A DNA stretch of 64,000 nucleotides from contig CAVRUH010000005.1 in assembly GCA_963724325.1 (NCBI GenBank), positions 256,001 through 320,000 on the forward strand, in the 5' to 3' direction. Under the pieces are notes generated by a model. The model did no database searches and was not told the DNA's origin. It saw nothing but the letters and a program-made list of their open reading frames with translations. Shown here one piece after another: positions 1 through 64,000 of the stretch. The translations under genes were made by a program, and so were the position numbers. How positions within the stretch are numbered: position 1 is the first letter of the stretch; every line of letters starts with the position of its first letter. The DNA comes from Waddliaceae bacterium. Its GTDB lineage: Bacteria; Chlamydiota; Chlamydiia; Chlamydiales; Waddliaceae.

Positions 1-1179
1 TTTTATTGGTGGAAATGTTTTCTTAATTTCTTCAAAGATTTCTTTTAGAGCTGATATATCACTTAAGTTCACTTGAAATATTTCAATTTTTATGCCAGAC
101 GCCCGCCATTCTTTTAGCAAGGCTTCCATATGTGCGGACTTATCGTGAGAATCTACCAAAATCAGATTTTTAGCGCCATGTGCAATGTACCAAGTTGCAA
201 GTAATAGTCCTACAGGTCTGAAGCCGCCGGCGACCATATAGGTTGCATCAGCAGGAAAGTTCGGGATGCGAATTTCTTTAATACCTGATCGCACCATTCT
301 GTAAACTTGTCTTTTCCCATCTTTCCAGGCTATTTGCGGTTCATTGGATTTGGAACAAACTTCCAAAAATAATGTTTCGGCAATGTTTGCTATGTCAGTT
401 TTGGTGTCAAAGCCTATAGAGCAACAATGCATTAGAGGATTTTCTCCTTGGATGACTTTGCATACGGCTGCCAGGGGCCATTGGACTATGCTGTCAAAGC
501 TGCCGTCGTTGATGCAACTTTGTGAGACTACCCAAAGTTTTGGTGATTTTGAGAAATTTAAGGAATCGAATCCTTTGACTACATTGATAAGACAGGAAAA
601 TAGTGGTTTGTGATAGGACTCGATTGAGTTAACCGTTGGTTCAGACGTAAAATTTGTAGGCGGGCAAAGAAAAATCACACCTTCAAAGTAACTGAGGTCT
701 TTAAATTGTGAAAATGAATTCTGGAGATCATCTTGAGATAGGGGATTCACGACAAAACAATTTTGGAGTTCTTCCATTAATAGTTTTTTTATTAGAGGCA
801 ACAGGGGGTCAGATTCGATGCCTATAATTAGCCAGTTACCTTGGAATGGCAGGGAGTTGATTTCTGGTTTAGGACTATTTTTCCAAACGAATTCATATAG
901 CCAGTCTTTGAATTCATGTAATCTTGATTTAATAAGATATTGAATAATTGATTCGGCATTGGGATTTTGCAGTAAAAATATTGGGTGTAAATTGATTGAA
1001 AATTCTTTGTTTAAAGCATCGACAAGCAAATTAATTTGCATTGATTCAAATTTTAAATCAACTAAAGAAATCGCTCTTGTGTACATTTTTTGTTTTTCTT
1101 TTGGAAGTATGCCAAGGATTATTTGATCAACGGTTTCCCCTATGCTCTCAGGAGTAATATTTTTTTGTTTATCCATCAT
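1..1179 (-). CDS. Type I PKS-like protein, N-terminal part (ACP-like domain followed by ketoreductase subdomains); runs off window edge
   Basis: Manual translation of an open minus-strand frame from ATG at 1179 (RBS AGAGG) to base 1: MMDKQKNITPES...ISLVDLKFESMQINLLVDALNKEFSINLHPIFLLQNPNAESIIQYL (ACP-like) ...LWVVSQ...QWPLAAVCKVIQGENP...ATYMVAGGFRPVGLLLATWYIAHGAKNLILV (KR Rossmann start). Missing from the ORF track because the stop lies outside the window. Confidence 0.8.
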   Translation of the reverse strand, partial: MMDKQKNITPESIGETVDQIILGILPKEKQKMYTRAISLVDLKFESMQINLLVDALNKEFSINLHPIFLLQNPNAESIIQYLIKSRLHEFKDWLYEFVWKNSPKPEINSLPFQGNWLIIGIESDPLLPLIKKLLMEELQNCFVVNPLSQDDLQNSFSQFKDLSYFEGVIFLCPPTNFTSEPTVNSIESYHKPLFSCLINVVKGFDSLNFSKSPKLWVVSQSCINDGSFDSIVQWPLAAVCKVIQGENPLMHCCSIGFDTKTDIANIAETLFLEVCSKSNEPQIAWKDGKRQVYRMVRSGIKEIRIPNFPADATYMVAGGFRPVGLLLATWYIAHGAKNLILVDSHDKSAHMEALLKEWRASGIKIEIFQVNLSDISALKEIFEEIKKTFPPIK

Positions 1180-1256
1180 ATTCTACCTCTTTCCTTAAAT
1201 ATTTAGGATTTCAAAATAATTGTCAATATCATATTATAAATTTAATTTGAGGAAAA

Positions 1257-1841
1257 ATGGATAACAAAATTGCAGAATTATTAAGGCAAAAGCTTAATAG
1301 TGAGAGGATTGCATATTTTTTTGGGAGTTATGGACTTGAACAGTTGCCTTTTTTTTCAGAGGGTAGAGTCACGAACTTATATTCAATTCATGATAATGAA
1401 AAGATAATGCGTACCTTGGCAATTGTTGATTTTATTCAGCCGATTCATCCTGCACTTACGGATGTTCATCGCGAAATTATGGAAGGAAAATCCCTAGCAT
1501 TGACACTCCGCCAGAGAGGGTGGATGGTCAATAAAGTGCCGATATATTTTGGAATAATTTTACTTTCGTCGCGTTTGATGGAATGGATGCGAGAAAAAGA
1601 GAGCAACGAGGGGGCAATTCATATCTATCAGATGCGGGTTTCTAATGAGGGGCAAAAGGATGAGATTCCTTATTGTGTTGTAATTGAAATTCATAGTCCT
1701 CAATATCTTACATCTGAAAAGTTGCGTGCAATATATTTAGATCAATATGATAATTTTCGAATACGTACTGACGATGTTGTGAAGTTATTAGATCGAGTCG
1801 CAAAGGTAATTTTCAATCTGAAAATACCTAAGGAATTGTAA
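1257..1841 (+). CDS. Hypothetical protein, possibly chorismate-lyase (UbiC-like) fold
   Basis: 194 aa, RBS GAGG; weak resemblance of spacing and C-terminal VIEIHSP to chorismate pyruvate-lyase superfamily; family call tentative. Confidence 0.45.
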   Translation: MDNKIAELLRQKLNSERIAYFFGSYGLEQLPFFSEGRVTNLYSIHDNEKIMRTLAIVDFIQPIHPALTDVHREIMEGKSLALTLRQRGWMVNKVPIYFGIILLSSRLMEWMREKESNEGAIHIYQMRVSNEGQKDEIPYCVVIEIHSPQYLTSEKLRAIYLDQYDNFRIRTDDVVKLLDRVAKVIFNLKIPKEL

Positions 1842-1928
1842 GGAAATAAATGCTGTTTTTAGGTCCTTTTTGTTCCTTTTGTCCTTTTTTTGATGATTTT
1901 TAAAATTAAATATGTAAATTGATGCTAT

Positions 1929-3131
1929 ATGAAAGCAAAAGAAAAAATGAAAAAGTTATCGATAGCCATTATAGGTGGAGGCATTGGCGGCATGGCAACC
2001 GCACTCTCTCTTTTTCAGGCTGGATTTGACGTTCATGTATACGAAAAAGCGCGTGAACTGGGAGAGGTAGGTGCTGGAATTCAAGTTAGCCCCAACGCAA
2101 CGCGAATTTTGCATGGCTTTGGGCTTGCTGAAAAGCTTGCTACGATGGGAGTTCGTCCTCTTGCTTGGCAGCAAAGACGTTGGGATAATGGAAAAATATT
2201 GTTGCAAACGCCACTTGGAGATGCCGTTGAAGAGGCATTTGGCTATCCATATTATCAGATGCATCGTTCAGACCTTCTTTCAGCACTTATTGGCATCTTG
2301 CCAGTTGAAAGAGTACATCCCGGGCATCGATGTATAAATGTTATTGATCAGGAAAATAATGTTGAAATCAATTTTGAAAATGGTTCTAAGACGCAAGCAG
2401 ACATCGTTATTGGTGCTGATGGAATTCATTCTGTAGTTCGCAGCACGCTTTTTGGTACAGAAAGCCCTCATTTTACGGGATGTGTTGCTTATCGTGGACT
2501 GGTGCCAAAAGAAAGATTAAGTCATTTAAATCTTGACGTTACTTCACAGGTTTGGATGGGTCCGGAAAAGCATTTTGTCCATTATTTTGTTAGAAATAAG
2601 GAACTTATAAATTTCGTAGCTATTGTAGAGCAGGACACATGGACTCGGGAGTCATGGACAGACCGTTGCGAGTTGTCTCAGGTCCTTGCAGCATTTGAAG
2701 GATGGCATCCGCAGGTACGTAGTATTCTTGAGGCAGTTGATGACACTTTTATTTGGGGTTTATTTGATCGTGCACCTCTTCCAAAATGGTCTGTGGGAAG
2801 GATATCGCTATTAGGTGATGCATGTCATCCAATGCTGCCATTTATGGCTCAAGGGGCATCTCAAGCAATTGAAGATGGTGCTGCGTTAGCGGCTATACTT
2901 TCTGATAAGCCTGAAAGAGACATTGCGGAGTCATTAAAAATATATGAACAAATCAGACTCCCTAGGGCGTCTAAAGTACAGGGAATGTCTGCTCAGAATA
3001 AGAAACGTTTTCACCTTCCAGATGGTGCTGAGCAACAAAAACGCGATGCGGAAATGGCGAGTGGAGCGACTGATTGGGCTTTAAATGCTATTGCCTGGAT
3101 ATATGGTCATGATGCAAGAAAATTAACATAA
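1929..3131 (+). CDS. FAD-dependent aromatic monooxygenase (salicylate hydroxylase / 3-hydroxybenzoate 6-hydroxylase family)
   Basis: GGGIGG FAD motif, GADGIHS DG motif, LLGDACHPMLPFMAQGASQAIED GD motif. Confidence 0.9.
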   Translation: MKAKEKMKKLSIAIIGGGIGGMATALSLFQAGFDVHVYEKARELGEVGAGIQVSPNATRILHGFGLAEKLATMGVRPLAWQQRRWDNGKILLQTPLGDAVEEAFGYPYYQMHRSDLLSALIGILPVERVHPGHRCINVIDQENNVEINFENGSKTQADIVIGADGIHSVVRSTLFGTESPHFTGCVAYRGLVPKERLSHLNLDVTSQVWMGPEKHFVHYFVRNKELINFVAIVEQDTWTRESWTDRCELSQVLAAFEGWHPQVRSILEAVDDTFIWGLFDRAPLPKWSVGRISLLGDACHPMLPFMAQGASQAIEDGAALAAILSDKPERDIAESLKIYEQIRLPRASKVQGMSAQNKKRFHLPDGAEQQKRDAEMASGATDWALNAIAWIYGHDARKLT

Positions 3132-3140
3132 GGAGTGAAT

Positions 3141-4589
3141 ATGGATACAAATATACCTAAACATACGACAGTTCTCATCATTGGTGGAGGTCCTGCAGGA
3201 GCTTTGTCAGCATCTTTTCTTGTTCAGGAAGGGATTGATGTCGTAGTTTGCGAAAAAGAGAAATTTCCTCGATATCATATTGGTGAATCGATGCTTCCGT
3301 CGTTGCTACCCATTCTTGAATTTCTTGGTATAAGAGAAACAGTTGATAATTATGGATTTATTAAAAAATACGGAGCTCACTGGAAAATCAAGCAGAATCT
3401 TCCGGATGCACATACCGATTTCCGTAAGCAACCTAAGTATAAATACAGCTATCAGGTGGTTAGATCTGAATTTGATGAACTCATCCTAAATTGTGCTGAA
3501 GAAAAAGGGGCAAAGGTGTTCCAGCAAACGGTCATTAAAGATGTTATTTTTGAGGGTGATAAGCCCGTCAGTGCTGTATGGGAAAGGGCAGATAAGTCTA
3601 CAGGGAGCATTTCTTTTGATTATCTTATTGATGCTTCTGGATTATCTGGTTTGTTATCTAATCGTTACCTCAAAAATAGAAAATTTCAGCCTGCATTTGC
3701 CAATATTGCCTTATGCCGGTATTGGAAAAATTTCAAACATTACACAGATCAACAGGGAAAAGAATATCCTGGCGAATTCCTCATGCATGCGATTGCTGAC
3801 GGCTCAGGATGGATTTGGGCCATCCCTTTACACAATGGCACGATCAGCATTGGGGTAGTTATTCCTGAGGCACACTACAAACAATTGCAAAGCCAAAATG
3901 TTTCTATGGATGAAATCTACAACTCAAAACTTGAGCTAGCTTATGGGATAAAAGACATCTTGGTCAATGCTGCAACAGAAGGGGAAACAAAATATTGGAA
4001 TGACTATTCCTATTTTGCTGAACAATTTGCTGGTGATAACTACAGGCTCGTAGGCGATGCAGCGGCCTTTTTAGACCCCCTTCTTTCTTCCGGATTGCAC
4101 ATTGCATCTATAGGAGCATTATCAGCTGCGGCGACTCTTTGCTCAATCATTAAAGGGGATTGCAGCCCAAAAGAGGCGGCAAAATTTCATGATGTATATA
4201 TCAGGTCGAGTTACACAAGATTCATGCTTCTTCTTTCGGCCATATATAGACAGATTACTAATCAAGAACAGGTGGTGCTGCAGGGAATAAGCGGCGAGAG
4301 CATTCAATCAGTATTTGATATTATTCAACCGATGTTGACGGGGAATTATGATATGAAAAAGGATCAACCTATGCAAGAACAGAAGGCTGATAAAATCATT
4401 GATTACATGCAGTCTCGATTTGCTGAATCATATGCCTCCGATAAGGATACATCTGCGCCTAATGCAGGAGAAAAATCCATAGCTGCAGTATTTAGTGAAA
4501 AAGATCTAGTCATTGATAGCTCTAATGCTATAAATGGTTATTTTATCAATTTAGAGAAAGGAAAATTGGGACTTCAAAAAGTAAAATGA
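3141..4589 (+). CDS. Flavin-dependent halogenase 1 (phenolic, RadH/Rdc2-like)
   Basis: GGGPAG, FPRYHIGESMLPS, GFIKKYGA (catalytic Lys region), WIWAIP (WxWxIP), GDAAAFLDPLLSSG; ATG 3141 follows AAGGAG. Confidence 0.9.
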   Translation: MDTNIPKHTTVLIIGGGPAGALSASFLVQEGIDVVVCEKEKFPRYHIGESMLPSLLPILEFLGIRETVDNYGFIKKYGAHWKIKQNLPDAHTDFRKQPKYKYSYQVVRSEFDELILNCAEEKGAKVFQQTVIKDVIFEGDKPVSAVWERADKSTGSISFDYLIDASGLSGLLSNRYLKNRKFQPAFANIALCRYWKNFKHYTDQQGKEYPGEFLMHAIADGSGWIWAIPLHNGTISIGVVIPEAHYKQLQSQNVSMDEIYNSKLELAYGIKDILVNAATEGETKYWNDYSYFAEQFAGDNYRLVGDAAAFLDPLLSSGLHIASIGALSAAATLCSIIKGDCSPKEAAKFHDVYIRSSYTRFMLLLSAIYRQITNQEQVVLQGISGESIQSVFDIIQPMLTGNYDMKKDQPMQEQKADKIIDYMQSRFAESYASDKDTSAPNAGEKSIAAVFSEKDLVIDSSNAINGYFINLEKGKLGLQKVK

Positions 4590-5842
4590 TGTATTTGCAT
4601 GAGCTCATAAAAAATGTAAATGAACCTCTTGCAATTCTCATTTTGCAATTTATTGTCATTCTTTCAGTGACACGCTTTTTTGGATTTATTTGTTTAAAAA
4701 TATCTCAACCCTCTGTAATTGGTCAGATTGCTGCGGGAATAGTTCTTGGGCCTTCTTTATTGGGATATTTCTATCCCGAATATTTAAATTTTTTATTTTC
4801 TCCTGCTTCGTTAAAGCCGCTTAGCCTTTTCAGTCAAGTGGGTTTAATGTTTTATATGTTTATTGTTGGGATGGAGATTGATATATTTGTATTGAAAAAT
4901 AAGGCTCGTCAAGCCATTGCCATCAGTACTGCTGGTATAATGGCTCCATTTATACTTGGGGTTTTGTTGGCGTATTTTATTTTCAATCTTTTTGCCCCTC
5001 CAAGCACCCCCTTTATTTCATTTGCACTTTTCTTCGGAATTGCGATGAGCATTACAGCGTTTCCTGTTTTAGCGCGCATCTTACAAGAAAGAGATTTGAC
5101 AAAGTCGAACATAGGTAAGCTGGCATTGACCTGTGCGGCTGTAAATGACGTTACTGCATGGTGTTTATTGGCCTGCATCACAGCAATTGCCACAGCTGGA
5201 AATATCAATACGGCTTTAATCACTGTGTTTTTGGCGATTATGTACATTTTGGTGATGATTAAAATCGTTCGTCCAATCATCCTGAAATATTCTGAAAATT
5301 ATCTTCCCAATAGAATCCTGCATCAGACAATTGTGTCGTTGATATTTGTGGTATTATTTGCCTCATCATATACCACGTATGCTTTTGGCATTCATGCGCT
5401 TTTTGGCGCCTTTATGGCGGGTGTTATTATGCCGCACAATGTCGCTTTTAGAAAGAATTTCACAGAAAAAATTGAAGATGTCAGCCTTGTTGTCTTGCTT
5501 CCGATTTTCTTTGTTTATTCAGGATTGCGAACTGACATTCAACTTCTCAATCAATCCAGTGAATGGCTGATTTGTCTACTAGTCATATTAGTGGCTATTG
5601 CGGGGAAATTTGGAGGCTGTGTTGTTGCTTCAAGGGCAGTTGGTGAAACTTGGAAAGATTCTCTTTTCATCGGGACATTAATGAATACCAGAGGGTTAAT
5701 GGAATTAATTGTCTTAAACGTCGGTTTCGATTTAGGAATTCTTACCTCAGAAATATTCACAATTCTTGTCTTGATGGCACTTATAACGACCTTTTTGACT
5801 AATCCAGCCCTCGATCTCATAAATCGCTTCTTCTGGCGTTGA
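4586..5842 (+). CDS. Cation/H+ antiporter (CPA2/Kef-like), halogenase-associated
   Basis: Multi-TM protein with [37 protein letters not shown] motifs; start overlaps halogenase stop (ATGA). Confidence 0.9.
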
Positions 5843-5861
5843 ATGCGTAGAAGCACATCTT

Positions 5862-6368
5862 AAATAACAATTCACAAAACTATAAAACCGTTGCAGCGCA
5901 GGCATAGGTATCGTAAACTTTCCTGCAAAAGGGAAACAGGATATGCAGGATCGCAAGCGGCAGGATATGAAGGATTATATGAAGATGATGTCAATTATTT
6001 TTTATTTTAAAGCAGGGTAAGAAGTTATATAAATCATTCATATCCTGCCGCTTGCGATCTTGCATATCCTGTTTTCCTTTTGCAGGAAGGTTAACAAGAT
6101 AGAGGTCATTGATACCTTGTAAACCTCCCTGCAAAAGGGAAACAGGATATGCAGGATCGCAAGCGGCAGGATATGAAGGATTATATGAAGATGATATCAA
6201 TTATTTTTTATTTTAAAGCAGGGTAAGAAGTTATATAAATCATTCATATCCTGCCGCTTGCGATCTTGCATATCCTGTTTTCCTTTTGCAGGAAGGTTTA
6301 CGATGCGTCTGCCTGCGCCTCCCTGCCGCTGCGCCTCTGCGTTTTTATAGTTCTGTGAATTGTTATTT
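5862..6368. repeat. Composite nested palindromic element (MITE/REP-like): outer inverted arms enclosing two tandem 183-bp units, each with ~58-bp terminal inverted repeats
   Basis: Outer arms AAATAACAATTCACAAAACTATAAAAC (5862) and GTTTTTATAGTTCTGTGAATTGTTATTT (ends 6368); inner units 5913-6095 and 6119-6301 are near identical. Confidence 0.9.
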
Positions 6369-8042
6369 TGACAGAGTGCTGGTGCTGGTGATGGTGACGG
6401 TGCCGGTGTCACCATTGACTTCGATGAGGTCCCCATCTTTAATGGCTACAGTAGCGTTATGAATCCCAAGAACAGCAGGAATCCCATATTCCCTTGCCAC
6501 GATAGCACAGTGGCAAAGAACCCCACCTATATTTGTAACAACAGCTTTAACAGCTCCAAAGAGCGGTGTCCAAACTGGAGATGTTGTTTTTGTTACAAGA
6601 ATGTCCCCTGGTTGAATTCTTTTAGCATCTTCGAGGTCCTTCACTATCCTTGCTGTACCACGTACAATGCCAGGTGAAGCTGCATTTCCAATTAATACAT
6701 GGGAATCTGCGGAGGGCTTTAATGGTCCACCAAAAAACTTTGTAATTCCCACATTTAACGAACTTTCTACGGGAAATGGCTCGGGCTCTGCCCCGATAAT
6801 AGAAGGTGGAGAAATCTTGGCAAAGTACTCCATTTCACTCTTTCGTTTTGAAATTTGAGGTCTAAGTTCCACTTCCGGCAATCTCTCGACTGCTTCAAGA
6901 ATCTCTTCCGGGAATAGATACAAAATTTCTTCTTCGTGATCTATTGCTTGAGCGAGAACAAATCGACGTCCAATTTCAAATAAGATTTTTCGCATGAGAT
7001 AAATCATACGCTGGTCTAAGACGTAATTATGATCCTCTTGCAATACAGAGGCAGTAACTGCGGCATCCAGTAGCATTTCGAATCGATTTCGGATCATAGC
7101 TGGGAAATTTTCAATTTTTTTACGTACCTGAGCTAGTTTCTGATCTCTTAGTTTTCTCGTTTCCTTTATGTGTTGACCGACATCGTGAGCTTCAGGCAAA
7201 AGGCAGTCCTGTATGTTTTTAATCGGCTTTTCTAAATCTTCAAGCCACGACTTATGGGTGAAATCAAGAGCTGTTTCGCAACGTTTTCCATGATTTTCTA
7301 ACACTTCTTGAATCTTCGCTAAATAGTCCCAACCGGCTTTTGACATTTGTAATGCCCCGACAATAGCTTCTGGAGGGTGCTTTCTTAAAACAAGCTCAAT
7401 ATTCTTATCCTTCATTGCTTCACGGCTTAATCTCCAAAATTCTATTTCCATTCGAGTGGTATCATCCTCAAAGCCCTCCAATAATTCAAGAGCCTCAAAA
7501 TCAGTAGCTTCTGGAAATAAGTCCTTATAAAATTCTTGAAATAAGCTCGGGGCAACCATCATCGGGACAACATTGATAAAATGAATTTCCCAGAGCTTGC
7601 GCATGCGCTCGATGGATTTAGAAAAGTGATTAATCAGTACTGTCATTGAGGAGGTTTTTAAGTTAATTTTCTCCATAAAATCTGTATGCTCAATGACTTG
7701 TGGTAAGAATTTATTATACCAATCATTTCGAAACGTGCTTAAAAATTGTTCTAATGCTTCCTCAGATTCCTGACTTTTTTCAGCGAATTCTTTGGGCGTA
7801 ACGGTAGGGTAGAGTGTCAGGTAGTAGTAGGTATTAAAGATTTTTACTTCGCATTTCAAAGGATATTTCAGGATTTTAAATGCCTGATTATACCCATGCG
7901 CCATGCTATCCCCTGAAAGTGATCTTGCCATAGGAGTGAATGGCACGGGGGCATGCATTTCGTCTTGTATCCATGACCTTGTTTTGTCTTCTGTCTTCTC
8001 CCATTGAATAGGAAAATTATCTGGTACTGAAATTTCCTTCAT
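6363..8042 (-). CDS. PEP-utilising phosphotransferase, substrate-binding plus swivel phospho-His domain (rifampin phosphotransferase / phenylphosphate synthase-like), lacking the ATP-grasp domain
   Basis: C-terminal GNAASPGIVRGTARIV...PGDILVTKTTSPVWTPLF...GGVLCHCAIVAREYGIPAV (phospho-His); long helical N-terminal region. Confidence 0.85.
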   Translation of the reverse strand: MKEISVPDNFPIQWEKTEDKTRSWIQDEMHAPVPFTPMARSLSGDSMAHGYNQAFKILKYPLKCEVKIFNTYYYLTLYPTVTPKEFAEKSQESEEALEQFLSTFRNDWYNKFLPQVIEHTDFMEKINLKTSSMTVLINHFSKSIERMRKLWEIHFINVVPMMVAPSLFQEFYKDLFPEATDFEALELLEGFEDDTTRMEIEFWRLSREAMKDKNIELVLRKHPPEAIVGALQMSKAGWDYLAKIQEVLENHGKRCETALDFTHKSWLEDLEKPIKNIQDCLLPEAHDVGQHIKETRKLRDQKLAQVRKKIENFPAMIRNRFEMLLDAAVTASVLQEDHNYVLDQRMIYLMRKILFEIGRRFVLAQAIDHEEEILYLFPEEILEAVERLPEVELRPQISKRKSEMEYFAKISPPSIIGAEPEPFPVESSLNVGITKFFGGPLKPSADSHVLIGNAASPGIVRGTARIVKDLEDAKRIQPGDILVTKTTSPVWTPLFGAVKAVVTNIGGVLCHCAIVAREYGIPAVLGIHNATVAIKDGDLIEVNGDTGTVTITSTSTLSK

Positions 8043-8164
8043 GAATCTCTCCTGACTTATATTATTATATTAATTTTTTTGAATATATAATGTCAAATTT
8101 TTTGTTTGTAAAAAAATGGAGAATATTTTAATTTAAAGTTATTGAAAAATACATGGAGTAAATC

Positions 8165-9631
8165 ATGAAAAACAATAAAGTTCCTAGTCACACAAAAGTT
8201 CTTGTTATTGGTGGAGGGCCTGGGGGTTCTCTTACAGCAACACTTTTAACGCAGGAAGGAATAGATGTTGTTGTTTGTGAAAAGGAGAAGTTCCCTCGAT
8301 ACCATATTGGGGAATCTTTGTTGCCCTCTTTGCTGCCTATACTTGATTATGTTGGATTACGGGAGAAAATGGATAATCACGGGTTCATTAAAAAATATGG
8401 TGCCCATTGGAAAATCAAGCAAGATCTCCCTGATGCGCATACAAACTTTAGAAAACAAGAAAAGTACAAATACAGTTATCAAGTGATTCGGTCAGAATTC
8501 GACGAACTGCTTTTAAATTTCGCGGAAAGTGAAGGAGCTCAAGTTTTTCAAGAAACCAGAATTTCAGCAGTTACATATAAAGACAATAAACCCGTTAGCG
8601 CTCATTATATTAAATCCGATAAGTCAGAAGGGGATATCACCTTTGATTTCTTGGTAGATGCTTCAGGTTTAACGGGGCTTATATCAAATCAATATATGAA
8701 AAATAGGAAATGGCAACCTGCTTTTGCCAATGTCGCCCTTTGCAAATATTGGAAAAATTTCAACGATTACAAAGATCATAACGGCAAGGAATATCCTGGA
8801 GAATTTTTATGCAACGCTTGCTCAGATGGTTCTGGATGGATATGGGCCATACCATTGCATGATGGGACAATTAGCATCGGAGTTGTCATCCCCGATGTGC
8901 ATTTCAAGAAATTACAAAGTGAAAATCTTACTTTAGATCAAATTTATAATGCAAAAATTGATATGGCATGGGGTGTAAAAGAAATTTTGAATGGTGCTTC
9001 GCCCGTAGGTGAAACTAAATTCTGGAATGATTACTCATACTATGCAGATACATTTGCTGGGGAGAACCTAAGACTCGTTGGCGATGCCGCAGCATTTCTT
9101 GATCCACTACTTTCTTCAGGGCTCCATCTTGCAACTGTAGGAGCACTTTCTGCAGCGGCCTCTATTTGTTCAGTCATCCGTGGCGAATGTACACCTGAAG
9201 AGGGAGCGAGATTCCATGATTCAAACGTCCGATCCATTTACACTAGATATAGTTTGCTTGTTTCAGCGGTATATCAGCAAATTACGAATCAAAAGGATGT
9301 TGTGCTGCATGGCATTAAAGGAAAAGATCTGCAGTCGACATTTGATATTATCCAACCTATACTTTCAGGTAATTTGGATATGAACAAAGACCAACCGGTA
9401 CCAGGTGAAGTAACCAAGCAAGTTCAATCCTATATACAATCTTTGTGGGCCGAACGTCATATAGCCGATCATCCTTCGGCACATGCTGAGGTATTTCAGG
9501 AGGGAGGAAAATCTTTTTCAGTTGAATTGGGCAGGCAAGATATGAGAGCAGATTCCTCTTCAGCTATTGAAGGATTTCATATTAGATTGGAAGAGGGCAA
9601 TTTAGGATTGCAAAGAATGGATGCAAAGTAA
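8165..9631 (+). CDS. Flavin-dependent halogenase 2 (paralog of 3141..4589)
   Basis: GGGPGG, FPRYHIGESLLPS, GFIKKYGA, WIWAIP, GDAAAFLDPLLSSG; collinear with halogenase 1. Confidence 0.9.
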   Translation: MKNNKVPSHTKVLVIGGGPGGSLTATLLTQEGIDVVVCEKEKFPRYHIGESLLPSLLPILDYVGLREKMDNHGFIKKYGAHWKIKQDLPDAHTNFRKQEKYKYSYQVIRSEFDELLLNFAESEGAQVFQETRISAVTYKDNKPVSAHYIKSDKSEGDITFDFLVDASGLTGLISNQYMKNRKWQPAFANVALCKYWKNFNDYKDHNGKEYPGEFLCNACSDGSGWIWAIPLHDGTISIGVVIPDVHFKKLQSENLTLDQIYNAKIDMAWGVKEILNGASPVGETKFWNDYSYYADTFAGENLRLVGDAAAFLDPLLSSGLHLATVGALSAAASICSVIRGECTPEEGARFHDSNVRSIYTRYSLLVSAVYQQITNQKDVVLHGIKGKDLQSTFDIIQPILSGNLDMNKDQPVPGEVTKQVQSYIQSLWAERHIADHPSAHAEVFQEGGKSFSVELGRQDMRADSSSAIEGFHIRLEEGNLGLQRMDAK

Positions 9632-10472
9632 CAAATCCGCTTTACATTTCAACTATGAAGACTTTGATAAACAAATCATAGCAGTTATTTCCGATATTCA
9701 CGCAAATGATATTGCTTTTAAAGTAGCTGTCGACCAGATTCGACAGAGAGAAGTATTAAATATCATTTTTCTAGGAGATTTGCTCTCCTTCGGCTGCGCC
9801 ACAATGCAGGTGATAGAACGCCTTCAGAACTTGCAGAAGGAATATAATGTCCACATCATTATGGGGAATCATGATGAATTTTATTTTGAATTGCAAGCTG
9901 GTCGTAAGTTAGAATCCTTAAAACTTCCGGAATTTCTTTTGGAAAGCATTGCCTTCAATTTGAGTCAGCTAAATATCAATTTAGAGGCTTTTTTTGAATG
10001 GCATTCTGAGATTACCATTGGAAAAATATTATTTTCTCATGCTAATCCATTTGGCGATTGGAAATATATTACTACAGATGAAGATTTCGTAAGGGCTAGC
10101 AGGGAATTGTGTAAACGTGGATTTGAGATAGGCATCTTTGGACACAATCACATCCCGAAAATTAGGCTCATGAATAAGCTGGAAGGCACCATATTGAAGA
10201 ATAATTATCAAACAACTCTTCCTATTGCTGAAACACTTGAGACTATCATTGTAACAACAGGTTCAGCTGGAATGCCTCGGAGTCATCATCCGGATCAAAT
10301 GCAACAGCCTGCGCTCCTCTTTTTACATTTCGAAAAGGCTAAATTGGATATTCAGTTGGAGAAAATAAACTATTCTGAGGAAGCACAGAAACTGACAATC
10401 GAAAATTCAACTCTAAGTCCTGCTACAAAAAATAAATTAAAAAACATGTATCCTCAATCAAATTCATTATGA
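9621..10472 (+). CDS. Metallophosphoesterase (calcineurin-like superfamily)
   Basis: SDIHAN, LGDLL, MGNHD, FSHA, GHNH metal-binding motifs; overlaps halogenase 2 stop. Confidence 0.85.
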   Translation: MQSNKSALHFNYEDFDKQIIAVISDIHANDIAFKVAVDQIRQREVLNIIFLGDLLSFGCATMQVIERLQNLQKEYNVHIIMGNHDEFYFELQAGRKLESLKLPEFLLESIAFNLSQLNINLEAFFEWHSEITIGKILFSHANPFGDWKYITTDEDFVRASRELCKRGFEIGIFGHNHIPKIRLMNKLEGTILKNNYQTTLPIAETLETIIVTTGSAGMPRSHHPDQMQQPALLFLHFEKAKLDIQLEKINYSEEAQKLTIENSTLSPATKNKLKNMYPQSNSL

Positions 10473-10487
10473 AAGGTCTTTAACGAC

Positions 10488-10517
10488 CATCCAAGACAAC
10501 CTGCGTTGTCTTGGATG
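10488..10517. terminator. Probable bidirectional terminator hairpin between convergent genes
   Basis: CATCCAAGACAAC-CTGC-GTTGTCTTGGATG perfect 13-bp stem. Confidence 0.6.
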
Positions 10518-10523
10518 AACCAA

Positions 10524-11129
10524 TTATTTGGATTGCTCAACTGGAGCTTCACCTTTTGGTGCTTGCTGTGCTTGTTGTGGAACTTGGCATACCACTTCAG
10601 TAATATCATTTTTAAAGAGCGTTTTCAGATTCTTTGGAACATCAAAACGTGAATCCTCAACAACCTTTATATCTCTTATCATGGTTGTGTCAATAGTTTC
10701 TACGTTTTCTTTGCTCTTATTTGATCTAAACGTTCCAGATAATACCCCGCCGTCTTTGATTTGAGTTCCAGTTTGATCTTCTCCCATCTTAACTGTAACT
10801 TCCTTCACAAGTTTTTCATTGGTTATAGAACCTCGTAGTACAGGTTTTCCGTCTTTGGTAAAACCAAATGCATAAGGTTCAACCGTAACTTGTTTTGTTG
10901 TAATCTTTATTTCTTTATCATTGACTTTTTCTTTGCTTATTATAATAAATTCCAATTTCTTTTGTTGTGAAATGGCACGGCAAATAGGATCATTTGTCAT
11001 TGCTCCACGATCGTTAAATCCTGCATTAAACTGGAAATCAAAAGGACCAACGGTTATTTCCATGGCCTGAAGACTTCCGTTGCAGAGTAGTAGTGCCGAA
11101 GCAACCACTAACAAATTTCTTTTTTTCAT
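10524..11129 (-). CDS. Exported protein with WYL-like domain
   Basis: Signal peptide MKKRNLLVVASALLLCNGSLQA; ICRAISQQKKLEF...VTVEPYAFGFTKDGKPVLRG...IRDIKVVEDSRF resembles WYL core; RBS AGGAGG. Confidence 0.55.
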   Translation of the reverse strand: MKKRNLLVVASALLLCNGSLQAMEITVGPFDFQFNAGFNDRGAMTNDPICRAISQQKKLEFIIISKEKVNDKEIKITTKQVTVEPYAFGFTKDGKPVLRGSITNEKLVKEVTVKMGEDQTGTQIKDGGVLSGTFRSNKSKENVETIDTTMIRDIKVVEDSRFDVPKNLKTLFKNDITEVVCQVPQQAQQAPKGEAPVEQSK

Positions 11130-11351
11130 AATAACCTCCTACTTTAATTCCAGCATACTTATTTATTTTAATGTATACTGGTAAATCTATCTAAGTAGTA
11201 TTTATCAAGCCTTCCTAAACTCATACTAATCATTTTAGAATTAAAAAGCTATTAAAAAAGTTAATATTTTTTGATTTTTGTGGTTTACGCACTATTTTAA
11301 GGCGTATCATGTTTATTATAAATAACTTATAAAAATTTTTGGCAAGATGCG

Positions 11352-12200
11352 TTACGTATGACCAGTAATTGGACGGCATTGTAAGAGGTATAACACTTCA
11401 TTGTGAATGGCGAGTTCGACATCTACAGGATATCCTTCATTTTCCTCGAGTTTTTTGATCATTTTTGAAACTTCAGCAAGTTGTGTCGGAGAAAATGAGG
11501 GCTTTTCCTGAAGAAAAGAGGGGACTTTCACATCTTTAGTTCCATCGTTACTCGGAATTGTCATCATTACTTTTTTATGAATATCCATTTCAATGATGGT
11601 TGCAACATTATTTTTATCGATGACGAAATGATCTGGGCTGACACTGCCATCTGCAATGGCTTTTCCCAAACCAAAATTTCCATTGATGACAATTTCATTT
11701 TTGCTTTTTGTGACAGGATTAATCGAGAATGCTACTGCAGATACATCTGAAGCAATACAGGCCTGTATCAAAACTGCAATATGAATATGTTCTAAATTTA
11801 ATTCATGTTTTTTTCGGTATTCCTTGACAACATCATCGTGAGAAGAGGCCCAGCACTTAACAATCGCGTTGAATAGCATTTCTTCGCCAATAATATTGAG
11901 AAAGGTGTCATGTTGTCCGGCAAAAGATACATTTGGTTTATCTTCATCTACAGCTGAGGAACGCACTGCAACTGAGGGATTCTTTACCCCCATAATTTGT
12001 CCTAGTTTGTGATAACTTTCGGCTATTTCTTTCTTTTCAGTATCATCTAATGCAGTATGTTTCGCTTCAATTTTGACGGAAGCTATACAAAATCCAGGGG
12101 GGACATTAAATTTTTCTTTGAGACGGCTGCAATTCGCTGCCTTGGGTCCTACCCTTTGTGGATCATTGCAATTTTCATCTCCTAACCAACGTATATCCAA
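11352..12200 (-). CDS. Stand-alone PEP/pyruvate-binding ATP-grasp domain (PPDK_N), probable partner of 6363..8042
   Basis: VGPKAAN, VPPGF, VAVRSSAVDED, SFAGQHDTFLN, DVELAI...LLQCRPIT motifs; TTG start with RBS GGAGG. Confidence 0.88.
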   Translation of the reverse strand: MDIRWLGDENCNDPQRVGPKAANCSRLKEKFNVPPGFCIASVKIEAKHTALDDTEKKEIAESYHKLGQIMGVKNPSVAVRSSAVDEDKPNVSFAGQHDTFLNIIGEEMLFNAIVKCWASSHDDVVKEYRKKHELNLEHIHIAVLIQACIASDVSAVAFSINPVTKSKNEIVINGNFGLGKAIADGSVSPDHFVIDKNNVATIIEMDIHKKVMMTIPSNDGTKDVKVPSFLQEKPSFSPTQLAEVSKMIKKLEENEGYPVDVELAIHNEVLYLLQCRPITGHT

Positions 12201-12322
12201 AATCCAGCCTCCATTCTCAAAGTAATACCAAAAGAAAAAAAGAAGAGCAAGCTATAAAAATAATTTTAATAATATTGATGTTTAAAGGCGGATTTCATAA
12301 AATCCAGATTGGAGAATTTAAT

Positions 12323-12862
12323 ATGCCAAGAGGTCAAATTATGAAAGAACAAGAAGTTGCAGCATTAATTTTTAAGTTATATGAATTAGGCGGCAAGCCT
12401 GCAGCGCGTGGCGCTGGAATCAGGAAATATCCTGAGGAGGCAGCTTTAATTCTAAAACTCTATGAATTGCGTCGGGAGCCAGTCATGCGTGAAGCTAGAA
12501 AATGGTGTACCTGGTCGTTAAACTTCGCAAGTGCTCAGGATTATTTTGACATTATGTTAAGTGAGAACAGTGACAGGATGCGCATGGTTTTTTCATATTG
12601 GGACATGGCAGCTTGTTTAGTAGAAACTGGACACATCAGTGATAAATTATTCAATAGTGTTGCCGACGAGCACATGTGGATGTTGGCCATCATTGAACCA
12701 ATTCTTGATGATGTTCGAAAAGGAATGCAGCGTCCGGATTACTTGATAAATTTAGAAGCAGTCATACATCGCATTCCTGGATACAAAGAAATGTTAGAGA
12801 ATAAACGGCAGGCACTGAAGGGAATGAAAGCAATGGCAGCGGAGCGTATGAAGAAAAAATAA
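12323..12862 (+). CDS. DUF4760-like protein, paralog A (with duplicated N-terminal helix)
   Basis: LILKLYELRREPVMREARKW...MVFSYWDMAACLV; ATG 12323 after GGAG; stop overlaps bshC start (TAATG). Confidence 0.6.
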   Translation: MPRGQIMKEQEVAALIFKLYELGGKPAARGAGIRKYPEEAALILKLYELRREPVMREARKWCTWSLNFASAQDYFDIMLSENSDRMRMVFSYWDMAACLVETGHISDKLFNSVADEHMWMLAIIEPILDDVRKGMQRPDYLINLEAVIHRIPGYKEMLENKRQALKGMKAMAAERMKKK

Positions 12863-14151
12863 TGAAAATCATTATTCGCGAAAAGCCACAGCTCTATGCG
12901 AAGTCTCCATTAGAAAAATTTTTGGAGATTCCACCTCGAGATCCAATGGCGATCGCCCTTTCTAGAAAACAATTAGAAAATCGACAATTTCCCAGGAAAA
13001 CTTTATCTAATATATTAGTAGATTACAACCAAGCAATAGGAAATGATTCACTAGCTATTGAAAATGCAAAAAAAATAGCTACAGAAGGCTCAGTTTGTGT
13101 CATCACAGGACAGCAGCTTGGACTATTTGGAGGTTCCTCATATACTATCTTAAAAGCCATTTCAGCTCTTTTGCTAGCCAAAGAAACGAATGCGATCCCC
13201 ATATTTTGGCTTGCCACAGAAGATCACGACGTCGATGAGATCAACCATACCTTTCTTTTGGACCCTATGGGAGACCTAAAAAGATTTCGTCTATCTCTCC
13301 CTAAAGATCACCGATTTGTTGAAGAGCTTGAGTTATCCGATAGAGATTTTGATGTGATTGCCACTTTTCAGGAAAAGGCAAAAATCAGTGCCATTCCCGA
13401 TGAACGATCCTATGTTCTTTATATGATAAAACAACTTCTTCCTCTGTTTGCAGGTACAGGCATAGTATTCGTTGAACCGAAACTTTTAAGGCCGCTTGCA
13501 ACATCATTTTTCCAAAAAGAAATTGCTGAGTGTGATGCAATTACTCAAATTCTACGCACTACCACGGATGAAATAGTGAAGGCCGGCGGAAGAGAGGGGA
13601 TAGAGATAGCTGAAGGAACAAATCTATTCATGAAGCAGAATGGATTATATCGCCGCAAGATACATCGCAAAGGAAAGGGTTTTCAGATTGCCGCCAAGGA
13701 CTATTCCATGCAGGAACTCGCGAAAATGATAGCAGATCATCCCGAACACTTTAGCACGAATGCCGCTGCCAGGCCCGTTTTACAAAGTTTAATTTTTCCG
13801 ACGTTAGCGTATGTGGGCGGACCTTCTGAAATAAATTATCACTACCAATTAGGAAATTACTTTCGCTTTCACGGAATTCCCATGCATTTGATTGTGCCAA
13901 GAATTTCAGCAACGATGATTACGCCTCAAGCTGAAAAATTATTGCGTGAATCGGGGTTAAATCCATGGGATGAGTTACCTTTAAAGTCTTTTCACTACGT
14001 TCGGAACTTGATATACCCTCATGAAAAGCTCCAAGAACGGATCCTCAATTGGTGGTCATTTCAATCGGCATCAAGCGAAAATCTTGTACAAGCATTACTT
14101 AAAAATGCTAACTGGAATACTGATGGGCATCTGTTCTGTTTTTTGGATTAG
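12862..14151 (+). CDS. bshC: Bacillithiol biosynthesis cysteine-adding enzyme BshC (short form)
   Basis: VITGQQLGLFGG, PIFWLATEDHDVDEINH, FSTNAAARP, LAYVGGPSEINY, PHEKLQER motifs. Confidence 0.88.
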   Translation: MKIIIREKPQLYAKSPLEKFLEIPPRDPMAIALSRKQLENRQFPRKTLSNILVDYNQAIGNDSLAIENAKKIATEGSVCVITGQQLGLFGGSSYTILKAISALLLAKETNAIPIFWLATEDHDVDEINHTFLLDPMGDLKRFRLSLPKDHRFVEELELSDRDFDVIATFQEKAKISAIPDERSYVLYMIKQLLPLFAGTGIVFVEPKLLRPLATSFFQKEIAECDAITQILRTTTDEIVKAGGREGIEIAEGTNLFMKQNGLYRRKIHRKGKGFQIAAKDYSMQELAKMIADHPEHFSTNAAARPVLQSLIFPTLAYVGGPSEINYHYQLGNYFRFHGIPMHLIVPRISATMITPQAEKLLRESGLNPWDELPLKSFHYVRNLIYPHEKLQERILNWWSFQSASSENLVQALLKNANWNTDGHLFCFLD

Positions 14152-14301
14152 GCATAAATTTTCAGTAGAATACCTAATCGTTTAATACCTAAAAGGATAA
14201 CATGGATAAATCTGTACTAATTAAAAAAAAGTATTGATATTAATTTTTGTATTCTAGTAGAATAAAGATTGGAGAGGTAAATTTATAAAGGTGGTAAAAT
14301 T

Positions 14302-14727
14302 ATGAAAGAACAAGCAGAAGCAGATCTAATTTTAAAGTTATATGAATTACGTCAAGCACCTATCCTGAATGAGGCTAGAAAATGGTGCGTTTGGGCTCTA
14401 AATGTGAAGGCAGCTAATGATTTTTTTAATATTATGATGGGCGAAAATGGCGATCGACTGCATATGGTTTATTCGTATTGGGACATGGCAGCCTCTTTAG
14501 TGGAAAGTGGGGCCATTAATGAGAAATTATTTAATAAGATGACTGACGAACATATGTTGGTGTTTGCTTTGATTGAACCAGTCCTCGACGATATAAGGAG
14601 CGGGATGGACAATCCAAATTACCTTATTAATTTAGAGGCTGTAATTCGTCGCATTCCAGGTCATAAAGAAATGCTGGAAAAGAAACGACAAAAACTCAAA
14701 GCCATGAAAGCCATCAAAACAGGTTAA
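14302..14727 (+). CDS. DUF4760-like protein, paralog B
   Basis: EADLILKLYELRQAPILNEARKW...MVYSYWDMAASLV; collinear with 12323..12862. Confidence 0.6.
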   Translation: MKEQAEADLILKLYELRQAPILNEARKWCVWALNVKAANDFFNIMMGENGDRLHMVYSYWDMAASLVESGAINEKLFNKMTDEHMLVFALIEPVLDDIRSGMDNPNYLINLEAVIRRIPGHKEMLEKKRQKLKAMKAIKTG

Positions 14728-14743
14728 CACGAACTTGTACAGT

Positions 14744-14785
14744 TTAAAGTTTTTTTACCACAAGTTTGTGGTAAAAAAACTTTAA
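14744..14785. terminator. Bidirectional terminator hairpin
   Basis: TTAAAGTTTTTTTACCACAA / TTGTGGTAAAAAAACTTTAA inverted repeat between convergent genes. Confidence 0.65.
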
Positions 14786-14795
14786 GTTAATGACA

Positions 14796-15749
14796 TTAGA
14801 GTTTTATTTTATCCTTGTTGACAGCAAGCCATTGATCGAAGTTTTTGAGTTCCGGATTCAACGCCTTTGTAGCCTCAATATTTCGTTCATTAATTAGGTA
14901 GGCAGAACAGTCTCGAAAAAACTGAAACATATTTCCCAGATCTATAGCCCCTGGAAAATTAAATCCCCGAAACGTGTTCGGTGTTACCTCATTATACGTG
15001 CAATTGATGCCCAGTCCTTTCGAATATTTTTCAGCCATTTCCCAGCAAGTAAGATTTTCTCCGGAAATTGAGATGCTTTTGTTTATATACCTTTGACCCC
15101 CCTTAAAAATCCCTAAGGCGCATTTACCAATATCATCAGTTGCAATCCCCGCAAGGCGCTCGTCTCCCATTGGAAAGGTAATGGAATATGTTCCGTCTGG
15201 TCCCTTTGCAGGCCCCATATTGAAATTGTATGCATTGTCCCAATAAAACGATGTATATAAAAATGTTACTGGCACTCCTGACAAAGTAAACAATAAATTG
15301 CTTACCCCTTTGGCATCCATGGCGGGATTTTTGTATTTTTCCTGAAGAGTTGGCATCCTTTTATCGCTCAATGGAATCCACTTTCTTGTATCTTCAAGTG
15401 TTGACCAGATCACATGCTGTGCATCCACAATTTTTGCTGCACGTGCCAGATTTGCAGCTTCCATTTCTTCCTTTTCTCCGGAAAAATGTGCCCAAAAGAA
15501 CGTAACGCAAAAAATTCCATATGCCCCTGCAAAGGCTTTTTCAAGACTTTGTTGATTGTCAACGTCTCCTTGCACCATTTCCACTCCACGCGCGATCAAA
15601 GCTTTTGCCTTTGGGCTGTTAAGATCATGGGTGATGCCACGGGGGACAAAAAGACTATTTTTTTCTGCTAGTATGGCTTCTATTAATCCTCCTCCCTGTG
15701 CACCTGTCGCACCCATTATGGCAATTATTTTCTTTTGAGCTTCTGACAT
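14796..15749 (-). CDS. NmrA/HSCARG family NAD(P)-binding protein
   Basis: IAIMGATGAQGGG Rossmann motif, HVIWSTLEDTR, FPGAIDLGNMFQF. Confidence 0.88.
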   Translation of the reverse strand: MSEAQKKIIAIMGATGAQGGGLIEAILAEKNSLFVPRGITHDLNSPKAKALIARGVEMVQGDVDNQQSLEKAFAGAYGIFCVTFFWAHFSGEKEEMEAANLARAAKIVDAQHVIWSTLEDTRKWIPLSDKRMPTLQEKYKNPAMDAKGVSNLLFTLSGVPVTFLYTSFYWDNAYNFNMGPAKGPDGTYSITFPMGDERLAGIATDDIGKCALGIFKGGQRYINKSISISGENLTCWEMAEKYSKGLGINCTYNEVTPNTFRGFNFPGAIDLGNMFQFFRDCSAYLINERNIEATKALNPELKNFDQWLAVNKDKIKL

Positions 15750-15898
15750 TGTTCCTCCAAATAATTTATCGTTTTTCTATATAGTAACTAGTTAGCATAT
15801 TCTATATATTCACGTCAATCCATTGTATAAAATTTTTCTTGACCAAAAATGACTTTTAATTGAAATCTGATTTTTGGTCGATATAAGGAGGCAAGGAC

Positions 15899-17938
15899 TT
15901 GGATAATGAAACATTAGTTAAGGAGACGGGACTCCTAAAAATTCATGATATATCGGTATCGAAAGATTATCTCAATGCATGTCCGGTAAAAAAAATTAGC
16001 AAGGGTCAGATTTTCTATAAAGTCGGTGACATGGCCGATACAGTCTATATCATCAAGAAGGGAAAAGTACAGATTTTCATTACGGATTCGCGTGGAGAAG
16101 AACTAATACTGTCACTAAGAAAAGAAAAGGGCTTTTTTGGAGAAAATGCGATCATTTACCACAATGGAATGAAGAGGCTCTCTAATGCTCGAGCTTTTGA
16201 AGATTGCGAATATATAATGTTGCCGCAAGAAGAGCTTTATAAGTCACTCAGATCTGATAAAGAAATTACCAAACTTAAGCAAGAACGAGGTCCTGACTAT
16301 GTTTTTCAACAGCTAGAGCAAAATTTTCAGTATCTTCAAAAGAGCAAATTAGATTTTTCAAGTATTCAAGAAAAAACCAGGGCATTTAAAGATAGACAGG
16401 TTATCTTCTTTCAAAATGATAAGCCAGATTATGCATATTTAATCATGAATGGAGAGGTGGATATATGGTCAAAGCAAGAAAATGGGAAAGAAGGTGTTAA
16501 TATTATCCTTGGACAGGGTGAAATTTTTGGGGAACTAGGTGTTTTAAATGGGAATTCTCGTAATGCGATGGCTGTTTCTCGTGGTAACAGCGAGTTGATG
16601 CTCATAAATAAGGAAACTTTGTTGCGATTGTGTGGATCAAACACCAATTTTAAAAATATTATATCCTCCCTCGGTAATGTCTACAATGTTCCTCTATTGG
16701 GCAAAGCAAGGCGCTATGAAGGTGACTTTTTGGGGATGCCTGCCATTTGTATTAAAATGGAAAGCTTTAAACAAAAATCATTCTTAAGTTATCAAGTTGT
16801 GGGTAAAGATATATTTTGCTTCTCCGTGCTTGACATTGAAGGATACCAATCCTACTCTTTCATAAAAAATACTGATGAACGAATGGAAATATGGATAAAA
16901 GACGATGTCTTGGTCGGTCTAGTTAATTATGGTTCCGTAGATGACGGCAGTTCAATAGTGCAAATGATTTTACATATGACCAAAATCAACAGCAATGCCA
17001 TCAGTCATTTCGAGAAAACCGGGAAATTGACAGATATAGTTGTTCAGCCGCTTAAGGTGATAAAGGGAACAATATGCCAATGTATGCAAGTTAGCTATCA
17101 AACTGTTAATGATACAATTAAAACCGGAGAGAGTTCTCTTAGCCAAATCGTTAAAATAACAGGTGCAGGATCGGTTTGCGGTTCTTGCAAACCCAGAATT
17201 CAGGAATTGCTCGGATATGACGTATGGAAACTTTGTAAGCTGACGAGAATCATCAAACACAATGAGAAAATATGGTCCTTTCAATACTCACCCATTAATC
17301 CAGCAGAAAAATTATCTTTTCTTCCTGGTCAGTACGTTGTACTAAGATGTTTAATTCACAAAGAATGGATCGAAAGACCCTATACTCTAACAAGTCACCC
17401 AAATGATGATTTCTATGAAGTAACTATCAAAAAGGAGGAAAGGGGGGCCTTATCTAGGTGGCTGTTTGAGAACGCTTATGAGGGAATGATTAATCACATT
17501 TCAGAACCGCAAGGTAATTTCATATTTGACAATCCATTGGAAAAGCCCGTTATTATATTTGCCGGAGGAATCGGTATCACACCAGCAATAATCATGGCTA
17601 AAATGATTAAGGGGAGCTATCACAATGGCATATATGTTGACTATTCCTATAGATTTGAAAACGATGCCATCACTAGGGATTTTTTTGATAGTGCATGCGA
17701 CAAAAGCTCTAAATTCCAAATTAAATATCGCAATACCTCTTCTAAAGGACGAATTAGTTCCGATGAAATTGCCGAACCTATAAGAACTTTCAAAAATGCT
17801 GATATTTACATTTGCGGTCCCGTTGCTTATAATGAAAATGTTAAAAAGATGCTTGTAGAAAAGCATACTGTTCCAACAGGGAGAATATTTGTTGAAAATT
17901 TCTCTTATATTGGTGGTCCTGAAAGAAAACCTGTATAA
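15899..17938 (+). CDS. Fusion protein: 2x cNMP-binding + NirB C-terminal-like segment + BFD-like [2Fe-2S] + ferredoxin-NAD(P) reductase FAD/NAD domains (putative P450 redox partner)
   Basis: FFGENAII...R and IFGELGVLNGNSRNA cNMP cassettes; ICQCMQV...TGAGSVCGSCKP BFD motif; ERPYTLTS, GALSRWL, FAGGIGITP, YICGP, VENF FNR motifs; TTG start with RBS AAGGAGG. Confidence 0.85.
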   Translation: MDNETLVKETGLLKIHDISVSKDYLNACPVKKISKGQIFYKVGDMADTVYIIKKGKVQIFITDSRGEELILSLRKEKGFFGENAIIYHNGMKRLSNARAFEDCEYIMLPQEELYKSLRSDKEITKLKQERGPDYVFQQLEQNFQYLQKSKLDFSSIQEKTRAFKDRQVIFFQNDKPDYAYLIMNGEVDIWSKQENGKEGVNIILGQGEIFGELGVLNGNSRNAMAVSRGNSELMLINKETLLRLCGSNTNFKNIISSLGNVYNVPLLGKARRYEGDFLGMPAICIKMESFKQKSFLSYQVVGKDIFCFSVLDIEGYQSYSFIKNTDERMEIWIKDDVLVGLVNYGSVDDGSSIVQMILHMTKINSNAISHFEKTGKLTDIVVQPLKVIKGTICQCMQVSYQTVNDTIKTGESSLSQIVKITGAGSVCGSCKPRIQELLGYDVWKLCKLTRIIKHNEKIWSFQYSPINPAEKLSFLPGQYVVLRCLIHKEWIERPYTLTSHPNDDFYEVTIKKEERGALSRWLFENAYEGMINHISEPQGNFIFDNPLEKPVIIFAGGIGITPAIIMAKMIKGSYHNGIYVDYSYRFENDAITRDFFDSACDKSSKFQIKYRNTSSKGRISSDEIAEPIRTFKNADIYICGPVAYNENVKKMLVEKHTVPTGRIFVENFSYIGGPERKPV

Positions 17939-17950
17939 AAGGAGCAATTT

Positions 17951-19306
17951 ATGTCTCAAATTCCTGAAATCAAAATGCCTATTCCGGAATTTTTTTCTTG
18001 GGACCATCACGATCCAATAGGGCTGAAAGATTATATCTTTAATACCTATGGCGATATTTCCCAATTCAAGATCGGGCATTTCACCAATTATTTTTTCATG
18101 CATCCTGACTATGCCCAAGTTATACTTGGCACAAAACAGGATGATTTTTTTTATAAGCACCCATTTTTGGTGAAGGGACTTGAGCCAATCGTGGGTACAG
18201 AAACTATTTTTACAATGAATGATCCTGAAAAATGGGAAAAAAATCGACGTCTAGCTGTGCAACCTCTTGATGCAATGTTCTATTTTGAAAGGTATGCAAA
18301 AAAGTTATATGAAACAGGGGAAAAACGGGTTGAAGGATGGTTTCAAAAATACAAAGACAATGAAAAAGTCAACATGGCTCGCGAATTTGGTTGCATGACT
18401 TTAAGCGCCATTCATAATTCTTTCTTTTACTATATCGACGATAATCTCGAAGAAATGCATGATATGTTGTATAGATGCGCTCGCATCATTATCGGAAAAC
18501 AGACCTCACTTAATCACGCTGAATGGGAAACACCTGAGAAAAAGAAACTTTATTCAGAAGCAGTTCAAACGTTGCGAGAAACCTATTTGCGCTGGGTTAG
18601 AACTCGTCTTGATTCTGGCGCAGAAATTGATGATTTCATGGGAGTGATGATTCATGAGTACGCAAAGGAGTATAGTAGAGAAAAACTAATCGATCAAATA
18701 GCAAGACACGCTGCCATGGCTTCCAATGCGGGATTTTTTACCACTTCACCTGCTGTCTTATGGCTTTTTATCCAGCTGGCAAGGCATCCTAATATCGAAA
18801 AGAAAATGTGTGAGGAAATCAAGCGTGTCATCGGTGATGGACAACCAACATACGATCAATTAAAGCAATTGACATACTGCAATGCAGTGATTAAGGAGTC
18901 CATGCGATTGAACTCCACAAGTTACAATCAATTGAGAGAGTCTGTGGTCGACACATCTGTTCAAGATTACTTTATACCAAAAGGATCTGGAATTTTCATC
19001 TGCACCTCTCAGATTCACCGCCACCCTGACTTTTGGAAATATCCTGATGTATTTGATCCCGATCGATTTTTAGATAAAGCAATGGGACAGGATCATCCTT
19101 TTGCCTATATACCCTTTGGAGCGGGCAAAAGATCTTGCATCGCCCGGCATCTCGTATTTTTAGAATTCCTTATTGTTCTTGTGCTAGTCACACGAAGGTT
19201 TTCTTTTGAACTCTTACCCTTCAAGACCATTAAGCCTATAATGACTGCACCAATAACCATGAGGCCTAATGAAGATAATCTGATCATAAAATTCAAAAAA
19301 ACTTAA
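17951..19306 (+). CDS. Cytochrome P450 (paralog A)
   Basis: AGFFTTS I-helix, KESMRL (ExxR), FDPDRF, PFGAGKRSCIA heme ligand. Confidence 0.95.
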   Translation: MSQIPEIKMPIPEFFSWDHHDPIGLKDYIFNTYGDISQFKIGHFTNYFFMHPDYAQVILGTKQDDFFYKHPFLVKGLEPIVGTETIFTMNDPEKWEKNRRLAVQPLDAMFYFERYAKKLYETGEKRVEGWFQKYKDNEKVNMAREFGCMTLSAIHNSFFYYIDDNLEEMHDMLYRCARIIIGKQTSLNHAEWETPEKKKLYSEAVQTLRETYLRWVRTRLDSGAEIDDFMGVMIHEYAKEYSREKLIDQIARHAAMASNAGFFTTSPAVLWLFIQLARHPNIEKKMCEEIKRVIGDGQPTYDQLKQLTYCNAVIKESMRLNSTSYNQLRESVVDTSVQDYFIPKGSGIFICTSQIHRHPDFWKYPDVFDPDRFLDKAMGQDHPFAYIPFGAGKRSCIARHLVFLEFLIVLVLVTRRFSFELLPFKTIKPIMTAPITMRPNEDNLIIKFKKT

Positions 19307-19362
19307 ATAACAATTCACAAAACTATAAAAACGCAGAGGCGGTGACATACTTTTGTGAATTA
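19305..19362. repeat. Short copy of the outer arm of the 5862-6368 element
   Basis: AAATAACAATTCACAAAACTATAAAAACGCAGAGGCG matches the reverse complement of the right arm of the large element; ends with TTTTGTGAATTA; lies between convergent genes. Confidence 0.75.
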
Positions 19363-20484
19363 TGATTTTTTATTTAGGATGTATTCGTAGAACTGAACGT
19401 AGTGATTGATGATGTGAGAGACTGAGAACTTTTCACGTGCTCTTTTAATACTTTGCTGGCTCATTTTTTCGTATGCAATATTGTCTGAAAGTAGTTCAAT
19501 GGCATGATTTGCCATGCCATCAATGTCGCCTACAGGGCATAAATAACCCGTAATACCGTTTTCCACTACTTCTGGAAGCCCGCCAACATTTGCCCCAATC
19601 ACCGGCACCCCATAGGTCATAGCTTCTAATGCCACCAGTCCAAAACTTTCTTGTTCACTTGGGAGCAAAAGAAGATCGGCGCTTGCAATATACGAGTCAA
19701 TTTCTTGGTTAATTCCCAGAAAACATACATCTTCATCAAGATGATGATCCTGCACCATTTGATATATGTTATCAACTTCAGGGCCTGTTCCAAGTAATAA
19801 TAGTTTGCACTCAATTTTCTTTTTCATTTTTGTGAAGATCTTAATCACATCTCCAACGCGTTTCAGGGCACGGAAGTTTGAGGAGTGCAAAATCAGCTTT
19901 TCCCCTTCTTTAATGTAGCTCTCACGCATGTTTTGCGTCCCGATGAGGTCTCCATGAGGAATAAAAAAATTGTGAATGACTTCAATAGGCTTCTGAATAT
20001 CAAAATACTTCATAGTCGTTTCTTTTAAGTTTTCAGAAACCGCTGTTACCCCGTCACTTTTTTCAATGCTGAATTTTACAATTTCAAAATAACTGGGGTC
20101 TATGCCAACAAAAGTGATATCTGTCCCATGCAGCGTGGTGATTACCACAGGTCTCGATGTCCCTAACAACTGCTTTGCCAAAAAGGCACTTGTAGCATGC
20201 GGAATCGCATAATGGACATGCAGGACATCTAAATTGTATTTTTTAGAAATAGCGGCGATCTTAACAGAAAGAGTCAAAGCATAGTCGGGGTATTTAAACA
20301 GATCATAACGATTAATTTCTACACGATGAAAAAAAATTTTTTTAGTCTCAAACCTAAGTCTGAACGGGATTTCATAAGAAATAAAATGGATTTCATGACC
20401 TAATAATGCTAGTTGGTGTCCAAGTTCAGTTGCAAGGATACCGCTTCCTCCTAAGGATGGATAGCACACAATACCAATCTTCAT
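19360..20484 (-). CDS. bshA: N-acetyl-alpha-D-glucosaminyl L-malate synthase BshA (GT4)
   Basis: MKIGIVCYPSLGGSGILATELG, LHVHYAIPHA, TTLHGTDIT, SNFRALKRV, ESFGLVALEAM. Confidence 0.93.
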   Translation of the reverse strand: MKIGIVCYPSLGGSGILATELGHQLALLGHEIHFISYEIPFRLRFETKKIFFHRVEINRYDLFKYPDYALTLSVKIAAISKKYNLDVLHVHYAIPHATSAFLAKQLLGTSRPVVITTLHGTDITFVGIDPSYFEIVKFSIEKSDGVTAVSENLKETTMKYFDIQKPIEVIHNFFIPHGDLIGTQNMRESYIKEGEKLILHSSNFRALKRVGDVIKIFTKMKKKIECKLLLLGTGPEVDNIYQMVQDHHLDEDVCFLGINQEIDSYIASADLLLLPSEQESFGLVALEAMTYGVPVIGANVGGLPEVVENGITGYLCPVGDIDGMANHAIELLSDNIAYEKMSQQSIKRAREKFSVSHIINHYVQFYEYILNKKS

Positions 20485-20491
20485 TAATTTT

Positions 20492-21175
20492 CTAAACCTC
20501 GCGAGTACCCTTGGATATGGTCATGATGTCATCAATAAACAGAGGATTCCCTTTCATCAACCCCTGCGCATAGGGAACGCCCATCATCATTCCCAACCGT
20601 CCTGCCACAGTGTGTGTAATTTCCATGAAATCCATCGTTTTCATTTGACTCTCATGACATTGGATCATCTTTCGCCAAGCCTCCATATGATCGGAAATGT
20701 CAATCAAAAAATCAGGAACGGAAATCATAGGTGTCATGCAGTGTAATATACCATCTGGTCGATGAATAGGGAGATCAGGTAATATTTTCGCAAAACGCGA
20801 ATAGCGACATGCATTCCTTGATAGAAGGCCTGCAGCTATATGGTCTGGATGATTCTGCTCGCCTTTCCAATACGGTCCAAGAACAAGCCGGGGCTTGAAT
20901 TTCCGATACACTTCCACTAATTTTAACCGGCCTTCATAGTTGTCAAATACTCCACAATCAGGAAAATCGAGTATCACAACCTCTGCTCCAATAACGTCTG
21001 CAGCATTTTTTGCTTCTTTGCGCCTTATTTCTGGAGTTCCATTAGTCCCTCTTTCTCCGGAAGTAAGATGTACCATTACAATACTTTTTCCCTGCGAAGC
21101 CATCTTGGCTAAGATCCCTCCGCAAGTAAACTCAATGTCATCTGGATGTGCCCCTATTGCTAAAATGTCTACCAT
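20492..21175 (-). CDS. bshB1: Bacillithiol biosynthesis deacetylase BshB1 (PIG-L family)
   Basis: DILAIGAHPDDIE, GERGTNG, HPDH; directly upstream of bshA. Confidence 0.85.
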   Translation of the reverse strand: MVDILAIGAHPDDIEFTCGGILAKMASQGKSIVMVHLTSGERGTNGTPEIRRKEAKNAADVIGAEVVILDFPDCGVFDNYEGRLKLVEVYRKFKPRLVLGPYWKGEQNHPDHIAAGLLSRNACRYSRFAKILPDLPIHRPDGILHCMTPMISVPDFLIDISDHMEAWRKMIQCHESQMKTMDFMEITHTVAGRLGMMMGVPYAQGLMKGNPLFIDDIMTISKGTREV

Positions 21176-21301
21176 ATAACCTCATTGATGTGTGTATCAT
21201 TATTTTTTATACATAAAGTTGTATTTATTTGGTAACTTAAATCTTAAGTCATTAATAGTCTGCATGTTACTAATAACTATATAAAAAAATTAATTGTGCT
21301 A

Positions 21302-21330
21302 TTGATTTTTATCATTAAAATAATTAGTAT
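21302..21330 (+). promoter_or_regulatory. Putative sigma70/sigma66 promoter for the Cys-rich peptide gene
   Basis: TTGATT-N17-TAGTAT, followed by hairpin GAGATAAG/CTTATCTC (21340-21361) and RBS GGAGG. Confidence 0.4.
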
Positions 21331-21395
21331 TAGGAAAGGGAGATAAGTGTGTTCTTATCTCTATCAATTAAACTATAAAGTCTTTGGAGGAAATT

Positions 21396-21608
21396 ATGGC
21401 AAATTCATTAAGAGAAGCAGTTAGAAAATGTTGTAGCACTGATCCACAAAAAGTTGTGAAATGTCTTGAGGCATGTAACATTCCACTAACTCCTGAAGAT
21501 AAAGCATGTTTTGCTCAGTGCCGTCTTGAAAAATTTTCTGATTCAAAACTCGAAGCATGCTTTAGTCCAAAAGTATGCGGTATGTTAGGAATTAAAAATC
21601 CTAAGTAA
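21396..21608 (+). CDS. 70-aa cysteine-rich peptide (8 Cys); candidate RiPP precursor, protease substrate or metal-binding peptide
   Basis: MANSLREAVRKCCSTDPQKVVKCLEACNIPLTPEDKACFAQCRLEKFSDSKLEACFSPKVCGMLGIKNPK; strong RBS GGAGG before ATG 21396. Confidence 0.7.
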   Translation: MANSLREAVRKCCSTDPQKVVKCLEACNIPLTPEDKACFAQCRLEKFSDSKLEACFSPKVCGMLGIKNPK

Positions 21609-21621
21609 TCTAGAATCTATT

Positions 21622-23616
21622 TTATGAAAGGCTGTTCTTCGCAGCCTTTCTCAGAGCATTTACCCTTAGTAAGAACTTAACGATGACCACAGATGGCAAA
21701 AGCCAGCTGAGGTGAACGGTTGCAATCCCTAAGATCGTTTCAGGCAATACCATTCTTAAATAGTACTGGAATTCATAAGCTATAAATACTCCTGCTACCA
21801 GAAAGATAAAACATATGAGCCAATAGATAAGTTCATTCGAAAATTTTGGCCGAGATAACCATTTGTAGGCATCAACATCAAGATATTGTTGATTCAACGC
21901 TTCTTTACAAATTCCATAACCATCGCCATCAAACAAGGGATTCAAATTCTTAAATACACCGTAATATAATAAAAATGCCAATAGCCAAAAAAAGATCGCA
22001 AGTTGCGGTAACGGTATGATCCATGCCAGAATGCCTGCTATTCCTCCCATAAACAAATCCGCAAATGGACCAGCTATGCTGACACAAATGCGAGATGTAC
22101 GGTCCTCTAACCACATATCGGAAGTATCGACATATGCAATTAAACCAACCCAGGACAATATAACCCCGCCGTGATGTACTTCTCGACCATGAGATTTAGT
22201 TGCATATCCATGAGCAGCCTCGTGTATAACTACTGAAAATAGATAAACTAATAGTAGAGAAAAAAGAAGAGGAGCAACTGTAAAATTGGATTGAAGAATA
22301 GTCATCCCCTGAGCAAAAAATAATGACCACATGACGATCCCCAAAAGAGAAATACCCAATGTGATGATAAAACCTATAGGAGTAAACAAATATTGTACTA
22401 CTTTGCTGTAACTGTTGTTAAATTTGTGATCGATGTTATTAAATGTAATTTGAATATGACTCCATTTCCATATCAGGTCTTGAATACGCACTCTCAATGG
22501 TAACTCTTCTTTTGTCTCAATGGTACTAACATGGTGAATTTCCGGCATAAGAACAAAACCGGCATCTGCCAAATTAAATAAGGTGTCTGCAATAGCATCA
22601 GGAGCAAATATTTTGTGTAACTTATACATGTCTACAGTAAGCTCTTCTATCGTTCTCGTACCATCCAAAAGCTCCCATATATACCATCCTTCCTGAGACA
22701 GTTTAAAATACTTCCGATTAACAGGATCCTTAAGAATAGTCATCTTTTGGTCATCGTCTAATTGTCTTTCATAATGAAGGGTCCTCGCAAGGCGTATGGG
22801 ACGACTTCTTTGCACAACAAGGGTCATCATGGAAGCATGAATGTCGTGGTGTTCAATTAAGGCATCCAATTGTTTGCGTTTAAGAACAAGCAAAACACAT
22901 TTCATAAGTGTCCTAGCATTGGCATTTCGAGGGGAATCTGTTAAAATTGCCATTTCGCCGCAAATCATCGGCGGTTCTAATAGCGCTAGCCTTTTTCCAG
23001 TGCTATTTGTAATTTCTACCTGCCCATAACGGACAAGATAGCACTCTTCACCTTGATCACCTTCATTAAATAATGTGGTCCCACCTTCTACAATTCGTTC
23101 TTGAATCTGATCAGCAAGCCAAAGTATTTTTTCTTCAGGTAATGCTTCGAAAGGTTCCACTCTTTTAATAAAATTCATTCGCAATAATTTTTCGCCCAAT
23201 TGCTGCGTACTAGAATTAAATTCAGGATGTTTTTGAAGAAAATAATAAAAAGTTTCTAAATCCCATCCGATTAAAACGGTCTCTGTCAATGTTGTCAGCG
23301 TAGCTGTCCTCAGACCCGTACGGCTGAAAAATCCAAGTCGACTGAGTCCTATTGCATCTCCTTCTTTCAAGAGGATCACAGGAATTAGTTTAATTTGATC
23401 TCCTTCTTGTATCTCATGAGCGACTTCAACTTTGCCTTGAGCTATCAGATAGATCGCATCGACAATTTTTCCCTGTGATATGATCACTTGATTTTGAGGA
23501 AAGAGCTTTTCAAAAGAAAGCTTCACTAGTTCATCAATTTCTTCGGTCTTTAACTGACTGAAAAATGGATGGCTTGATACTAAAGATTTCTTATTTTCGG
23601 AACTCACTGAAGTCAT
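21622..23616 (-). CDS. 2x cNMP-binding + PqqD/RRE-like + M50 (site-2) membrane zinc peptidase fusion
   Basis: ICGEMAILTDSPRNANA cNMP cassette; YFKLSQEGWYIWELLDGTRTIEEL...LFNLADAGFV PqqD-like; VIHEAAH (HExxH), SIAGP, NLNPLFDGDGY M50 motifs with TM helices. Confidence 0.85.
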   Translation of the reverse strand: MTSVSSENKKSLVSSHPFFSQLKTEEIDELVKLSFEKLFPQNQVIISQGKIVDAIYLIAQGKVEVAHEIQEGDQIKLIPVILLKEGDAIGLSRLGFFSRTGLRTATLTTLTETVLIGWDLETFYYFLQKHPEFNSSTQQLGEKLLRMNFIKRVEPFEALPEEKILWLADQIQERIVEGGTTLFNEGDQGEECYLVRYGQVEITNSTGKRLALLEPPMICGEMAILTDSPRNANARTLMKCVLLVLKRKQLDALIEHHDIHASMMTLVVQRSRPIRLARTLHYERQLDDDQKMTILKDPVNRKYFKLSQEGWYIWELLDGTRTIEELTVDMYKLHKIFAPDAIADTLFNLADAGFVLMPEIHHVSTIETKEELPLRVRIQDLIWKWSHIQITFNNIDHKFNNSYSKVVQYLFTPIGFIITLGISLLGIVMWSLFFAQGMTILQSNFTVAPLLFSLLLVYLFSVVIHEAAHGYATKSHGREVHHGGVILSWVGLIAYVDTSDMWLEDRTSRICVSIAGPFADLFMGGIAGILAWIIPLPQLAIFFWLLAFLLYYGVFKNLNPLFDGDGYGICKEALNQQYLDVDAYKWLSRPKFSNELIYWLICFIFLVAGVFIAYEFQYYLRMVLPETILGIATVHLSWLLPSVVIVKFLLRVNALRKAAKNSLS

Positions 23617-23742
23617 TTGCTTAAATATCCTTTCCTGCTTTCACTCAACATAGCTTATTGTAAAAATAATACTCAATCGATTTCGATTGACATAAAAGGA
23701 ATTTTTTAAGAATTTGAGTTCAAAAATGAGGTAAAGTGAAAA

Positions 23743-25068
23743 TTGAACATTGAAACATTCGTTAGGGAATTGGGGCCGCTTAATATTCGTGATAATGCCG
23801 TATCCATTGGATACCTCAGGAAATGTCAGACTAAAAAATTCCTTAAAGGTCAATTAATTTATAAAATTGGTGAGATAGCCGATGCAGTCTATGTCATTAT
23901 TAGCGGAAAAGTTAAAATTTTCTATATAAATGAAAGCGGCGAAGAACTACTAGTGGCAGAAAAAAAAACAAAAGAATATTTCGGTGCCGATGCCCTCATT
24001 ACTTTTATGCCTTGTACTCGATTTTCAACAGCTCGTGCTACAGAAGATTCCGAATGCTTGGTGTTACTCAAACATGAACTCTATAAGGAATTTGAAACTC
24101 CTGCTGAAATATCAAAACTCACCGAAACAATGGGTTCCGATAACCTTTACAAAGAACTGGAGCAAAGTTTTAAAGATCTTCAACAAAATAAAATAGATCT
24201 TTCAAATATTCATGAAAAAAAAGCAAAATACTTAGACCGTCAAGTGATCTTCTTTCAGAATGAAAAACCGTTATATGCCTACATCATTGTCAGTGGTCAG
24301 GTTGATATTCGATCAGATACTCTAAATGAAAAAGAGGGTTTTAATAGTACTCTCGAAAAAGGTGAAATTTTTGGAGAATTGGGTTTGCTAAAAGATAGAC
24401 CCAGAGCTGCGATGGCAGTTTCTCGCGGCAATAGCGAACTGATGTTACTGGATAAAGAAACACTATTGCGGTTATATGGATCCAACGCCAACTTCAAAAA
24501 TATCATTACGACCTTAGGAAATACCTACAATTTACCTTTAAACGGCAGAACAATACGTTACGAAGGGGTTTTTCTAGGCATGAAAGCCATTTGTGTGAAA
24601 ATGGAACCATCTAAAGAAAAAACAGTGGTGAGTTATCAAGTTGTAGGTAAGGATATCTTCTGTATTTCCCAATTGGGTATTGAAGGCTACCAAACATATA
24701 TCTACAAAAAAAATCTTGAAGAAAGAAAAGAAATTTGGATTAAAAATGATTTATTAGTCGGCGTCGTCAATTACGGATCCAAAGATGATAACAGCGCATT
24801 GGTTGTAATGGTATTACAGGAAACAAAAGTAAGTAATAATGCTATTATGATTTTTCAAAAAACTGGAATATTTACTGAGCAGGCTGCGCAACCACTCAAG
24901 GTGTTAAATAACTTGCTCTGCAGATGCATGCAAGTTGAATATCAAACGGTGGCTCAAGCGATTCAATCCGGAGAAAATTCATTGGAACAAATCACAAAAA
25001 TTACAGGTGCTGGATCAGTTTGCGGCAGCTGTAGGCCAAAAATTAAAGAAATGCTAGGAAAGGACTAA
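23743..25068 (+). CDS. 2x cNMP-binding + BFD-like [2Fe-2S] protein (paralog of 15899..17938 without the reductase domains)
   Basis: IFGELGLLKDRPRAA; LCRCMQV...TGAGSVCGSCRP followed by stop; TTG start. Confidence 0.85.
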   Translation: MNIETFVRELGPLNIRDNAVSIGYLRKCQTKKFLKGQLIYKIGEIADAVYVIISGKVKIFYINESGEELLVAEKKTKEYFGADALITFMPCTRFSTARATEDSECLVLLKHELYKEFETPAEISKLTETMGSDNLYKELEQSFKDLQQNKIDLSNIHEKKAKYLDRQVIFFQNEKPLYAYIIVSGQVDIRSDTLNEKEGFNSTLEKGEIFGELGLLKDRPRAAMAVSRGNSELMLLDKETLLRLYGSNANFKNIITTLGNTYNLPLNGRTIRYEGVFLGMKAICVKMEPSKEKTVVSYQVVGKDIFCISQLGIEGYQTYIYKKNLEERKEIWIKNDLLVGVVNYGSKDDNSALVVMVLQETKVSNNAIMIFQKTGIFTEQAAQPLKVLNNLLCRCMQVEYQTVAQAIQSGENSLEQITKITGAGSVCGSCRPKIKEMLGKD

Positions 25069-25081
25069 AAAGGAATAGCTT

Positions 25082-26437
25082 ATGCCCGAAATACCAGTAA
25101 TAAAAATGCCCGAATCAGAATTTTTTTCCTGGAATCGAAACGATCCCGTAGGGCTTCGAAGGTATATTTTTAACACCTATGGTGATATCGCTAAAATCGA
25201 TATGAAATCAATGCCTAATTATTTTTTTATGAGTCCAGACCATGCACAAGTTATCTTTGGTGAAAAACAGGATAATTTTTTTGATAAACATCCATTTCTG
25301 GTACATGGTTTTGCCCCAATCATTGGTACAGACACATTTTTTACTCTGAATGATCGAGAAAAATGGAAAAAAGATCGTCATATTGCATTGAAAGCAATAG
25401 ATGCCATGGTCCACTTCGAACGCTATGCAAAAAGAATGTACGAAATGGGAAAAATGCGTGTCGATGGATGGACACAAAAATATAAAGATAACCAAAAAGT
25501 CAATATGGCGCGTGAATTTGGTTCAATGACCCTAGACTTCATTCATAATTCCTTCTTTTGCTATATCGATGAAGTCCCTGAAAAAATGTACGACACCCTG
25601 TATGACTGCGTAGGTATCATCATTGATAAGCAAACCTCTCTTAAACCCTCCGAATGGGAAACGCCAAAAAAAATAAAAATTTATGAAGATGCTGTCGGTA
25701 CATTAAGACAAATATATCAGATCTGGGTAAAAAATCGTCTCGACTCAGGCCAGGAGTTTGATGATTTTATGGGTCTAATGATTCATGAATACTCAAACGA
25801 GTTTGGCAAAGAAAAATTAATCGAAAATATGGCTCTTCAAGTCTCTATGGCCTCTACTGCAGGATTCTTCACCAGTTCTCCTGCCTTTTTGTGGCTCTTT
25901 ATAGAGCTGGCACAGCATCCCGATGTGGAAAAGAAAATTTGCGAAGAAATCAATCGTGTCATCGGCGATGGTCAACCAACATATGAACAAATAAGACAAC
26001 TGTCTTACTGCAATGCCGCGATCAAAGAATCCATGCGATTGAATCCTACAAGCTACAATACATTGAGAGTGTGTACGGAGGATACCTATGTCAAAGATTA
26101 TTTAATTCCGAAAGGATCAGGAATCATCGTTTCTATATCCCAAATTCACCGCCACCCAAATTTTTGGAAAGATCCAGATACTTTTAATCCCGATCGATTT
26201 TTAGACAAACCAATGGGGCAGGATCATCCCTATGCCTTTATCCCTTTCGGGGCTGGTAAAAGAGCTTGCATCGCCCGGCAGCTTGTATTTTTAGAACTAC
26301 TTATCGCTCTGGTGCTCATTACACGTCGATTTTCTTTTGAACTTGTTCCTTTTCGGCCTATTAAACCAATAATGACAGCGCCCATCACCATGAGGCCAAA
26401 TGAGACCGATCTGATCATAAAATTTAAAAAAACTTAA
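25082..26437 (+). CDS. Cytochrome P450 (paralog B)
   Basis: AGFFTSS, KESMRL, FNPDRF, PFGAGKRACIA; same length as and collinear with paralog A. Confidence 0.95.
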   Translation: MPEIPVIKMPESEFFSWNRNDPVGLRRYIFNTYGDIAKIDMKSMPNYFFMSPDHAQVIFGEKQDNFFDKHPFLVHGFAPIIGTDTFFTLNDREKWKKDRHIALKAIDAMVHFERYAKRMYEMGKMRVDGWTQKYKDNQKVNMAREFGSMTLDFIHNSFFCYIDEVPEKMYDTLYDCVGIIIDKQTSLKPSEWETPKKIKIYEDAVGTLRQIYQIWVKNRLDSGQEFDDFMGLMIHEYSNEFGKEKLIENMALQVSMASTAGFFTSSPAFLWLFIELAQHPDVEKKICEEINRVIGDGQPTYEQIRQLSYCNAAIKESMRLNPTSYNTLRVCTEDTYVKDYLIPKGSGIIVSISQIHRHPNFWKDPDTFNPDRFLDKPMGQDHPYAFIPFGAGKRACIARQLVFLELLIALVLITRRFSFELVPFRPIKPIMTAPITMRPNETDLIIKFKKT

Positions 26438-26556
26438 AAAAATACTTGTGTAAATTTCTGGAAAAAATTAGTATCCAATTATAAATCGAAAACAATGAAT
26501 TTTAGCTGCGAAGTGCAGTGACGATTTATGTAAAGGTAACTCAAAAAGGGAGCCAT

Positions 26557-27792
26557 ATGAATATTTCAAAAATCACCACAACTCTGTTGATTGCACTATT
26601 TTGCACAACCGCAGTTGTTGAAGCTCAGCAAAGTATCTACCGCTGGGGCTATGGAGTAAAAGCCATAGGTATGGGGGGCGTTTCAATGGCACTCCCTCAA
26701 GATAGCCAAATAGCCGCAACCAATCCAGCAGGTATGGTATTTGTTGGAAACCGTTGGGACTTAGATATTTTGGGCGGGTATAATGATGTCGTAGGAAAAA
26801 TCGAAGGCAACGCTTATCCAACAAATAATGCCAAATGCCATGATCACACCTTTTGGGGCCCCTATATAGATGGTGGTTTCAACATGATGCTGAGTGACAA
26901 CCTTTCCGTAGGTTTCTCAATGTATGGAACAGGTGGAAAAGTCAGTAATACACACAATCAAAGTACCATATATGGCACAAGCAGACGCTATGTTGAGTAT
27001 GGAGCCTTCTTCTTCACTCCAACATTAGCATGGAGATTTTGTGGATGTCATGCCATCGGTTTTGGACCAACTGCAAGCTTTGCACTATTGAAGCTGAAAG
27101 GATTTCAATCATTCGAAGGAAGTTCCATCCACCCTCACCATGTGACTGGAAAAAACTACAACTACAAACCCGGCCTAGGCTACACAGTAGGCTACATGGG
27201 TAAGTTTTTTGATTGTTTTTCAGTGGGTGTATCATATCACTCAAAGCAATGGCAGAAGAAATTTAATAAATATAAAGGATATCTTCCAGGACAAGGAAAT
27301 AACGATATTCCAGCCTACGCTGCAGCAGGGATCGCATTTCACCCTTCTTGCAGAAGTGTAGTCGGATTCGACGTTTTCCGTCACTTCAACACACAATCGA
27401 GACTTTTTGGTAATAGACTCACGATTGACCATGAAGCCGGTTCTAATAAAGGTACAGGTTTTGGATGGAAAGATACATGGGACTTTAAAGTAGGCGGAGC
27501 TTTTGATATAAACGATTGCTTCACAGTACGTACAGGCTTTAATTATTGCCTGCAACAGGTTCCACGCAGTCAAACTCTATCTAACCTCCCTGCTGGGTTG
27601 GTAGTGAATCACCATTTTACGGTGGGTGCTACATGGCATTTTAATGCCTGCATTGATTTGGAATTTGCCTTCGTTGATGGTTGGAGTACTGTTAAAGGAC
27701 GTCACTCCATTCCAGAAGCATATGGTGGAGGAGAAGCCAGCGTTCGAAATACAGAACCAGTTTTGTACTTAGGAATTGGCGTAAAGCTATAA
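26557..27792 (+). CDS. FadL/TodX/OmpP1 family outer-membrane transporter for hydrophobic compounds
   Basis: Signal peptide, GYGVKAIGMGGVSMALPQD...ATNPAGM (NPA hatch motif), GFGWKD, beta-barrel C-terminus. Confidence 0.85.
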   Translation: MNISKITTTLLIALFCTTAVVEAQQSIYRWGYGVKAIGMGGVSMALPQDSQIAATNPAGMVFVGNRWDLDILGGYNDVVGKIEGNAYPTNNAKCHDHTFWGPYIDGGFNMMLSDNLSVGFSMYGTGGKVSNTHNQSTIYGTSRRYVEYGAFFFTPTLAWRFCGCHAIGFGPTASFALLKLKGFQSFEGSSIHPHHVTGKNYNYKPGLGYTVGYMGKFFDCFSVGVSYHSKQWQKKFNKYKGYLPGQGNNDIPAYAAAGIAFHPSCRSVVGFDVFRHFNTQSRLFGNRLTIDHEAGSNKGTGFGWKDTWDFKVGGAFDINDCFTVRTGFNYCLQQVPRSQTLSNLPAGLVVNHHFTVGATWHFNACIDLEFAFVDGWSTVKGRHSIPEAYGGGEASVRNTEPVLYLGIGVKL

Positions 27793-27809
27793 TCCTAGTT
27801 CAACCCTAT

Positions 27810-27848
27810 AACCTAATATGCCCTCATCGGCATATTAGGTTTTTTTTT
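27810..27848 (+). terminator. Rho-independent terminator
   Basis: AACCTAATATGCC-loop-GGCATATTAGGTT followed by a T-run. Confidence 0.8.
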
Positions 27849-27886
27849 GACAGAATATAATAAAAATTATTTTAAAGGAGAATGCG

Positions 27887-28780
27887 ATGAATACAATACT
27901 ATCTTTAGATGGCGGCGGTGTTCGTGGAATTATGCCCGCTGTTGTTCTAGCAGAAATCAACGATCTTGCCGGTAGACCTTTGACCGAACTTTTCCACTAC
28001 CAGATAGCAAGTTCAACAGGTGGTATCATTCAAGGAGCAAGTAATCTCCCCGATAAACCATTTTCCTATAAAGATATCGTTCAGCTCTATAAAGATAAAG
28101 CTCAAGATATTTTTAATAGAACTATTTGGAGTAAAATCACAAACCCAGAAGGATTATTTAAACCTAAATACCCTGAAACTGGCATTGATGCATTGTTCAA
28201 AAAAGAGTTTGGAGATGTAACCTTAAGTCAACTACGATCCAAGCATATTCATTTTACCTCTTACGACTTGCAGAAAGAGGCTTTTGTGACCCTGAATAGT
28301 AAAGATAACCCGAAAATGCTTTTGCGGGACACAGTTCGCGAGGCAACAGCGGCTCCATATTATTTTAAAGAGAAATCTGGGCATATCGATGGGGGGGTGG
28401 GAGCAAATAATCCTTCAGGAGTCGGGTATAGTATTGCAGTAAAAGAGGGTGCCTCTAATAGAAATACATTTGTATTATCTGTAGGAACTGGAAAAGTAAA
28501 AACCGGAATTAACTTAGGCGACGGAGGCCTTTTGGGAGTTCTTCCAAAGCTTCCTAGGCTATATACGGAAGTCGAAATGGGGGCTGCAGATTTAATGATG
28601 ATCAATTTTCTTGGAAAAAATTATTTCAGGATCGAATTTAGCCTCACAGACGAACAGGATTCATTAGATAATGCATCCTCAGATAATTTAAATACCCTTG
28701 AAAAAATTGCTGAAACCTACATAGATAACCACAAAGATGATCTAACAAGACTAGTCAAAAAGCTAGTTGGTAAAAAATAA
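27887..28780 (+). CDS. Patatin-like phospholipase
   Basis: LSLDGGGVRG oxyanion loop, ASSTG nucleophile elbow (GxSxG variant), AAPYYF, DGGVGANNP, LSVGTG. Confidence 0.88.
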   Translation: MNTILSLDGGGVRGIMPAVVLAEINDLAGRPLTELFHYQIASSTGGIIQGASNLPDKPFSYKDIVQLYKDKAQDIFNRTIWSKITNPEGLFKPKYPETGIDALFKKEFGDVTLSQLRSKHIHFTSYDLQKEAFVTLNSKDNPKMLLRDTVREATAAPYYFKEKSGHIDGGVGANNPSGVGYSIAVKEGASNRNTFVLSVGTGKVKTGINLGDGGLLGVLPKLPRLYTEVEMGAADLMMINFLGKNYFRIEFSLTDEQDSLDNASSDNLNTLEKIAETYIDNHKDDLTRLVKKLVGKK

Positions 28781-28798
28781 AAATTTACTGCTTCGGTA

Positions 28799-28963
28799 TA
28801 TACCGAAGTAACCTCATAATTTGATTTTGTGGCTTCGTCAAAGCCCCGGGGTTGAATCGATCGTAAATGACCTTATATTTCTAATATTAGGTCATTTACG
28901 ATCGTTCAACCGCGGGTGCTTTCACGAAGCCACAGAACCAAATTATGAGGTTACTTCGGTATA
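28799..28963. repeat. 165-bp imperfect palindrome (MITE/REP-like)
   Basis: TATACCGAAGTAACCTCATAATTTG... and ...CAAATTATGAGGTTACTTCGGTATA arms with pairing along most of the length; overlaps OTU gene stop. Confidence 0.85.
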
Positions 28964-29790
28964 AGTAAGTCGTAGTGCCCTGGACGATAGAGGAGTGAAA
29001 TGTCTTCTCCATTTCCGCCAATAAAATGGTGCTCGGCATCCATGGGTTCTCCTTTTCCTATTGCAGAAGCATGCAGGATGTGAAACTTTAAACCTAAAAC
29101 ATCTGCAAGAACGTTAAGTTCAGCATTACCTCCCATTTCAGCCTTAGCCATATCTACCATCTTGAGTTTATAATTCTTGTAAGAGCCATAATCGACAATT
29201 GCAGCATTTATAGCGCCTTCATTATTTTCCGTCCCCCTAACAGCAATTTTACGCAGGATATGTACAAGTTTGTTAGATAATCGGGTATTTCCAATTAAAC
29301 TTTCAACGGAAGCATCCTTGTTTTCAGCGAGAAAATCTGCTAGTTCTTTTGGAATAGCATCATTTATATCCTTGCCATTTTTAAGGTGGTATAGCATTCC
29401 AGCAGCAATAGCGCGGAACATGCAGTGGCCATCCCCCTTTATCCTACGCAATTTGTATTGGGTATCTAAGGTTTCCAATCCTTTTTTGACATCACCTGAA
29501 TCATAGGTTTTTGCAAGTGATTTTAGAGTTGATTGTTTGTCCATGAGAGGTCGTTGGACCTGTTTTGCATCGATTTTGCTGAAAATTTTGGTAGCAATAC
29601 TTTCCAAACGTTGGCGAAGTTCAAATACCTGTCTTGGATTGTGACCTCTTTCCCGCAGGCCGCTTAAGTCATCTTCAAAAATCTCAATAAATCCTTTGTC
29701 TACCTCACAACCATTCTTTTGTGCTTTTTCCATGCATTGCATAAAGTAAACTGTATCTTGATATGAAGGGAAATTATTATTATTTACCAT
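28951..29790 (-). CDS. OTU/otubain-like cysteine protease (putative deubiquitinase effector)
   Basis: RRIKGDGHCMFRAIA (D-x-x-C) and LLYRPGHYD (His box as in otubains). Confidence 0.82.
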   Translation of the reverse strand: MVNNNNFPSYQDTVYFMQCMEKAQKNGCEVDKGFIEIFEDDLSGLRERGHNPRQVFELRQRLESIATKIFSKIDAKQVQRPLMDKQSTLKSLAKTYDSGDVKKGLETLDTQYKLRRIKGDGHCMFRAIAAGMLYHLKNGKDINDAIPKELADFLAENKDASVESLIGNTRLSNKLVHILRKIAVRGTENNEGAINAAIVDYGSYKNYKLKMVDMAKAEMGGNAELNVLADVLGLKFHILHASAIGKGEPMDAEHHFIGGNGEDISLLYRPGHYDLLIPK

Positions 29791-29902
29791 TTTCTACCTC
29801 ATCGGTATTGCTTATATGTTATTATACAAGATTTTACTAATAAATTTAAATAAAAAAAATTTAAATAAATATCTATCTAATAGATAATAAAAATGTACGG
29901 AC

Positions 29903-30017
29903 TTTCAGCAAAATCTATGTTTTTTTAAGCGATTTGGCTGAAAGTCGATAGAGTTTCAGCCAAATCTATGTTTTTTTATGAGATTTGGCTGAAAGTCGAT
30001 AGAGTTTCAGCCAAATC
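29903..30017. repeat. 51-bp tandem repeat (about 2.3 copies) carrying inverted TTTCAGCCAAATC / GATTTGGCTGAAA sites; probable operator array
   Basis: TTTCAGC at 29903, 29954, 30005 with inverted copies between them; immediately upstream of ATPase gene. Confidence 0.8.
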
Positions 30018-30076
30018 TTTTGCATATAAATTGTAACTTGTGCTATAATTCAGCATGTAGAAATATGAGGAATATA

Positions 30077-31537
30077 ATGAAAAATCGGATATTTGGAAGA
30101 GCCAAAGAAATTGAAAAACTAAATCGTTTGATCATTTCTAAAAAATCTGAATTCCTTGCCATTTACGGCAGAAGAAGAGTAGGTAAAACGTTCCTCATAC
30201 AAGAATATTTTAAGGATAAAGGAATATTTTTCTCATTCACAGGAACAAAAAATGGAGGTAAACGGACTCAAATCCACAAATTCTATAGAGAACTTCAAAA
30301 TAAATTTCAGATTCCTATAACCATTCCCGAACCAAAAAATTGGGATGATGCACTTTATGCGCTTAAAGAAGCCATCAACAAAATTGATTCCACAAAAAAA
30401 ATTATTATTTTCTTCGACGAACTTCCATGGTTAGCCTCAAAAAGCTCAGGTTTTTTGGAATCGTTAGAATATTTATGGAATCAATATCTATCTTCTATGA
30501 ATAATGTCATTTTAGTCGTTTGTGGTTCGGCAGCAAATTGGATTATCAGAAAGGTCATCAACAATAAAGGGGGCCTCTACGGGAGACTAAGTGAGGTGAT
30601 AAGGCTTAATGCTTTTAATCTCGAAGAAGTAGAAAAATTTCTCGTATTAAATGGCGTTAAACTATCTCAAAAACAAATTGTTGAATTATACATGTGTTTT
30701 GGCGGAGTAGCAAAATATCTCACATACATTCTTCCTGGCGAATCTTCTGCACAGGCCATCAACCGATTGTGTTTTAGCTCCCAGGGTCCATTGGTTATTG
30801 AATTTAATAGCCTCTACCAGTCGCTCTTCGAAAATGCATCAAAGCATATCGAAATAGTTAGGACTCTTGCTGAAAAAAAAACAGGAATTTCAAAAACTGA
30901 GCTATATAAAAAAGTAGGCATGAGCGTCGGCGGACAGTCAAAATTGATTTTAGATGAGTTAGAGGAGTCAGGATTTATTACTGAAAATCCTGAATTTCAA
31001 AAGAGGGTAAAAGATAAGCGCTTATGGCTGATAGATGAGTATTCATATTTTTATCTCACATGGATTGAACGAACAAAATCGAGTATTATTATGGGGAACG
31101 ATGACGATTTTTGGCTCAAAATGCAAAGTGAGTCTCAGTGGAAAACTTGGGCTGGATATGCATTTGAAAGCATATGCTTTAAGCATATTCCACAAATAAA
31201 AAAAGCATTGGGTATTTCAGCCCTCCTGACATCTGAATCACAGTGGGTTTATAAACCCAAAAATAGTTCAGAACAAGGAGTGCAAATTGACCTAATTATT
31301 GACCGTAAGGATGATTGCATAAATCTTTGCGAGATTAAGTTTTCAAGTGGTCAATTTGTCATAAATAAGAGTTATGCAAAGGAACTTGAAACAAAAATCA
31401 GTGTGTTTCGGGAGCAAACAGGGACTAACAAAACAATATTTCTAACTTTTATTACTCCCTTTGGACTACACAAAAATGAATATTCAATTGGATTAGTAAA
31501 TCAAGAGCTAACACTTGAAGACTTTTTTCAATATTAG
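30077..31537 (+). CDS. AAA/archaeal-type ATPase with winged helix and C-terminal PD-(D/E)xK-like domain
   Basis: IFGRAKE, GRRRVGKT Walker A, FFDELPW Walker B, QIDLIIDR...LCEIKF. Confidence 0.85.
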   Translation: MKNRIFGRAKEIEKLNRLIISKKSEFLAIYGRRRVGKTFLIQEYFKDKGIFFSFTGTKNGGKRTQIHKFYRELQNKFQIPITIPEPKNWDDALYALKEAINKIDSTKKIIIFFDELPWLASKSSGFLESLEYLWNQYLSSMNNVILVVCGSAANWIIRKVINNKGGLYGRLSEVIRLNAFNLEEVEKFLVLNGVKLSQKQIVELYMCFGGVAKYLTYILPGESSAQAINRLCFSSQGPLVIEFNSLYQSLFENASKHIEIVRTLAEKKTGISKTELYKKVGMSVGGQSKLILDELEESGFITENPEFQKRVKDKRLWLIDEYSYFYLTWIERTKSSIIMGNDDDFWLKMQSESQWKTWAGYAFESICFKHIPQIKKALGISALLTSESQWVYKPKNSSEQGVQIDLIIDRKDDCINLCEIKFSSGQFVINKSYAKELETKISVFREQTGTNKTIFLTFITPFGLHKNEYSIGLVNQELTLEDFFQY

Positions 31538-31642
31538 TCTCATTGTAAACTGAGGTTTGCGATCATGTGCATCTTTTTTTTTATAATTCTTGCAAAAGGA
31601 TGTTGAATATGGTAGAAAAGAGCATTACATTTGGAGATAAAT

Positions 31643-32224
31643 ATGTCGTTTACATTGCAGTTAGGTCAGCGGGCGCCCAGTTTCAATTTGCCAGCAACGG
31701 ATGGAAAAAAGTATGGATTAAATGATTTTGATCCCTATGATGCTTTAGTCGTTTTCTTTACTTGTAATCATTGCCCTTATGTAAAAGGTTCAGATGAAGT
31801 AACTCGTAAAACTGTCGAAAAGTTCATTCCTAAAAATGTAGCCTTTGTAGCGATAAATTCTAACAGTGAACAGACATATCCTGAAGATTCGTTCGATCAT
31901 ATGGTTGAAAGAATGAAAAATAACAAGTTTCCTTGGATTTATCTCTATGATAAATCTCAAGATATCGCAAAAGCCTACGGTGCACTTCGCACCCCTCATT
32001 TTTATGTTTTTGATAAGAACCGCAATCTGATTTATACCGGCAGGGGAGTAGATAGCCCAAGAGATATTTCAAAAATGAAAATAAACAATCTTGAAATGGC
32101 GCTGGATGAACACCTTTCTGGCAAACCTATTTCAATTCCTTTAACCAATCCCATTGGTTGCAATGTAAAATGGGAAGGGAAGGATGCCCATTGGATGCCT
32201 CCAGATGCTTGCGATCTGGTCTAA
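31643..32224 (+). CDS. Thioredoxin-fold protein (AhpC/TSA family)
   Basis: [36 protein letters not shown]. Confidence 0.88.
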
Positions 32225-32298
32225 AAATCACAAATAGTCAAAATTAATTCGACATAGTTTCATTTTAAAAAAAAATTCTATTATGTTATAGAATAGTT

Positions 32299-33204
32299 AT
32301 GTTATCAGCTACCTATTGGATGATCATTTCTGGAGTTTTTGGAGCCCTGTCCAATCTTTGCATGCGTAAAAGCATGGACGCAAAAGGTTCTGTTTTTGCC
32401 TTCTTTTTCTTCCAGCTATTATTGACATTTATAGTTTGTTGCATTGCATGCCCTATTAGAACTAATTGTTATTCAATCAATCTCTATACTATTCTCATAG
32501 GTCTTTTAACTGGTATGGCCCTCGGTTTGTTAAAGTGTGTGATAGGTTTTGCCCTAAAAAAAGGACCCGCAGGCCTCACTTTTGTTTCTGTAAATATGGC
32601 TTCAGTAGCACCTGCATTCATAATTACATTCTTCTTCAGCCAGGAAATCAATTTTTATTATACAACGTGGCAGCTAATTGGATCTGTTTTAATTGTAATT
32701 GGTTTGATATGGGCAGTCTGGAATCATGATTTTATTTTTCCAAAATGGAAGTGGATTATTTTTGCAATGCTTGGTTTTTGCGCTCATACGGTCTATTTAA
32801 TTCTGATACAGTCGAATATTTTTATTCTTGAGAATCATCATTGGCTCGATGCCTTTTGGCGTATTGGTTCGGAGGAACTTCATTCTGAATGGCATGTGCC
32901 TGTGATTTTTGGAACTGCCTGTGTGATGCACATGACGATTTACGCCATTGGGGAAAAAAGAATGCCTTCTTTTAGAGAAATCATATGGGGTATCTTGGGT
33001 GGAATTTGCAATGGTATTTGTGCCATGATTTTTATGCATGCCTTAAGCCTTGCATCGGGAGTTGAAAGAAGTTTTATTTTTCCCATTTTTTCAATCAGTC
33101 TAATTGTATCTTGCAACATCTGGGCACAATATCTTTATCAAGAAAGGGTAAATTGGCGAGCAAATGGCCTTTGTCTATTGGGCCTATTCGCCGGTTCCGC
33201 ATAA
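32299..33204 (+). CDS. EamA/DMT-like membrane protein
   Basis: ~10 hydrophobic helices in two repeats, ALKKGPAGLT and LYQERVN motifs. Confidence 0.7.
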   Translation: MLSATYWMIISGVFGALSNLCMRKSMDAKGSVFAFFFFQLLLTFIVCCIACPIRTNCYSINLYTILIGLLTGMALGLLKCVIGFALKKGPAGLTFVSVNMASVAPAFIITFFFSQEINFYYTTWQLIGSVLIVIGLIWAVWNHDFIFPKWKWIIFAMLGFCAHTVYLILIQSNIFILENHHWLDAFWRIGSEELHSEWHVPVIFGTACVMHMTIYAIGEKRMPSFREIIWGILGGICNGICAMIFMHALSLASGVERSFIFPIFSISLIVSCNIWAQYLYQERVNWRANGLCLLGLFAGSA

Positions 33205-33288
33205 TTCAGGCAAAGTGACAAAATGCTTTGAGAAAATGTTTGTCTTAGACTATATCTGAACTCGACTTTATATAATCAGGAGTTAAGT

Positions 33289-34113
33289 ATGATAAAAAAT
33301 ATAGTCACGGGTACTTCAGAGGGTGAGCCACAGATAAAACGCCAAAAATCTCGTTCTTCAAGATCAAATCCACTATTTTTACTTCGAGAAAATGCCCTCA
33401 ACAATGAGGAATTATCAATTATGGTAGAACAGGCGAAAAATAATGCTATTCCAAAAAATGCTGGTCATGGAATGGCTGAATCCAAATGCTTTTGTTTGAA
33501 TGCCATTGTAAAATGGGGTCGAAATTTGCAACCGGAAATTGATTCAAATGTCAAAATTCAAGATCTTCTCCCTCGTTCAAAAGCTAATCCATGGGAATCC
33601 CTGAGCGAATCTGTCCAGAGGACAGTTTTAAAAATGCTGGGAATTCTAGGTCAACAATCGCAAAAAATGGGAGCGAATCTGATTGATAAGACCTCATGGG
33701 TTGTATTTGAACTTATACGAGTTCCTCTCCATAAAGGAGTAAAGGTCCCAGAGCTTGAATGGCATCGGGATGGGGGATACATTAATAATTTTGATAATCC
33801 TTGTTCTTGTTATGCAGACTACTCCACTATTTTTATGCTTTCTGAAGGAAATGAGGGTTGGAAAGGTGGTGATCTAGTATTGCAAAGAAATGGGATCGAA
33901 AGAAAAGATCAACCGCCAACTCATGGTGATCAGTCAACATTAATTCAGTATCATCACAATGAAGCAGTGACTTTCTACAATAAAGACTCAAGGCATTGTG
34001 TGACTCAAATTGATCCCAAAACAGATATGAATAGAATAATATTTGCCTGTTGTATATATGGTCAAAAAGAAACCAAGGATTACCGGTCTTCTCAGGTGAA
34101 TAAAATATTATGA
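33289..34113 (+). CDS. Putative 2OG-Fe(II) oxygenase
   Basis: WHRD (HxD), WKGGDL, RHCVT distal His and downstream Arg. Confidence 0.6.
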   Translation: MIKNIVTGTSEGEPQIKRQKSRSSRSNPLFLLRENALNNEELSIMVEQAKNNAIPKNAGHGMAESKCFCLNAIVKWGRNLQPEIDSNVKIQDLLPRSKANPWESLSESVQRTVLKMLGILGQQSQKMGANLIDKTSWVVFELIRVPLHKGVKVPELEWHRDGGYINNFDNPCSCYADYSTIFMLSEGNEGWKGGDLVLQRNGIERKDQPPTHGDQSTLIQYHHNEAVTFYNKDSRHCVTQIDPKTDMNRIIFACCIYGQKETKDYRSSQVNKIL

Positions 34114-35138
34114 ATTCAGAACATCTATTAAAATTCAGTCAACTTGCTCCTGATATGCAAACTGAGGCAGCAATACGCCTCACTGCAACAAAGAAGAATT
34201 TTCCTATCCTCAAAGGAATGTCTCTTTATAAGCTCGTTCTAGCGCCTCATGGAATTCGTGAACCTCATTGGCATGCCAATGCTGATGAATTGGGCTATTG
34301 TTTGAAAGGAGAGGTGCTCATCAGCCTTTATCATACAGGTGATGCAAAAGCGACTTTTTTAGTTCGACCTGGCGAAGCTTTTTTAATTCCTTCTGGTGCA
34401 CTCCATTATATTGAAAATGCAGGTCTAGTCCCAGCTGAACTCATATTAAATTTTTCCCATGAAGATCCCGAAGATTTTCATTTATCCAGTATTTTGGGTA
34501 TGTTTTCCGATGCAGTGTTAGGGAATACGTGGAATGTAAAGCAAGAAGTTTTTCATTCATTAGATCGTTCTCTGAAATCATCCTTTGCTGTTTTGCGAAA
34601 AAATGCTTCTGTTATTCCTGAAGAAGCCCGCTATGCTACTCCTTATCGATACAGCTTGGAAGCTTCGCAACCTCTTGTAATGAATGAAGGGGGTTCGGCT
34701 CGCATGGCGCGTCGAAGTACTTGGCCTATTGCTAAGCGACAAGCTATCTATTTGCTGCATCTTACAGGTGAGGGGATGCGAGAGCCTCATTGGCATCCAG
34801 AAACAGCAGAATTGGGATATGTTGCAAAAGGCAACGGCCGTATGTCTATTCTAAGCCCTTCCGGAAAAGTTGATACTTACACTATGGAAGAAGGGGATCT
34901 ATATTTTATTCCTAAAGCTTATCCACATCATATCGAAAATCTAACTAAAGACACTTTGAATATCTTGATATTTTTTGATCAAGCAATGCCCGGCGATATT
35001 GGATTTACTGGAAGTGTTCGCTCTTACTCAAATGAAGTACTTTCTGCAGTAATGAACTGCAACCCAGACTTTTTTCAACAGCTGCAAAAAGATTACACTG
35101 ACTTATTCATTGTAAAAAAAATCAATCCCATAGATTGA
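34110..35138 (+). CDS. Oxalate decarboxylase-family bicupin
   Basis: Two REPHWH...E Mn-binding cupin motifs, LHYIEN / PHHIEN. Confidence 0.8.
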   Translation: MNSEHLLKFSQLAPDMQTEAAIRLTATKKNFPILKGMSLYKLVLAPHGIREPHWHANADELGYCLKGEVLISLYHTGDAKATFLVRPGEAFLIPSGALHYIENAGLVPAELILNFSHEDPEDFHLSSILGMFSDAVLGNTWNVKQEVFHSLDRSLKSSFAVLRKNASVIPEEARYATPYRYSLEASQPLVMNEGGSARMARRSTWPIAKRQAIYLLHLTGEGMREPHWHPETAELGYVAKGNGRMSILSPSGKVDTYTMEEGDLYFIPKAYPHHIENLTKDTLNILIFFDQAMPGDIGFTGSVRSYSNEVLSAVMNCNPDFFQQLQKDYTDLFIVKKINPID

Positions 35139-35287
35139 AGAACCAATTTAAAAATTTTTTTTATTGACATTCAATTCACTTTTATAGTAAAATTAGCATA
35201 TAAATTGTATAAAGATTTAATAACTATAGTCGATTAAAGAATATTTAATTGCTATTTAAATGAATATATTTTAAAAAGGATTTTAAT

Positions 35288-36271
35288 ATGAATAGGATAG
35301 AATTTTTCGATATTAACTTTAATTATTTTTCTCATTCCATGCTGTCTGAACTTAAAGAAATTAAGCAAGAACCTGTCCAGCAAGTCTCCCAATCTCCCAT
35401 AAGTGCCATAGTTACAAAAAAAATAAAAGAGGATAACCAGGAGATCGAACGACAAAAACAACTCAAGTTCGAACGACGAGCACAACTCCAGGATAGGCAA
35501 AGTTATTTAGAGAGCATTTCAAAAGACTTGATGGAAAGAATAATAGCTCCACAGTTAGAGCCGCAGGATCTTGTAGCATTGTCGAAGGCAAGCCCAATGC
35601 TAGCAGAAAAAACAACAAATACTAGAGAAAATGTAAATGGATTGCTCAATCCTCTCATTTTAGGTCCTAATCTATGGAAAAAGGTAGGTTTTGAGGTGAA
35701 GGATATACCCGATCTTCCAAAGAATATAGTTAATATTTTAGAAGCCGATTGTCCCTTTTTTGTGGGCAAAAAAGTGCATCAAACACACAAGCTAGTACTC
35801 ATTCCTGCCGGGCTTGACATTCATCGCCAAGGTGAGCTAATGAAGCATCTAAGTACAGGGAATCCTGCAACTGTATTTAGAGGTGTATTGGATGAGCTCG
35901 ATAAAAATATTGGTGACCAAAAAATACTGAAATCGTATTGGATATTAGTGACATGGGATGTTATACCCGGAAGTAGAAGTGAGTCATTTGAGAACCAGCA
36001 AGCCTTGATTGCAAAATGTCCTAGATATCGCTTGCCTACCGCTTTAGAGGCCATTGTACTCCCCACCATGAACTTAGAAAGCTCAGGTAAAGACCCGGTG
36101 TATCTTTTAGGTCAAAATCCTACTACGTACACTCGATGTTCAGACAATTTTGAAGGTGATATATTGACTGTTGGATCTTTTGCACCTTGGGGACTCGACG
36201 TGGACATCGACCCTCTTGGCGACTGGGAGAGCAATGGTGTTTTGGCCGTATGGGAGTTTATTGGGTCATAG
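35288..36271 (+). CDS. Hypothetical chlamydial effector-like protein (possible degenerate F-box plus C-terminal domain)
   Basis: LESISKDLMERIIAPQLEPQDLVALSK F-box-like stretch; CPFFVGKKVHQTHKLVLIP...YWILVT...YRLPTALEA C-terminal region; start codon uncertain. Confidence 0.5.
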   Translation: MNRIEFFDINFNYFSHSMLSELKEIKQEPVQQVSQSPISAIVTKKIKEDNQEIERQKQLKFERRAQLQDRQSYLESISKDLMERIIAPQLEPQDLVALSKASPMLAEKTTNTRENVNGLLNPLILGPNLWKKVGFEVKDIPDLPKNIVNILEADCPFFVGKKVHQTHKLVLIPAGLDIHRQGELMKHLSTGNPATVFRGVLDELDKNIGDQKILKSYWILVTWDVIPGSRSESFENQQALIAKCPRYRLPTALEAIVLPTMNLESSGKDPVYLLGQNPTTYTRCSDNFEGDILTVGSFAPWGLDVDIDPLGDWESNGVLAVWEFIGS

Positions 36272-36353
36272 GCATGAAAAAATTGACAGATAGATGACAA
36301 AATTCTGCCTAGACTATGCATGTTCGCAGAGAGCAAAAATGTACAAATATTCC

Positions 36354-36500
36354 TAATGATGGGGACTTGGATGAGCTCCGGACGGCTGAAGGCCGGCCCC
36401 TTGATAGCCCAGATCGCAGTGTAGTGAGCGCAAGCGAGCGGAACGGAGGTCTGGTGACCGGCCTTCAGCCGTTCGGAGGCCATTTAAGTCCACATCATTA
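36354..36500. repeat. GC-rich 147-bp imperfect palindrome (MITE/REP-like or structured RNA)
   Basis: TAATGATGGGGACTTGGATGAGCTCCGGACGGCTGAAGGCCGG pairs with CCGGCCTTCAGCCGTTCGGAGGCCATTTAAGTCCACATCATTA. Confidence 0.8.
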
Positions 36501-36574
36501 TGAATAATATAATTTTCTTTAAGTTGACGTCATTGGGCTCGGCCCTCTGCACTTTCTGCAATAAAAAAATAATT

Positions 36575-37114
36575 TTATAACAAGCCAGCTGCTTTACCCA
36601 CCTTTTTAAGTTCATTGATTCTGACGACGGAGGGTCCATGCAGTGGAAAATGCATGACGTATATGAGCGATGAATCTATAGGATCTTGCCATCCATAGGT
36701 CGCTTTCGAAATTTCGGCAAAAAAACTATAAGTAGTTTTACCTACAAAGCAAACAATCAATGGTTTAAATTTTTTTATGGCAGCTCGAATCCTTTTCGCA
36801 CCAGGAATAGCTTCGATTTTTTTAAGTTCGGAAACGGTTCGAGTAGGACGTTCAATCACATTCATTAATCCTAATTGGTAAACAGAGATAAATTTGTTAA
36901 GAAAAAGTTCCTTAAGTTTTTTATCATCTTTTAATTCTTTTTTACTCTCAGGCAAAAGACCTGCTTCATGAAGCAGATACCAAAAGGATTTGTTATTTGA
37001 AAATGGTACCCCTCTAATATAGGTTCCTGGTGAAGGATTTATTCCAATAAATAGGAGTTTCGTCTTTTTAGAAATCTGATATTTTATTTTTGTATATCTA
37101 ATTACATGTTTCAT
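36575..37114 (-). CDS. mug: Mismatch-specific uracil/thymine DNA glycosylase (Mug/TDG family)
   Basis: LLFIGINPS, FWYLLHEAGLL, GLMNVIERPT, CFVGK. Confidence 0.8.
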   Translation of the reverse strand: MKHVIRYTKIKYQISKKTKLLFIGINPSPGTYIRGVPFSNNKSFWYLLHEAGLLPESKKELKDDKKLKELFLNKFISVYQLGLMNVIERPTRTVSELKKIEAIPGAKRIRAAIKKFKPLIVCFVGKTTYSFFAEISKATYGWQDPIDSSLIYVMHFPLHGPSVVRINELKKVGKAAGLL

Positions 37115-37284
37115 ATTTGTGTATATAATAAATATTAATTTAATTTACAAATTTCATTATGGGCTTAGGATGAAGGAAGCCGTGTGAGAATATTTTCTTG
37201 ACATATTACTATTTATTTTTTACGTTGAAATATACCCCTATATAAAGAGAGTTTTATATAAAATTGGGAGGATAATCTATAAAT

Positions 37285-39102
37285 ATGATACAGTTTATTG
37301 GTTCATTAACCTTGAATATTAACCGCTTAGAAATAATATTAATGATCGCTATTGCAATTCTGGTGATTTTTTGCTTGCATTTATTAAAAAAGCGTTTCTA
37401 TCTCCATATAATTTCTCTATACCTTGGTTTGCCGCTTCCCAAGTATCGCACTCTTCTTCAACCCAATATTAAAGTCCCCATGCTGGATGGCACGGCCTTA
37501 GCCACAGACATCTATCGCCCAGACGCAAGAGGAAAATTTCCAGTTATTTTAATCAGAACGCCTTACAGCAAACAGGGCACTGTCCATCCCTATAAACAAT
37601 TTGCCGAAATCTTTGCAAGTCAAGGATATGTTGTTGTTGTACAGGATGTAAGAGGCAAATATGAATCAGAAGGAACATTTTTGCCATATTTTAATGAAGC
37701 CCTTGACGGGCATTCAACGATAAACTGGGCAGGAAATTCACATTGGTCGAATGGCAATGTGGCGTTAATGGGTTTGTCATATCTAGGGTCATGTGCATGG
37801 CTTGCTGCACAAATAAGAAATCCCTATCTTAAAACTATTATTCCAATGTTTACAACTCAAGACACCTATTCCATATGGGTAGGATCAGGAATGCCTTTTT
37901 TAAAAGGCCCCCTTTATTGGTTAAGTGTATTTGGTGAAAAAAAAGAAAATGCAGAAGTTACTCATCTCAAAATAGAACCTATTTTATGGCAGTTGCCTGT
38001 CAATGAGCTTGATGTTTTTGCTGTCAATCATCAGATCCCATTTTATCAAGAATACTTAAAACACTTGGTTCCTGATCAATTTTGGGAAATGATTAGCGTC
38101 AATCATCAAGTTGATCAATTTGATATCCCTGCTTTGATTATAGGAGGCTGGTATGATCCATTTATTAAAGGCACTTTTGAGGATTATCAAAGAATGATGC
38201 AGTCTACCTCTTTAAAAAACACATATAGTGAATTATATGTAGGTCCTTGGTCTCATAATCCTGCACAAAAATTTAAAAATATAAGTTTTGGAAATAAAGG
38301 ACATTTTAGCCATCTTCTTATTACTACTTTAAATTGGTGTAATAATTGGCTTAAGCAAAATATCCCTAATATTGATAACAAGGGAAGAATTCAATATTTT
38401 CTAATGGGAAAAAATAAATGGAAAGAAGCCCTGGAATGGCCGCCAAAAAATGTGATCGAAGAAAAGTATTTTTTAACTACAGAAGAAACGAAAAAAGTTT
38501 CACGATACGCCGAGCTATCAAAAACTCTCCCTTCTCAGGAATATAGTCATCAATATATGTATAATCCGCGTGACCCGGTTCTGTTCAGAGGAAGTTATCT
38601 TCTTTATGATGAGGGGTGGATTGTACCTATCCAACAAAATGAAATTATTGCCAGGGAAGATGTTTTAATCTATACTTCTAGTCCAATGCAAGAAGAGCTG
38701 ATGGTTGTTGGATCAGTTAAATTAATCCTATATGTTTCTTCTGATGCTTTGGATACAGATTTTTGTGCTAAACTTTGCGATGTTCATCCAAATGGGAAAT
38801 CAATTAATTTAGCCTCTGGTTTTATCCGTATGCGATATCGTGAATCTCTAAGGGAGCCAAAATTGATGGAAAAAGATAAAATTTATCGCATTGAAATCCC
38901 TTTTAAACCCGTTGCTAATGCATTTTTAAAAAAACACAGGATTCAGTTACAAATCACATCATCAGATTTTCCAGTCCACAACAGAAATTTAAATACAGGA
39001 ATGAGTTGTGAATACTCTATTCACATAAATGAAGCAAAGCAAACTGTCTATTTTGGTGGAATCTACGACTCGCATCTCCTGCTTCCTATCTTGGGAAAAT
39101 AA
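37285..39102 (+). CDS. CocE/NonD family serine hydrolase
   Basis: LATDIYRP, RTPY, QDVRGKYESEG, GLSYLG nucleophile, GGWYD, GPWSH, ITSSDFP. Confidence 0.9.
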   Translation: MIQFIGSLTLNINRLEIILMIAIAILVIFCLHLLKKRFYLHIISLYLGLPLPKYRTLLQPNIKVPMLDGTALATDIYRPDARGKFPVILIRTPYSKQGTVHPYKQFAEIFASQGYVVVVQDVRGKYESEGTFLPYFNEALDGHSTINWAGNSHWSNGNVALMGLSYLGSCAWLAAQIRNPYLKTIIPMFTTQDTYSIWVGSGMPFLKGPLYWLSVFGEKKENAEVTHLKIEPILWQLPVNELDVFAVNHQIPFYQEYLKHLVPDQFWEMISVNHQVDQFDIPALIIGGWYDPFIKGTFEDYQRMMQSTSLKNTYSELYVGPWSHNPAQKFKNISFGNKGHFSHLLITTLNWCNNWLKQNIPNIDNKGRIQYFLMGKNKWKEALEWPPKNVIEEKYFLTTEETKKVSRYAELSKTLPSQEYSHQYMYNPRDPVLFRGSYLLYDEGWIVPIQQNEIIAREDVLIYTSSPMQEELMVVGSVKLILYVSSDALDTDFCAKLCDVHPNGKSINLASGFIRMRYRESLREPKLMEKDKIYRIEIPFKPVANAFLKKHRIQLQITSSDFPVHNRNLNTGMSCEYSIHINEAKQTVYFGGIYDSHLLLPILGK

Positions 39103-39140
39103 TATTGAAGTAAATTCAAAAATATGTTTTTATCCACGGC

Positions 39141-40013
39141 ATGAGAAAAAATATTTTTATAGGTTTGCTGGCAGTAATAATCGGGGTAATCGGTATTGTT
39201 ATTGTATTGGCAAGTGAAAATGCTTTGGTGGTTCATCCTAAAGGGATCATTGCACAGAGCGAATTGGAACTGATTATTACGAATCATCATTCTCATGCTG
39301 ATCATCATCGTTCCAACTTACATCCTTTTATTTGCGGTTGTGTGGAAATATTGCATTAAAAATGAAAATGCAAAATATGATCCAGATCATTCCTTATGGT
39401 CCTGTCGGCGAACTGATAATGTGGGGACTTCCCTCTATTGTAGTCATCGTGATGGCTATAGTCACGTGGGATGCGACGCATAAATTGAATCCCTATAAAC
39501 CTATTGAAAGTGAAGTAAAGCCCCTCGCTGTACAGGTGGTGGCTTTGGATTGGAAATGGTTATTTATTTATCCAGAGCAAGGCATTGCAACATTGAACTA
39601 TTTCCATATTCCAGAACAGACTCCGATTCATTTAAGGTTAACGGCAGATGGCTCGCCGATGAATTCGTTTTGGATTCCGCAATTGAGCGGACAAATATAT
39701 TCCATGACAGGAATGACAACTCAACTTTATCTGATGGCCGATGGCCCTGGGGAATATATGGGAAGAGCTGTTGAAATCAATGGAGAAGGATATGCAGATA
39801 TGACATTTCCAGTAAAATCGATCTTCTCAAAAGGATTTTGAGGCTTGGGTTGCACAGGTCAAAAAATCATCCCTTCATTTAACAGAAGATGCTTATAACG
39901 AACTTGTCAAGCCTTCTGTGAACAAATCCATTATCCTCTTTTCCGAAGTGGAAAAAGATCTATATCATAAAATAATTCATAAATATATGTATCCAACCAA
40001 GCCGGTATTATGA
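39141..40013 (+). pseudogene. cyoA: Cytochrome bo3 ubiquinol oxidase subunit II (frameshifted in this sequence)
   Basis: HPKGIIA, VALDWKWLFIYPEQGIATLN, MNSFWIPQLSGQIYSM in fragments joined by three apparent single-base insertions. Confidence 0.85.
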
Positions 40014-41997
40014 AAGAATTCTTTTTTGGAAAATTGACTTTAGATGCTGTTCCCCACGTCTGGTACACGATAGGAGGGACCATTTTTATTATACTCATGA
40101 TCATATGCGATTGCAGTATATCTCACTAAAACCAAGCGCTGGGGTTGGCTTTGGCATGAATGGCTTACCTCTACCGATCCCAAAAAAATCGGAACCATGT
40201 ACATGATCTTTGCATCTATGATGTTCTTTCGCGGAATGTTAGATGCGGGAATGGTATGGCTTCAGCAGTCAATTGCTGCCGATTCACAAGGATATCTTAC
40301 CGCAGACCATTTTCAACAGATTTTTACTTCGCATGGCGACATCATGGTTTTTTTCGTGACGATGGGTTTTTTCTTCGGACTCATGAACTGGATTGTGCCG
40401 CTTCAAATTGGCGCTCGCGATCTGGCTTTTCCTTTCTTGAATTCCTTAGGATTATGGCTCACTGTTGCAGGAGGGATGCTCATTAATTTCTTTTTTATCA
40501 TTGGAGGAGATTTTGCCAATACAGGCTGGCTTGCTATTGCTCCTTTTTCTGAGCTTGAATTTAACCCCAGCGTTGGAGTTGATTATCTTATTTGGAGCTT
40601 GCAGCTCTCAGGGCTTGGCAGTCTGCTTGCTGGCATTAACTTTCTTGTCACAATCATAAAAAAACGGGCTCCGGGAATGACTTTGATGAAAATGCCCCTA
40701 TTCACCTGGAATTCCTTATGCGCCATGGTTCTGATTATTTCTGCATTTCCTGTGCTCACTGCAACGACATTGCTTCTTTGGCTTGACCGTGCTTTTGGAA
40801 TGCATTTCTTTACGACAGGATATGCCGGCAATCAAATGATGTACTGGAATCTCATCTGGATGTGGGGTCATCCAGAGGTCTATATTTTGGTTATACCGGC
40901 ATTTGGCATGTTTTCAGAAATTGTCTCCACATTTTCGCAAAAAAAAATTTCTGGATATGTATCCATGGTATGGGCAGCAATTACTATCACCGCTCTTTCT
41001 TATTTGGTCTGGCTGCACCACTTTTTTGTCATGGGTGCAGGTCCGGACGTGAACTCTTTTTTTGGCATTGTGACCATGCTGATTGCGATACCTGCGGGTG
41101 TTCAAGTATTTAACTGGATTCTCACGATGTATAAGGGAAAGATAAATTTAGCCTCCCCCATGTATTGGTTTATCGGCTTTTTAATCATATTCATGATAGG
41201 AGGCATGGCAGGAATATTTATGGCATCTCCTCCCGCCGATTTTCAGGTGCATAATAGTTTATTCTTGGTTGCCCATTTCCATACGATGATCGTCGGTGTG
41301 GCCCTTTTTGGAATTTTTGCCGGCATCACTTTTTGGTTTCCCAAGATTTTCGGATTTAAACTCAATGAACGACTAGACAAACGGGCATTTTGGTTTTGGT
41401 TTATCGGATTTTTTGTTGCTTTTATCCCACTCTATCTGTTGGGATTCATGGGAGCGCCGCGGCGTATTGATCACTATGATTCCTCAACAGGTTGGCAGCC
41501 ATTATATATCACCGCAGCGATTGGATATATTTTCATTTCATGTGGAATCATCACTCAAATTTATCTGGTCATCGAAAGCATCAAGCAAAGAAAACAAAAT
41601 TTGGACACTACCGGAGATCCTTGGAATGGCAGGACCCTTGAATGGGCAACCCATTCTCCACCTCCTTTCTATAATTTTGCTGTAGTTCCTCACCATTACG
41701 AGCCATGAAGTCTTTTGGGACATGAAAAAACAGGCTGGCAGCCAGAAAAAAAATATCACGATATCGAATGTTTTAAAAATACAGGCATGGGAATTTATAT
41801 ATCTTGTTTTGCTTTCTTAGCAGGGTTTGCGATTGTCTGGCAAATTATTTGGCTCGTCATTGTCGGGCTTGTTGGCGTCATCGCTTGCATCATCACTCTT
41901 TCCTTTGATGATGAGATGGAATATGTGCTTGCCTGCTGCAGAAGTTGCCAAGATTGAACAATCTTATATTAGAAGTGAGCTACATATGAAGAAGTAA
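40010..41997 (+). pseudogene. cyoB: Cytochrome bo3 ubiquinol oxidase subunit I (frameshifted near both ends)
   Basis: FFGKLTLDA start, [35 protein letters not shown]; core 40197..41708 intact. Confidence 0.9.
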
Positions 41998-42001
41998 AGT
42001 A

Positions 42002-42582
42002 ATGGAAATAAATGAAGAAAGGAAATAAGCGATACAAAAGTTTTTGGATTTTGGGTCTATTTGATGACCGACCTCGTGATTTTTGCAGTGCTTTTTGCCT
42101 GCTTCATTGTTTTGCACGGAAATACTTTTAATGGCCCTACTGCCAAAGAGCTGTTTCATTTACCATCTGTGCTTGCCGAAACACTCATCCTGCTCACTAG
42201 CAGTTTTACTTGTTCCCTTGGCATGCTTGCAGTTCATCGTCAAATAAAAAATTGGGCTATTATCTGGTTCATCGTCACATTTCTTTTAGGAGCCTCATTT
42301 CTCTACATCGAAATTTCAGAATTTGCCGATTTTGTAGAGAGAGGGGCCAGTTGGCAACGCAGCGCCTTTCTCTCCTCATTTTTCACATTAGTGGGCACGC
42401 ATGGATTCCATATCTCCGTAGGATTATTGTGGATGGTCGTGATGATGTTTCGCATCGCCTTACGCCCGCTTGCGGAACATAGTATCTCCAGGATTTTTCG
42501 CATGGCACTTTTTTGGCACTTTCTGGACTTCGTCTGGATTTTTATTTTTACTGTTGTCTATGGAATTGGATATTTACTATAG
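42002..42582 (+). pseudogene. cyoC: Cytochrome bo3 oxidase subunit III (5' frameshift)
   Basis: FGFWVYLMTD, SAFLSSFFTLVGTHG, FWHFLDFVWI. Confidence 0.88.
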
Positions 42583-42589
42583 GATTATT

Positions 42590-42892
42590 ATGCATCATGA
42601 ATTATCTTTACGTATTACAGGATTTATTGCATCTTTGATATTAACCCTTACAGCCTACTTTATTATTCTAAATCCAGAATTTTTTAACTTAGATATTAAA
42701 ACGGCTATCATCGTCATTTTTATTCTTGCTCTCATTCAGTCCCTTGTTCAGCTCATCTTTTTCATCAATGTCTGGAAAGAAGAAGGTCCTCTTTGGAATT
42801 TAGGTATTTTTATTTCCACCGTTTCCATCATTTTCATCATTATCTTCTTCTCGATCTGGATCATGGATCATCTGAATTACAATATGCGATGA
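42590..42892 (+). CDS. cyoD: Cytochrome bo3 oxidase subunit IV
   Basis: GFIASLILT, ALIQSLVQLIFF, SIWIMDHLNYNM; last gene of the operon. Confidence 0.85.
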   Translation: MHHELSLRITGFIASLILTLTAYFIILNPEFFNLDIKTAIIVIFILALIQSLVQLIFFINVWKEEGPLWNLGIFISTVSIIFIIIFFSIWIMDHLNYNMR

Positions 42893-42933
42893 TCAAACTT
42901 TATGGAAGAATATTTTAAATTCAATAAGGCTCT

Positions 42934-44091
42934 ATGTCAAAACCATTGAAGTTTGTGGTCCTTTTCGGGATAGCCAGCCTTTTTGCAGACGTTACCTATG
43001 AGGGAGCCAGAAGCATTACTGGACCCTACTTGTCAATCCTCGGAGGAAACGCTACCGTCGTAGGTTTCGTTGCTGGATTTGGAGAGATGATCGGCTATGG
43101 ATTCCGACTAATCTCCGGTTATTTTACCGATCGTACCCAAAAGTATTGGTTTTTTGCATTTTTCGGCTATGTCATGGCTCTCCTTTCCATCCCTCTACTT
43201 GCCCTAACGGGAAGTTGGCAAATGGCGGCAGCTCTCATTATTATTGAACGATTTGGAAAAGCAATTCGCACGCCCTCAAAAGATGCCATGCTCTCCTACG
43301 CCACGAAAGATATGGGCAGAGGCTTCGGATTCGGTCTGCATAATTTCATGGATCAACTCGGGGCCATTGCTGGTCCACTTATTGTCTCTGCCATTTTGTT
43401 CTACCAAGGGACTTATCAAATCGCCTTTGCAGCTCTTCTTATCCCAGCCATATGTGCACTAAGCATGCTAACTTTTGCCAGAATGCAATTTCCCGCTCCT
43501 CAAAATATGGAAATTAAAATCCCAAGCTTGCAACCACAAGGTCTAACATATGTGTATTGGATGGGAATAACTGCCAGTTCGCTTGTAGCAGCCGGATTTA
43601 TCGATTTCGCCCTTATCGCCTATCACTTCCAAAAGGGAAATAGTATATCAGTTGTTTGGATTCCTATATTTTACTCTGTTGCAATGGGTTCAAATGGCTT
43701 TGCATCTCTCATCCTCGGACGCCTTTATGATTATAAAGGGATTATTGTTTTGATCATTTCCACAATTTTGTCGACCCTTTTTGTTCCACTTGTTTTTATA
43801 GATGGATTTTATCCCGCTCTCATTGGAATGCTCCTGTGGGGTATAGGTTCAGGAGCCCAAAGTACAATCATGCGTGCTGTTGTGGCAAGTATAATTGCTC
43901 CTGAAAAGCGTGCAATAGCCTACGGAATTTTCAATATTTGCTTTGGAATCTCCTGGTTTTTAGGTAGCTTCCTCATGGGATTCCTCTATGAAATCTCACT
44001 AACCTATCTCATGATCTTCTCAATCTTAATACAATTGTCCTCGATTCCCTTATTTGTTGCTATACTGGTAAAATCCAAAGCAATTCGATAA
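42934..44091 (+). CDS. MFS transporter
   Basis: 12-TM pattern, DVTYEGARS, ERFGKAIRTP. Confidence 0.88.
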   Translation: MSKPLKFVVLFGIASLFADVTYEGARSITGPYLSILGGNATVVGFVAGFGEMIGYGFRLISGYFTDRTQKYWFFAFFGYVMALLSIPLLALTGSWQMAAALIIIERFGKAIRTPSKDAMLSYATKDMGRGFGFGLHNFMDQLGAIAGPLIVSAILFYQGTYQIAFAALLIPAICALSMLTFARMQFPAPQNMEIKIPSLQPQGLTYVYWMGITASSLVAAGFIDFALIAYHFQKGNSISVVWIPIFYSVAMGSNGFASLILGRLYDYKGIIVLIISTILSTLFVPLVFIDGFYPALIGMLLWGIGSGAQSTIMRAVVASIIAPEKRAIAYGIFNICFGISWFLGSFLMGFLYEISLTYLMIFSILIQLSSIPLFVAILVKSKAIR

Positions 44092-44122
44092 ATAATATCA
44101 TTTAGCAAAGAAAGAATCTATG

Positions 44123-44671
44123 CTATGGTTGATAATTTTCTTTAAAGAATTTCGTTAGTTTTTCTAAAGAATTATTGTCCTGGAATGATTTCTTTGAAAT
44201 GGAATAACGGCATACTTCAGTATCTCCAAGTGTCGCCGTATAAAGCCCAGCTCTTGTTGCTTCATTTGTTTTGAAGTTCAATAATTCGCCCGTAAAAATG
44301 CCTTTCTCATAAAGAACCCAGGCTATCCTTGCAACTTCATTAAAATCACGATAATCTGTTATGAAAGCAAGAACAACTTTAATATCTTTGCTTTTGGCAT
44401 TACGGTTCGGTCGGGAAGTGCAAGTGCTTGAACGGGGACCAAGCTTTCCTTGAATTGTTAATTCATAAACTTTTTTCCATGTGGAATCAAGATCATCTGC
44501 TTTTACAAATATCATCCATTTTCCTGCATAATCTGGATCTAACTTATTACATTCTGGATTTTGTGCAAAATGCCAAAAATTAATAAAATCATGTGATGGT
44601 CGCCTCACGAAGGTTTCAGCAAGCGGATTTAACGCTATGCGCCGGGGGGCAGAATTAACTATATGATTCAT
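44123..44671 (-). CDS. DUF1917 / Bles03-like (eIF4E-like fold) protein with N-terminal PAM2-like motif
   Basis: GKWMIFV...WKKV...GKLG...VLAFITDYRD...FKTNEAT..GLY; N-terminal ALNPLAETFV. Confidence 0.6.
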   Translation of the reverse strand: MNHIVNSAPRRIALNPLAETFVRRPSHDFINFWHFAQNPECNKLDPDYAGKWMIFVKADDLDSTWKKVYELTIQGKLGPRSSTCTSRPNRNAKSKDIKVVLAFITDYRDFNEVARIAWVLYEKGIFTGELLNFKTNEATRAGLYTATLGDTEVCRYSISKKSFQDNNSLEKLTKFFKENYQP

Positions 44672-44729
44672 GATAAACTCCTTGTTAAATTAGAATAATA
44701 CAAAAGTATAACATGGTTTCTTATCATTG

Positions 44730-46151
44730 TCAACAGGGGATTAATAACTTTATTGCACTGAAGTAGGTTTGTCGATTTTGAATATTTTGAATGACACCTG
44801 GTTTATTAAAAAGCGCTAGCACATTCAGGAGCCTCTCAATAACTGATAAGTGGGGCGGGCGATTGTAATATAACATTGCCGGAGCAAAGACCATCGTTTC
44901 AGTATATTTTGCATATTCTGGATTATTTTCCTGCCCGCTTTTGATTTGCAGGTAATAAAATAATGTCGTCATGATCACCATTCCTCGGTCAATATGACAG
45001 CGGCATGCAGTTGTGCAGGCTGTAGTCTTGAGTTTTTCACAAAAATACTCAATAAGATGAATCACAGCGATTAGAACAAAAGGTTCAAATTCAGTCTTGT
45101 GGAAAAATTCATCACCGTGAAAAAAATCAATATGCACCCCCTGGATAATCTTTCGAAGATCATTCTCAAAATTCTGTAACATATTCAACTTCGTCGGAAG
45201 GCGAAAAATTTTCTTCTCATTACACAAAAAGTGCTCAATAAAATCATTAATAAAATCATCACAACATCTTGATTCTTTAGAATGCCAGTGCAAATCAGAG
45301 TAAAAATCAAATGCCCATGAGAAGAGAGTATCCGGATTGAACTCTTGCAGCTCATGTCTCAATTCAGACAAATGCTTCTCATCCTCCCATTCACTTAAAC
45401 TCATCAAACTTAAATCTAAGTGCTGTTCATTTCGCATATGCATCAAATCAAGATGCTGCCGAAAAATCTTCGAAATATCTATTTTATTCTCAAGCTCAAC
45501 TAGGTTTTTGGAGCGTAAAAAGGTGAGCATTTTTCCATTTGCAAATTCGACTTTAAAGGTGATATTAGGGAGATTATAACAAATTTTCTCAACTGGTTTA
45601 ACCTTTTTTTGGAACATTAATATCTGATTTAGCCGCTCAATAATGCAATTCATCATATTTGATCGCAAGCAAATTGGAATATCGCTCTTAAATGTTGCTA
45701 AAGTCCTTTTTTGTGTAGAGAGGATTTCGATAAGTCGATCGTGAACTGGTCTAGCATTGACGCTTGTAAACGAATGATAGGCAATTTGCTCGATATGTGT
45801 CTTTAAGTTGCGCCTATTATTTTTGGGAAGAAGATCAATCAGTAGATTAAGTCGATAAAAAAAACGTTTGGTGTCTTGGATAACATCTTTTCTATTTGGT
45901 AAAAATAATTTGGCAATTTTTTGAATGGTTCGTTGTAACAGACCTCGAAACTTTGTATTTGATATAAACTCAATTGATTCAGGTATTGCCTGCTTGATTT
46001 GACTGAAGAAGTTCGTTGCGTTTGTCACTTTAAGCAGATTAAATTCTTCGGCGAGATCGATAACTTTTATGGCTTTATCTTTTCTTTCATTTCGGAACTC
46101 AGGTTCACGCTCTCTTTTTCTATTTCCCCCATGTGAACCAGATATTAACAT
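44730..46151 (-). CDS. Hypothetical effector with CX5R (phosphoinositide-phosphatase-like) motif
   Basis: TACRCHIDRG near C-terminus; ATG 46151 with RBS AAGGAGG. Confidence 0.5.
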   Translation of the reverse strand: MLISGSHGGNRKREREPEFRNERKDKAIKVIDLAEEFNLLKVTNATNFFSQIKQAIPESIEFISNTKFRGLLQRTIQKIAKLFLPNRKDVIQDTKRFFYRLNLLIDLLPKNNRRNLKTHIEQIAYHSFTSVNARPVHDRLIEILSTQKRTLATFKSDIPICLRSNMMNCIIERLNQILMFQKKVKPVEKICYNLPNITFKVEFANGKMLTFLRSKNLVELENKIDISKIFRQHLDLMHMRNEQHLDLSLMSLSEWEDEKHLSELRHELQEFNPDTLFSWAFDFYSDLHWHSKESRCCDDFINDFIEHFLCNEKKIFRLPTKLNMLQNFENDLRKIIQGVHIDFFHGDEFFHKTEFEPFVLIAVIHLIEYFCEKLKTTACTTACRCHIDRGMVIMTTLFYYLQIKSGQENNPEYAKYTETMVFAPAMLYYNRPPHLSVIERLLNVLALFNKPGVIQNIQNRQTYFSAIKLLIPC

Positions 46152-46274
46152 GCATCCTCCTTGAAATTTAAACGAACAGTAGTCAATCGTTCGTTTTTTT
46201 TCAAGAAGTGCTTGCAAAATTTTTTTTTAATGAAAGTGAAAAAAAGGTCAGGGAATGGCCGCGACCATTATTTT

Positions 46275-46598
46275 CTATACGCCTTGGTTTTCGAGTTTTA
46301 AATTCCAAAGAGTATTAACATTTTTTGCCAAACGTTCGATTGCCGTTTGCGACTTCAAAAAGACTAGGGCCGTAGTTATCATGACGATTCCTACTATAAA
46401 AAGTGGTAAACCGACAGGAGGTAAGCCAAAACATAATGCGATAATTCCACCTATTGCAAATATTACCCCGAGGGCGACATCTATCCATGGCTTATCTTCT
46501 AAAGCATCTATACTTTTATTGTATTTATCGAGGTCCCCTTGAGTAGCGATATTCTTGCGTTGCACTTCGGACACTATAAAATTAATTAATGATAACAT
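46275..46598 (-). CDS. Small protein with bilobed hydrophobic segment (Inc-like)
   Basis: WIDVALGVIFAIGGIIALCFGLPPVGLPLFIVGIVMITTALVFL hairpin; RBS AGGAG. Confidence 0.55.
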   Translation of the reverse strand: MLSLINFIVSEVQRKNIATQGDLDKYNKSIDALEDKPWIDVALGVIFAIGGIIALCFGLPPVGLPLFIVGIVMITTALVFLKSQTAIERLAKNVNTLWNLKLENQGV

Positions 46599-46793
46599 AA
46601 AAATTCTCCTTAATTTTAATAATAAATAAACAATATAACAAAAAATTCAATATAATATCAATAAAAATCTAATAGATGTTAGCTCTAAATGACAATATAG
46701 GGCACTCTTTCATTCCCAAAGCCTCCAAGTAAGAATTTGTCTTGCCGAAATTGCTGCAAAGGCAGTACATTTTGTAAGAAAAAAGGAGAACTT

Positions 46794-47753
46794 ATGTTAA
46801 AAATACCCCGTGCTTTTTCTTACGAAATCCCTATGATACGCTTTTTCGAAGAACAAGCAATAGATAGGCTTATCAAAGAAATATTTTTAGGAAAAATTAA
46901 GGCCAAGGTAGATCTCAGATCTTTCGGCAATGCATCAATGAATAGCCATCAAATACTCAGATTAGATGATTCTAGCGTAAAAGTGACCCCTCTCTTTTTA
47001 GCCGTTGCAATGGACATGCCAGATACAGTAAAAGCCTTAGTTCAATGTGGAGCAGATTGTAACATCCGTAATGTTAAAACCTCTAATGGTCTTGACTCAT
47101 CATCTGATATTGATCTTGATAATCCCTTAACTTATTCTATACGCAAGGGATTCTATAATTGCTTTGATGCTATGGTGCATGATAGTGATCAATATTTTCG
47201 TACAGAGTATGAGCAGACACCATTAATTTTAGCTGCATCTATGGATCGGGACAAAATGGTAAAAAAATTGATCACAAGAATTCCAATAGATATCAATGCA
47301 TCCGATTCTGCAGGAGCGACAGCTCTTGTTTATGCAGTTGGCCTTAGTAATATAAAAGCGACACAATTGTTATTGGAAAATGGAGCCGATCCTAAATGGT
47401 ACAGTTCGAGTAGAAAAAACTTATGGCACATCTTAGTAGATAGCCCAAATCCACTTTCAATGTTTGATTATTTGACCCCGCATATCAAAGACCTTATCGA
47501 TGTTCAAGATGAGCTTGGTTTGAGTCCTCTTTTTACTGCAGTACTAAAAGGCGATATCCCTGCTATCCGAGCTTTAAAGATTTCAGGAGCAAATATGGAA
47601 CGGACTACGAGGAACCTAGCTGGTTCTATTCTAAAGAAATATTCTTTGGAATATGGAAAAGAGATAGGTCTTAAGGAGTTTGCCAATACCGTTCAGAGAC
47701 AGGATTTAGATAAAGATTGTGTAATAAGTGCTTTGGGGACTAGAAAAGACTGA
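46794..47753 (+). CDS. Ankyrin repeat protein
   Basis: TPLFLAV, TPLILAA, GATALVYAV...LLLENGADP, GLSPLFTAV repeats. Confidence 0.88.
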   Translation: MLKIPRAFSYEIPMIRFFEEQAIDRLIKEIFLGKIKAKVDLRSFGNASMNSHQILRLDDSSVKVTPLFLAVAMDMPDTVKALVQCGADCNIRNVKTSNGLDSSSDIDLDNPLTYSIRKGFYNCFDAMVHDSDQYFRTEYEQTPLILAASMDRDKMVKKLITRIPIDINASDSAGATALVYAVGLSNIKATQLLLENGADPKWYSSSRKNLWHILVDSPNPLSMFDYLTPHIKDLIDVQDELGLSPLFTAVLKGDIPAIRALKISGANMERTTRNLAGSILKKYSLEYGKEIGLKEFANTVQRQDLDKDCVISALGTRKD

Positions 47754-47786
47754 AAAGGACCGGCTTCTGATGACCGGTCCCTTTTA

Positions 47787-48506
47787 CTAATTTATCTCCG
47801 ATTCATTTTCGAGAATTAAAAATCCGCGAGACCCCATTAAATTGCCTGTCCGCATAGAGCCAATCATTGCTTTGGCGTCAATCCATGCGGGAGGATATTT
47901 AAAGCGTGCAACGTCCAGGATCAAAAATGAGTCGCTACCCTCATCATATGCGGCTATTGGCGACCAATGACCATCGCCTTTTTGCCCAACTTGTGTTCTG
48001 ATATAATTGGCTAAAATGATCTGATTGCGATTCTTAAGAGAATGAACTAATATGTTTCGCACTTCTTCTTCTGACAATTCCAGCCCTTTATAGAGAGTGA
48101 CTTTGACGGGGAAATCAGCTAAAACTCTACTGAGTTCTTCTAATGATATTCCGCGTTTTTGCACTTCTTCAGACACCATGACAGTTTGTAGCTCAAAAAA
48201 TTCTTCCTGATTAAAAAGAGTGTTAGTTGTAAACAATTTAGCAACAGGGCCTTTGATTGATAGAGCATTTAAAGCAATGACTGAGCTAGTGACAGCGCAA
48301 TAATTTGGGCGAAATTGCGATTCATAGAAACGCATTAATTTCCAAACATTATCTTTATGTTCACTTGATTGTAATCGTGAAACGCCTTCAGCTGAATCCC
48401 ATTCGATCCATAAATTATTGTTAATAGGTTCTTCAGACGATAAAGTAGAAGATAGAGAGCTTAAAAAAAACGAGCTCAAAATAGCAATTAATTTAAATAT
48501 TTTCAT
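47787..48506 (-). CDS. Phytochelatin synthase-like papain-fold protein with signal peptide
   Basis: ESQFRPNYCAVTS (Cys), GHWSPIAAYD (His), LILDVARFKYPPAW (Asp). Confidence 0.88.
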   Translation of the reverse strand: MKIFKLIAILSSFFLSSLSSTLSSEEPINNNLWIEWDSAEGVSRLQSSEHKDNVWKLMRFYESQFRPNYCAVTSSVIALNALSIKGPVAKLFTTNTLFNQEEFFELQTVMVSEEVQKRGISLEELSRVLADFPVKVTLYKGLELSEEEVRNILVHSLKNRNQIILANYIRTQVGQKGDGHWSPIAAYDEGSDSFLILDVARFKYPPAWIDAKAMIGSMRTGNLMGSRGFLILENESEIN

Positions 48507-48636
48507 ACAAAATCCTTTTTTAAGTTTAACTTTAAAGGTCAAAGATATCAAAAAAAGGGATATAATGTCAACACAAATCTAATAAAAAAGGATGTGAAAG
48601 AGGCCCCCTTTCACAAGTAGTAATGAACCTCTCAAC

Positions 48637-48718
48637 TTATGAAAGTTATAGCGACTTATAGCGACTTTCTGCTATAACTAGCTATAACCCATTATAAGTG
48701 GCTATAAGTTGCTATAAG
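48637..48718. repeat. 10-bp-phased array of TTATAGC / GCTATAA sites; probable operator
   Basis: TTATAGC at 48646 and 48656; GCTATAA at 48671, 48681, 48701, 48711; directly upstream of the ATPase RBS. Confidence 0.7.
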
Positions 48719-48740
48719 TCTATATAAAAGGAGATGTGGA

Positions 48741-49922
48741 ATGGATCCCATTAAAAACCCCTATTCGCCTGGAGCAGGCGCCCCACCTCGTGAACTTGTA
48801 GGGCGTGACCCCATCCTTAAACAAGCCGATATTTTACTTGGTCGAATACGAGCGCACAGACCTGAAAAAAGCATATTGTTTACAGGATTGCGCGGTGTAG
48901 GAAAGACTGTTCTATTAAATGAAATTGAAAGGCGTGCTGAAAAAATAGGTTATCTCACAATCTCGGTCGAGGCACACGGAGAAAAAACACTTGGCCATTT
49001 ATTGGCTCCCTATTTATGTAAATTACTTTATAATCTAGATAGAACAGCCGGATTTGGTCATAAGGTAAAACGTGCATTAGGTGTCTTGCGTAGCTTTATA
49101 AGTGCATTCAAAATTACATTCAAGGATATTTCTATCGGCATTGATATAGATCCAGAGAGAGGATCGGCAGATAGCGGTGATATAGAAATCGATTTACCTC
49201 AGTTATTTGTAGCAATTGGCGAGGCTGCTGAAGACAGCCAGTGTACGGTTGCCATTTTAATTGATGAGATACAATACCTCACAAAAAAGGAGCTAGGGGC
49301 TCTGATAATGGCGATGCATAAACTTCAGCAACGGCAGCTTCCTATGCTTCTTTTAGGAGCAGGGCTTCCAGTTCTTACAGGTCTCGCAGGAGATTCAAAG
49401 TCGTACGCCGAACGTCTGTTCAATTTCCTTAAGGTCGGAGCTTTGTCAGAATCCGATGCAATCAAGGCGCTTCGGGAGCCTGCTAGGACGGGTGGTGTCG
49501 AGTTTGAACAAGAAGCCCTAAATGAGATTTATCGTATTACTGAGGGATATCCTTATTTCCTCCAGGAGTGGGGGTATTTGATTTGGAATTCAGTTGAATC
49601 TAATCCTATTACGATTAGGGACGTGCGAGATTGCACTTCAAAAGTAATTGAGCGATTAGATGAGAATTTTTTTAGGGTTCGCTTTGATAGGTTAACACCT
49701 GGGGAAAAAGTCTTTTTGCGTATGATGGCAAAATTAGGGTCTGGACCCTATAAGCTTGCGGACATTGCAACAGAATTTAAGGTGAATTTATCAAAACTTA
49801 GTCCCACTAGATCTAATTTGTTAAAAAAGGGAATGATATATAGTCCAACCTATGGAAATATAGCTTTTACTGTACCACTCTTCGATCAGTTTATGATTCG
49901 AGCAATGCCAGATTTTCCCTAG
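48741..49922 (+). CDS. P-loop ATP-binding protein (AAA_16-like) with C-terminal winged helix
   Basis: NPYSPGAG, GLRGVGKT, LIDEIQ, GYPYFLQ, RSNLLKKGMIY. Confidence 0.85.
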   Translation: MDPIKNPYSPGAGAPPRELVGRDPILKQADILLGRIRAHRPEKSILFTGLRGVGKTVLLNEIERRAEKIGYLTISVEAHGEKTLGHLLAPYLCKLLYNLDRTAGFGHKVKRALGVLRSFISAFKITFKDISIGIDIDPERGSADSGDIEIDLPQLFVAIGEAAEDSQCTVAILIDEIQYLTKKELGALIMAMHKLQQRQLPMLLLGAGLPVLTGLAGDSKSYAERLFNFLKVGALSESDAIKALREPARTGGVEFEQEALNEIYRITEGYPYFLQEWGYLIWNSVESNPITIRDVRDCTSKVIERLDENFFRVRFDRLTPGEKVFLRMMAKLGSGPYKLADIATEFKVNLSKLSPTRSNLLKKGMIYSPTYGNIAFTVPLFDQFMIRAMPDFP

Positions 49923-49972
49923 AGCAGAAGGCCTCAAAATTAGAAGGTTATCACACCCCAGGACCAGCCTTT

Positions 49973-51253
49973 TTAATTTTCCAGTTTCAGTATTTCTTTT
50001 GCTGCACGGATTCCTGATTCAATAGCTCCATTCATCGAAGAGAACTTCTTGCTAGTGTGTTCTCCAGCAAAATGGAATCTCCCCTCAAATTCTCTCAATG
50101 ATGTTTGAATCTCAGTCATATCTGCAGCAAAATAAGAATACCCCTCTTTCCAGAAAGAGGGATAAAATTCAGCTTTATTGGGATCCCAACTTGGATAGAG
50201 CTCGGACAGAGCATCATTGATGGATTGTTTCCATTCATTAATTGATGTTTCGGTAAGTTTTCGAACCTGATCTCCAACGATGCTTACGCAAATTACCGTT
50301 TTATTGTAAGGATTAACTTGAAAAGCTGTTTGATCTCTGAACCAGCCCAGTCGATCGGAAAATAGAAAAACACCGCCGCGCGGAGGGATGCCTAAGATGG
50401 CAGGAGGAGCCACAATTGAAAGGCGGGCACATGTTGTGTAAAAAGTATTTGTGCTGGCTTCTTGCTTCTTTATCGACAATGAAGGCTTAATTTCAATCTT
50501 TTTCATTTCTGAGAGTGGAATGGTAAAGATTACTCTCCGAGATTCAATAGTAAATGTTTCACCATGCAAAACACATTTTTCATTCGATTGTTCAATTTTT
50601 TGAAGGCGATGGTTGAGAAGAATTTGCTCTTTCATCTTTTCCGCAAGCGCCTGGGCAAGTCGATTATTTCCACCCTGAATAGCATAAAAAGAAGTTGAGC
50701 CATCGTATTGTTGTAAAAATGTAAGAAGTGCTTTGGTTGAAATTGTTTGAAAACCTTCTCCAATAAGTCCTGCAACAGTGTTTGCTTGCAGCCACGCAAT
50801 AGCTTGTGGAGAGGCGCCAATACGTTCTAAAGCATATTTACAAGGCATATCCTCGGGGATTTTCTCTAATTTATTTCGAAAATAATTCCACAGCAAATAC
50901 AAAGGTACTTCTCGTTCTTCACCCTTAAGAAAGGTTCCTTTTTCATTTAAAGTTCCCTTCAAATCTTTAAACCAAAAAGTATTTTCCATGGGAGTGTGTG
51001 CAATGATAGGAAGTGAAAATCTATGAATATAATCCCATAGCGGCTGTTCTTTGTTTCCAAAAGAAAAAGGACCTTCTTCAAAGTGCACATTATCGGGTAA
51101 AAATCGGCTTAGAAGCCTTCCTCCAACACTATTTTCTTCCTCCAATACCTTCACTTCATATCCCTGAGATTTCAGAAGATCAGTTGCAGCCAACCCAGCC
51201 AGGCCTGCTCCAATAATTGCAACATCGCATGTAGAATGTGTTATACTTATCAT
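49973..51253 (-). CDS. Flavin monoamine oxidase family protein
   Basis: IIGAGLAGL, VGGRL, FAGEHT...MNGAIESGIRAA. Confidence 0.85.
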   Translation of the reverse strand: MISITHSTCDVAIIGAGLAGLAATDLLKSQGYEVKVLEEENSVGGRLLSRFLPDNVHFEEGPFSFGNKEQPLWDYIHRFSLPIIAHTPMENTFWFKDLKGTLNEKGTFLKGEEREVPLYLLWNYFRNKLEKIPEDMPCKYALERIGASPQAIAWLQANTVAGLIGEGFQTISTKALLTFLQQYDGSTSFYAIQGGNNRLAQALAEKMKEQILLNHRLQKIEQSNEKCVLHGETFTIESRRVIFTIPLSEMKKIEIKPSLSIKKQEASTNTFYTTCARLSIVAPPAILGIPPRGGVFLFSDRLGWFRDQTAFQVNPYNKTVICVSIVGDQVRKLTETSINEWKQSINDALSELYPSWDPNKAEFYPSFWKEGYSYFAADMTEIQTSLREFEGRFHFAGEHTSKKFSSMNGAIESGIRAAKEILKLEN

Positions 51254-51267
51254 TTTGGTCAGGGATG

Positions 51268-51786
51268 TTACTTAATATGGATGCTATCAAAAAAGTTGGA
51301 AATACGATAGTTGTTGGTATCATCTGTTCCCATTCTTATTAGACGATCATTTGTGGAAAGGAAACGCCAGTATACAGCATCCTCTTGATTTCTCGGGATC
51401 AAATCTACTGCATATTTGGCTCCGAATAATTTTGCATTAGCTGTGACTACAGTAAATTCAGGATTCGCATTTTGAATTAATTTTACAAATTCTTTTAACG
51501 TTTTTGGAGGTGAAAATCCTGTATTATACGTTGTCGTAATTACATAACCAAAGTTATTCTCGGCCACACCACTAATAGATACCATGCCATTTTGGAGCCT
51601 TGCACCATTATAATTTGGAACCCAGGCCGTTAAGTTAAGGCCATTCATATCAAAATAAACTTCATTCCATACATTTTCTTCCAATTCGTAGATTTGTTCG
51701 TTTTTGCCCCATCCGCTAGCTTCTAAATTGGGCGCTTGGAATAAAACCAATGCTAATAGAAAAATTGATAAGTACACAATTTTCAT
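51268..51786 (-). CDS. Hypothetical exported protein
   Basis: Signal peptide MKIVYLSIFLLALVLFQAPNLEA; no recognised domain. Confidence 0.55.
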   Translation of the reverse strand: MKIVYLSIFLLALVLFQAPNLEASGWGKNEQIYELEENVWNEVYFDMNGLNLTAWVPNYNGARLQNGMVSISGVAENNFGYVITTTYNTGFSPPKTLKEFVKLIQNANPEFTVVTANAKLFGAKYAVDLIPRNQEDAVYWRFLSTNDRLIRMGTDDTNNYRISNFFDSIHIK

Positions 51787-51992
51787 TTTACGTTCATTTA
51801 CATGATGATAAAGACTTGATAATAACATTCTACTCTCCATTTTGAAATTGATCATATTTTATTGATAAAGTTAAAATTGAATTTGCATTCACTGTCCAGG
51901 ATATACTGTAGAAGCAATTAAAATCTAGTAAAATAAAGCTTTCAGAAATTTCTGAAAGCCAGTTATCATTGACACGTAACCAGGAGATAAAC

Positions 51993-52139
51993 ATGAAATT
52001 CTTCACGAAATTTTGCTTTGCAACCACCTTCGGTCTGGCTGCAGAAAATTATACTCTTACAAAAGACCAAACTGCATTTTTTACTCAGTATTCTCGGTGT
52101 TTAGCCTATTTCACTCAACTGAATTCCAAATTTTTATAA
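51993..52139 (+). CDS. 48-aa Phe/Thr-rich upstream ORF (possible leader peptide)
   Basis: RBS CAGGAG, MKFFTKFCFATTFGLAAENYTLTKDQTAFFTQYSRCLAYFTQLNSKFL*, ends 13 nt before the hydrolase ATG. Confidence 0.4.
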   Translation: MKFFTKFCFATTFGLAAENYTLTKDQTAFFTQYSRCLAYFTQLNSKFL

Positions 52140-52152
52140 CCGACAGGCAAGC

Positions 52153-53019
52153 ATGAAACCAGATATAGAAAATACAGGGGTAATAGAGTGCAACGGCTTT
52201 GACCTTGGTTATAAAATAGAGGGGAGCGGGCCAAACGCTTTAGTCATTGGCAGCTCAATCTATTATCCTCGAGTTTTTTCCGAAAATCTTAGGAAACATC
52301 TACGTTTTATTTTTGCCGATATGAGAGCTTTTGCACCTTATCCTCGCTCAGAAATCTCTTTAACCTTTGATCTCAATTTACTTCTGGACGATATTGAGTG
52401 TATACGGCAAAAACTCAAGCTCGACAAAGTAATCGTCATGGGGCCTTCTGGAAATGCATTTCTCGCTCTTGAATATGCGAAAAAATATCCAAAAAATGTC
52501 TCTCATGTCGTTATGATAGGTACAGGGCCTGATTTCAGTGATAACAGCAAAAGTTCAACCGATCAATATTGGCAGGAGGTAGCTTCTGCTGATCGAAAAG
52601 CAGCTCTCCATAAAAGTTTAGAAATATGTCCAGATTCGCAGTATGAAAAAATTCCTTTGAATCACCGTTTCATTTGGAATTATATTCGTTATGGCGCACG
52701 TATTTGGTATGATTTCAACTTTGATTCAACTTTCTTATGGCAAGGGGTTAATGTGAATATGCCAATTTTCGACTATGTATGGGGGTCTCTTTTTAAAGAT
52801 ATTGATATCACTAAAGATTTAGAAGAGTTAAATAAGCCTGTGTTACTGGCATTGGGACGATATGATTTTATCGTAGCCCCGCCTGATTCATGGGATTCAT
52901 TAAATTCGAAATTTAAGGATCTTTCAATATGCATATTCGAGCAAAGCGGGCACTCACCTTTTTATGAAGAGCCTAAGCTCTTTGACACTAAACTTTTAGA
53001 CTGGCTGTCATCTCATTAA
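52153..53019 (+). CDS. Alpha/beta hydrolase (proline iminopeptidase-like)
   Basis: MGPSGNA nucleophile, LGRYD, SGHSPFYEEP. Confidence 0.8.
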   Translation: MKPDIENTGVIECNGFDLGYKIEGSGPNALVIGSSIYYPRVFSENLRKHLRFIFADMRAFAPYPRSEISLTFDLNLLLDDIECIRQKLKLDKVIVMGPSGNAFLALEYAKKYPKNVSHVVMIGTGPDFSDNSKSSTDQYWQEVASADRKAALHKSLEICPDSQYEKIPLNHRFIWNYIRYGARIWYDFNFDSTFLWQGVNVNMPIFDYVWGSLFKDIDITKDLEELNKPVLLALGRYDFIVAPPDSWDSLNSKFKDLSICIFEQSGHSPFYEEPKLFDTKLLDWLSSH

Positions 53020-53244
53020 AAAATAGTGTCAGACATGCCATATTTTTCTGTTTGACATATTTAGTACGTATACGCATTTAAAGTCTCACAAGCTGTGAGG
53101 CATTTGGAGGAAATCTTTTGGTTGTATTTTCAAAATTCGACATTAATCCTCAATTAGGCTCTGAAAAATCTAAAAATTTAAATTTTGTCTAATATTGACA
53201 AAAAATCTAATTTCTTTGTATAATGGTTGCATGCAAGAGGTAAA

Positions 53245-53886
53245 ATGAAAAAAAAAGAATGAGAACAAATTTTGGTTGCAGTTTGAGCCTTTGATCAAGG
53301 CTGTCGTTGAACTTCTTCATCCTTTTGTGGAAGCAGCCGTTCACGATTTAAAACAGGGAAAAACTAGTGGCTATTTATCATAATATATCACAAAGAAGAG
53401 TAGGGGATGCCTCTCCTCTTAACGAACTAAAGGTAAATACAAAGAATTTTCCCCTACTATTTTCCTTCATACTATAAAAAGAATTGGGATGGACGATCGC
53501 TGAAATGCACTTCAATTACCATTGGTGATGCCAAAAATAATGCAATTGGCCTCATTTGTTTTAATGTTGATGCTAGCTCATTCCAAGAGGGACATAAGTT
53601 GCTAGATATGTTTCTAAAAACTAATATTGATGCAAAAAATCCGATTGAAATTTTTGGCAATCAATGTGAAGAGCAAGCAACCGAAATCATTCAACGATAT
53701 TTAGCTGAGAAAAATTTATCTTTGAATCACTTGAATCGAGATCAAAAAAAAGAACTTGTTCAACATTTATATCACAAAGGGATTTTTAACTTTAAACATG
53801 CTGCTTTCTTGGTTGCTCAGCAGTTGAAAATCTCACGAGCTACAGTCTATAACCATATTAAAGAATTAGGTGTGAACAATGGGTAA
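53245..53886 (+). pseudogene. YheO/DauR-like PAS + HTH transcriptional regulator (frameshifted)
   Basis: Reconstructed LLHPFVEAAVHDL, ISQRRVGD, DGRSLKCTSI, GLICFNVD, KGIFNFK...LKISRATVYNHI across frames. Confidence 0.8.
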
Positions 53887-54823
53887 GGATAAACTTTATA
53901 TTAAAACTCCTTTGATTGAATCATTGGAATTAAGCGAAATCGCTCAAAGTCGTGTGTACCTCAAAATGGAGGCCTTGCAGCCAAGCGGATCTTTCAAAAA
54001 TCGAGGGATTGGCTTTCATCTGCTCTCATTATGCAGAGGTAGAGAATGCAAAGTGCTTTGTCTCATCTTCTGGAGGAAACGCTGGTCTGGCAGTTGCTCA
54101 TTCAGGAAGATTATTAAATGTTCCAGTAAAAGTGGTTATTCCAAGCTCATCTCCTCAACTGATGGTTGAAAAAATTAAACGTGAGGGTGCAGAGGTTACG
54201 ATTTTTGGCGAAGATTGGAACGGTGCGGATGTCTTGCACGTCAATTGGCAACAGAACCGGGTCATTTTTATATTTCGCCTTTTGACCATCCCTTGATCTG
54301 GAAAGGACATGCATCAATGATCCATGAAATCAAAGAGAGCGGCATTAAGCCTGATGCCATTGTTGTCGCTGTTGGGGGAGGTGGATTACTTTGTGGAGTT
54401 GTGCAGGGACTTCATGAAGTTGGTTGGAGCGATATCCCAGTTTTTACATCGGAAACTGAAGGTGCTGCCTCATTTGCAAAATCAGTTCATGAGGGAAAAT
54501 TAGTCACTCTAGATGCAATAACAACATTGGCAACATCATTAGGAGCAAAAACAGTTGCAAAGCAGGCCCTAGAATGGAGTAAAATTCATTCTATTTTCCC
54601 AGAAATAGTTACAGATAAACAAGCCGTTGAGGCTTGTGTTCTATTTGTTGACCATCATCGTGTTCTTGTGGAACCAGCTTGTGGAGCGGCATTATCTTTG
54701 ATATATGAACGGAAGATAGACCCCCGGATCTATCATAATATTGTTGTGATTGTATGTGGAGGTAGTGGTGTAACAAGGGCACTGATGCAGGAATGGGCAA
54801 GAAAAACAGGAGTGGCGACTTGA
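53879..54823 (+). pseudogene. PLP-dependent L-serine/threonine dehydratase, eukaryote SDS-like (two frameshifts)
   Basis: LKMEALQPSGSFKNRG, SSGGNAG, PFDHPLIWKGH, VGGGGLL, VEPACGA, IVCGG in three frames. Confidence 0.85.
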
Positions 54824-55770
54824 AAATTTATCATCGAAATCAACTATTGGAATTTCAGGATATGGATTACCTTATCCAACGAATTGAAAATGGCTTTCTA
54901 GAATACTCTAAAGGCAATGTAAACATGCCGCCTGTTTGTCACATGCATTTTGATCAACCGCCTGGAGATTTACATATCAAATGTGCTTCTATGCCTAGGG
55001 AAGAATGTTATGTTGTTAAAATAGCTTCATGCTTTCCTGAAAATTCGAAGCTGGGGAAGCCTTCTATAAACGGAATGATGTTTTTGTTCTCTCAAAAATC
55101 TGGTAAACCAGAGGCCCTATTTTTGGACGAAGGTTATTTGACCCATTTGCGTACAGCCATCGCGGGTGCCATATGCGCTAAGCATTTGGCCGCTAAAAAT
55201 ATACAGGCCATTGGGATCATTGGTGCTGGTATGCAAGCAAGATATCAATTAAAACTTCTTTCGTATGTTACAACTTGTCGACAAGTGTGGGTATGGGCTC
55301 CAAACCAAGCAGAAAGGATGCGCTATCAGCAAGATGAAACATTAAAAGAATTTGAAATCCATGTAGCTATATCGGCGAAGGAAGTTGCAGAACGGTGTCG
55401 TTTAATTGTAACGACTACACCTTCTACTAGTCCTCTTCTTTTTGCTCCTGATATCGCTGAAGGAACGCATATCACTGCTGTAGGTTCCGATCGTCCCGGA
55501 AAGCAAGAATTGGATTCATCTATTTTAAAACGAGCTGATCGAATTGTCGTTGATAGTCGAGAACAGTGTTTCAAATATGGAGAAACATTTTGTGCGATCC
55601 AGGCAGGGATGATTTCAAAAGAAGCCATTTTTGAAATTGGAGAAATCATTGCAGGTAAAAAGCAAGGACGTGTAAGTGAAAACGAAATCACCATAGCCGA
55701 TTTAACTGGTCTCGGAGTGCAAGATTTAGAAATTGCTCTTGGTTTTCGTGAAGTCTTAGAAAATTTATGA
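54820..55770 (+). CDS. Ornithine cyclodeaminase / mu-crystallin family
   Basis: LTHLRTAIAG, IGAGMQA, TAVGSDRPGKQE, DLTGLGVQDL. Confidence 0.9.
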   Translation: MKIYHRNQLLEFQDMDYLIQRIENGFLEYSKGNVNMPPVCHMHFDQPPGDLHIKCASMPREECYVVKIASCFPENSKLGKPSINGMMFLFSQKSGKPEALFLDEGYLTHLRTAIAGAICAKHLAAKNIQAIGIIGAGMQARYQLKLLSYVTTCRQVWVWAPNQAERMRYQQDETLKEFEIHVAISAKEVAERCRLIVTTTPSTSPLLFAPDIAEGTHITAVGSDRPGKQELDSSILKRADRIVVDSREQCFKYGETFCAIQAGMISKEAIFEIGEIIAGKKQGRVSENEITIADLTGLGVQDLEIALGFREVLENL

Positions 55771-55819
55771 AGGAGAGCCCTTTTTAATAGTGAAAAGGGC
55801 AGCTCCTTTTATTTTGACC

Positions 55820-56812
55820 TCATTTTGTTACTTCGGATTTTATCCATGCTTCGTTTGCACGCTCAAAAATCTTCTCAAGTATTGTCCAATCTTTTTCCAA
55901 AAGTATACTGTTATCTAAAGTCATATCGGTCTTTGATTGGGGTGCAAGGCCTGAAAGTTCAATAGATAGAACAGGTCGCACGAAAGGATCTTCTTTGCTT
56001 GGATCTACACCTTTAGCTATTAAATCCTTGAGCGATGTTATCACCACAGATTGGTATTCGGCATCTTCATGCCTCTTGTAATATGCAAGGGCCTTCTTGG
56101 CCTCCCGTATCACTTTTGAACAGGGCGCCAAATCACTTGCCGGCACGGCATCACCAAACTTTATCACCCATGAAAGGGATGCGTTTTTCTCTTCGACTCG
56201 AGGTCTTATATATGTGCTAGAATCGTCAACTAGAGAACCAGAAAAAAACATCTGGTCTTTATCGCATGGCTTGGCATGAAGTCCTCTTGCAATTTTGAGA
56301 ATGGATTCGACAGTAGCATCAATTTTCTTTGCAATGTACTCGCATCCATTAATCGCGCCACGCCCTTGCAAATATTCATTCATATAGCCATTTTCTGTAT
56401 TTAATGAGCTATTAAGCATTCCTTGATACCCCGGGGGATAGCCGTTAACAGACTTAAGGTCCACTAATTGGTCGACTGGACGAATCATGGTTCCGGGTGC
56501 TGAGACTGCAAAATAGCCTTTGTAATCTGGAGAGAGCACTTTTCTGGCAATTAACCCGACAAGATCGTTATTAGTCTCAAGAGGTTTCATCATCCATTCA
56601 GTCAAATTCTTAGCAGAAGTTGTCTGCAATACATATGTTACCAACTCCGTTCTACCCTTATCCCGAAAATAAAAAATTCCTTCTGCAAAATAGTTACTTG
56701 TTTCACCATCTTTTACAATCTTCCGACCTGAACTCTGATCGGGATGGTACGTTTCCTTAGATTCAATATCGGCAATTTGCTTTGCAAATTCCAATCGAAA
56801 TTGCATATCCAT
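55820..56812 (-). CDS. Hypothetical protein
   Basis: 330-aa ORF with RBS AGGAG; no recognised motif. Confidence 0.6.
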   Translation of the reverse strand: MDMQFRLEFAKQIADIESKETYHPDQSSGRKIVKDGETSNYFAEGIFYFRDKGRTELVTYVLQTTSAKNLTEWMMKPLETNNDLVGLIARKVLSPDYKGYFAVSAPGTMIRPVDQLVDLKSVNGYPPGYQGMLNSSLNTENGYMNEYLQGRGAINGCEYIAKKIDATVESILKIARGLHAKPCDKDQMFFSGSLVDDSSTYIRPRVEEKNASLSWVIKFGDAVPASDLAPCSKVIREAKKALAYYKRHEDAEYQSVVITSLKDLIAKGVDPSKEDPFVRPVLSIELSGLAPQSKTDMTLDNSILLEKDWTILEKIFERANEAWIKSEVTK

Positions 56813-57067
56813 AGCTACTCCTAGTTAGTGTGTTAATCGATTTATTTTAGAATAATCATGAATGATTTACATAAATGTCAAGTGAAAAAGGGCCCCCTTA
56901 CCCTTACTTCAACATATGTTCGTGGGTGAAAAGGGGCGGCCCTTTTTCACAGATTGCAAAACCAGATTGGTCTGAGCGGCTAATCTTCCTGATGCCGGGT
57001 TGGGTTATGTTTTTCGAGATGGAGAGGCTTTTGTTTGGGAATCGTTGACAAATGACTGATTCCAATT

Positions 57068-57532
57068 TTAATCCGAATTCTTTTCAATATTTAATAAAAG
57101 CGCTTTATTTTCTACTCCAGCACCGAATCCTGAAAGATTGCCGTTGGATCCGATGACGCGGTGGCAGGGGATGAGGATGAGGAGTGGGTTTTTGCCGATG
57201 GCGGTGCCGACGGCACGGACGGCTTTGGGTCGGCCGATTTTGCGTGCGATGTCGGCGTAACTTAGGGTTGTTCCGTAGGGGATTTCAAGGAGTGCATTCC
57301 AGACATCATTTTGGAAAGGGGTGCCGTGGAATGCTAGGGGAATGTCGAAGGTGTGTCGGGTTTTATGGAAGTATTCGGTGAGCTGTTTTTCTGTGGCGGT
57401 GATCAAGGGGTGGTTTGAGGTTGTATGATGGTCCTCTTCGGCTTCCCAGATGATGGAAAGCACGGCATGATCACTAGTGGTGATTGCTAGTTTGCCAATA
57501 GATGAGTTGATTTCTTTATAGTATGTTTTCAT
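57068..57532 (-). CDS. ogt: Methylated-DNA-protein-cysteine methyltransferase
   Basis: GTPFQ, IPYG, RAVG, IPCHRV active site. Confidence 0.92.
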   Translation of the reverse strand: MKTYYKEINSSIGKLAITTSDHAVLSIIWEAEEDHHTTSNHPLITATEKQLTEYFHKTRHTFDIPLAFHGTPFQNDVWNALLEIPYGTTLSYADIARKIGRPKAVRAVGTAIGKNPLLILIPCHRVIGSNGNLSGFGAGVENKALLLNIEKNSD

Positions 57533-57743
57533 ATTTTAGGTTTTGAAAGTGATTTTTTATGTTATTTTATCATATGATGATCACCATGTCCAGTCTAAGG
57601 GAGTAAATTTTGATACACAAAGATTAAAATATTTCTTTTTGCATATGTATCTCTTTTTGGTATGCAATCGAGTGATCTTCTTGGACATCACTGATCCAAA
57701 ATAAATGCCAACAAAGAGATCACTAGTCTCTCCACTAAAAACA

Positions 57744-58778
57744 TCAATTCACTAGAAGATCTGCACAATTAAATTCTTTTTCAAACTTTTCGATTGTTTT
57801 TAGAATTAATTCCCATCTAGGGATTTCTCTGAAAAACATGGCTTCCATCAAAGCATAATCTTTTTCAAGTTCTTTTAAAATTCGAGGAGGAGGAAAAAGC
57901 TTTAAAGTTTCCTTTCGAGCTGTTCCATAGTTTGCCCAACTTGATGCAAAATAAATGCTTTTATGGATGGCAACTCGTTCAAGTAAGGCAGTCTCAATAA
58001 GGGCTTTTTCCTTTATTTCAGAATTTAGTAAACGAAAAAAATCATAAAAATGTCTTGAGATTCGTGGTGGAAGCTTTTTATCTTCGGGTAAATGAGCATA
58101 TTGATGAAGGATAGTTGCTTTTTCCCAGAAAGTTCGTTCAGCATTCAGTACGCGAACTATTATTTCAGATTCATGAATTTTTTCTTTTAACGCTTCTTTA
58201 ACATAGCTCTGTATTTTGATGTTCACTGACAGGCCAGTGTTCTGATCTTGCTCCAATTTCGATTTTCACAAGTGGACGAATATATCCAGCTTTTGAGGTT
58301 TTGCTTGGATATTCAAATAATAATGTTTGAGCATCAGGGTCTTCTTGATCAGGAAAAATTTGCCATCCATCGGTTGTTCCAAGCTTTGCAGCAAAAGCTG
58401 TCTTTAAGATCTGGTTAGCATTTCAGTTTGCACATAATTGGAGCAAGCTTTTGAAAGATTGTCGATGATAGCATTTTGTTTTTTCTTGGAAGGCGCATTT
58501 TCAGGATCATGAGGTGCACCAAAGCCAAAAAATTCTCTTTCAATTGAAAGATCAATATCTTCTGAAAAACGATCAATCAATCCATATATTTTTGAAAGAG
58601 ATGTGCCTCCTTTGAAGGTGAGATAAGGCTTCATCTTTTCAAGTGAAAACAGTCTTTTCAAAACCCATACAACCCAATAGTCTTTTTCAATAATTTCAAA
58701 AGGCATTTTCTTGATATCAGTTGCAGCTCTAAAGAAAAGTTCCCGTTCATCTTTAGATAAAAGATGGATCTCATTCAT
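57744..58778 (-). pseudogene. AbiEii-type nucleotidyltransferase toxin (frameshifted)
   Basis: IEKDYWV, FKGGTSLSK, RFSEDIDL, ERTFWEKATILH, SRHFYD in fragments. Confidence 0.85.
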
Positions 58779-59385
58779 GGTTTGAGTCCCATAATTTCAA
58801 AAACAAGAGCTCTTATCCATGCAGGAGCAAATTTCATGTTTTCTCTAATTTCTTTTTCAGTCGAGTCTTTAAGAAATTTTGCAATTCGTGCACGTGCTAT
58901 CTGGTCAATATGATCTTTTCCTAGATTTTTCAAAGCTTGAATCAAAAGACCTTCTTTAGTTCCTGCAGAAGACATAATTTTTTTTGTGGTCTTTTTAAAA
59001 ATGATTTCTTGATTGCCAATTTTAACTTTTCTAGATGGACCTTCAGTTAGAAATATAATCCGACCAGGAACTTGGTTAGAAAGACCAACTAAATTTGCCG
59101 CATGAGCTCCAGCAGGTTGAATTTGAACTCCGTTTTTTTCTGCAATTGCTTTAGCGACCTCATTTAAATCAGGAGGAATTATGCCCTAAAAGGTCATGCA
59201 TTTTCGGATAATCATAAACACCTTGCGCAAGCCTTCGGATGAAGTTTTGTTTTTGAAGCATGAGAGAGAGCTTTTCGAATAGAGGCATCGCTGCCCAAAT
59301 CGGAAAAATGCATGGGGGTAAAACACCATCCGCTGCCATGATCGATAATTCTATTTTTTACTGATATTTCAATACTTTGTCGCAT
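58775..59385 (-). pseudogene. AbiEi-like antitoxin (DUF6088 family), frameshifted
   Basis: Reconstructed MRQSIEISVKNRI...IRRLAQGVYDYPK...AHAANLVGLSNQVP...LIQALKNLGK...APAWI; stop overlaps toxin start. Confidence 0.8.
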
Positions 59386-59400
59386 TTTATTGCTCTCTCT

Positions 59401-59479
59401 TTTTCACAAACATAGCATATTTTTGTGAAAAATAGCAATGGATTCCATGTTTTCACAAAAATAGCATCTTTTTGTGAAA
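59401..59479. promoter_or_regulatory. Two inverted-repeat operators upstream of the AbiE-type operon
   Basis: TTTTCACAAACATAGCATATTTTTGTGAAAA (59401-59431) and TTTCACAAAAATAGCATCTTTTTGTGAAA (59451-59479). Confidence 0.75.
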
Positions 59480-59597
59480 TTTATGTATGATTATCAAAAA
59501 TATAGCTTCAGAATGCTTTAACTCGAAAGATTAAAGCCTTAATTTGGATTGGAAGTGAAGAGACGCATTTAGAATTTTCGACTGGGGAAACTTTTTC

Positions 59598-60110
59598 TCA
59601 AATATCTTTGATGGCTTCTAAATCAAATAAGTGGTTAGCCCAAGCTTTTTTAAATTGAGACTCTTCTCCCCGATCATACAATTCTTCGATTGAGGTGGTA
59701 GCCTTTTTCCTTATTTGATTAAATATGGCTGCGCGAGAATCAGAATGGTCAAGTCTAATGTTTTCAAACTGTTGAGAAAGCCACTTTTTATGCCTGTTAA
59801 GGTTGTGGTTTCGAGGGTCTTTAGACTTTGGGTCATTAATCATGAGAGCAAGACGTTGAGCGGATTCAGGAGAAAAGGTTTTTAAAAGTGTTTCCCAAGA
59901 CTTTGTATAAGATGTGGTTTCCCTCGTTTCATTTTTTGCATAGTATTGATGAAAGTCTCCAATATGAACAGGAGAGTGATCTCCTGAGCTTGCTCCCGCA
60001 TGTCCTTGCTGTGTTTTCGCTTTAGACGTGTAATTGGGGGAGTGAACTCTTTTAAAAGAGAACACTACTTTTAGAAATGCGCGAACTTTATCAATGATTA
60101 ATTTAAACAT
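59598..60110 (-). CDS. Hypothetical protein
   Basis: 170-aa ORF with RBS AAGGA; no recognised domain. Confidence 0.5.
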   Translation of the reverse strand: MFKLIIDKVRAFLKVVFSFKRVHSPNYTSKAKTQQGHAGASSGDHSPVHIGDFHQYYAKNETRETTSYTKSWETLLKTFSPESAQRLALMINDPKSKDPRNHNLNRHKKWLSQQFENIRLDHSDSRAAIFNQIRKKATTSIEELYDRGEESQFKKAWANHLFDLEAIKDI

Positions 60111-60304
60111 ATGGTCCTTTTAGTAGCTTTTGTCCTCGAGTTTTTATTTAAGTATTTCAATGTTGGGATTGTAGCATGGAAATCCAAAAAACTAAATAGT
60201 TTTTACCGCAGTTTCGTTCCGCTAGCGCGTAAATACTGCCGAATTGAGCTTTACGCAGTGGAAATTCTGGACAAAGTTTCTGATGTGTAAGTTGCTAAAA
60301 ACAA

Positions 60305-60332
60305 AAGGCTTCAGTTGTAAAACTGAAGCCTT
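60305..60332 (-). terminator. tmRNA terminator
   Basis: AAGGCTTCAGTT / AACTGAAGCCTT hairpin followed on the minus strand by a T-run. Confidence 0.8.
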
Positions 60333-60341
60333 AATACTTAT

Positions 60342-60747
60342 TGGAGGTGGAGAGAGTCGAACTCTCGTCCTAAGCAAACTCTATATTGCCCACTACATGC
60401 TTAGTGCTCTGTGTAAGACTAGCTTAGATGCAGAACACGACACTAAAGCTAGCTTGCTTCATTTAATCTCGACTTAATACCCTAGAAACGGCGAATATTA
60501 AGACACACCAAGTAAATTACGATAGTCCCCAAAACCCTCGGTCCAATTCTAGGCTATCGGTGCAGTCTAAACGGTTAAGCTTAGGCTACAGCAAGCTCTG
60601 CTTGTTCACAATCAAAAGAATCTGAACAAACAAATCTTTGTGCGTTTGTATTGGCACTTAATGTTTCATCGGATTATTAAAGAGGCCAACCGACGTCCTC
60701 TGCATGCGTTCAATACTTCATTCCCCAGTCGAAGCCAAATCACCCCC
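60342..60747 (-). ncRNA. ssrA: tmRNA; tag ANTNAQRFVCSDSFDCEQAELAVA
   Basis: 5' GGGGGTGATTTGGCTTCGAC; 3' GACGAGAGTTCGACTCTCTCCACCTCCA T-arm/acceptor; tag ORF 60655-60581. Confidence 0.95.
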
Positions 60748-60778
60748 GTATCTAGGTACCTTCATTATAACATAATGC

Positions 60779-61900
60779 CTAATTTCTTTCCAACATTTCC
60801 CAATAGAGGAGCGGAATAGCCGTTTCTAATTGCTGCCGAACCTGATTAATAATTTCTTTAGGAGCTTTCGAATAATAGGGAACTTTGCAACGGGCCTTTC
60901 TTGTCTCATTAAGAGTTCCTTCTTCATTAATAGACATGCATGGGACCATATAATAACCCCCTAGAAAATTGAAATCAATAACCCCTTTATCGTAACTCAT
61001 GATCATGGCAACTCGTATGGTGGGCTCGTATGTCTTATTATCCAGGTGGCGTACTTGAATTAGATCACTAGGATAGTACTTTTCAATAAGGAATGAATCG
61101 AACGGATCCTTAAACCAATAATTGTAGGAATTATCAGGGTGGGATTGCAATGTGGGTGTTTTTCTTAAAATAAATTGTAATGTCTCATCTAGGTTTTCTT
61201 TAGACACAATGATAACACCATCACCGAGGAACGCTCCTCGGGGTTTGATGACGTATAAATCGCTGGGTATTTCATTCTGGATGTCTTGAGCTAACTCTGG
61301 AGTGTATTGTTTTAGATAAAGCTGCCACGCGGGTTTGATATTTATAAGAGTGGAATTATTACGAAATAGGAGGCTCATTTTATACTTATCAATCCAGTAG
61401 GGGTGGGTTGCTGCGTCAATAATGATGATTCCCGGATAGTTTTCTTGAAAGTAGTCATAGGATCTTACCATCGAGGATTGGGAATAGATCATCGCTTGGT
61501 AGGATGCAATATCATTTGGATCAGTTGGAGGAATTTTTGCTATGTTGTCAAATTTGGGGTCCATGAGAATTGCGTGAAAGGAAGTCCTTTTTTCCCAATC
61601 TGGAGCACTTTGAATGACCTTGACCAAGTTTATAAAAGCAATGTGCTTAAGCACCGTCCATTTGGTCAGGGGAATTTTGGCGAATTCTTTTACGACTTTG
61701 GGTGCAAGAATACCATTTTCTCCATTAAGGAAGGCATCGGCAAAAAAAGTGGATAGGATTCCATGTTGAATCTCACAAATTTTAACCCCATGTTCTTGGC
61801 TGAATTTCAGGTCAGCAACAAAATACGAAACATCTACAGGATATTTGGACTCTGCGCTTAGTGTTGCACAGAATAATATGCAAAGTAATAATTTTTTCAT
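60779..61900 (-). CDS. Exported protein with ATP-grasp-like motifs
   Basis: Signal peptide MKKLLLCILFCATLSA; DKYKM, YVIKPRGAFLGDGVIIV, FLIEKYY. Confidence 0.55.
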   Translation of the reverse strand: MKKLLLCILFCATLSAESKYPVDVSYFVADLKFSQEHGVKICEIQHGILSTFFADAFLNGENGILAPKVVKEFAKIPLTKWTVLKHIAFINLVKVIQSAPDWEKRTSFHAILMDPKFDNIAKIPPTDPNDIASYQAMIYSQSSMVRSYDYFQENYPGIIIIDAATHPYWIDKYKMSLLFRNNSTLINIKPAWQLYLKQYTPELAQDIQNEIPSDLYVIKPRGAFLGDGVIIVSKENLDETLQFILRKTPTLQSHPDNSYNYWFKDPFDSFLIEKYYPSDLIQVRHLDNKTYEPTIRVAMIMSYDKGVIDFNFLGGYYMVPCMSINEEGTLNETRKARCKVPYYSKAPKEIINQVRQQLETAIPLLYWEMLERN

Positions 61901-62005
61901 AGCCTGAGTAAAACATAGCCGATATTTTATTTCAAATTAAATTGAGTGCTGGACGAAAACACCTGTAGTAGGTAGAATAGGGAGCACTTTATAGGGAAAA
62001 TTACC

Positions 62006-64000
62006 ATGTTTGATGAGATAAAAAAAGAGACTTTTGACGAGAGAGAAAAACGGATCCTTGACTTCTGGACCAAGAATAACATTTTTAATCGGTCAGTAGA
62101 TGAAAGGAAAAAATCACCATATTTTGCCTCCTACGATGGCCCTCCATTCGCCACTGGGCTTCCACATTATGGCCATTTTCTTGCTGGTACAATTAAGGAC
62201 GTGGTTTTCCGATATAAGACAATGAAGAATTTTTATGCACCGCGCCGCTTTGGATGGGACTGCCACGGTCTTCCCATCGAGTACGAAGTAGAAAAGGCAA
62301 AGAATTTTTCGGGCGCCGCTTCGATAAAAGAATTTGGGATCGCAAAATTTAATGAAGAGTGTAGAAAAATCGTTCTGAGGTACACTGAGGAGTGGAAAGA
62401 ACAGGTCAATAGAATGGGGCGCTGGGTCGACTTTTCGAACACTTATAAGACCATGGATGTGACGTTTATGGAATCGGTCTGGTGGGTTTTTAAGCAGTTG
62501 TATGCCAAAGGTTTGGTTTATCAGGGTTTTAAAGTGATGCCTTATTCGGCAAAATTGGGAACGCCGCTTTCAAATTTTGAAGCTGGTGAAAACTACCGGG
62601 AAGTGGACGATCCTTCCCTGACTGTCAGCTTTAAATTAAGGGATGAAGATGCTGAATTGTTAATCTGGACGACGACTCCGTGGACACTTATTTCAAACCT
62701 TGCGGTGATGGCACATCCAGAGATGGAATATGTTAAAATTCAGACTGGCGATAAGAAATATATTCTAGCGAAAAAAAGACTTCCAGAGTACTTCAAAGAG
62801 GAATCGGCGTATGCAATTCTTGAAACTTTCACCGGAAAAGAATTAGCTGGCAAGAGGTATGTTCCTCTTTTTGATTATTTCAAAGATCATGACGCTTTCC
62901 GTGTCATTCTTGAAGAAAGCATCACAATGGATGATGGAACTGGATTAGTCCACTCAGCACCTGCATTCGGAGAAGTTGACTTCTATGCTTGCCAAAGAAA
63001 TAAAATAGAATTGGTCTGTCCTGTAGACGAGAATGGCCAATTTACAAGCCAGATACCCGAGTATGCCGGTAAATTCGTCAAGGATGCCGATAAGGATATT
63101 ATGAGGGTGTTGAAGCAACGAGGCCATGTGTTTCATCAGGGCACTTTGCATCACCGTTATCCTTTCTGTTGGAGATCGGATACTCCATTGATCTACAAAG
63201 CCGTTTCGACATGGTTTGTGGCTGTGGAGACCTTCAAAGACAAGATTGTAGAGGCGAATAAGGAGATTCATTGGACCCCAGGACATTTGAAAGATGGCCG
63301 TTTTGGAAAATGGCTGGAAGGAGCTCGTGACTGGGCAATTAGCCGAAACCGCTATTGGGGAACACCTATTCCTATCTGGCGTGCTGATGATGGAGAGATC
63401 CACGTGGTCGAAAGTATTGGCGAACTCGAAAAGCTGACTGGATCGAAAATAACAGATTTGCACCGTCATTTTATTGATGACCTGACTTTCACCAAAAATG
63501 GCAAAATATTTAAGCGGATCGGCGAAGTTTTTGATTGTTGGTTTGAATCGGGATCAATGCCTTATGCGCAGAATCACTATCCTTTTGAAAATGACAAGGT
63601 TTTCGAGGGGATGTTCCCAGCAGATTTTATTGCTGAGGGGATTGACCAGACCCGTGCTTGGTTTTATACACTGATGATTCTCTCAGTGGCTCTTTTTGAT
63701 AAGCCCGCATTTAAAAATGTGATTGTCAATGGAATTGTTTTGGCTTCTGACGGCACTAAAATGTCGAAGAGATTAAGAAATTATCCTGATCCAATGGTTG
63801 TTGTACAAAAGTATGGTGCTGATGCTATCAGGCTTTATTTGATGCACAGCGGAGCAGTTAGAGCAGAGGATCTCCGCTTTATGGAATCGGGTGTAGAACA
63901 GGTTTTGAGGCAGATTTTAATCCCATTTTGGCATTCTTATAGCTTCTTTGTGACTTATGCGCATATCTACAAGTGGGAGCCGAAGGAAACATATGAACGT
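62006..64000 (+). CDS. ileS: Isoleucine-tRNA ligase (type 2), 5' part, runs off window edge
   Basis: YDGPPFATGLPHYGH (HIGH), GWDCHGLP, WTTTPWTL, DWAISRNRYWGTP, KMSKR; open frame from ATG 62006 to the end. Confidence 0.96.
   Translation, partial: MFDEIKKETFDEREKRILDFWTKNNIFNRSVDERKKSPYFASYDGPPFATGLPHYGHFLAGTIKDVVFRYKTMKNFYAPRRFGWDCHGLPIEYEVEKAKNFSGAASIKEFGIAKFNEECRKIVLRYTEEWKEQVNRMGRWVDFSNTYKTMDVTFMESVWWVFKQLYAKGLVYQGFKVMPYSAKLGTPLSNFEAGENYREVDDPSLTVSFKLRDEDAELLIWTTTPWTLISNLAVMAHPEMEYVKIQTGDKKYILAKKRLPEYFKEESAYAILETFTGKELAGKRYVPLFDYFKDHDAFRVILEESITMDDGTGLVHSAPAFGEVDFYACQRNKIELVCPVDENGQFTSQIPEYAGKFVKDADKDIMRVLKQRGHVFHQGTLHHRYPFCWRSDTPLIYKAVSTWFVAVETFKDKIVEANKEIHWTPGHLKDGRFGKWLEGARDWAISRNRYWGTPIPIWRADDGEIHVVESIGELEKLTGSKITDLHRHFIDDLTFTKNGKIFKRIGEVFDCWFESGSMPYAQNHYPFENDKVFEGMFPADFIAEGIDQTRAWFYTLMILSVALFDKPAFKNVIVNGIVLASDGTKMSKRLRNYPDPMVVVQKYGADAIRLYLMHSGAVRAEDLRFMESGVEQVLRQILIPFWHSYSFFVTYAHIYKWEPKETYER

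Follow-up and report, generated by a model that had tools for sequence, protein, structure and literature searches.

The ambigol (ab) cluster of Symphyonema bifilamentata, said to have been described by Duell et al. in 2020, reportedly combines a DAHP synthase, a chorismate lyase, two flavin halogenases and two P450s to yield chlorinated biaryls and diaryl ethers, and is also said to use an acyl-CoA synthetase and NRPS-type carrier proteins. The ambigol product and uncoupling are treated in the available part of PMC13097137, and a Microbulbifer cluster of DAHP synthase, halogenase, lyase and P450 makes tetrabromobiphenyldiol (PMC10579414, available sections). Flavin halogenases are characterized by the motifs GxGxxG, WxWxIP and Fx.Px.Sx.G (PMC8407142); in RadH, K74 and D325 are essential and the native substrate is a resorcylic polyketide (PMC10377541, available text). 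Biosynthetic gene clusters (BGCs) are described as widespread in Chlamydiae with products unknown, and host protection by amoebal chlamydiae as having no known mechanism (PMC9666466, available text). The words 'halogen' and 'P450' are absent from the main text of that paper as far as available and, its Data S10 aside, literature searches brought up no description of a halogenase cluster in chlamydiae.

Here, the window (64,000 nt of a Waddliaceae genome) carries such genes at its left end (Table 1). A first-pass annotation had read positions 1..27792 as one locus; all genes that it listed are present, and it overlooked bshC, bshA, bshB1, two DUF4760 genes, an RRE-M50 gene with a Cys-rich ORF, a repeat and the DAHP/aro operon. 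The claim of a single locus is not supported, because a number of the genes belong to the native stock of the family or occur by themselves elsewhere; strands are mixed and unrelated genes interspersed, and the 28-kb stretch, several genes of which serve other jobs, is a mosaic with a coherent core at its left end. The core consists of the lyase-fold gene, the hydroxylase, halogenase 1 and the antiporter, all on one strand and separated by 87, 3 and -4 nt, and stands back to back, across 77 nt, with the divergent operon of the PKS-like, DAHP synthase and aro genes.

Table 1. Features at the left end of the window, with the observations on which each assignment is based.
Positions	Strand	Feature	Basis or remark
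1..1179	-	Degenerate PKS-like protein, 5' part	ACP, KR structural and catalytic subdomains, ACP
1257..1841	+	Chorismate-lyase/UTRA-fold protein, 194 aa, candidate 4-hydroxybenzoate synthase	Predicted structure, alignment
1929..3131	+	FAD aromatic monooxygenase, NahG/NicC group	Family profiles, PDB matches
3135..4589	+	Flavin-dependent halogenase 1, RadH type	GxGxxG, KKYG, WIWAIP, FLDPLLSSG
4586..5842	+	CPA2 cation/H+ antiporter, overlaps halogenase 1	Pfam
5843..6362	.	Two tandem copies of the genome's palindromic intergenic repeat	723 BLAST pieces genome-wide
6363..8042	-	Dikinase substrate-binding and His-swivel subunit	TNIGGVLCH, His511
8165..9631	+	Flavin-dependent halogenase 2, RadH type	64% identical to halogenase 1
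9621..10472	+	Calcineurin-like metallophosphoesterase, overlaps halogenase 2	All five metal motifs
10524..11129	-	201-aa protein, hydrophobic N-terminus, no family	ORF, family scan
11352..12200	-	Dikinase ATP-grasp subunit (PPDK_N)	Pfam
12323..12862	+	DUF4760 protein	Start placed at an ATG preceded by a ribosome site
12862..14151	+	BshC, bacillithiol cysteine-adding enzyme	TIGR03998 above cut-off; shorter than family copies
14302..14727	+	Second DUF4760 protein	Pfam
14796..15749	-	NmrA-like NAD(P)-binding protein	Pfam
15899..17938	+	cNMP-cNMP-BFD[2Fe-2S]-FAD/NAD reductase	Pfam
17951..19306	+	Cytochrome P450 a, orphan subfamily	Haem motifs
19360..20484	-	BshA	TIGR03999 above cut-off
20492..21175	-	BshB1-like deacetylase	TIGR04001, 172.5 bits (cut-off 182.5)
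21396..21608	+	70-aa peptide, 8 Cys	Homolog adjoins same RRE-M50 gene in G001
21622..23616	-	cNMP-cNMP-PqqD(RRE)-M50 peptidase	Pfam
23743..25068	+	cNMP-cNMP-BFD[2Fe-2S] protein without FAD/NAD domain	Pfam
25082..26437	+	Cytochrome P450 b, 69% identical to P450 a	Haem motifs
26518..27792	+	FadL-type outer-membrane channel	Pfam

The contig is chlamydial, as had been proposed: a protein of G144, a genome of the same order as the source, is identical to P0162 and labelled Candidatus Protochlamydia sp., tandem NTP/NDP exchangers exceed their family cut-offs, and the 356-kb contig also bears chlamydial core genes. PF03504, tried as a further chlamydial marker, matched nowhere, controls included, and was therefore uninformative. 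The base composition of the stretch is not foreign, with a GC content of 0.382 where the mean is 0.398 (an equally low value is seen in 11% of 421 genome windows) and a median GC3 of 0.349 (21% of 1214 gene runs equally low). Contamination or recent transfer is rejected because codon use is host-like, the genome's own repeat lies inside and core genes share the contig. In G001, a genome of the same genus, the aro operon lies in the same conserved block with different genes upstream; for the halogenase, lyase, P450, antiporter and phosphoesterase of the present locus, and for its NmrA, DUF4760 and DAHP synthase genes, G001 yielded no match. The gene set was not encountered in any second genome. 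Across 80 halogenase loci (only 51 of which span 20 kb, and which exclude the surroundings of the closest four, P0002 and P0004-P0006), the lyase, the dikinase subunits, the phosphoesterase and NmrA were each absent, P450 and DAHP synthase each occurred once, and an antiporter accompanied the halogenase in 22, in 11 of these at most 2.5 kb downstream.

Building on gene order, folds, motifs and rarity, which are direct observations, we infer the steps of a pathway, and give a probability of roughly 0.45 to the reading that the left part encodes a chorismate-derived halophenol pathway at the head of a shikimate operon (core steps 1-4). In step 1, DAHP synthase and aroA-C would supply chorismate. 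The PKS-like gene, cut only by the window edge, is whole at 671 aa (C5:257179-255164) and heads the operon, followed after 12 nt by DAHP synthase and then by aroA, aroK/B, aroDE and aroC to the left of the window. This type of DAHP synthase also occurs in G047 and G003, where its ordinary aro or chorismate-mutase surroundings count against the pathway reading.

The domains of what had been called an ACP-KR PKS fragment are confirmed, but the gene is no fragment. KS and AT are absent from the locus, where tblastn with the PKS of contig C1 matches only the KR-ACP part; the KR has His aligned to the catalytic Tyr of the C1 PKS, and in the C-terminal ACP the GMDS of the C1 PKS is replaced by GLDK. 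The protein is thus likely inactive as a polyketide synthase, judging from these residues. A DIF-1-like or radicicol-like halogenated polyketide, made through this gene or through the C1 enzyme, would suit the resorcylic substrate of RadH, and could draw on the N-terminal ACP, which keeps Ser46 and scores above the Pfam cut-off, and on the complete KS-AT-DH-ER-KR-ACP architecture of the C1 protein, the only type I PKS found. This route is nevertheless highly unlikely, given the missing KS and AT and the two degenerate domains; moreover, the C1 PKS is 68% conserved in G001, which is without these halogenases, and a homolog of the PKS-like protein (31%, inside a 1166-aa protein of G004) is equally degenerate, with no halogenase within 35 kb.

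In step 2 of the proposed halophenol pathway, the lyase-fold protein would act in the cytoplasm to release 4-hydroxybenzoate. The suggested chorismate-lyase fold is borne out by the predicted structure (pLDDT 93), which has a Z score of 12.4 to 2nwi and 8.4 to UbiC (1fw9), and also resembles UTRA ligand-binding domains with higher scores than UbiC (Z up to 10.7). R37 and E144 are invariant in 51/51 family members and were aligned by hand with UbiC R76 and E155, the residues named in PMC7879144. An hhalign comparison with UbiC gives a probability of 1%, Pfam PF04345 and PF01947 match 0/51 members, and recognition in an Atlas look-up was low. The other members look exported and therefore fit a chorismate lyase poorly: a hydrophobic, signal-peptide-like N-terminus occurs in 48/51, this copy alone being clearly without it (an in-frame TGA at 1248-1250 precedes its start), and a Gly conserved in 50/51 is Ala here. 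Elsewhere the family is solitary among unrelated neighbors (12/249 other genomes).

In step 3, the monooxygenase would swap the carboxyl for a hydroxyl group, giving hydroquinone, and is a candidate decarboxylative 4-hydroxybenzoate 1-hydroxylase. It groups among decarboxylative hydroxylases of hydroxy-aromatic acids and is 58.9% identical to a Nonomuraea protein; its top PDB match, a tropone 2-monooxygenase, speaks against this role, while the six best include NicC, vanillate 1-hydroxylase and '4-hydroxybenzoate decarboxylase'. The group is mostly catabolic.

In step 4, both RadH-type halogenases would place Cl or Br beside a free phenolic OH, either ahead of step 3 or following it. Halide or pH balance would fall to the antiporter, and FADH2 would come from the cNMP reductase through its FAD/NAD domain, or from another reductase of the cell. 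All three motifs occur in both enzymes and are invariant in their family alignment. The best PDB match is RadH (8gu0; 377.6 bits, against 217.9 for the runner-up entry), over the full length with the C-terminus included. Both halogenases retain the equivalents of RadH K74 and D325 (K77 and D313 of halogenase 2 in the HMMER alignment to 8gu0), and both have Leu for F328, 'LL' being present in 78/146 related sequences. The closest bacterial relatives are 54-65% identical, followed by sequences at 47% or less, several of them named from Myxococcota. A FastTree phylogeny of 146 rows, which did not include RadH, ChlA, PltM or Bmp2, recovers a seven-member clade with support of 100; no donor is claimed because of long-branch and composition warnings. 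This clade occurs in 0/400 sampled genomes of the phylum, and no close-clade halogenase was among the matches listed in scans of genome and metagenome collections. The earlier statement that such clusters are atypical of Chlamydiota has to be narrowed, as the available text of PMC9666466 calls BGCs widespread in the phylum. No other halogenase was found among the scanned ORFs of the window. As to the product, a halogenated phenolic is the best reading, consistent with the halogenase residues, the lyase fold, the hydroxylase group and the adjoining shikimate operon; this part of the original proposal is supported, and its polyketide or DIF-1 variant finds no support at the locus.

Step 5 would have the dikinase mask the phenol by converting it to a phosphate ester and the metallophosphoesterase reverse this, serving self-protection or retention. 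The two dikinase genes lie 3.3 kb apart and show the T/SxxGGxxxH motif and the split ATP-grasp/His-swivel layout of HpeHI and RPH. Identity is 25% to a Rhizobium pair (Hpe-like operon) and 27% to a Bacillus pair (NRPS cluster); substrate-binding subunits of characterized phenol kinases share about 45% with one another (PMC12167813, available part). The phosphoesterase was not found in five family genomes. These genes could also belong to an uptake and detoxification island, in which FadL imports phenolics, the dikinase traps them, the hydroxylase and P450s oxidize them, and bacillithiol and NmrA handle quinones, halogenation being incidental or the enzymes being oxidoreductases. Characterized two-component dikinases begin phenol catabolism (PMC12167813, same part), one plasmid homolog is part of an operon of the phenol-catabolism type (biotin carboxylase, HAD, CoA ligase), and the hydroxylase group would fit. 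Such an island is unlikely, however: no ring-cleavage gene turned up among the window's Pfam-scanned ORFs, two halogenases are intact in WxWxIP and Fx.Px.Sx.G, the dikinase has its best plasmid homolog in an NRPS cluster, and the connection with the aro operon suggests synthesis.

In a less certain step 6 of the halophenol pathway, the P450s would join the monomers into biaryls or diaryl ethers, following the precedent of bmp and ambigol chemistry, and quinones would be quenched by bacillithiol; if the core holds, such coupling is possible, at somewhat less than even odds. Each P450 lies directly downstream of a cNMP2-[2Fe-2S] partner. The reported ferredoxin/reductase fusions hold for the first partner only, the second having no FAD/NAD domain, and the two cNMP domains in both had not been named. 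The FAD/NAD reductase is predicted to be the electron donor of the P450s and is possibly also the halogenases' flavin reductase; in a scan of viral sequences, the reductase alignment yielded two matches, both weak and partial. The P450s are at most 33% identical to their nearest full-length relatives, and P450 matches at E<=1e-20 occur in 1/249 other genomes, as a BM3-like fusion. ESMR at 316 (ExxR) and FGAGKRxCIA at 389 (FxxGxRxCxA/G) are present, and the I-helix of both reads AGFFT against AGYET in CYP3A4, the alcohol being kept and the acid replaced by Phe. Loss of this acid accompanies non-standard chemistry in CYP114 (PMC10293830); it is general in the subfamily (18/24 chosen relatives) and thus not special to this locus.

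The peptide and the RRE-M50 gene form, by their sequences, a separate RiPP-like module. Cross-linking of the peptide by a P450 is rejected because the peptide lacks Tyr, Trp and His and because the pair persists in G001 with neither P450 nor halogenase; an Atlas look-up of the peptide gave no result, and a predicted complex with the RRE region scored 0.00. The 201-aa protein is probably outside the pathway. Such modules raise the alternative of a plasticity zone, in which active halogenases act on a phenol from elsewhere (an alkylresorcinol or pyrone of a C1 type III PKS, or a host compound), the lyase-fold protein binds a ligand, and the P450/cNMP, RiPP-like and bacillithiol genes do separate jobs. 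This is a real possibility, at about one chance in three, and several modules do occur singly: cNMP2-BFD(-FNR) without P450 twice on C7 and once in G001, the peptide pair in G001, bshAB next to dnaA in G002 and G004, FadL in 4/5 family genomes, and a distant solo halogenase in five genomes of family f37. A related halogenase of a Synechococcus MAG adjoins ORFs that by our reading encode type I and type III PKS, an operon that we likewise read as type III PKS-like (C1:145490-148375) is shared with G001, and genes to the right of 27.8 kb are likewise accessory. Against it stand the tight, same-strand arrangement of lyase-fold gene, hydroxylase and halogenase 1, the singular N-terminus of this lyase-fold copy and the gathering of the three bsh genes within 9 kb, widely separated in G002 and G004.

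An unlikely extension of the halophenol pathway is a complete halophenol weapon of an intracellular chlamydia, built from parts unrelated to bmp (a formerly exported protein turned cytoplasmic lyase, a decarboxylative hydroxylase, a RadH-type pair, and a new acid-less P450 family fed by cyclic-nucleotide-gated reductases). Its toxic, probably uncoupling product would be kept in store in the form of a phosphate ester until the phosphoesterase set it free. If true, it would represent signal-triggered chemical defence inside a eukaryotic host. The locus supplies small, soluble enzymes whose assay does not depend on cultivating the organism. It also brings to light two bacterial halogenases of the RadH type, P450s whose subfamily lacks the catalytic acid, a rare reductase with cNMP domains, and a so far unannotated family of chorismate-lyase fold in which the remaining members look exported.

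Compared with known systems, as described in the available parts of the sources, the reductase resembles the N-terminal reductase of Sorangium and Silicibacter NOS, by description, in feeding a haem enzyme through 2Fe-2S and FAD/NAD(P)H (PMC4436077), but is stand-alone, carries two cNMP-type domains and lies upstream of P450s, one copy being without the flavin domain. The dikinase shares split subunits and T/SxxGGxxxH with HpeHI/CreHI/PpsAB and RPH (PMC12167813); unlike in HpeHI/CreHI/PpsAB, its subunits are separated and no carboxylase is nearby. The halogenases share the K74/D325 equivalents and three motifs with RadH/Rdc2 (PDB 8gu0; PMC10377541), and differ in the F328 position and in having no resorcylate PKS. 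As in bmp5-7 and Microbulbifer bp607-610, DAHP synthase, lyase-fold protein, halogenase and P450 are neighbors, with ferredoxin/reductase (PMC10579414; bioRxiv 10.1101/723874). Bmp5, however, is a single-component decarboxylating enzyme without WxWxIP, whereas the enzymes here are two-component and a separate NahG/NicC-type hydroxylase could decarboxylate; the lyase is not PF04345, the genes are not one tandem operon, and the dikinase/phosphoesterase and cNMP domains have no bmp counterpart in those parts. The bmp parallel drawn at first thus survives in logic and fails in parts, and the locus is, on sequence grounds, neither a bmp member nor a working PKS. No acyl-CoA synthetase or NRPS-type carrier, as in the ambigol system, was found among the scanned window ORFs or the six aro genes to the left; the likeness to ambigol is one of gene content, with a DAHP synthase, a candidate lyase, two halogenases and two P450s all present here.

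The 27.8-kb stretch, known from one genome only, is read here as a pathway to a chorismate-derived halophenol or halo-hydroquinone, a tentative assignment with a probability of about 0.45. Its two halogenases (64% identical) both carry GxGxxG, WIWAIP and FLDPLLSSG, which correspond to motifs of the GxGxxG / WxWxIP / Fx.Px.Sx.G type given for flavin halogenases (PMC8407142). In a profile search of the PDB, RadH ranked first at 377.6 bits (runner-up, 217.9), and K77 and D313 of halogenase 2 align to RadH K74 and D325, residues named as essential (PMC10377541); the RadH F328 position is Leu in the halogenases. The closest relatives are four unnamed proteins at 54-65% identity, all others lying at or below 47%, and both enzymes, these four and one cluster member form a seven-row clade with support of 100 (FastTree, 146 rows). 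No member of this clade was detected in 60 relatives or in 400 genomes sampled from the phylum. Five of the 400, all from family f37, have a distant solo halogenase (31-36%) that forms a long branch of its own; in five of eight genomes of that family this halogenase-like gene (L124-L128) occupies a fixed slot near holB/tmk/gyrA, without tailoring genes.

Gene context was surveyed among the matches listed, at 80 loci of more distant relatives in named genomes and 80 in metagenomes. A CPA2 antiporter was present at 22 of the named-genome loci, in 11 of them on the halogenase's strand and at most 2.5 kb downstream. An FAD monooxygenase was present at ten of the 80, a P450 at one and a DAHP synthase at one; lyase, dikinase, phosphoesterase and NmrA were found at none. 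The metagenome loci yielded four antiporters and one FAD monooxygenase. Halogenase and antiporter therefore constitute a recurrent module, and the remaining genes of the stretch show no conservation around halogenases in the loci examined. An assembly of independent modules is the next most probable reading of the stretch.

From its best PDB matches, tropone 2-monooxygenase (303 bits) and 6-hydroxynicotinate 3-monooxygenase (267 bits), followed by decarboxylative vanillate 1-hydroxylase (262 bits) and 4-hydroxybenzoate decarboxylase (245 bits), the FAD monooxygenase likely performs decarboxylative hydroxylation of a hydroxy-aromatic acid. FAD monooxygenase-FNR-2Fe-2S fusions (~770 aa) were also seen in four chlamydial genomes, one adjoining menaquinone genes. 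The dikinase gene pair has the layout and His motif of HpeHI, CreHI and PpsAB (PMC12167813); its large subunit is 25-27% identical to two plasmid pairs, of which one belongs to an NRPS cluster and the other to an Hpe-like operon, and matches in 22 of 149 other genomes scored are nearly all limited to the His domain. Halogenase 2 faces away from the large-subunit gene and is overlapped by the phosphoesterase, whose metal motifs are all intact.

The 194-aa gene has 52 relatives, and a structure model built from 51 sequences (pLDDT 93) resembles AF1396/DUF98 (Z 12.4; rmsd 2.4 over 130 residues), numerous UTRA domains (Z up to 10.7) and UbiC (Z 8.4; rmsd 3.4 over 124 residues), with Foldseek concurring. 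R37 and E144, kept in 51/51 sequences, fall by hand alignment on UbiC R76 and E155, which bind 4-hydroxybenzoate (PMC7879144); hhalign of the family to UbiC finds nothing, and PF04345 has no match in the genome. The family may be ligand-binding rather than a lyase. Of 249 other genomes, 12 carry it as a solitary gene with unrelated genes in the 1.5-kb flanks. A hydrophobic N-terminal stretch is present in 48 of 51 members, two more being narrowly under threshold; it is absent from the window copy, where a stop codon lies two codons upstream of the ATG. This pattern fits an exported protein recruited to a cytoplasmic pathway. The copies in the 12 other genomes (L129-L141) form an unannotated chlamydial family of chorismate-lyase/UTRA fold, in which the N-termini resemble signal peptides and the Arg and Glu are invariant; its members may be exported proteins that bind or cleave chorismate.

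P450 a and P450 b (69% identity) have intact haem and ExxR motifs, and their nearest full-length relatives among 1.84 billion representatives reach at most 33%. Their I-helix AGFFT aligns to AGYET of CYP3A4. Because the acid is also absent in the top 18 of 24 full-length relatives picked from the best 150 (one with Glu one column on; six retain it), the acid-less helix is a subfamily trait; in CYP114, acid loss accompanies unusual chemistry (PMC10293830). Proteins P0199-P0228 make up an unnamed P450 subfamily (~450 aa, sharing 28-33% identity with P450 a and b) with a hydrophobic or small residue for the acid. We infer that the window P450s might couple phenols. In both cassettes the cNMP-cNMP-BFD partner precedes its P450 by 12-13 nt. 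With 21 proteins at E<=1e-30 the partner family is rare, and P450-free genes of this type include two more on contig C7 and one in the same-genus genome G001; in one relative it forms a fusion protein with an FAD oxidoreductase. Neither C7 gene adjoins a haem enzyme, and one is convergent with PAS/GAF histidine kinase genes. Sorangium NOS carries an N-terminal 2Fe-2S/FAD reductase (PMC4436077). As the stretch contains no separate flavin reductase, the FAD/NAD domain of the cNMP reductase, a weak match to Fre, is a candidate supplier of reduced flavin to the halogenases.

Coordinates of features in the window and of related loci
Feature	Sequence	Position	Strand
194-aa gene	window	1257..1841	+
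Halogenase 1	window	3135..4589	
Halogenase 2	window	8165..9631	
Dikinase gene pair	window	6363..8042; 11352..12200	-
BshC	window	12862-14151	
70-aa peptide and cNMP2-RRE-M50 peptidase	window	21396-23616	
Counterpart of peptide and peptidase	L263	9774-12201	
Accessory enzymes	window	33289-35138; 37285-39102; 47787-48551; 49973-51253; 53952-55770	
Host-association-type and AbiEii genes	window	27887-29790; 46275-47753; 57744-58778	
ACP-KR-ACP homolog and next gene (L285-L286)	G004:C9	102786-110073	
DAHP synthase run	L265 (G027)	1769-9206	
FAD monooxygenase-FNR-2Fe-2S fusions	L228-L231; L237	9786-12125 (L237)	
cNMP2-BFD(-FNR) genes	L122; L123 (C7)	6952-8391; 5498-7522	

The first ORF, which the first-pass annotation called an ACP-KR PKS fragment, does hold ACP and KR domains; it proved to be a complete 671-aa gene continuing left past the window edge, with an ACP-KR-ACP order and neither KS nor AT. 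Compared with the complete PKS on contig C1, the catalytic Tyr of the KR is replaced by His, its NADPH loop has decayed, and GLDK stands in place of GMDS in the last ACP, whereas Ser46 of the first ACP is retained. It is thus predicted not to be a working PKS, and a polyketide product seems very improbable. An equally degenerate homolog in G004 (31% identity) has no halogenase within 35 kb; with its long N-terminal extension and a next gene of 1151 aa, carboxyltransferase-like in appearance, it suggests a pseudo-PKS scaffold family. A gap of 12 nt separates the 671-aa gene from DAHP synthase, and aroA, aroK/B, aroDE and aroC come next on the same strand. In G001 (97% complete) the aro operon adjoins the same block, which we take to be prfB-GNAT-yebC, with different genes upstream and no match to the DAHP synthase. 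In another chlamydia, G027, a DAHP synthase of the same type (54%) leads a cupin, an unknown gene, three FAD monooxygenases and a class V aminotransferase, a candidate second aromatic pathway.

Other genes have separate histories. The bshA, bshB and bshC genes are native to the family: bshB-bshA lie beside dnaA in G002 and G004, with bshC elsewhere, and bshA and bshC have no match in G001. Here a span of 9 kb holds all three, an arrangement that would suit the detoxification of quinones but may be chance; detoxification as the role of the locus is considered unlikely. The window BshC has 429 aa against 474-526-aa open frames in relatives, matches ending near residue 375 and restarting after a gap, so that an internal segment is missing. 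The cNMP2-RRE-M50 gene, found in 2/149 other genomes, adjoins a Cys-rich 70-aa peptide; G001 has a peptide homolog (37%, E 1.7e-9) beside this gene, without P450 or halogenase, that has in common one leader-like part free of Cys, bears a long Gln/Lys-rich tail and lies upstream of and co-directional with the peptidase. The pair resembles a small RiPP-like module equipped with sensor domains of the cyclic-nucleotide type. FadL homologs occur in four of five family genomes. Right of the stretch are a 2OG-Fe(II) oxygenase, bicupin, S15 peptidase, phytochelatin synthase, amine oxidase and a PALP gene apparently split into two ORFs beside ornithine cyclodeaminase, as well as patatin (weak match to CBASS lipase), OTU deubiquitinase-like, SidF-like fragment and ankyrin genes, which are typical of host-associated bacteria, and an AbiEii gene in two pieces.

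The window covers positions 256001-320000 of contig C5, in a genome of 2.37 Mb and 11 contigs (84.6% complete). The chlamydial assignment of the contig was upheld by a protein of G144, listed in the same order, which is identical to P0162 (a sequence that its source names Candidatus Protochlamydia sp.), and by tandem NTP/NDP exchangers above cut-off. The GC of the stretch is 0.382 versus 0.398 (11% of 421 windows equally low) and its median GC3 0.349 (21% of 1214 gene runs equally low). Because this composition is not foreign and the genome's own palindromic repeat lies inside, contamination or very recent import was ruled out.

The earlier view that such clusters are not typical of Chlamydiota needs qualification: BGCs are reported to be widespread in Chlamydiae, and "halogen" and "P450" are absent from the main text of the same source, the supplements of which may list such clusters (PMC9666466). 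Among the papers returned by a literature search, none dealt with chlamydial halogenase biosynthetic gene clusters, judged by title and abstract start. As the locus has no Bmp5-type enzyme, it is not a bmp member, and the proposed bmp parallel survives as a likeness in logic. Ambigol clusters, which reportedly include carrier proteins, differ in that these are missing here. The locus would nevertheless work like the chorismate-to-halophenol clusters, namely bmp, Microbulbifer bp607-610 (PMC10579414), planctomycete baa (bioRxiv 10.1101/723874) and that of the ambigols, whose product and uncoupling effect are described in PMC13097137. It is best placed as a variant among these known kinds, with predicted functions that are cheap to assay in vitro.

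What the first reader, a model, noticed from the sequence alone, without database searches (positions are those of the whole stretch)
15899..26437. Duplicated cytochrome P450 cassettes whose redox partners carry tandem cyclic-nucleotide-binding domains
Seen: two cassettes (15899-19306 and 23743-26437), each a cNMP-cNMP-[NirB C-terminal-like]-BFD [2Fe-2S] gene directly followed by a 451-aa P450. Only cassette A keeps the FAD/NAD reductase domains; B stops right after the CGSC ferredoxin motif. The second cNMP domain of each has a canonical FGEL...R phosphate-binding cassette. Established: P450 partners are normally plain ferredoxin/reductase or CPR-type domains; I know of no characterised cNMP-domain P450 partner. 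Inference: a cAMP/cGMP-gated electron chain, with A's reductase possibly feeding B's ferredoxin in trans, which would tie oxidation chemistry to a second messenger that could be host-derived.
Basis: partly seen in the sequence, partly recalled or inferred. Interest (0 to 1): 0.88.

Follow-up and report, generated by a model that had tools for sequence, protein, structure and literature searches.

The report
Nucleotide-sensor reductases paired with duplicated P450s
A host-associated bacterium carries two copies of a P450 enzyme gene, each placed behind a gene for a likely electron-supplying partner with two cyclic-nucleotide-sensor domains; one partner has cleanly lost its flavin part and would have to borrow electrons, and a small-molecule switch on P450 chemistry is predicted but untested.

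Summary
Observation confirmed. Cassette A encodes cNMP-cNMP-linker-BFD[2Fe-2S]-FAD/NAD(P) reductase (679 aa) then a P450; cassette B the same without the reductase domains (441 aa) then a 69%-identical P450. The module is a widespread, uncharacterised family: among 150 best representatives it is fused to P450 (9), NOS oxygenase (6), desaturase (2), multihaem cytochrome (3) or a His-rich membrane domain (25). So it is a general electron-supply module, not P450-specific, and it works like GcoB or the Sorangium NOS reductase. Pairing with this P450 clade looks inherited: reductase and P450 trees branch alike. Both nucleotide pockets keep G-E...R in 141 of 174 family sequences; other NOS fusions carry EF-hands instead, which favours regulation. 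B is not decaying (dN/dS 0.21; deletion ends at the domain border). Against: two paralogues in this genome have no P450 beside them, nucleotide binding and trans feeding are untested, and all 17 clade P450s lack the I-helix acid. Host-derived cAMP is not needed: four own cyclase genes exist. This scan noted the same module twice before on other DNA; new here are the duplication, the conserved flavin-less copy and the acid-less P450 clade. New variant of a known kind.

The parts
15899..17938 (+). Reductase A: cNMP-cNMP-linker-BFD[2Fe-2S]-FAD/NAD(P) (FNR-type), 679 aa
15989..16255 (+). A, first cNMP-binding domain, pocket G81-E82...R93 intact
16379..16639 (+). A, second cNMP-binding domain, FGELGVL...R-N-A
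16688..17029 (+). A, linker domain like the region of NirB before its first BFD cluster (Rubredoxin_C-like, lead only)
17069..17212 (+). A, BFD-type [2Fe-2S] domain, C393/C395/C427/C430
17222..17920 (+). A, FNR-type FAD and NAD(P) domains (RxYT, GGIGITP, CGP, terminal F); absent from B
17951..19306 (+). P450-A, 451 aa; haem Cys396 and ExxR kept, I-helix AGFFTT (acid replaced by Phe); 12 nt after reductase stop with AAGGAG site
23743..25068 (+). Partner B: cNMP-cNMP-linker-BFD, 441 aa, no FNR domains; first pocket E82A, second intact (R-A-A); under purifying selection
25082..26437 (+). P450-B, 451 aa, 69% identical to P450-A, I-helix AGFFTS; 13 nt after B stop with AAGGA site
21622..23616 (-). 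Neighbour, divergent from B: cNMP-cNMP-PqqD(RRE-like)-M50 peptidase; probably a separate module
21396..21608 (+). Neighbour: 70-aa, 8-Cys ORF; its homologue sits beside the same M50 gene in G001; probably that peptidase's partner, not part of the P450 cassettes

Best explanation
Gene A encodes a two-cNMP-domain, iron-sulfur, flavin protein that likely passes electrons from NAD(P)H through FAD and its BFD [2Fe-2S] cluster to the haem of the P450 encoded right behind it, and the two cNMP domains are predicted to act as a ligand switch on that flow. Steps: domain content, operon-like spacing and cofactor residues are shown; redox partnership is inferred from fusions and co-inheritance (about 0.85); cyclic-nucleotide binding is inferred from conserved pockets (about 0.7, cAMP more likely than cGMP for B's second pocket); gating of electron transfer by that ligand is inferred (about 0.5). 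The cassette was duplicated, and copy B lost exactly the FAD/NAD(P) domains; B likely still works as a sensor-ferredoxin for P450-B and would take electrons from a full-length paralogue, most simply A (about 0.45). The P450s lack the usual I-helix acid, so they likely use substrate-assisted or otherwise unusual proton delivery; the substrate is not identified.
For: Fusions of the same module to a P450 in one chain: L019, L029, L034 and 9 of 150 representatives (8 with a P450 domain, 1 partial); also to NOS oxygenase (6 of 150), desaturase (2), multihaem cytochrome c (3), a His-rich membrane domain (25). Stand-alone members lie directly before a desaturase-type gene in L012, L093, L094 and before a P450 in L022 and L058; L058's P450 falls in the same P450 clade (support 1.0) and its reductase fragment is closest to P0168, a near group of A/B. 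Nearest reductases P0002/P0003 and nearest P450s P0024/P0025 share longest-contig lengths (65,446; 54,480 on 7 contigs) and branch in the same order. All four BFD Cys in 172 of 174 and FNR motifs in about 167-171 of 174 family sequences, the rest mostly gaps; both pockets G-E...R in 141 of 174. A's FNR part superposes on the P450 reductase GcoB at Z 23.6, rmsd 2.4, 230 aligned. EF-hands precede BFD-FNR in NOS fusions L024 and L031 (alignment to the family E 5e-58). B: dN/dS 0.324/1.539, 13 B-specific against 21 A-specific changes, ribosome site kept.
Against: Two paralogues on contig C7 (674 aa full, and a BFD-ending one) have no P450 or other oxygenase beside them. Only 3 of 18 metagenome loci with the cNMP-BFD-FNR chain are P450-linked; 98 of 150 representatives are unfused and their neighbours were not seen. 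Pocket conservation was counted on hits ranked by a profile that contains the pockets, and the sequences are related. The A/B lineage's first cNMP domain has drifted from the family consensus (39 and 37 of 54 conserved columns against 49 for the C7 full copy). dN/dS cannot date the deletion. An adjacent reductase need not work: SyoB did not support SyoA O-demethylation (PMC11842817, passages). The four own cyclases have Ser/Ala at the catalytic Asn position.
Confidence: 0.5

Rival explanations
1. A is the P450's reductase, but the tandem cNMP-fold domains do not gate electron flow through cAMP/cGMP; they bind another ligand or serve for assembly or localisation.
For: cNMP folds with other roles exist (own knowledge); B's first pocket has lost its Glu and the A/B lineage's first domain has drifted; BFD-FNR-NOS and BFD-FNR-membrane fusions occur with no cNMP domain detected; the organism's cyclases lack the catalytic Asn.
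Against: Both pockets intact in 141 of 174 family sequences at about 25-30% overall identity; EF-hands occupy the N-terminal position in other NOS fusions; best structural relatives of the tandem are PKA/PKG regulatory domains.
Confidence: 0.25
2. B is a recently truncated or decoy copy with no electron-carrying role; P450-B is served by A directly, by a housekeeping ferredoxin, or by peroxide.
For: Truncations recur in this lineage: the C7 short copy has a changed cluster motif (G422C, G428W) and the G001 copy ends before the BFD; only 2 of 174 sequences end after the BFD, both from this genome (search biased to full-length); the genome has 3 Fer2 matches; 0 of 17 clade P450s keep the I-helix acid, a feature also missing in peroxygenases (PMC11842817, passages).
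Against: B's end falls at the domain border with stop codon and ribosome site in place, all four Cys kept, BFD dN/dS 0.31, no excess of B-specific changes; the P450 has Phe, not an acid-base residue, at that position.
Confidence: 0.17
3. The two P450s tailor the small Cys-rich peptide at 21396-21608 together with the cNMP-RRE-M50 peptidase, making one cNMP-controlled peptide-modification cluster.
For: Peptide ORF and cNMP-PqqD-M50 gene lie between the cassettes, the M50 gene divergent from B across 126 nt; M50 matches the daptide peptidase model weakly (82 bits against cut-off 300) and the P450s the RiPP P450 ApyO weakly (96 against 525); five of the window's genes here share cNMP or P450 domains.
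Against: In same-genus G001 (97% complete) the peptide-M50 pair stands without a P450 cassette and no clade P450 was found; bshA/bshB1 housekeeping-type genes interrupt the cluster; no M50 gene beside L058, L019, L029 or L022.
Confidence: 0.08

Closest known systems
GcoAB two-component P450 system (GcoB; PMC6021390, passages read; PDB 5ogx)
   Same: Separate P450 plus one-chain reductase in the order [2Fe-2S]-FAD-NAD(P); A's FNR part superposes on GcoB (Z 23.6).
   Different: GcoB has a putidaredoxin-like ferredoxin and no sensor domains; here the cluster domain is BFD-type and is preceded by two cNMP domains and a linker domain; the P450 is BM3/CYP46-like in fold, not CYP255.
N-terminal reductase of Sorangium cellulosum NOS and SiliNOS (described in PMC4436077 and PMC3701330, passages read; Agapie 2009 itself not held)
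   Same: N-terminal [2Fe-2S]-FAD-NAD reductase feeding a thiolate haem; family members of A are fused to NOS oxygenase in this order. That the scNOS cluster is BFD-type is recalled, and scNOS itself was not aligned.
   Different: No cNMP domains are mentioned for scNOS or SiliNOS in the passages seen; here the acceptor is a separate P450 and one copy lacks the flavin domains.
PKA/PKG tandem cyclic-nucleotide-binding regulatory domains
   Same: Two cNMP domains in tandem with G-E...R phosphate-binding cassettes; best PDB sequence and fold matches of this part.
   Different: The output domain is an iron-sulfur flavoprotein, not a kinase; binding not tested.
Class VII (PFOR-fused, CYP116B) and class VIII (BM3) self-sufficient P450s (table in PMC9112060, passages read)
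   Same: Some family members are one-chain reductase-P450 fusions (L019, L029, P0227 and others).
   Different: Reductase is N-terminal, BFD-based and sensor-capped; the window's genes are not fused.

Membership tests
Cytochrome P450 | Fold, ExxR and FxxGxRxC haem ligand | tested here: met
   Pfam E about 1e-70; ESMR and FGAGKRSC/AC; model pLDDT 93, Z 42 to CYP46A1/BM3
Canonical P450 monooxygenase | I-helix acid-alcohol pair (D/E-T) | tested here: not met
   Acid position F in 13, T in 3, N in 1 of 17 clade members; E/D in 36 of 36 background P450s; Thr/Ser kept in 17 of 17
GcoB-type two-component P450 reductase | [2Fe-2S]-FAD-NAD(P) domains in one chain beside a P450 gene | tested here: met
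   A; not met for B, which lacks FAD/NAD domains
GcoB-type two-component P450 reductase | Putidaredoxin/plant-type (Fer2) ferredoxin domain | tested here: not met
   Cluster domain is Fer2_BFD; genome Fer2 matches lie elsewhere
GcoB-type two-component P450 reductase | Electron transfer to the P450 | not testable with these tools
   needs purified proteins
scNOS/SiliNOS-type reductase module | N-terminal [2Fe-2S]-FAD-NAD module homologous to that of reductase-first NOS proteins | tested here: met
   Family profile aligns to BFD-FNR of NOS fusion L024 over 340 columns, E 5e-58; scNOS itself not compared
scNOS/SiliNOS-type NOS | Fused NOS oxygenase domain | tested here: not met
   No NO_synthase domain in A or B
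cAMP/cGMP receptor (CRP/PKA-type CNB) | Phosphate-binding cassette G-E...R | tested here: met
   3 of 4 pockets intact (A1, A2, B2); B1 E to A
cAMP/cGMP receptor (CRP/PKA-type CNB) | Nucleotide binding and allosteric output | not testable with these tools
   needs ITC and kinetics
NirB nitrite reductase | Full-length match with Pyr_redox and sirohaem domains | tested here: not met
   Only profile positions 320-469 of 794 match, 45-49 bits against cut-off 578

The most novel reading that the evidence does not exclude
A widespread second-messenger-gated electron-supply module switches P450s, NO synthases and desaturases on and off with cAMP, and in this genome a flavin-less sensor-ferredoxin (B) forms a split, trans-fed chain with A so that two acid-less P450s are gated separately from one flavin source.
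Probability: 0.25. Interest if true: 0.85.

Novelty: new variant of a known kind. Interest (0 to 1): 0.62.

Why it matters
P450 and bacterial NOS redox chains are not known (in the papers searched) to carry their own cyclic-nucleotide sensors. If the pockets gate electron flow, this is a bacterial counterpart to calmodulin control of NOS, usable as a switchable reductase, and it would speak to the open question of what input turns on reductase-fused bacterial NOS (stated as unknown in PMC4436077). The A/B pair is a natural domain-deletion experiment: soluble, two-gene, easy to express. The acid-less P450 clade may do unusual chemistry.

Tried and rejected
Genome-contig scan with the single protein found one irrelevant FNR fragment. 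Profile homologue search returned the same 21 proteins as the first, so no new contig-length matches; 0 of 10 further reductases matched. Plasmid search gave one FNR-only match. ESM Atlas gave only scores under 0.9. Pfam gave nothing for the linker domain or the small ORF beyond chance, and for the membrane tail only a weak Ferric_reduct match in 1 of 5 (E 0.0012). Promoter and terminator scans were at chance level (30 against 39 expected; 8 against 8.6); repeats only reflect the duplication. Chlamydial marker families PF03504 and PF07079 found nothing and their controls were silent, so the chlamydial label stays an inference. Complex prediction of A with B was not available, so whether they associate is open. 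Agapie 2009 is not held. Paper searches showed no paper on a cNMP-domain P450 or NOS reductase; subscription journals are not covered. Rejected: assembly artefact (58%/69% identity, GC like the rest of the contig); B as a simple nonsense mutant (no FNR remnant, 13-nt spacer); P450-specific module.
Full report
Observation. Pfam gives A two cNMP domains, a BFD [2Fe-2S] domain and FAD/NAD domains, B two cNMP domains and the BFD only, and both downstream genes a full P450. A and B align without gaps over 441 aa at 58%, the P450s at 69%. B stops at the residue matching A441, between BFD and FAD domains; the spacers to the P450 starts are 12 and 13 nt, each with an AAGGA site overlapping the stop. 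So B is a clean 238-codon deletion, not a nonsense mutant. The linker domain matches NirB profile positions 320-469 of 794, far under the cut-off; Atlas neighbours are Rubredoxin_C+BFD proteins at 0.82, a lead only.

Genome context. The window lies in G000 (2.37 Mb, 85% complete). Five TLC nucleotide transporters point to an intracellular lifestyle; a chlamydial identity is my inference from gene content, and two marker tests were uninformative. Two more family members lie on contig C7, one full-length (674 aa) and one ending after the BFD; neither has a P450 beside it. The family was found in 4 of 400 genomes of the phylum, G000 included; the P450 profile matched 2 of 400, and the second match (G305) falls outside the clade. 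A lateral origin of the cassette is inferred from this patchiness.

The family. A profile search of 1.84 billion representatives returned full-length relatives throughout the best 150. Of those 150: 98 unfused full modules (some partial), 2 with an N-terminal FAD-enzyme domain, 25 with a His-rich membrane tail, 9 fused to a P450 (one partial, one with a NOS remnant as well), 6 to NOS oxygenase, 3 to multihaem cytochrome c, 2 to a desaturase (one partial), B itself, one without BFD, and 3 unrelated multi-cNMP proteins. Of 80 metagenome loci, 18 hold cNMP, BFD and FNR in one ORF: 6 membrane-tail fusions, 3 NOS fusions, 2 P450 fusions, 1 with a P450 next, 1 with a desaturase next, 1 with no adjacent oxygenase, 1 frameshifted and not examined further, 3 cut by the contig end. 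G234 and G308 carry the module directly before a desaturase-type gene. The common thread is a haem or di-iron electron acceptor, so the module is a general electron supply; P450 is one of several clients. NOS fusions L024 and L031 have EF-hands instead of cNMP domains ahead of the same BFD-FNR core.

Co-inheritance with this P450 clade. Their DNA was not seen. L058 shows a family FNR end 14 nt before a distant member of the same P450 clade. The fused P450s form two other groups, so P450 pairing seems to have arisen several times (FastTree, midpoint root, weak deep nodes; 67 sequences, background limited to 36 of the 103 non-clade hits).

Cofactor and pocket residues. In 174 aligned family sequences (related, some near-duplicates, chosen by a profile that includes the pockets) the four BFD cysteines are present in 172, the FNR motifs in about 167-171, and both G-E...R pockets in 141. 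A keeps both pockets; B keeps the second (R-A-A, the PKA-like cAMP pattern; residue role recalled) and has E82A in the first. The AlphaFold model of A (pLDDT 80, pTM 0.46, so domain packing is unresolved) matches PKA/PKG tandem domains and FNR-type reductases including GcoB.

Is B alive? A versus B: dN 0.324, dS 1.539; BFD alone 0.345/1.128; P450 pair 0.188/1.315. At sites where both outgroups agree, A has 21 private changes and B 13. B is therefore not visibly decaying, though these figures cannot date the deletion. The C7 pair sits in a different clade, so loss of the FNR part happened twice in this genome; only these 2 of 174 sequences end after the BFD (a search biased to full length). The C7 short copy has altered cluster-loop residues and the G001 copy ends before the BFD, which keeps decay or reuse as a pure sensor open.

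The P450s. Good model (pLDDT 93; Z about 42 to CYP46A1 and BM3), haem Cys and ExxR kept, but the I-helix acid is Phe in both and absent in 17 of 17 clade members against present in 36 of 36 background P450s. The acid delivers protons in most P450s and is replaced in peroxygenases such as SyoA, whose neighbouring reductase did not support O-demethylation (PMC11842817, passages). No NCBIfam P450 model reaches its cut-off. Substrate unknown; desaturase, patatin and FadL neighbours in this family's loci hint at lipids (inference).

Source of the messenger. Four tandem zinc-ribbon-cyclase-AAA-TPR genes lie on C7. They keep the metal Asp residues, the adenine-selecting Lys and Asp and the Arg, but have Ser or Ala for the Asn (roles recalled). 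An own source is possible, not shown; host cAMP is neither needed nor excluded.

Comparison with known systems. It works like GcoAB, a P450 with a separate [2Fe-2S]-FAD-NADH reductase (PMC6021390, passages), and its core is the kind described for Sorangium and Silicibacter NOS (PMC4436077 and PMC3701330, passages; PMC9500659 passages added nothing; Agapie 2009 not held). It is not a member of either family as defined: BFD rather than putidaredoxin-type cluster, no NOS domain, and two sensor domains. The ten redox-partner classes tabulated in PMC9112060 (passages) include no sensor-capped type. Searches (listings only) showed no paper on such a protein; subscription journals are not covered and no supplements were read. 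Earlier scan notes e1-1401822 and e1-3870105 describe the same module on other DNA; I reached that reading before seeing them and they are not independent evidence.

Verdict. Real; a new variant of a known kind. Redox partner about 0.85, nucleotide binding about 0.7, gating about 0.5, trans feeding of B about 0.45. Interest 0.62; 0.85 if gating and the split chain are shown.

Noticed in passing
window 21396-23616: 70-aa 8-Cys ORF and a cNMP-cNMP-PqqD-M50 peptidase gene (HExxH and NxxPxxxxDG intact); the pair recurs in G001 (L108:9775-12202, 37% and 44%) in tandem, here tail to tail; looks like a precursor-like peptide with its RRE peptidase.
   Followed up: partly
L002:9499-11523 and L003:9953-11392 (G000 C7): Two further family members without P450; the short one abuts a receiver/Hpt, GAF-PAS-histidine kinase cluster and may serve as a sensor.
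   Followed up: partly
L102:4764-17797 (G000 C7): Four tandem, near-identical double-zinc-ribbon / class III cyclase / AAA / TPR genes, all with Ser or Ala at the catalytic Asn.
   Followed up: partly
G000 C7 540000-561902 (L104): GC 0.59-0.64 against 0.40 for the genome, with foreign-looking genes; probable contamination or misjoin. The weak P450 matches at C7:550k lie here.
   Followed up: partly
L103:5602-7143 (G000 C1): Third, very divergent P450 (513 aa) with an atypical ExxR position and no reductase beside it.
   Followed up: no
L017, L043, L053, P0184, P0197, P0213, P0247, P0256, P0261: NO synthases with tandem cNMP domains and BFD-FNR reductase in one chain; L024 and L031 have EF-hands instead. 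Candidate cAMP- or calcium-gated bacterial NOS.
   Followed up: partly
P0277, P0279: Chains with cNMP-BFD-FNR, a remnant of NOS oxygenase (Pfam match in P0277), then a divergent P450: possible record of an acceptor swap.
   Followed up: no
L013, L015, L020, L041, L048 C-terminal 160-180 aa: His-rich four-helix membrane domain, the commonest fusion partner (25 of 150); no Pfam family above cut-off, weak ferric-reductase match in one; probably a b-type haem domain.
   Followed up: partly
window 1929-9631: Two halogenase-like and one FAD monooxygenase gene, and a split rifamycin-phosphotransferase-like pair (PEP-utiliser 6363-8042, PPDK_N 11352-12200; family label recalled), suggesting a small-molecule-modification island.
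   Followed up: no
window 12862-14151, 19360-21175: bshC-, bshA- and bshB1-like bacillithiol genes interleaved with the P450 cassettes (bshA/bshB1 labels recalled from GT4 and PIG-L domains); duplicated DUF4760 genes flank bshC.
   Followed up: no
window 27887-29790: Patatin-like and OTU/otubain-like ORFs, effector-like, separated by an 81-nt inverted repeat at 28799-28963.
   Followed up: no

Follow-up and report, generated by a model that had tools for sequence, protein, structure and literature searches.

A cyclic nucleotide sensor-RRE-site-2 protease fusion genetically linked to an NHLP-type precursor-like peptide in Waddliaceae and other bacteria

In the 64,000-nucleotide stretch of Waddliaceae contig CAVRUH010000005.1 analysed here (the window), a gene for a 70-residue precursor-like peptide ends 13 bp from the stop of a convergent gene, whose 664-residue product fuses two cNMP domains, an RRE/PqqD-like domain and a site-2 (M50-type) membrane protease domain. 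The pairing of the two genes recurs in other genomes, the domain architecture is clear, the catalytic and nucleotide-binding motifs of the fusion are intact, and the peptide is homologous to a leader clan. Sequence comparisons support a genetically linked pair of the RiPP-precursor/RRE-protease type, which is likely to represent an undescribed system wherein a second messenger would switch on the cutting and release of a short peptide signal.

The fusion (21622..23616, minus strand) gave a structural model with a pLDDT of 88. Its portrayal in the preliminary description, as a 664-residue protein with two cNMP domains, a PqqD-like region and intact HExxH and NxxPxxxxDG motifs, was confirmed. 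Both cNMP domains are recognized by Pfam (1.7e-32). Domain A (23227..23508, minus strand) retains Gly90 and an Arg103-Thr-Ala segment (Gly90 in 29/29 aligned homologs, Arg103 in 27/29), and Leu replaces the usual Glu, as it does in 23 of the 29. The phosphate-binding cassette (G-E...R-x-A) of domain B (22846..23094, minus strand) has Gly220, Glu221 and Arg230 invariant in all 29 homologs, and the best structural matches of this domain are cyclic-nucleotide-binding domains (Z 20.4, rmsd 1.6 over 129 residues).

The RRE/PqqD-like domain (residues ~280-351; 22564..22779, minus strand) was assigned from Pfam, NCBIfam and the model, in which three strands (280-285, 291-297, 302-306) are followed by three helices (308-316, 323-334, 339-351; pLDDT ~77-89). 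Its Pfam PqqD match, spanning residues 294-331, scores 22.9 bits against a cut-off of 23.4. The membrane protease domain (residues ~374-664; 21622..22497, minus strand) is defined by its motifs and matches Peptidase_M50 (PF02163) over residues 455-534 at 24.1 bits against a cut-off of 27.2, which two homologs exceed (28.6 and 31.1). The sequence HEAAH (residues 465-469; 22210-22224, minus strand) lies within predicted helix 447-475, and HExxH is kept in 28 of 29 homologs. VDTSDMW is encoded at 22111-22131 (minus strand), and NLNPLFDGDG, starting at residue 557 (21919-21948, minus strand), supplies the distal NxxPxxxxDG third ligand (N557, P560, D565, G566), its Asp and Gly being present in 29/29 homologs. 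On the strength of these intact catalytic motifs, the fusion is assigned to the site-2-type proteases, and zinc-dependent proteolysis is predicted. Fold searches with the full-length model were taken up by hits to its cNMP domains and say very little about the structure of the RRE and protease parts. Furthermore, a complex prediction for fusion residues 268-664 with the peptide (score 0.00, mark 0.32) carries no weight either way.

The coordinates of the peptide ORF (21396..21608, plus strand) agree with the earlier account of 70 residues with eight Cys ending 13 bp from the protease gene. A Shine-Dalgarno sequence, GGAGG (21386..21390, plus strand), lies 5 nt ahead of the ATG, and relatives start at the matching Met; an upstream TTG start giving 74 residues was rejected. 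Of the two expression signals proposed previously, this ribosome-binding site stands. The promoter-like signal does not, as a sigma-70 consensus scan returned 10 sites in the region versus 9.3 expected and none upstream of the peptide (21100-21396, plus strand). A terminator-like hairpin (21626..21650; -15.6 kcal/mol; z -3.4 on the plus and -2.5 on the minus strand) is located between the convergent genes, within the last protease codons, and was not picked up by a terminator scan. Between the peptide and cassette A, one of two nearby P450 cassettes, lie bshA and a bshB1-like gene (bacillithiol).

As the codons read in the assembly, Cys occupies positions 12, 13, 23, 27, 38, 42, 55 and 61 of the peptide, a density far above the proteome Cys rate of 1.27% (P ~3e-6), and the composition confirms that Trp, Tyr and His are missing, as had been cautioned. 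Four DNA sequencing runs yielded pieces of 151-246 bases, and no piece covers the peptide. Five short helices are predicted (pLDDT 74). A fold search with this model gave no match at E<=0.001, the best being to an unrelated chain (Z 4.2, rmsd 2.9 over 60 residues). The strings KCLEAC, DKACF and KLEACF, described earlier as internal repeats, are present, but alignment places them in three distinct segments of the conserved fold that do not repeat one another, and an internal duplication was rejected.

A word search using the single peptide sequence as query retrieved only that sequence, so profiles were needed to find relatives. Neither NCBIfam nor Pfam yielded a direct family hit for the window peptide. 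This also holds for NF038399, a model that three of six close relatives match weakly (12-17 bits, cut-off 40) and eight of ten distant partner peptides (second group) match above the family cut-off. An hhalign comparison of the window group with the second group gave 97.4% probability (E 1.1e-11, 51 columns), and the distant partner profile matches 6LK7 at E 9.6e-9. By these comparisons the peptides of the fusion loci are assigned to the Os1348/NHLP leader clan, the window peptide being a divergent member. Alignments suggest a leader of residues 1-59 (21396..21572, plus strand) ending in LEACFSPK, which corresponds to L..RFN.K in the family and L..R.SK in distant relatives. Beyond this putative cleavage site, the released part would comprise residues 60-70 (21573..21605, plus strand), equivalent to the V-L-G-x-L-G-I of the family and a variable polar tail of 3-50 residues.

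The preliminary description had raised the prospect that homologs of the peptide occur apart from the M50 fusion. Linkage was found instead: a profile search detected an NHLP-like peptide at 41/57 fusion loci, 24 of these 41 not being seeds. The nearest fusion homologs have peptide homologs directly upstream, and members of the family occur in Chlamydiota, Gammaproteobacteria, Actinomycetota, Chloroflexota, Armatimonadota, Elusimicrobiota, Cyanobacteriota and further groups. Of 400 genomes from the phylum, two contain the complete fusion, and it is these two that give a strong match to the peptide. In the 2.37-Mb genome that carries the window (G000, 85% complete) the peptide profiles have no other match at E<0.1. 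Indirect evidence, in the form of identical lengths of the longest contig, suggests that five further peptide/fusion pairs each belong to a single genome. The convergent layout, previously thought to weaken the pairing because the peptide is not co-transcribed, was rejected as an argument against it since five other fusion genes also have a convergent partner peptide.

No peptide profile match was obtained at 16 of the 57 loci, several of which have short flanks and two of which encode a different small peptide that contains the motif E..R.SK. Four loci with ~8 kb on both sides (L013, L102, L054 and L023) likewise gave no peptide match, and in the L013 genome the peptides sit on another contig. 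In genome G105, where the peptide has no match, a cNMP-cNMP-RRE gene lacks the protease portion; no further peptide match was obtained among 63 genomes scored in the order of G405, and the plasmid collection held no full-length fusion at E<=1e-15. In a FastTree phylogeny, a branch with a support of 99 separates seven fusions with group-A peptides from prenyltransferase-associated fusions. A survey of neighbours at the fusion loci found no receptor gene recurring beside the pair.

A link to cyclic nucleotides is also apparent outside the sensor domains. Class III nucleotide cyclases are encoded near 5/54 fusion loci and 0/103 control loci (Fisher p 0.004, for loci that include kin and are not independent), leaving 49 of the 54 without a cyclase in the flanking DNA examined. 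The cyclase gene at L054 overlaps the start of the fusion gene, two peptide copies in G406 flank a response regulator and a HisKA-REC-cyclase gene, and G000 encodes four class III cyclases. The earlier idea of a second-messenger-controlled module finds support in its cyclic-nucleotide link, although not in its inclusion of the P450 cassettes, for which no close counterpart was found at other loci (see below).

The explanation that we favour, and regard as about evenly balanced between right and wrong, is a two-gene RiPP-type module in which cAMP or cGMP controls whether a short C-terminal peptide signal is cut from its precursor, in a leader-dependent manner, and released. The RRE domain would grip the end of the folded NHLP-type leader, and binding of cAMP or cGMP by the sensor domains would activate the zinc site within the membrane. 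Cutting near Lys59/Val60, or within V-C-G-M-L-G-I, would then free a short C-terminal peptide, probably to the outside, where it would serve as a signal. Leader removal is generally regarded as the constitutive final step of RiPP pathways. With a protease that carries its own cyclic-nucleotide sensors, peptide release would be directly regulated, and a single protein would couple intracellular cAMP or cGMP to a peptide signal. Os1348-clan 'leader-only' proteins would also gain a candidate processing enzyme.

The classical role of site-2 proteases is regulated intramembrane proteolysis, and an intracellular process of this kind is an unlikely competitor. The working part would be the folded NHLP-like domain itself, acting as a regulator or inhibitor in dimeric form. 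The cyclic-nucleotide-gated protease would remove or inactivate it by cutting the hydrophobic V-L-G-x-L-G-I anchor, with no exported signal. Conservation spans the first 66 residues and ends there, many distant partners have just 1-7 residues after L..R.SK, and the polar tails that follow the conserved part vary freely in length and sequence, which fits a dispensable tail better than a secreted signal. The related Os1348 is, moreover, a stable helical dimer in the crystal described in PMC7726476. However, the RRE domain and the best family match of the fusion, a daptide protease, point to leader-dependent maturation, and several distant loci carry two to three precursor copies with differing ends which, together with the prenyltransferase genes described below, is the usual RiPP pattern.

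A gene for a ComQ/PalQ-like prenyltransferase (polyprenyl-synthetase fold) has been added at 12 distinct distant loci. Its products contain the first Asp-rich motif and a Gln ahead of a degenerate second motif, features described for trans-IDS-like peptide prenyltransferases (PMC13290415). This addition in distant phyla suggests that the ancestral product was probably prenylated. Neither the window locus nor the closest loci have a prenyltransferase gene, and the lack of any modifying enzyme near the pair in this clade indicates that its product is probably unmodified. The family points to an unstudied prenyltransferase group with precursors that mostly lack a terminal Trp.

The short tails at many of these prenyltransferase loci (1-3 residues, mostly without Trp) also bring to mind pearlin-like scaffold recycling, an activity that PMC10885120 ascribes to the M50 proteases TglG and TmoG. 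The fusion would then act as a carboxypeptidase, trimming a reusable scaffold by one or a few C-terminal residues that are prenylated or otherwise modified, the modifying enzyme of this clade having been lost or being located elsewhere. We consider this doubtful, as group-A peptides carry 3-50 residues past the conserved G-x-L-G-I, and an amino-acid-appending enzyme is neither recurrent among neighbours nor found among the 18 window proteins scanned. In addition, G000 and G001 have one weak prenyltransferase-profile match each, situated elsewhere in the genome than the pair.

The eight Cys residues had been presented as a defining trait of the peptide, a view that its family contradicts: 27 of 33 relatives have no Cys, four have one, two have two and none has more. 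The window copy is an outlier whose pattern has arisen on a Cys-free scaffold, and a metallothionein family was rejected because the pattern is not conserved across the 33 relatives. Cys stands at near-invariant Gly42, Arg55 and Leu61. The leader-end Arg is kept in 29/33 relatives, and its change to Cys, found in 1/33, could mean that recognition is altered or lost. The eight residues are most simply viewed as a recent change in this lineage that introduced intramolecular disulfides or a metal site on an old fold, and a lineage-specific redox or metal lock is possible.

Alternatively, the peptide of this lineage might have left the module to become an independent thiol protein that buffers metal or redox state and shares its regulation with the divergent bacillithiol genes, the protease being idle or acting on another substrate. 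Several Cys codons are more than one base change away from those of relatives, three near-invariant residues are replaced, and a 220-bp divergent region is common to the peptide and bshB1-bshA, with no bshB1 match found in G001 using the window-derived query. This scenario is nonetheless improbable, given that the peptide still adjoins an intact protease, retains D49, L52, F56, K59, V60, G62 and G65, and is the only family peptide found in G000. An elaboration of the favoured gated-release module, to which we give little credence, combines both themes as a cyclic-nucleotide and redox gate. In this version, cAMP or cGMP would directly license the RRE-site-2 cut releasing the peptide signal, which would carry a prenyl group in free-living phyla and no modification in this clade. 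A thiol-redox lock of eight leader Cys, arranged as two CxxxC helices and as pairs flanking the cut site, would be tied to the bacillithiol genes transcribed from the same intergenic region.

The fusion gene is divergent from P450 cassette B, as first reported. Membership of the cassettes in the peptide module, also proposed at that time, was not borne out. No close P450 exists at any other fusion locus, the only one seen (L029) being 25-27% identical over part of its length, and a same-genus genome keeps the pair with no close P450. A conserved partnership was rejected, as the pair occurs elsewhere without these P450s, which are probably unrelated to it. Cassettes A and B are duplicates (58% and 69% identity) whose upstream regions align, a FadL-family transporter follows cassette B, and cNMP-ferredoxin genes similar to those of the cassettes occur on contig C7 without the pair. 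Comparison of these sequences identifies the cassettes as a unit of their own that was duplicated locally. Against the ApyO model (cut-off 525) the P450s reach 90-96 bits, and CYP3A4 and BM3 are their best relatives of solved structure. It is therefore very improbable that both cassettes oxidise or crosslink the peptide in one second-messenger-controlled RiPP cluster, even though tandem cNMP domains are found in all three neighbours and the Cys-rich form and these P450s were both found only in G000, a co-occurrence that leaves room for recent lineage-specific recruitment.

Our literature search, conducted without supplements, found no publication that describes a cNMP-RRE-site-2 protease accompanied by an NHLP peptide; members might be listed in the supplements on RRE-Finder and daptides. 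Known P450-crosslinked RiPPs have aromatic crosslinking residues (Trp, Tyr or His) in the core, and the window peptide has neither these nor a conserved adjoining P450. The ComQX, PalQX and StheQX systems share their prenyltransferase type with the 12 distant loci, but this enzyme is absent from the window locus and its clade. They also differ in having a Trp near the C-terminus, which is missing from the window peptide and from the end of most distant tails. PalX carries an NHLP leader (PMC10853753), and the descriptions consulted for these three systems name no dedicated protease.

TglG, TmoG and EpeP/YydH, which are M50 membrane proteases like the fusion, cut ribosomal precursor peptides, and EpeP is thought to export as well (PMC10885120). 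The fusion matches the EpeP/YydH model NF058609 at E 1.6e-8 (34.5 bits, cut-off 225). The modifying enzymes matching those proteases are absent at the window locus, and the accounts of them in this source mention no cyclic-nucleotide domains. Os1348 (NF038399; PDB 6LK7) shares its clan with the distant partners and, by profile comparison, with the window group. The window peptide differs from the distant partners in lacking the first helix region and having eight Cys, and the Os1348 cluster contains acetyltransferase, HEXXH-domain and SagB-type genes rather than a cNMP-RRE-protease.

The best family match of the fusion is the daptide protease MpaP (NF041824; residues 281-583, E 4.9e-23), although its 81.9 bits and the 84-144 bits of four homologs fall short of the cut-off of 300. 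The daptide leader is stated to be removed by an RRE-fused site-2 protease (10.1101/2023.03.08.531785). In both proteins an RRE is fused N-terminally to the intramembrane HExxH protease part, and in both cases short precursor ORFs adjoin the gene. Daptide modifying genes are absent from the 18 window proteins scanned, and the window precursor has neither the ELExMEAP leader nor the C-terminal Thr of daptide precursors, being an NHLP-clan protein instead. Relative to MpaP, the fusion is further distinguished by its two additional cNMP domains.

The 70-aa, eight-cysteine peptide ORF (21396–21608, + strand) and the convergent 664-aa ORF (21622–23616, − strand; here termed the fusion) are both present as the preliminary description had them, and a Pfam scan recovered the two cNMP domains, the PqqD-like domain and the M50 segment assigned to the larger protein, the latter two with scores slightly below the Pfam cut-offs. 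The top NCBIfam match of the fusion is the daptide RRE-protease (81.9 bits vs. a cut-off of 300). A predicted model with an overall pLDDT of 88 places an RRE layout of three strands and three helices at residues 280–351 and depicts the membrane domain as helical. The promoter previously claimed for the peptide was not confirmed by a consensus scan. A hairpin at 21626–21650 (z −3.4) could form the end of both convergent transcripts. The host genome (G000; 2.37 Mb, 11 contigs, 85% complete) also encodes a Cys-rich lipoprotein, probably OmcA-like, which suggests an environmental chlamydia.

The analysis covered 171 loci: the best 80 of 177 from genomes, the best 80 of 260 from metagenomes and 11 from relatives. 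Searching these with the peptide (tblastn, E ≤ 1e-5) gave matches only in six other loci (two of which, L002 and L011, are one place), and each of the matched peptides has a close fusion homolog immediately downstream. A profile of the six peptides, made without the window's own, recovers that peptide with an E-value of 2.7e-16. A second profile was built from 11 small ORFs adjoining more distant fusions. Among the sampled loci, 59 cover at least residues 200–540 of the fusion at E < 1e-20; removing three duplicates and adding the frameshifted L028 leaves 57, of which 41 hold a match to the two profiles at E ≤ 1e-3 (17 seeds or the window itself and 24 non-seeds; L104 is a near-duplicate of L037, and L028 of L015). 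The preliminary description's own ground for refutation, peptide homologs unlinked to the M50 fusion, was not borne out by tblastn or co-occurrence. Across the 2.37-Mb genome, the two profiles match just the window peptide at E < 0.1.

The other 16 loci lack a profile match, several of them having short flanks; four show no peptide despite approximately 8 kb on either side, and two hold a different small peptide with the same terminal E..R.SK motif. A second, unrelated-looking family of peptides of 55–57 aa occurs beside some fusions (L097:9768–9941, L099:7482–7899) and ends in E-F-E-x-R-x-S-K followed by a short tail. The partner peptide is convergent at five other fusion genes (L047, L044, L117, L121 and the second copy at L012) and divergent at L026. 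A survey of 400 genomes from the phylum places the complete fusion in G000 and the same-genus genome G001 only, and strong peptide matches in these two alone; the four other peptide matches are weak, three within long ORFs and one across stops. Genome G105 carries a stand-alone cNMP-cNMP-RRE gene (L196:1450–2565) with neither a protease domain nor a peptide match. When 30 peptides were looked up in the protein collection, five peptide/fusion pairs had longest contigs of identical length (58746, 38792, 88089, 45480 and 54532), an indirect sign of linkage. Judged from these sequence comparisons, the window peptide is the genetic partner of the fusion.

Eight of 10 distant partner peptides exceed the cut-off of NF038399, the model for the Os1348 family of the NHLP clan, which does not match the window peptide directly. 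The distant-group profile matches structure 6LK7 (E 9.6e-9), which its entry name, 85-aa length and PMC7726476 suggest is Os1348, and it also matches the window-group profile (97.4%, E 1.1e-11). Both groups share a leader-end motif, L..R.SK, which takes the form L..RFN.K in the close group. Beyond it, most distant members have one to seven residues, and the close group has V-L-G-x-L-G-I and then a variable polar tail.

A protein search with the fusion returned 45 hits, and 28 other proteins span at least 87% of the query. In the resulting alignment, HExxH is kept in 28 of 29 rows and D565-G566 in all 29. Domain B of the cNMP pair retains G220-E221-R230 in 29/29 rows; in domain A, Gly and Arg are conserved but Glu gives way to Leu in 23/29. 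Clustering of 1422 neighbouring ORFs from 54 fusion loci revealed one specific recurrent enzyme, a polyprenyl-synthetase-fold protein at 12 distinct loci (13/59 with a duplicate), carrying motifs of ComQ/PalQ-like peptide prenyltransferases as described in PMC13290415. This gene was not found at close-clade fusion loci; G000 and G001 each have one weak match elsewhere in the genome, probably a housekeeping enzyme. In a FastTree phylogeny of 68 fusions, a branch with support 99 parts the seven with window-type peptides from the 12 with the prenyltransferase.

Precursor(s) of the Os1348 clan form three-gene clusters with a ComQ/PalQ-like prenyltransferase and the cNMP-RRE-protease at L027:6787–9986, L022:4754–10007 and L033:6294–9947, with others at L019, L020, L032, L039, L040, L047, L076, L025 and L029. 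Their precursor tails are mostly one to three residues without Trp, and L047 has an additional squalene-hopene-cyclase-like neighbour (weak Pfam match). In Azotobacter vinelandii (L058:4596–6745), a pair of short ORFs carrying the motif L..RISK and a C-terminal Cys lies next to a related gene of prenyltransferase-like type and one for an RRE-protease homolog that has no cNMP match.

Class III cyclases occur at 5/54 fusion loci vs. 0/103 loci of relatives without a full match (p 0.004), a comparison of 0.65 with 1.07 Mb in which kin are not independent. In genome G406 the fusion adjoins a hybrid histidine kinase, and on another contig (C61; L191:1946–4895) two facing peptide copies have between them a gene for a response regulator and one for a HisKA-REC-class III cyclase. 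Contig C7 of G000 (390763–403796) encodes a tandem array of four 1070-aa proteins, nearly identical to one another, in which CxxC repeats at the N-terminus accompany a class III cyclase domain.

We consider it most likely, with moderate confidence, that the RRE of the fusion would recognise the peptide leader, that a cyclic nucleotide would gate cleavage at the membrane, and that this cleavage would free a short C-terminal peptide. The pair might instead serve regulated proteolysis inside the cell, which we regard as unlikely. Pearlin-like clipping is more doubtful still.

Equally doubtful is that the peptide is decoupled from the module and is a thiol protein. When a profile was run against 1.84 billion representatives, 35 sequences matched, of which a 2171-aa repeat hit was set aside; the 33 relatives contain no Cys in 27 cases, one in four and two in two, and five further relatives have none. 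The Cys-rich form is an outlier among these sequences. Cysteines replace G42, R55 and L61, each kept in 29/33 relatives, and the other five sit at less conserved positions. Several substitutions require more than one base change, a pattern that favours selection over drift. Two adjacent predicted helices carry C23-x3-C27 and C38-x3-C42 at positions where relatives have small residues, a placement that would fit disulfide bonding or metal binding.

P450 cassettes A (15899–19306) and B (23743–26437), each comprising a P450 and a tandem-cNMP, BFD-type [2Fe-2S] protein, are duplicates of each other, upstream DNA included. The best solved relatives of both P450s are CYP3A4 and BM3. Their proposed membership in the peptide's module was not supported: G001 retains the peptide/fusion pair without the P450s, which match at E ≤ 1e-40 in G000 only (401 genomes), and no close P450 was found at other fusion loci among the 171. 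Because the P450s and the Cys-rich peptide form are both unique to this lineage, recent recruitment may have occurred, though nothing supports it; that the peptide is a P450 RiPP is very improbable. The cNMP/[2Fe-2S] protein, fused in copy A but not copy B to an FAD/NAD reductase, is a candidate redox partner of the P450 under cyclic-nucleotide control; contig C7 has two similar genes that lack a P450 beside them. A perfect palindrome, TCAATCG-N4-CGATTGA (23673–23690), lies between the fusion and cassette B; it is unique in the genome at ≤1 mismatch, and the DNA upstream of cassette A conserves it only in part. Cassette A is separated from the peptide gene by bshA and a bshB1-like gene (19360–21175) for bacillithiol, which are oriented divergently to the peptide gene, in an apparently chlamydial genome. 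Both bshA and bshC (12862–14151) exceed NCBIfam cut-offs, the bshB1-like gene scores 172.5 vs. 182.5, and a search with this bshB1-like query found no match in G001. Two DUF4760 genes flank bshC (12158–12862, 14302–14727). A FadL-type gene lies downstream of cassette B, and genes for a patatin-like phospholipase (27887–28780) and an OTU/otubain-like protease (28951–29790) possibly encode host-directed effectors.

In the literature searched, no account of a cNMP-RRE-site-2 protease architecture was found. The fusion is proposed to work like the proteases of daptide, epipeptide and pearlin systems, yet family cut-offs and gene content place it outside each of these families.
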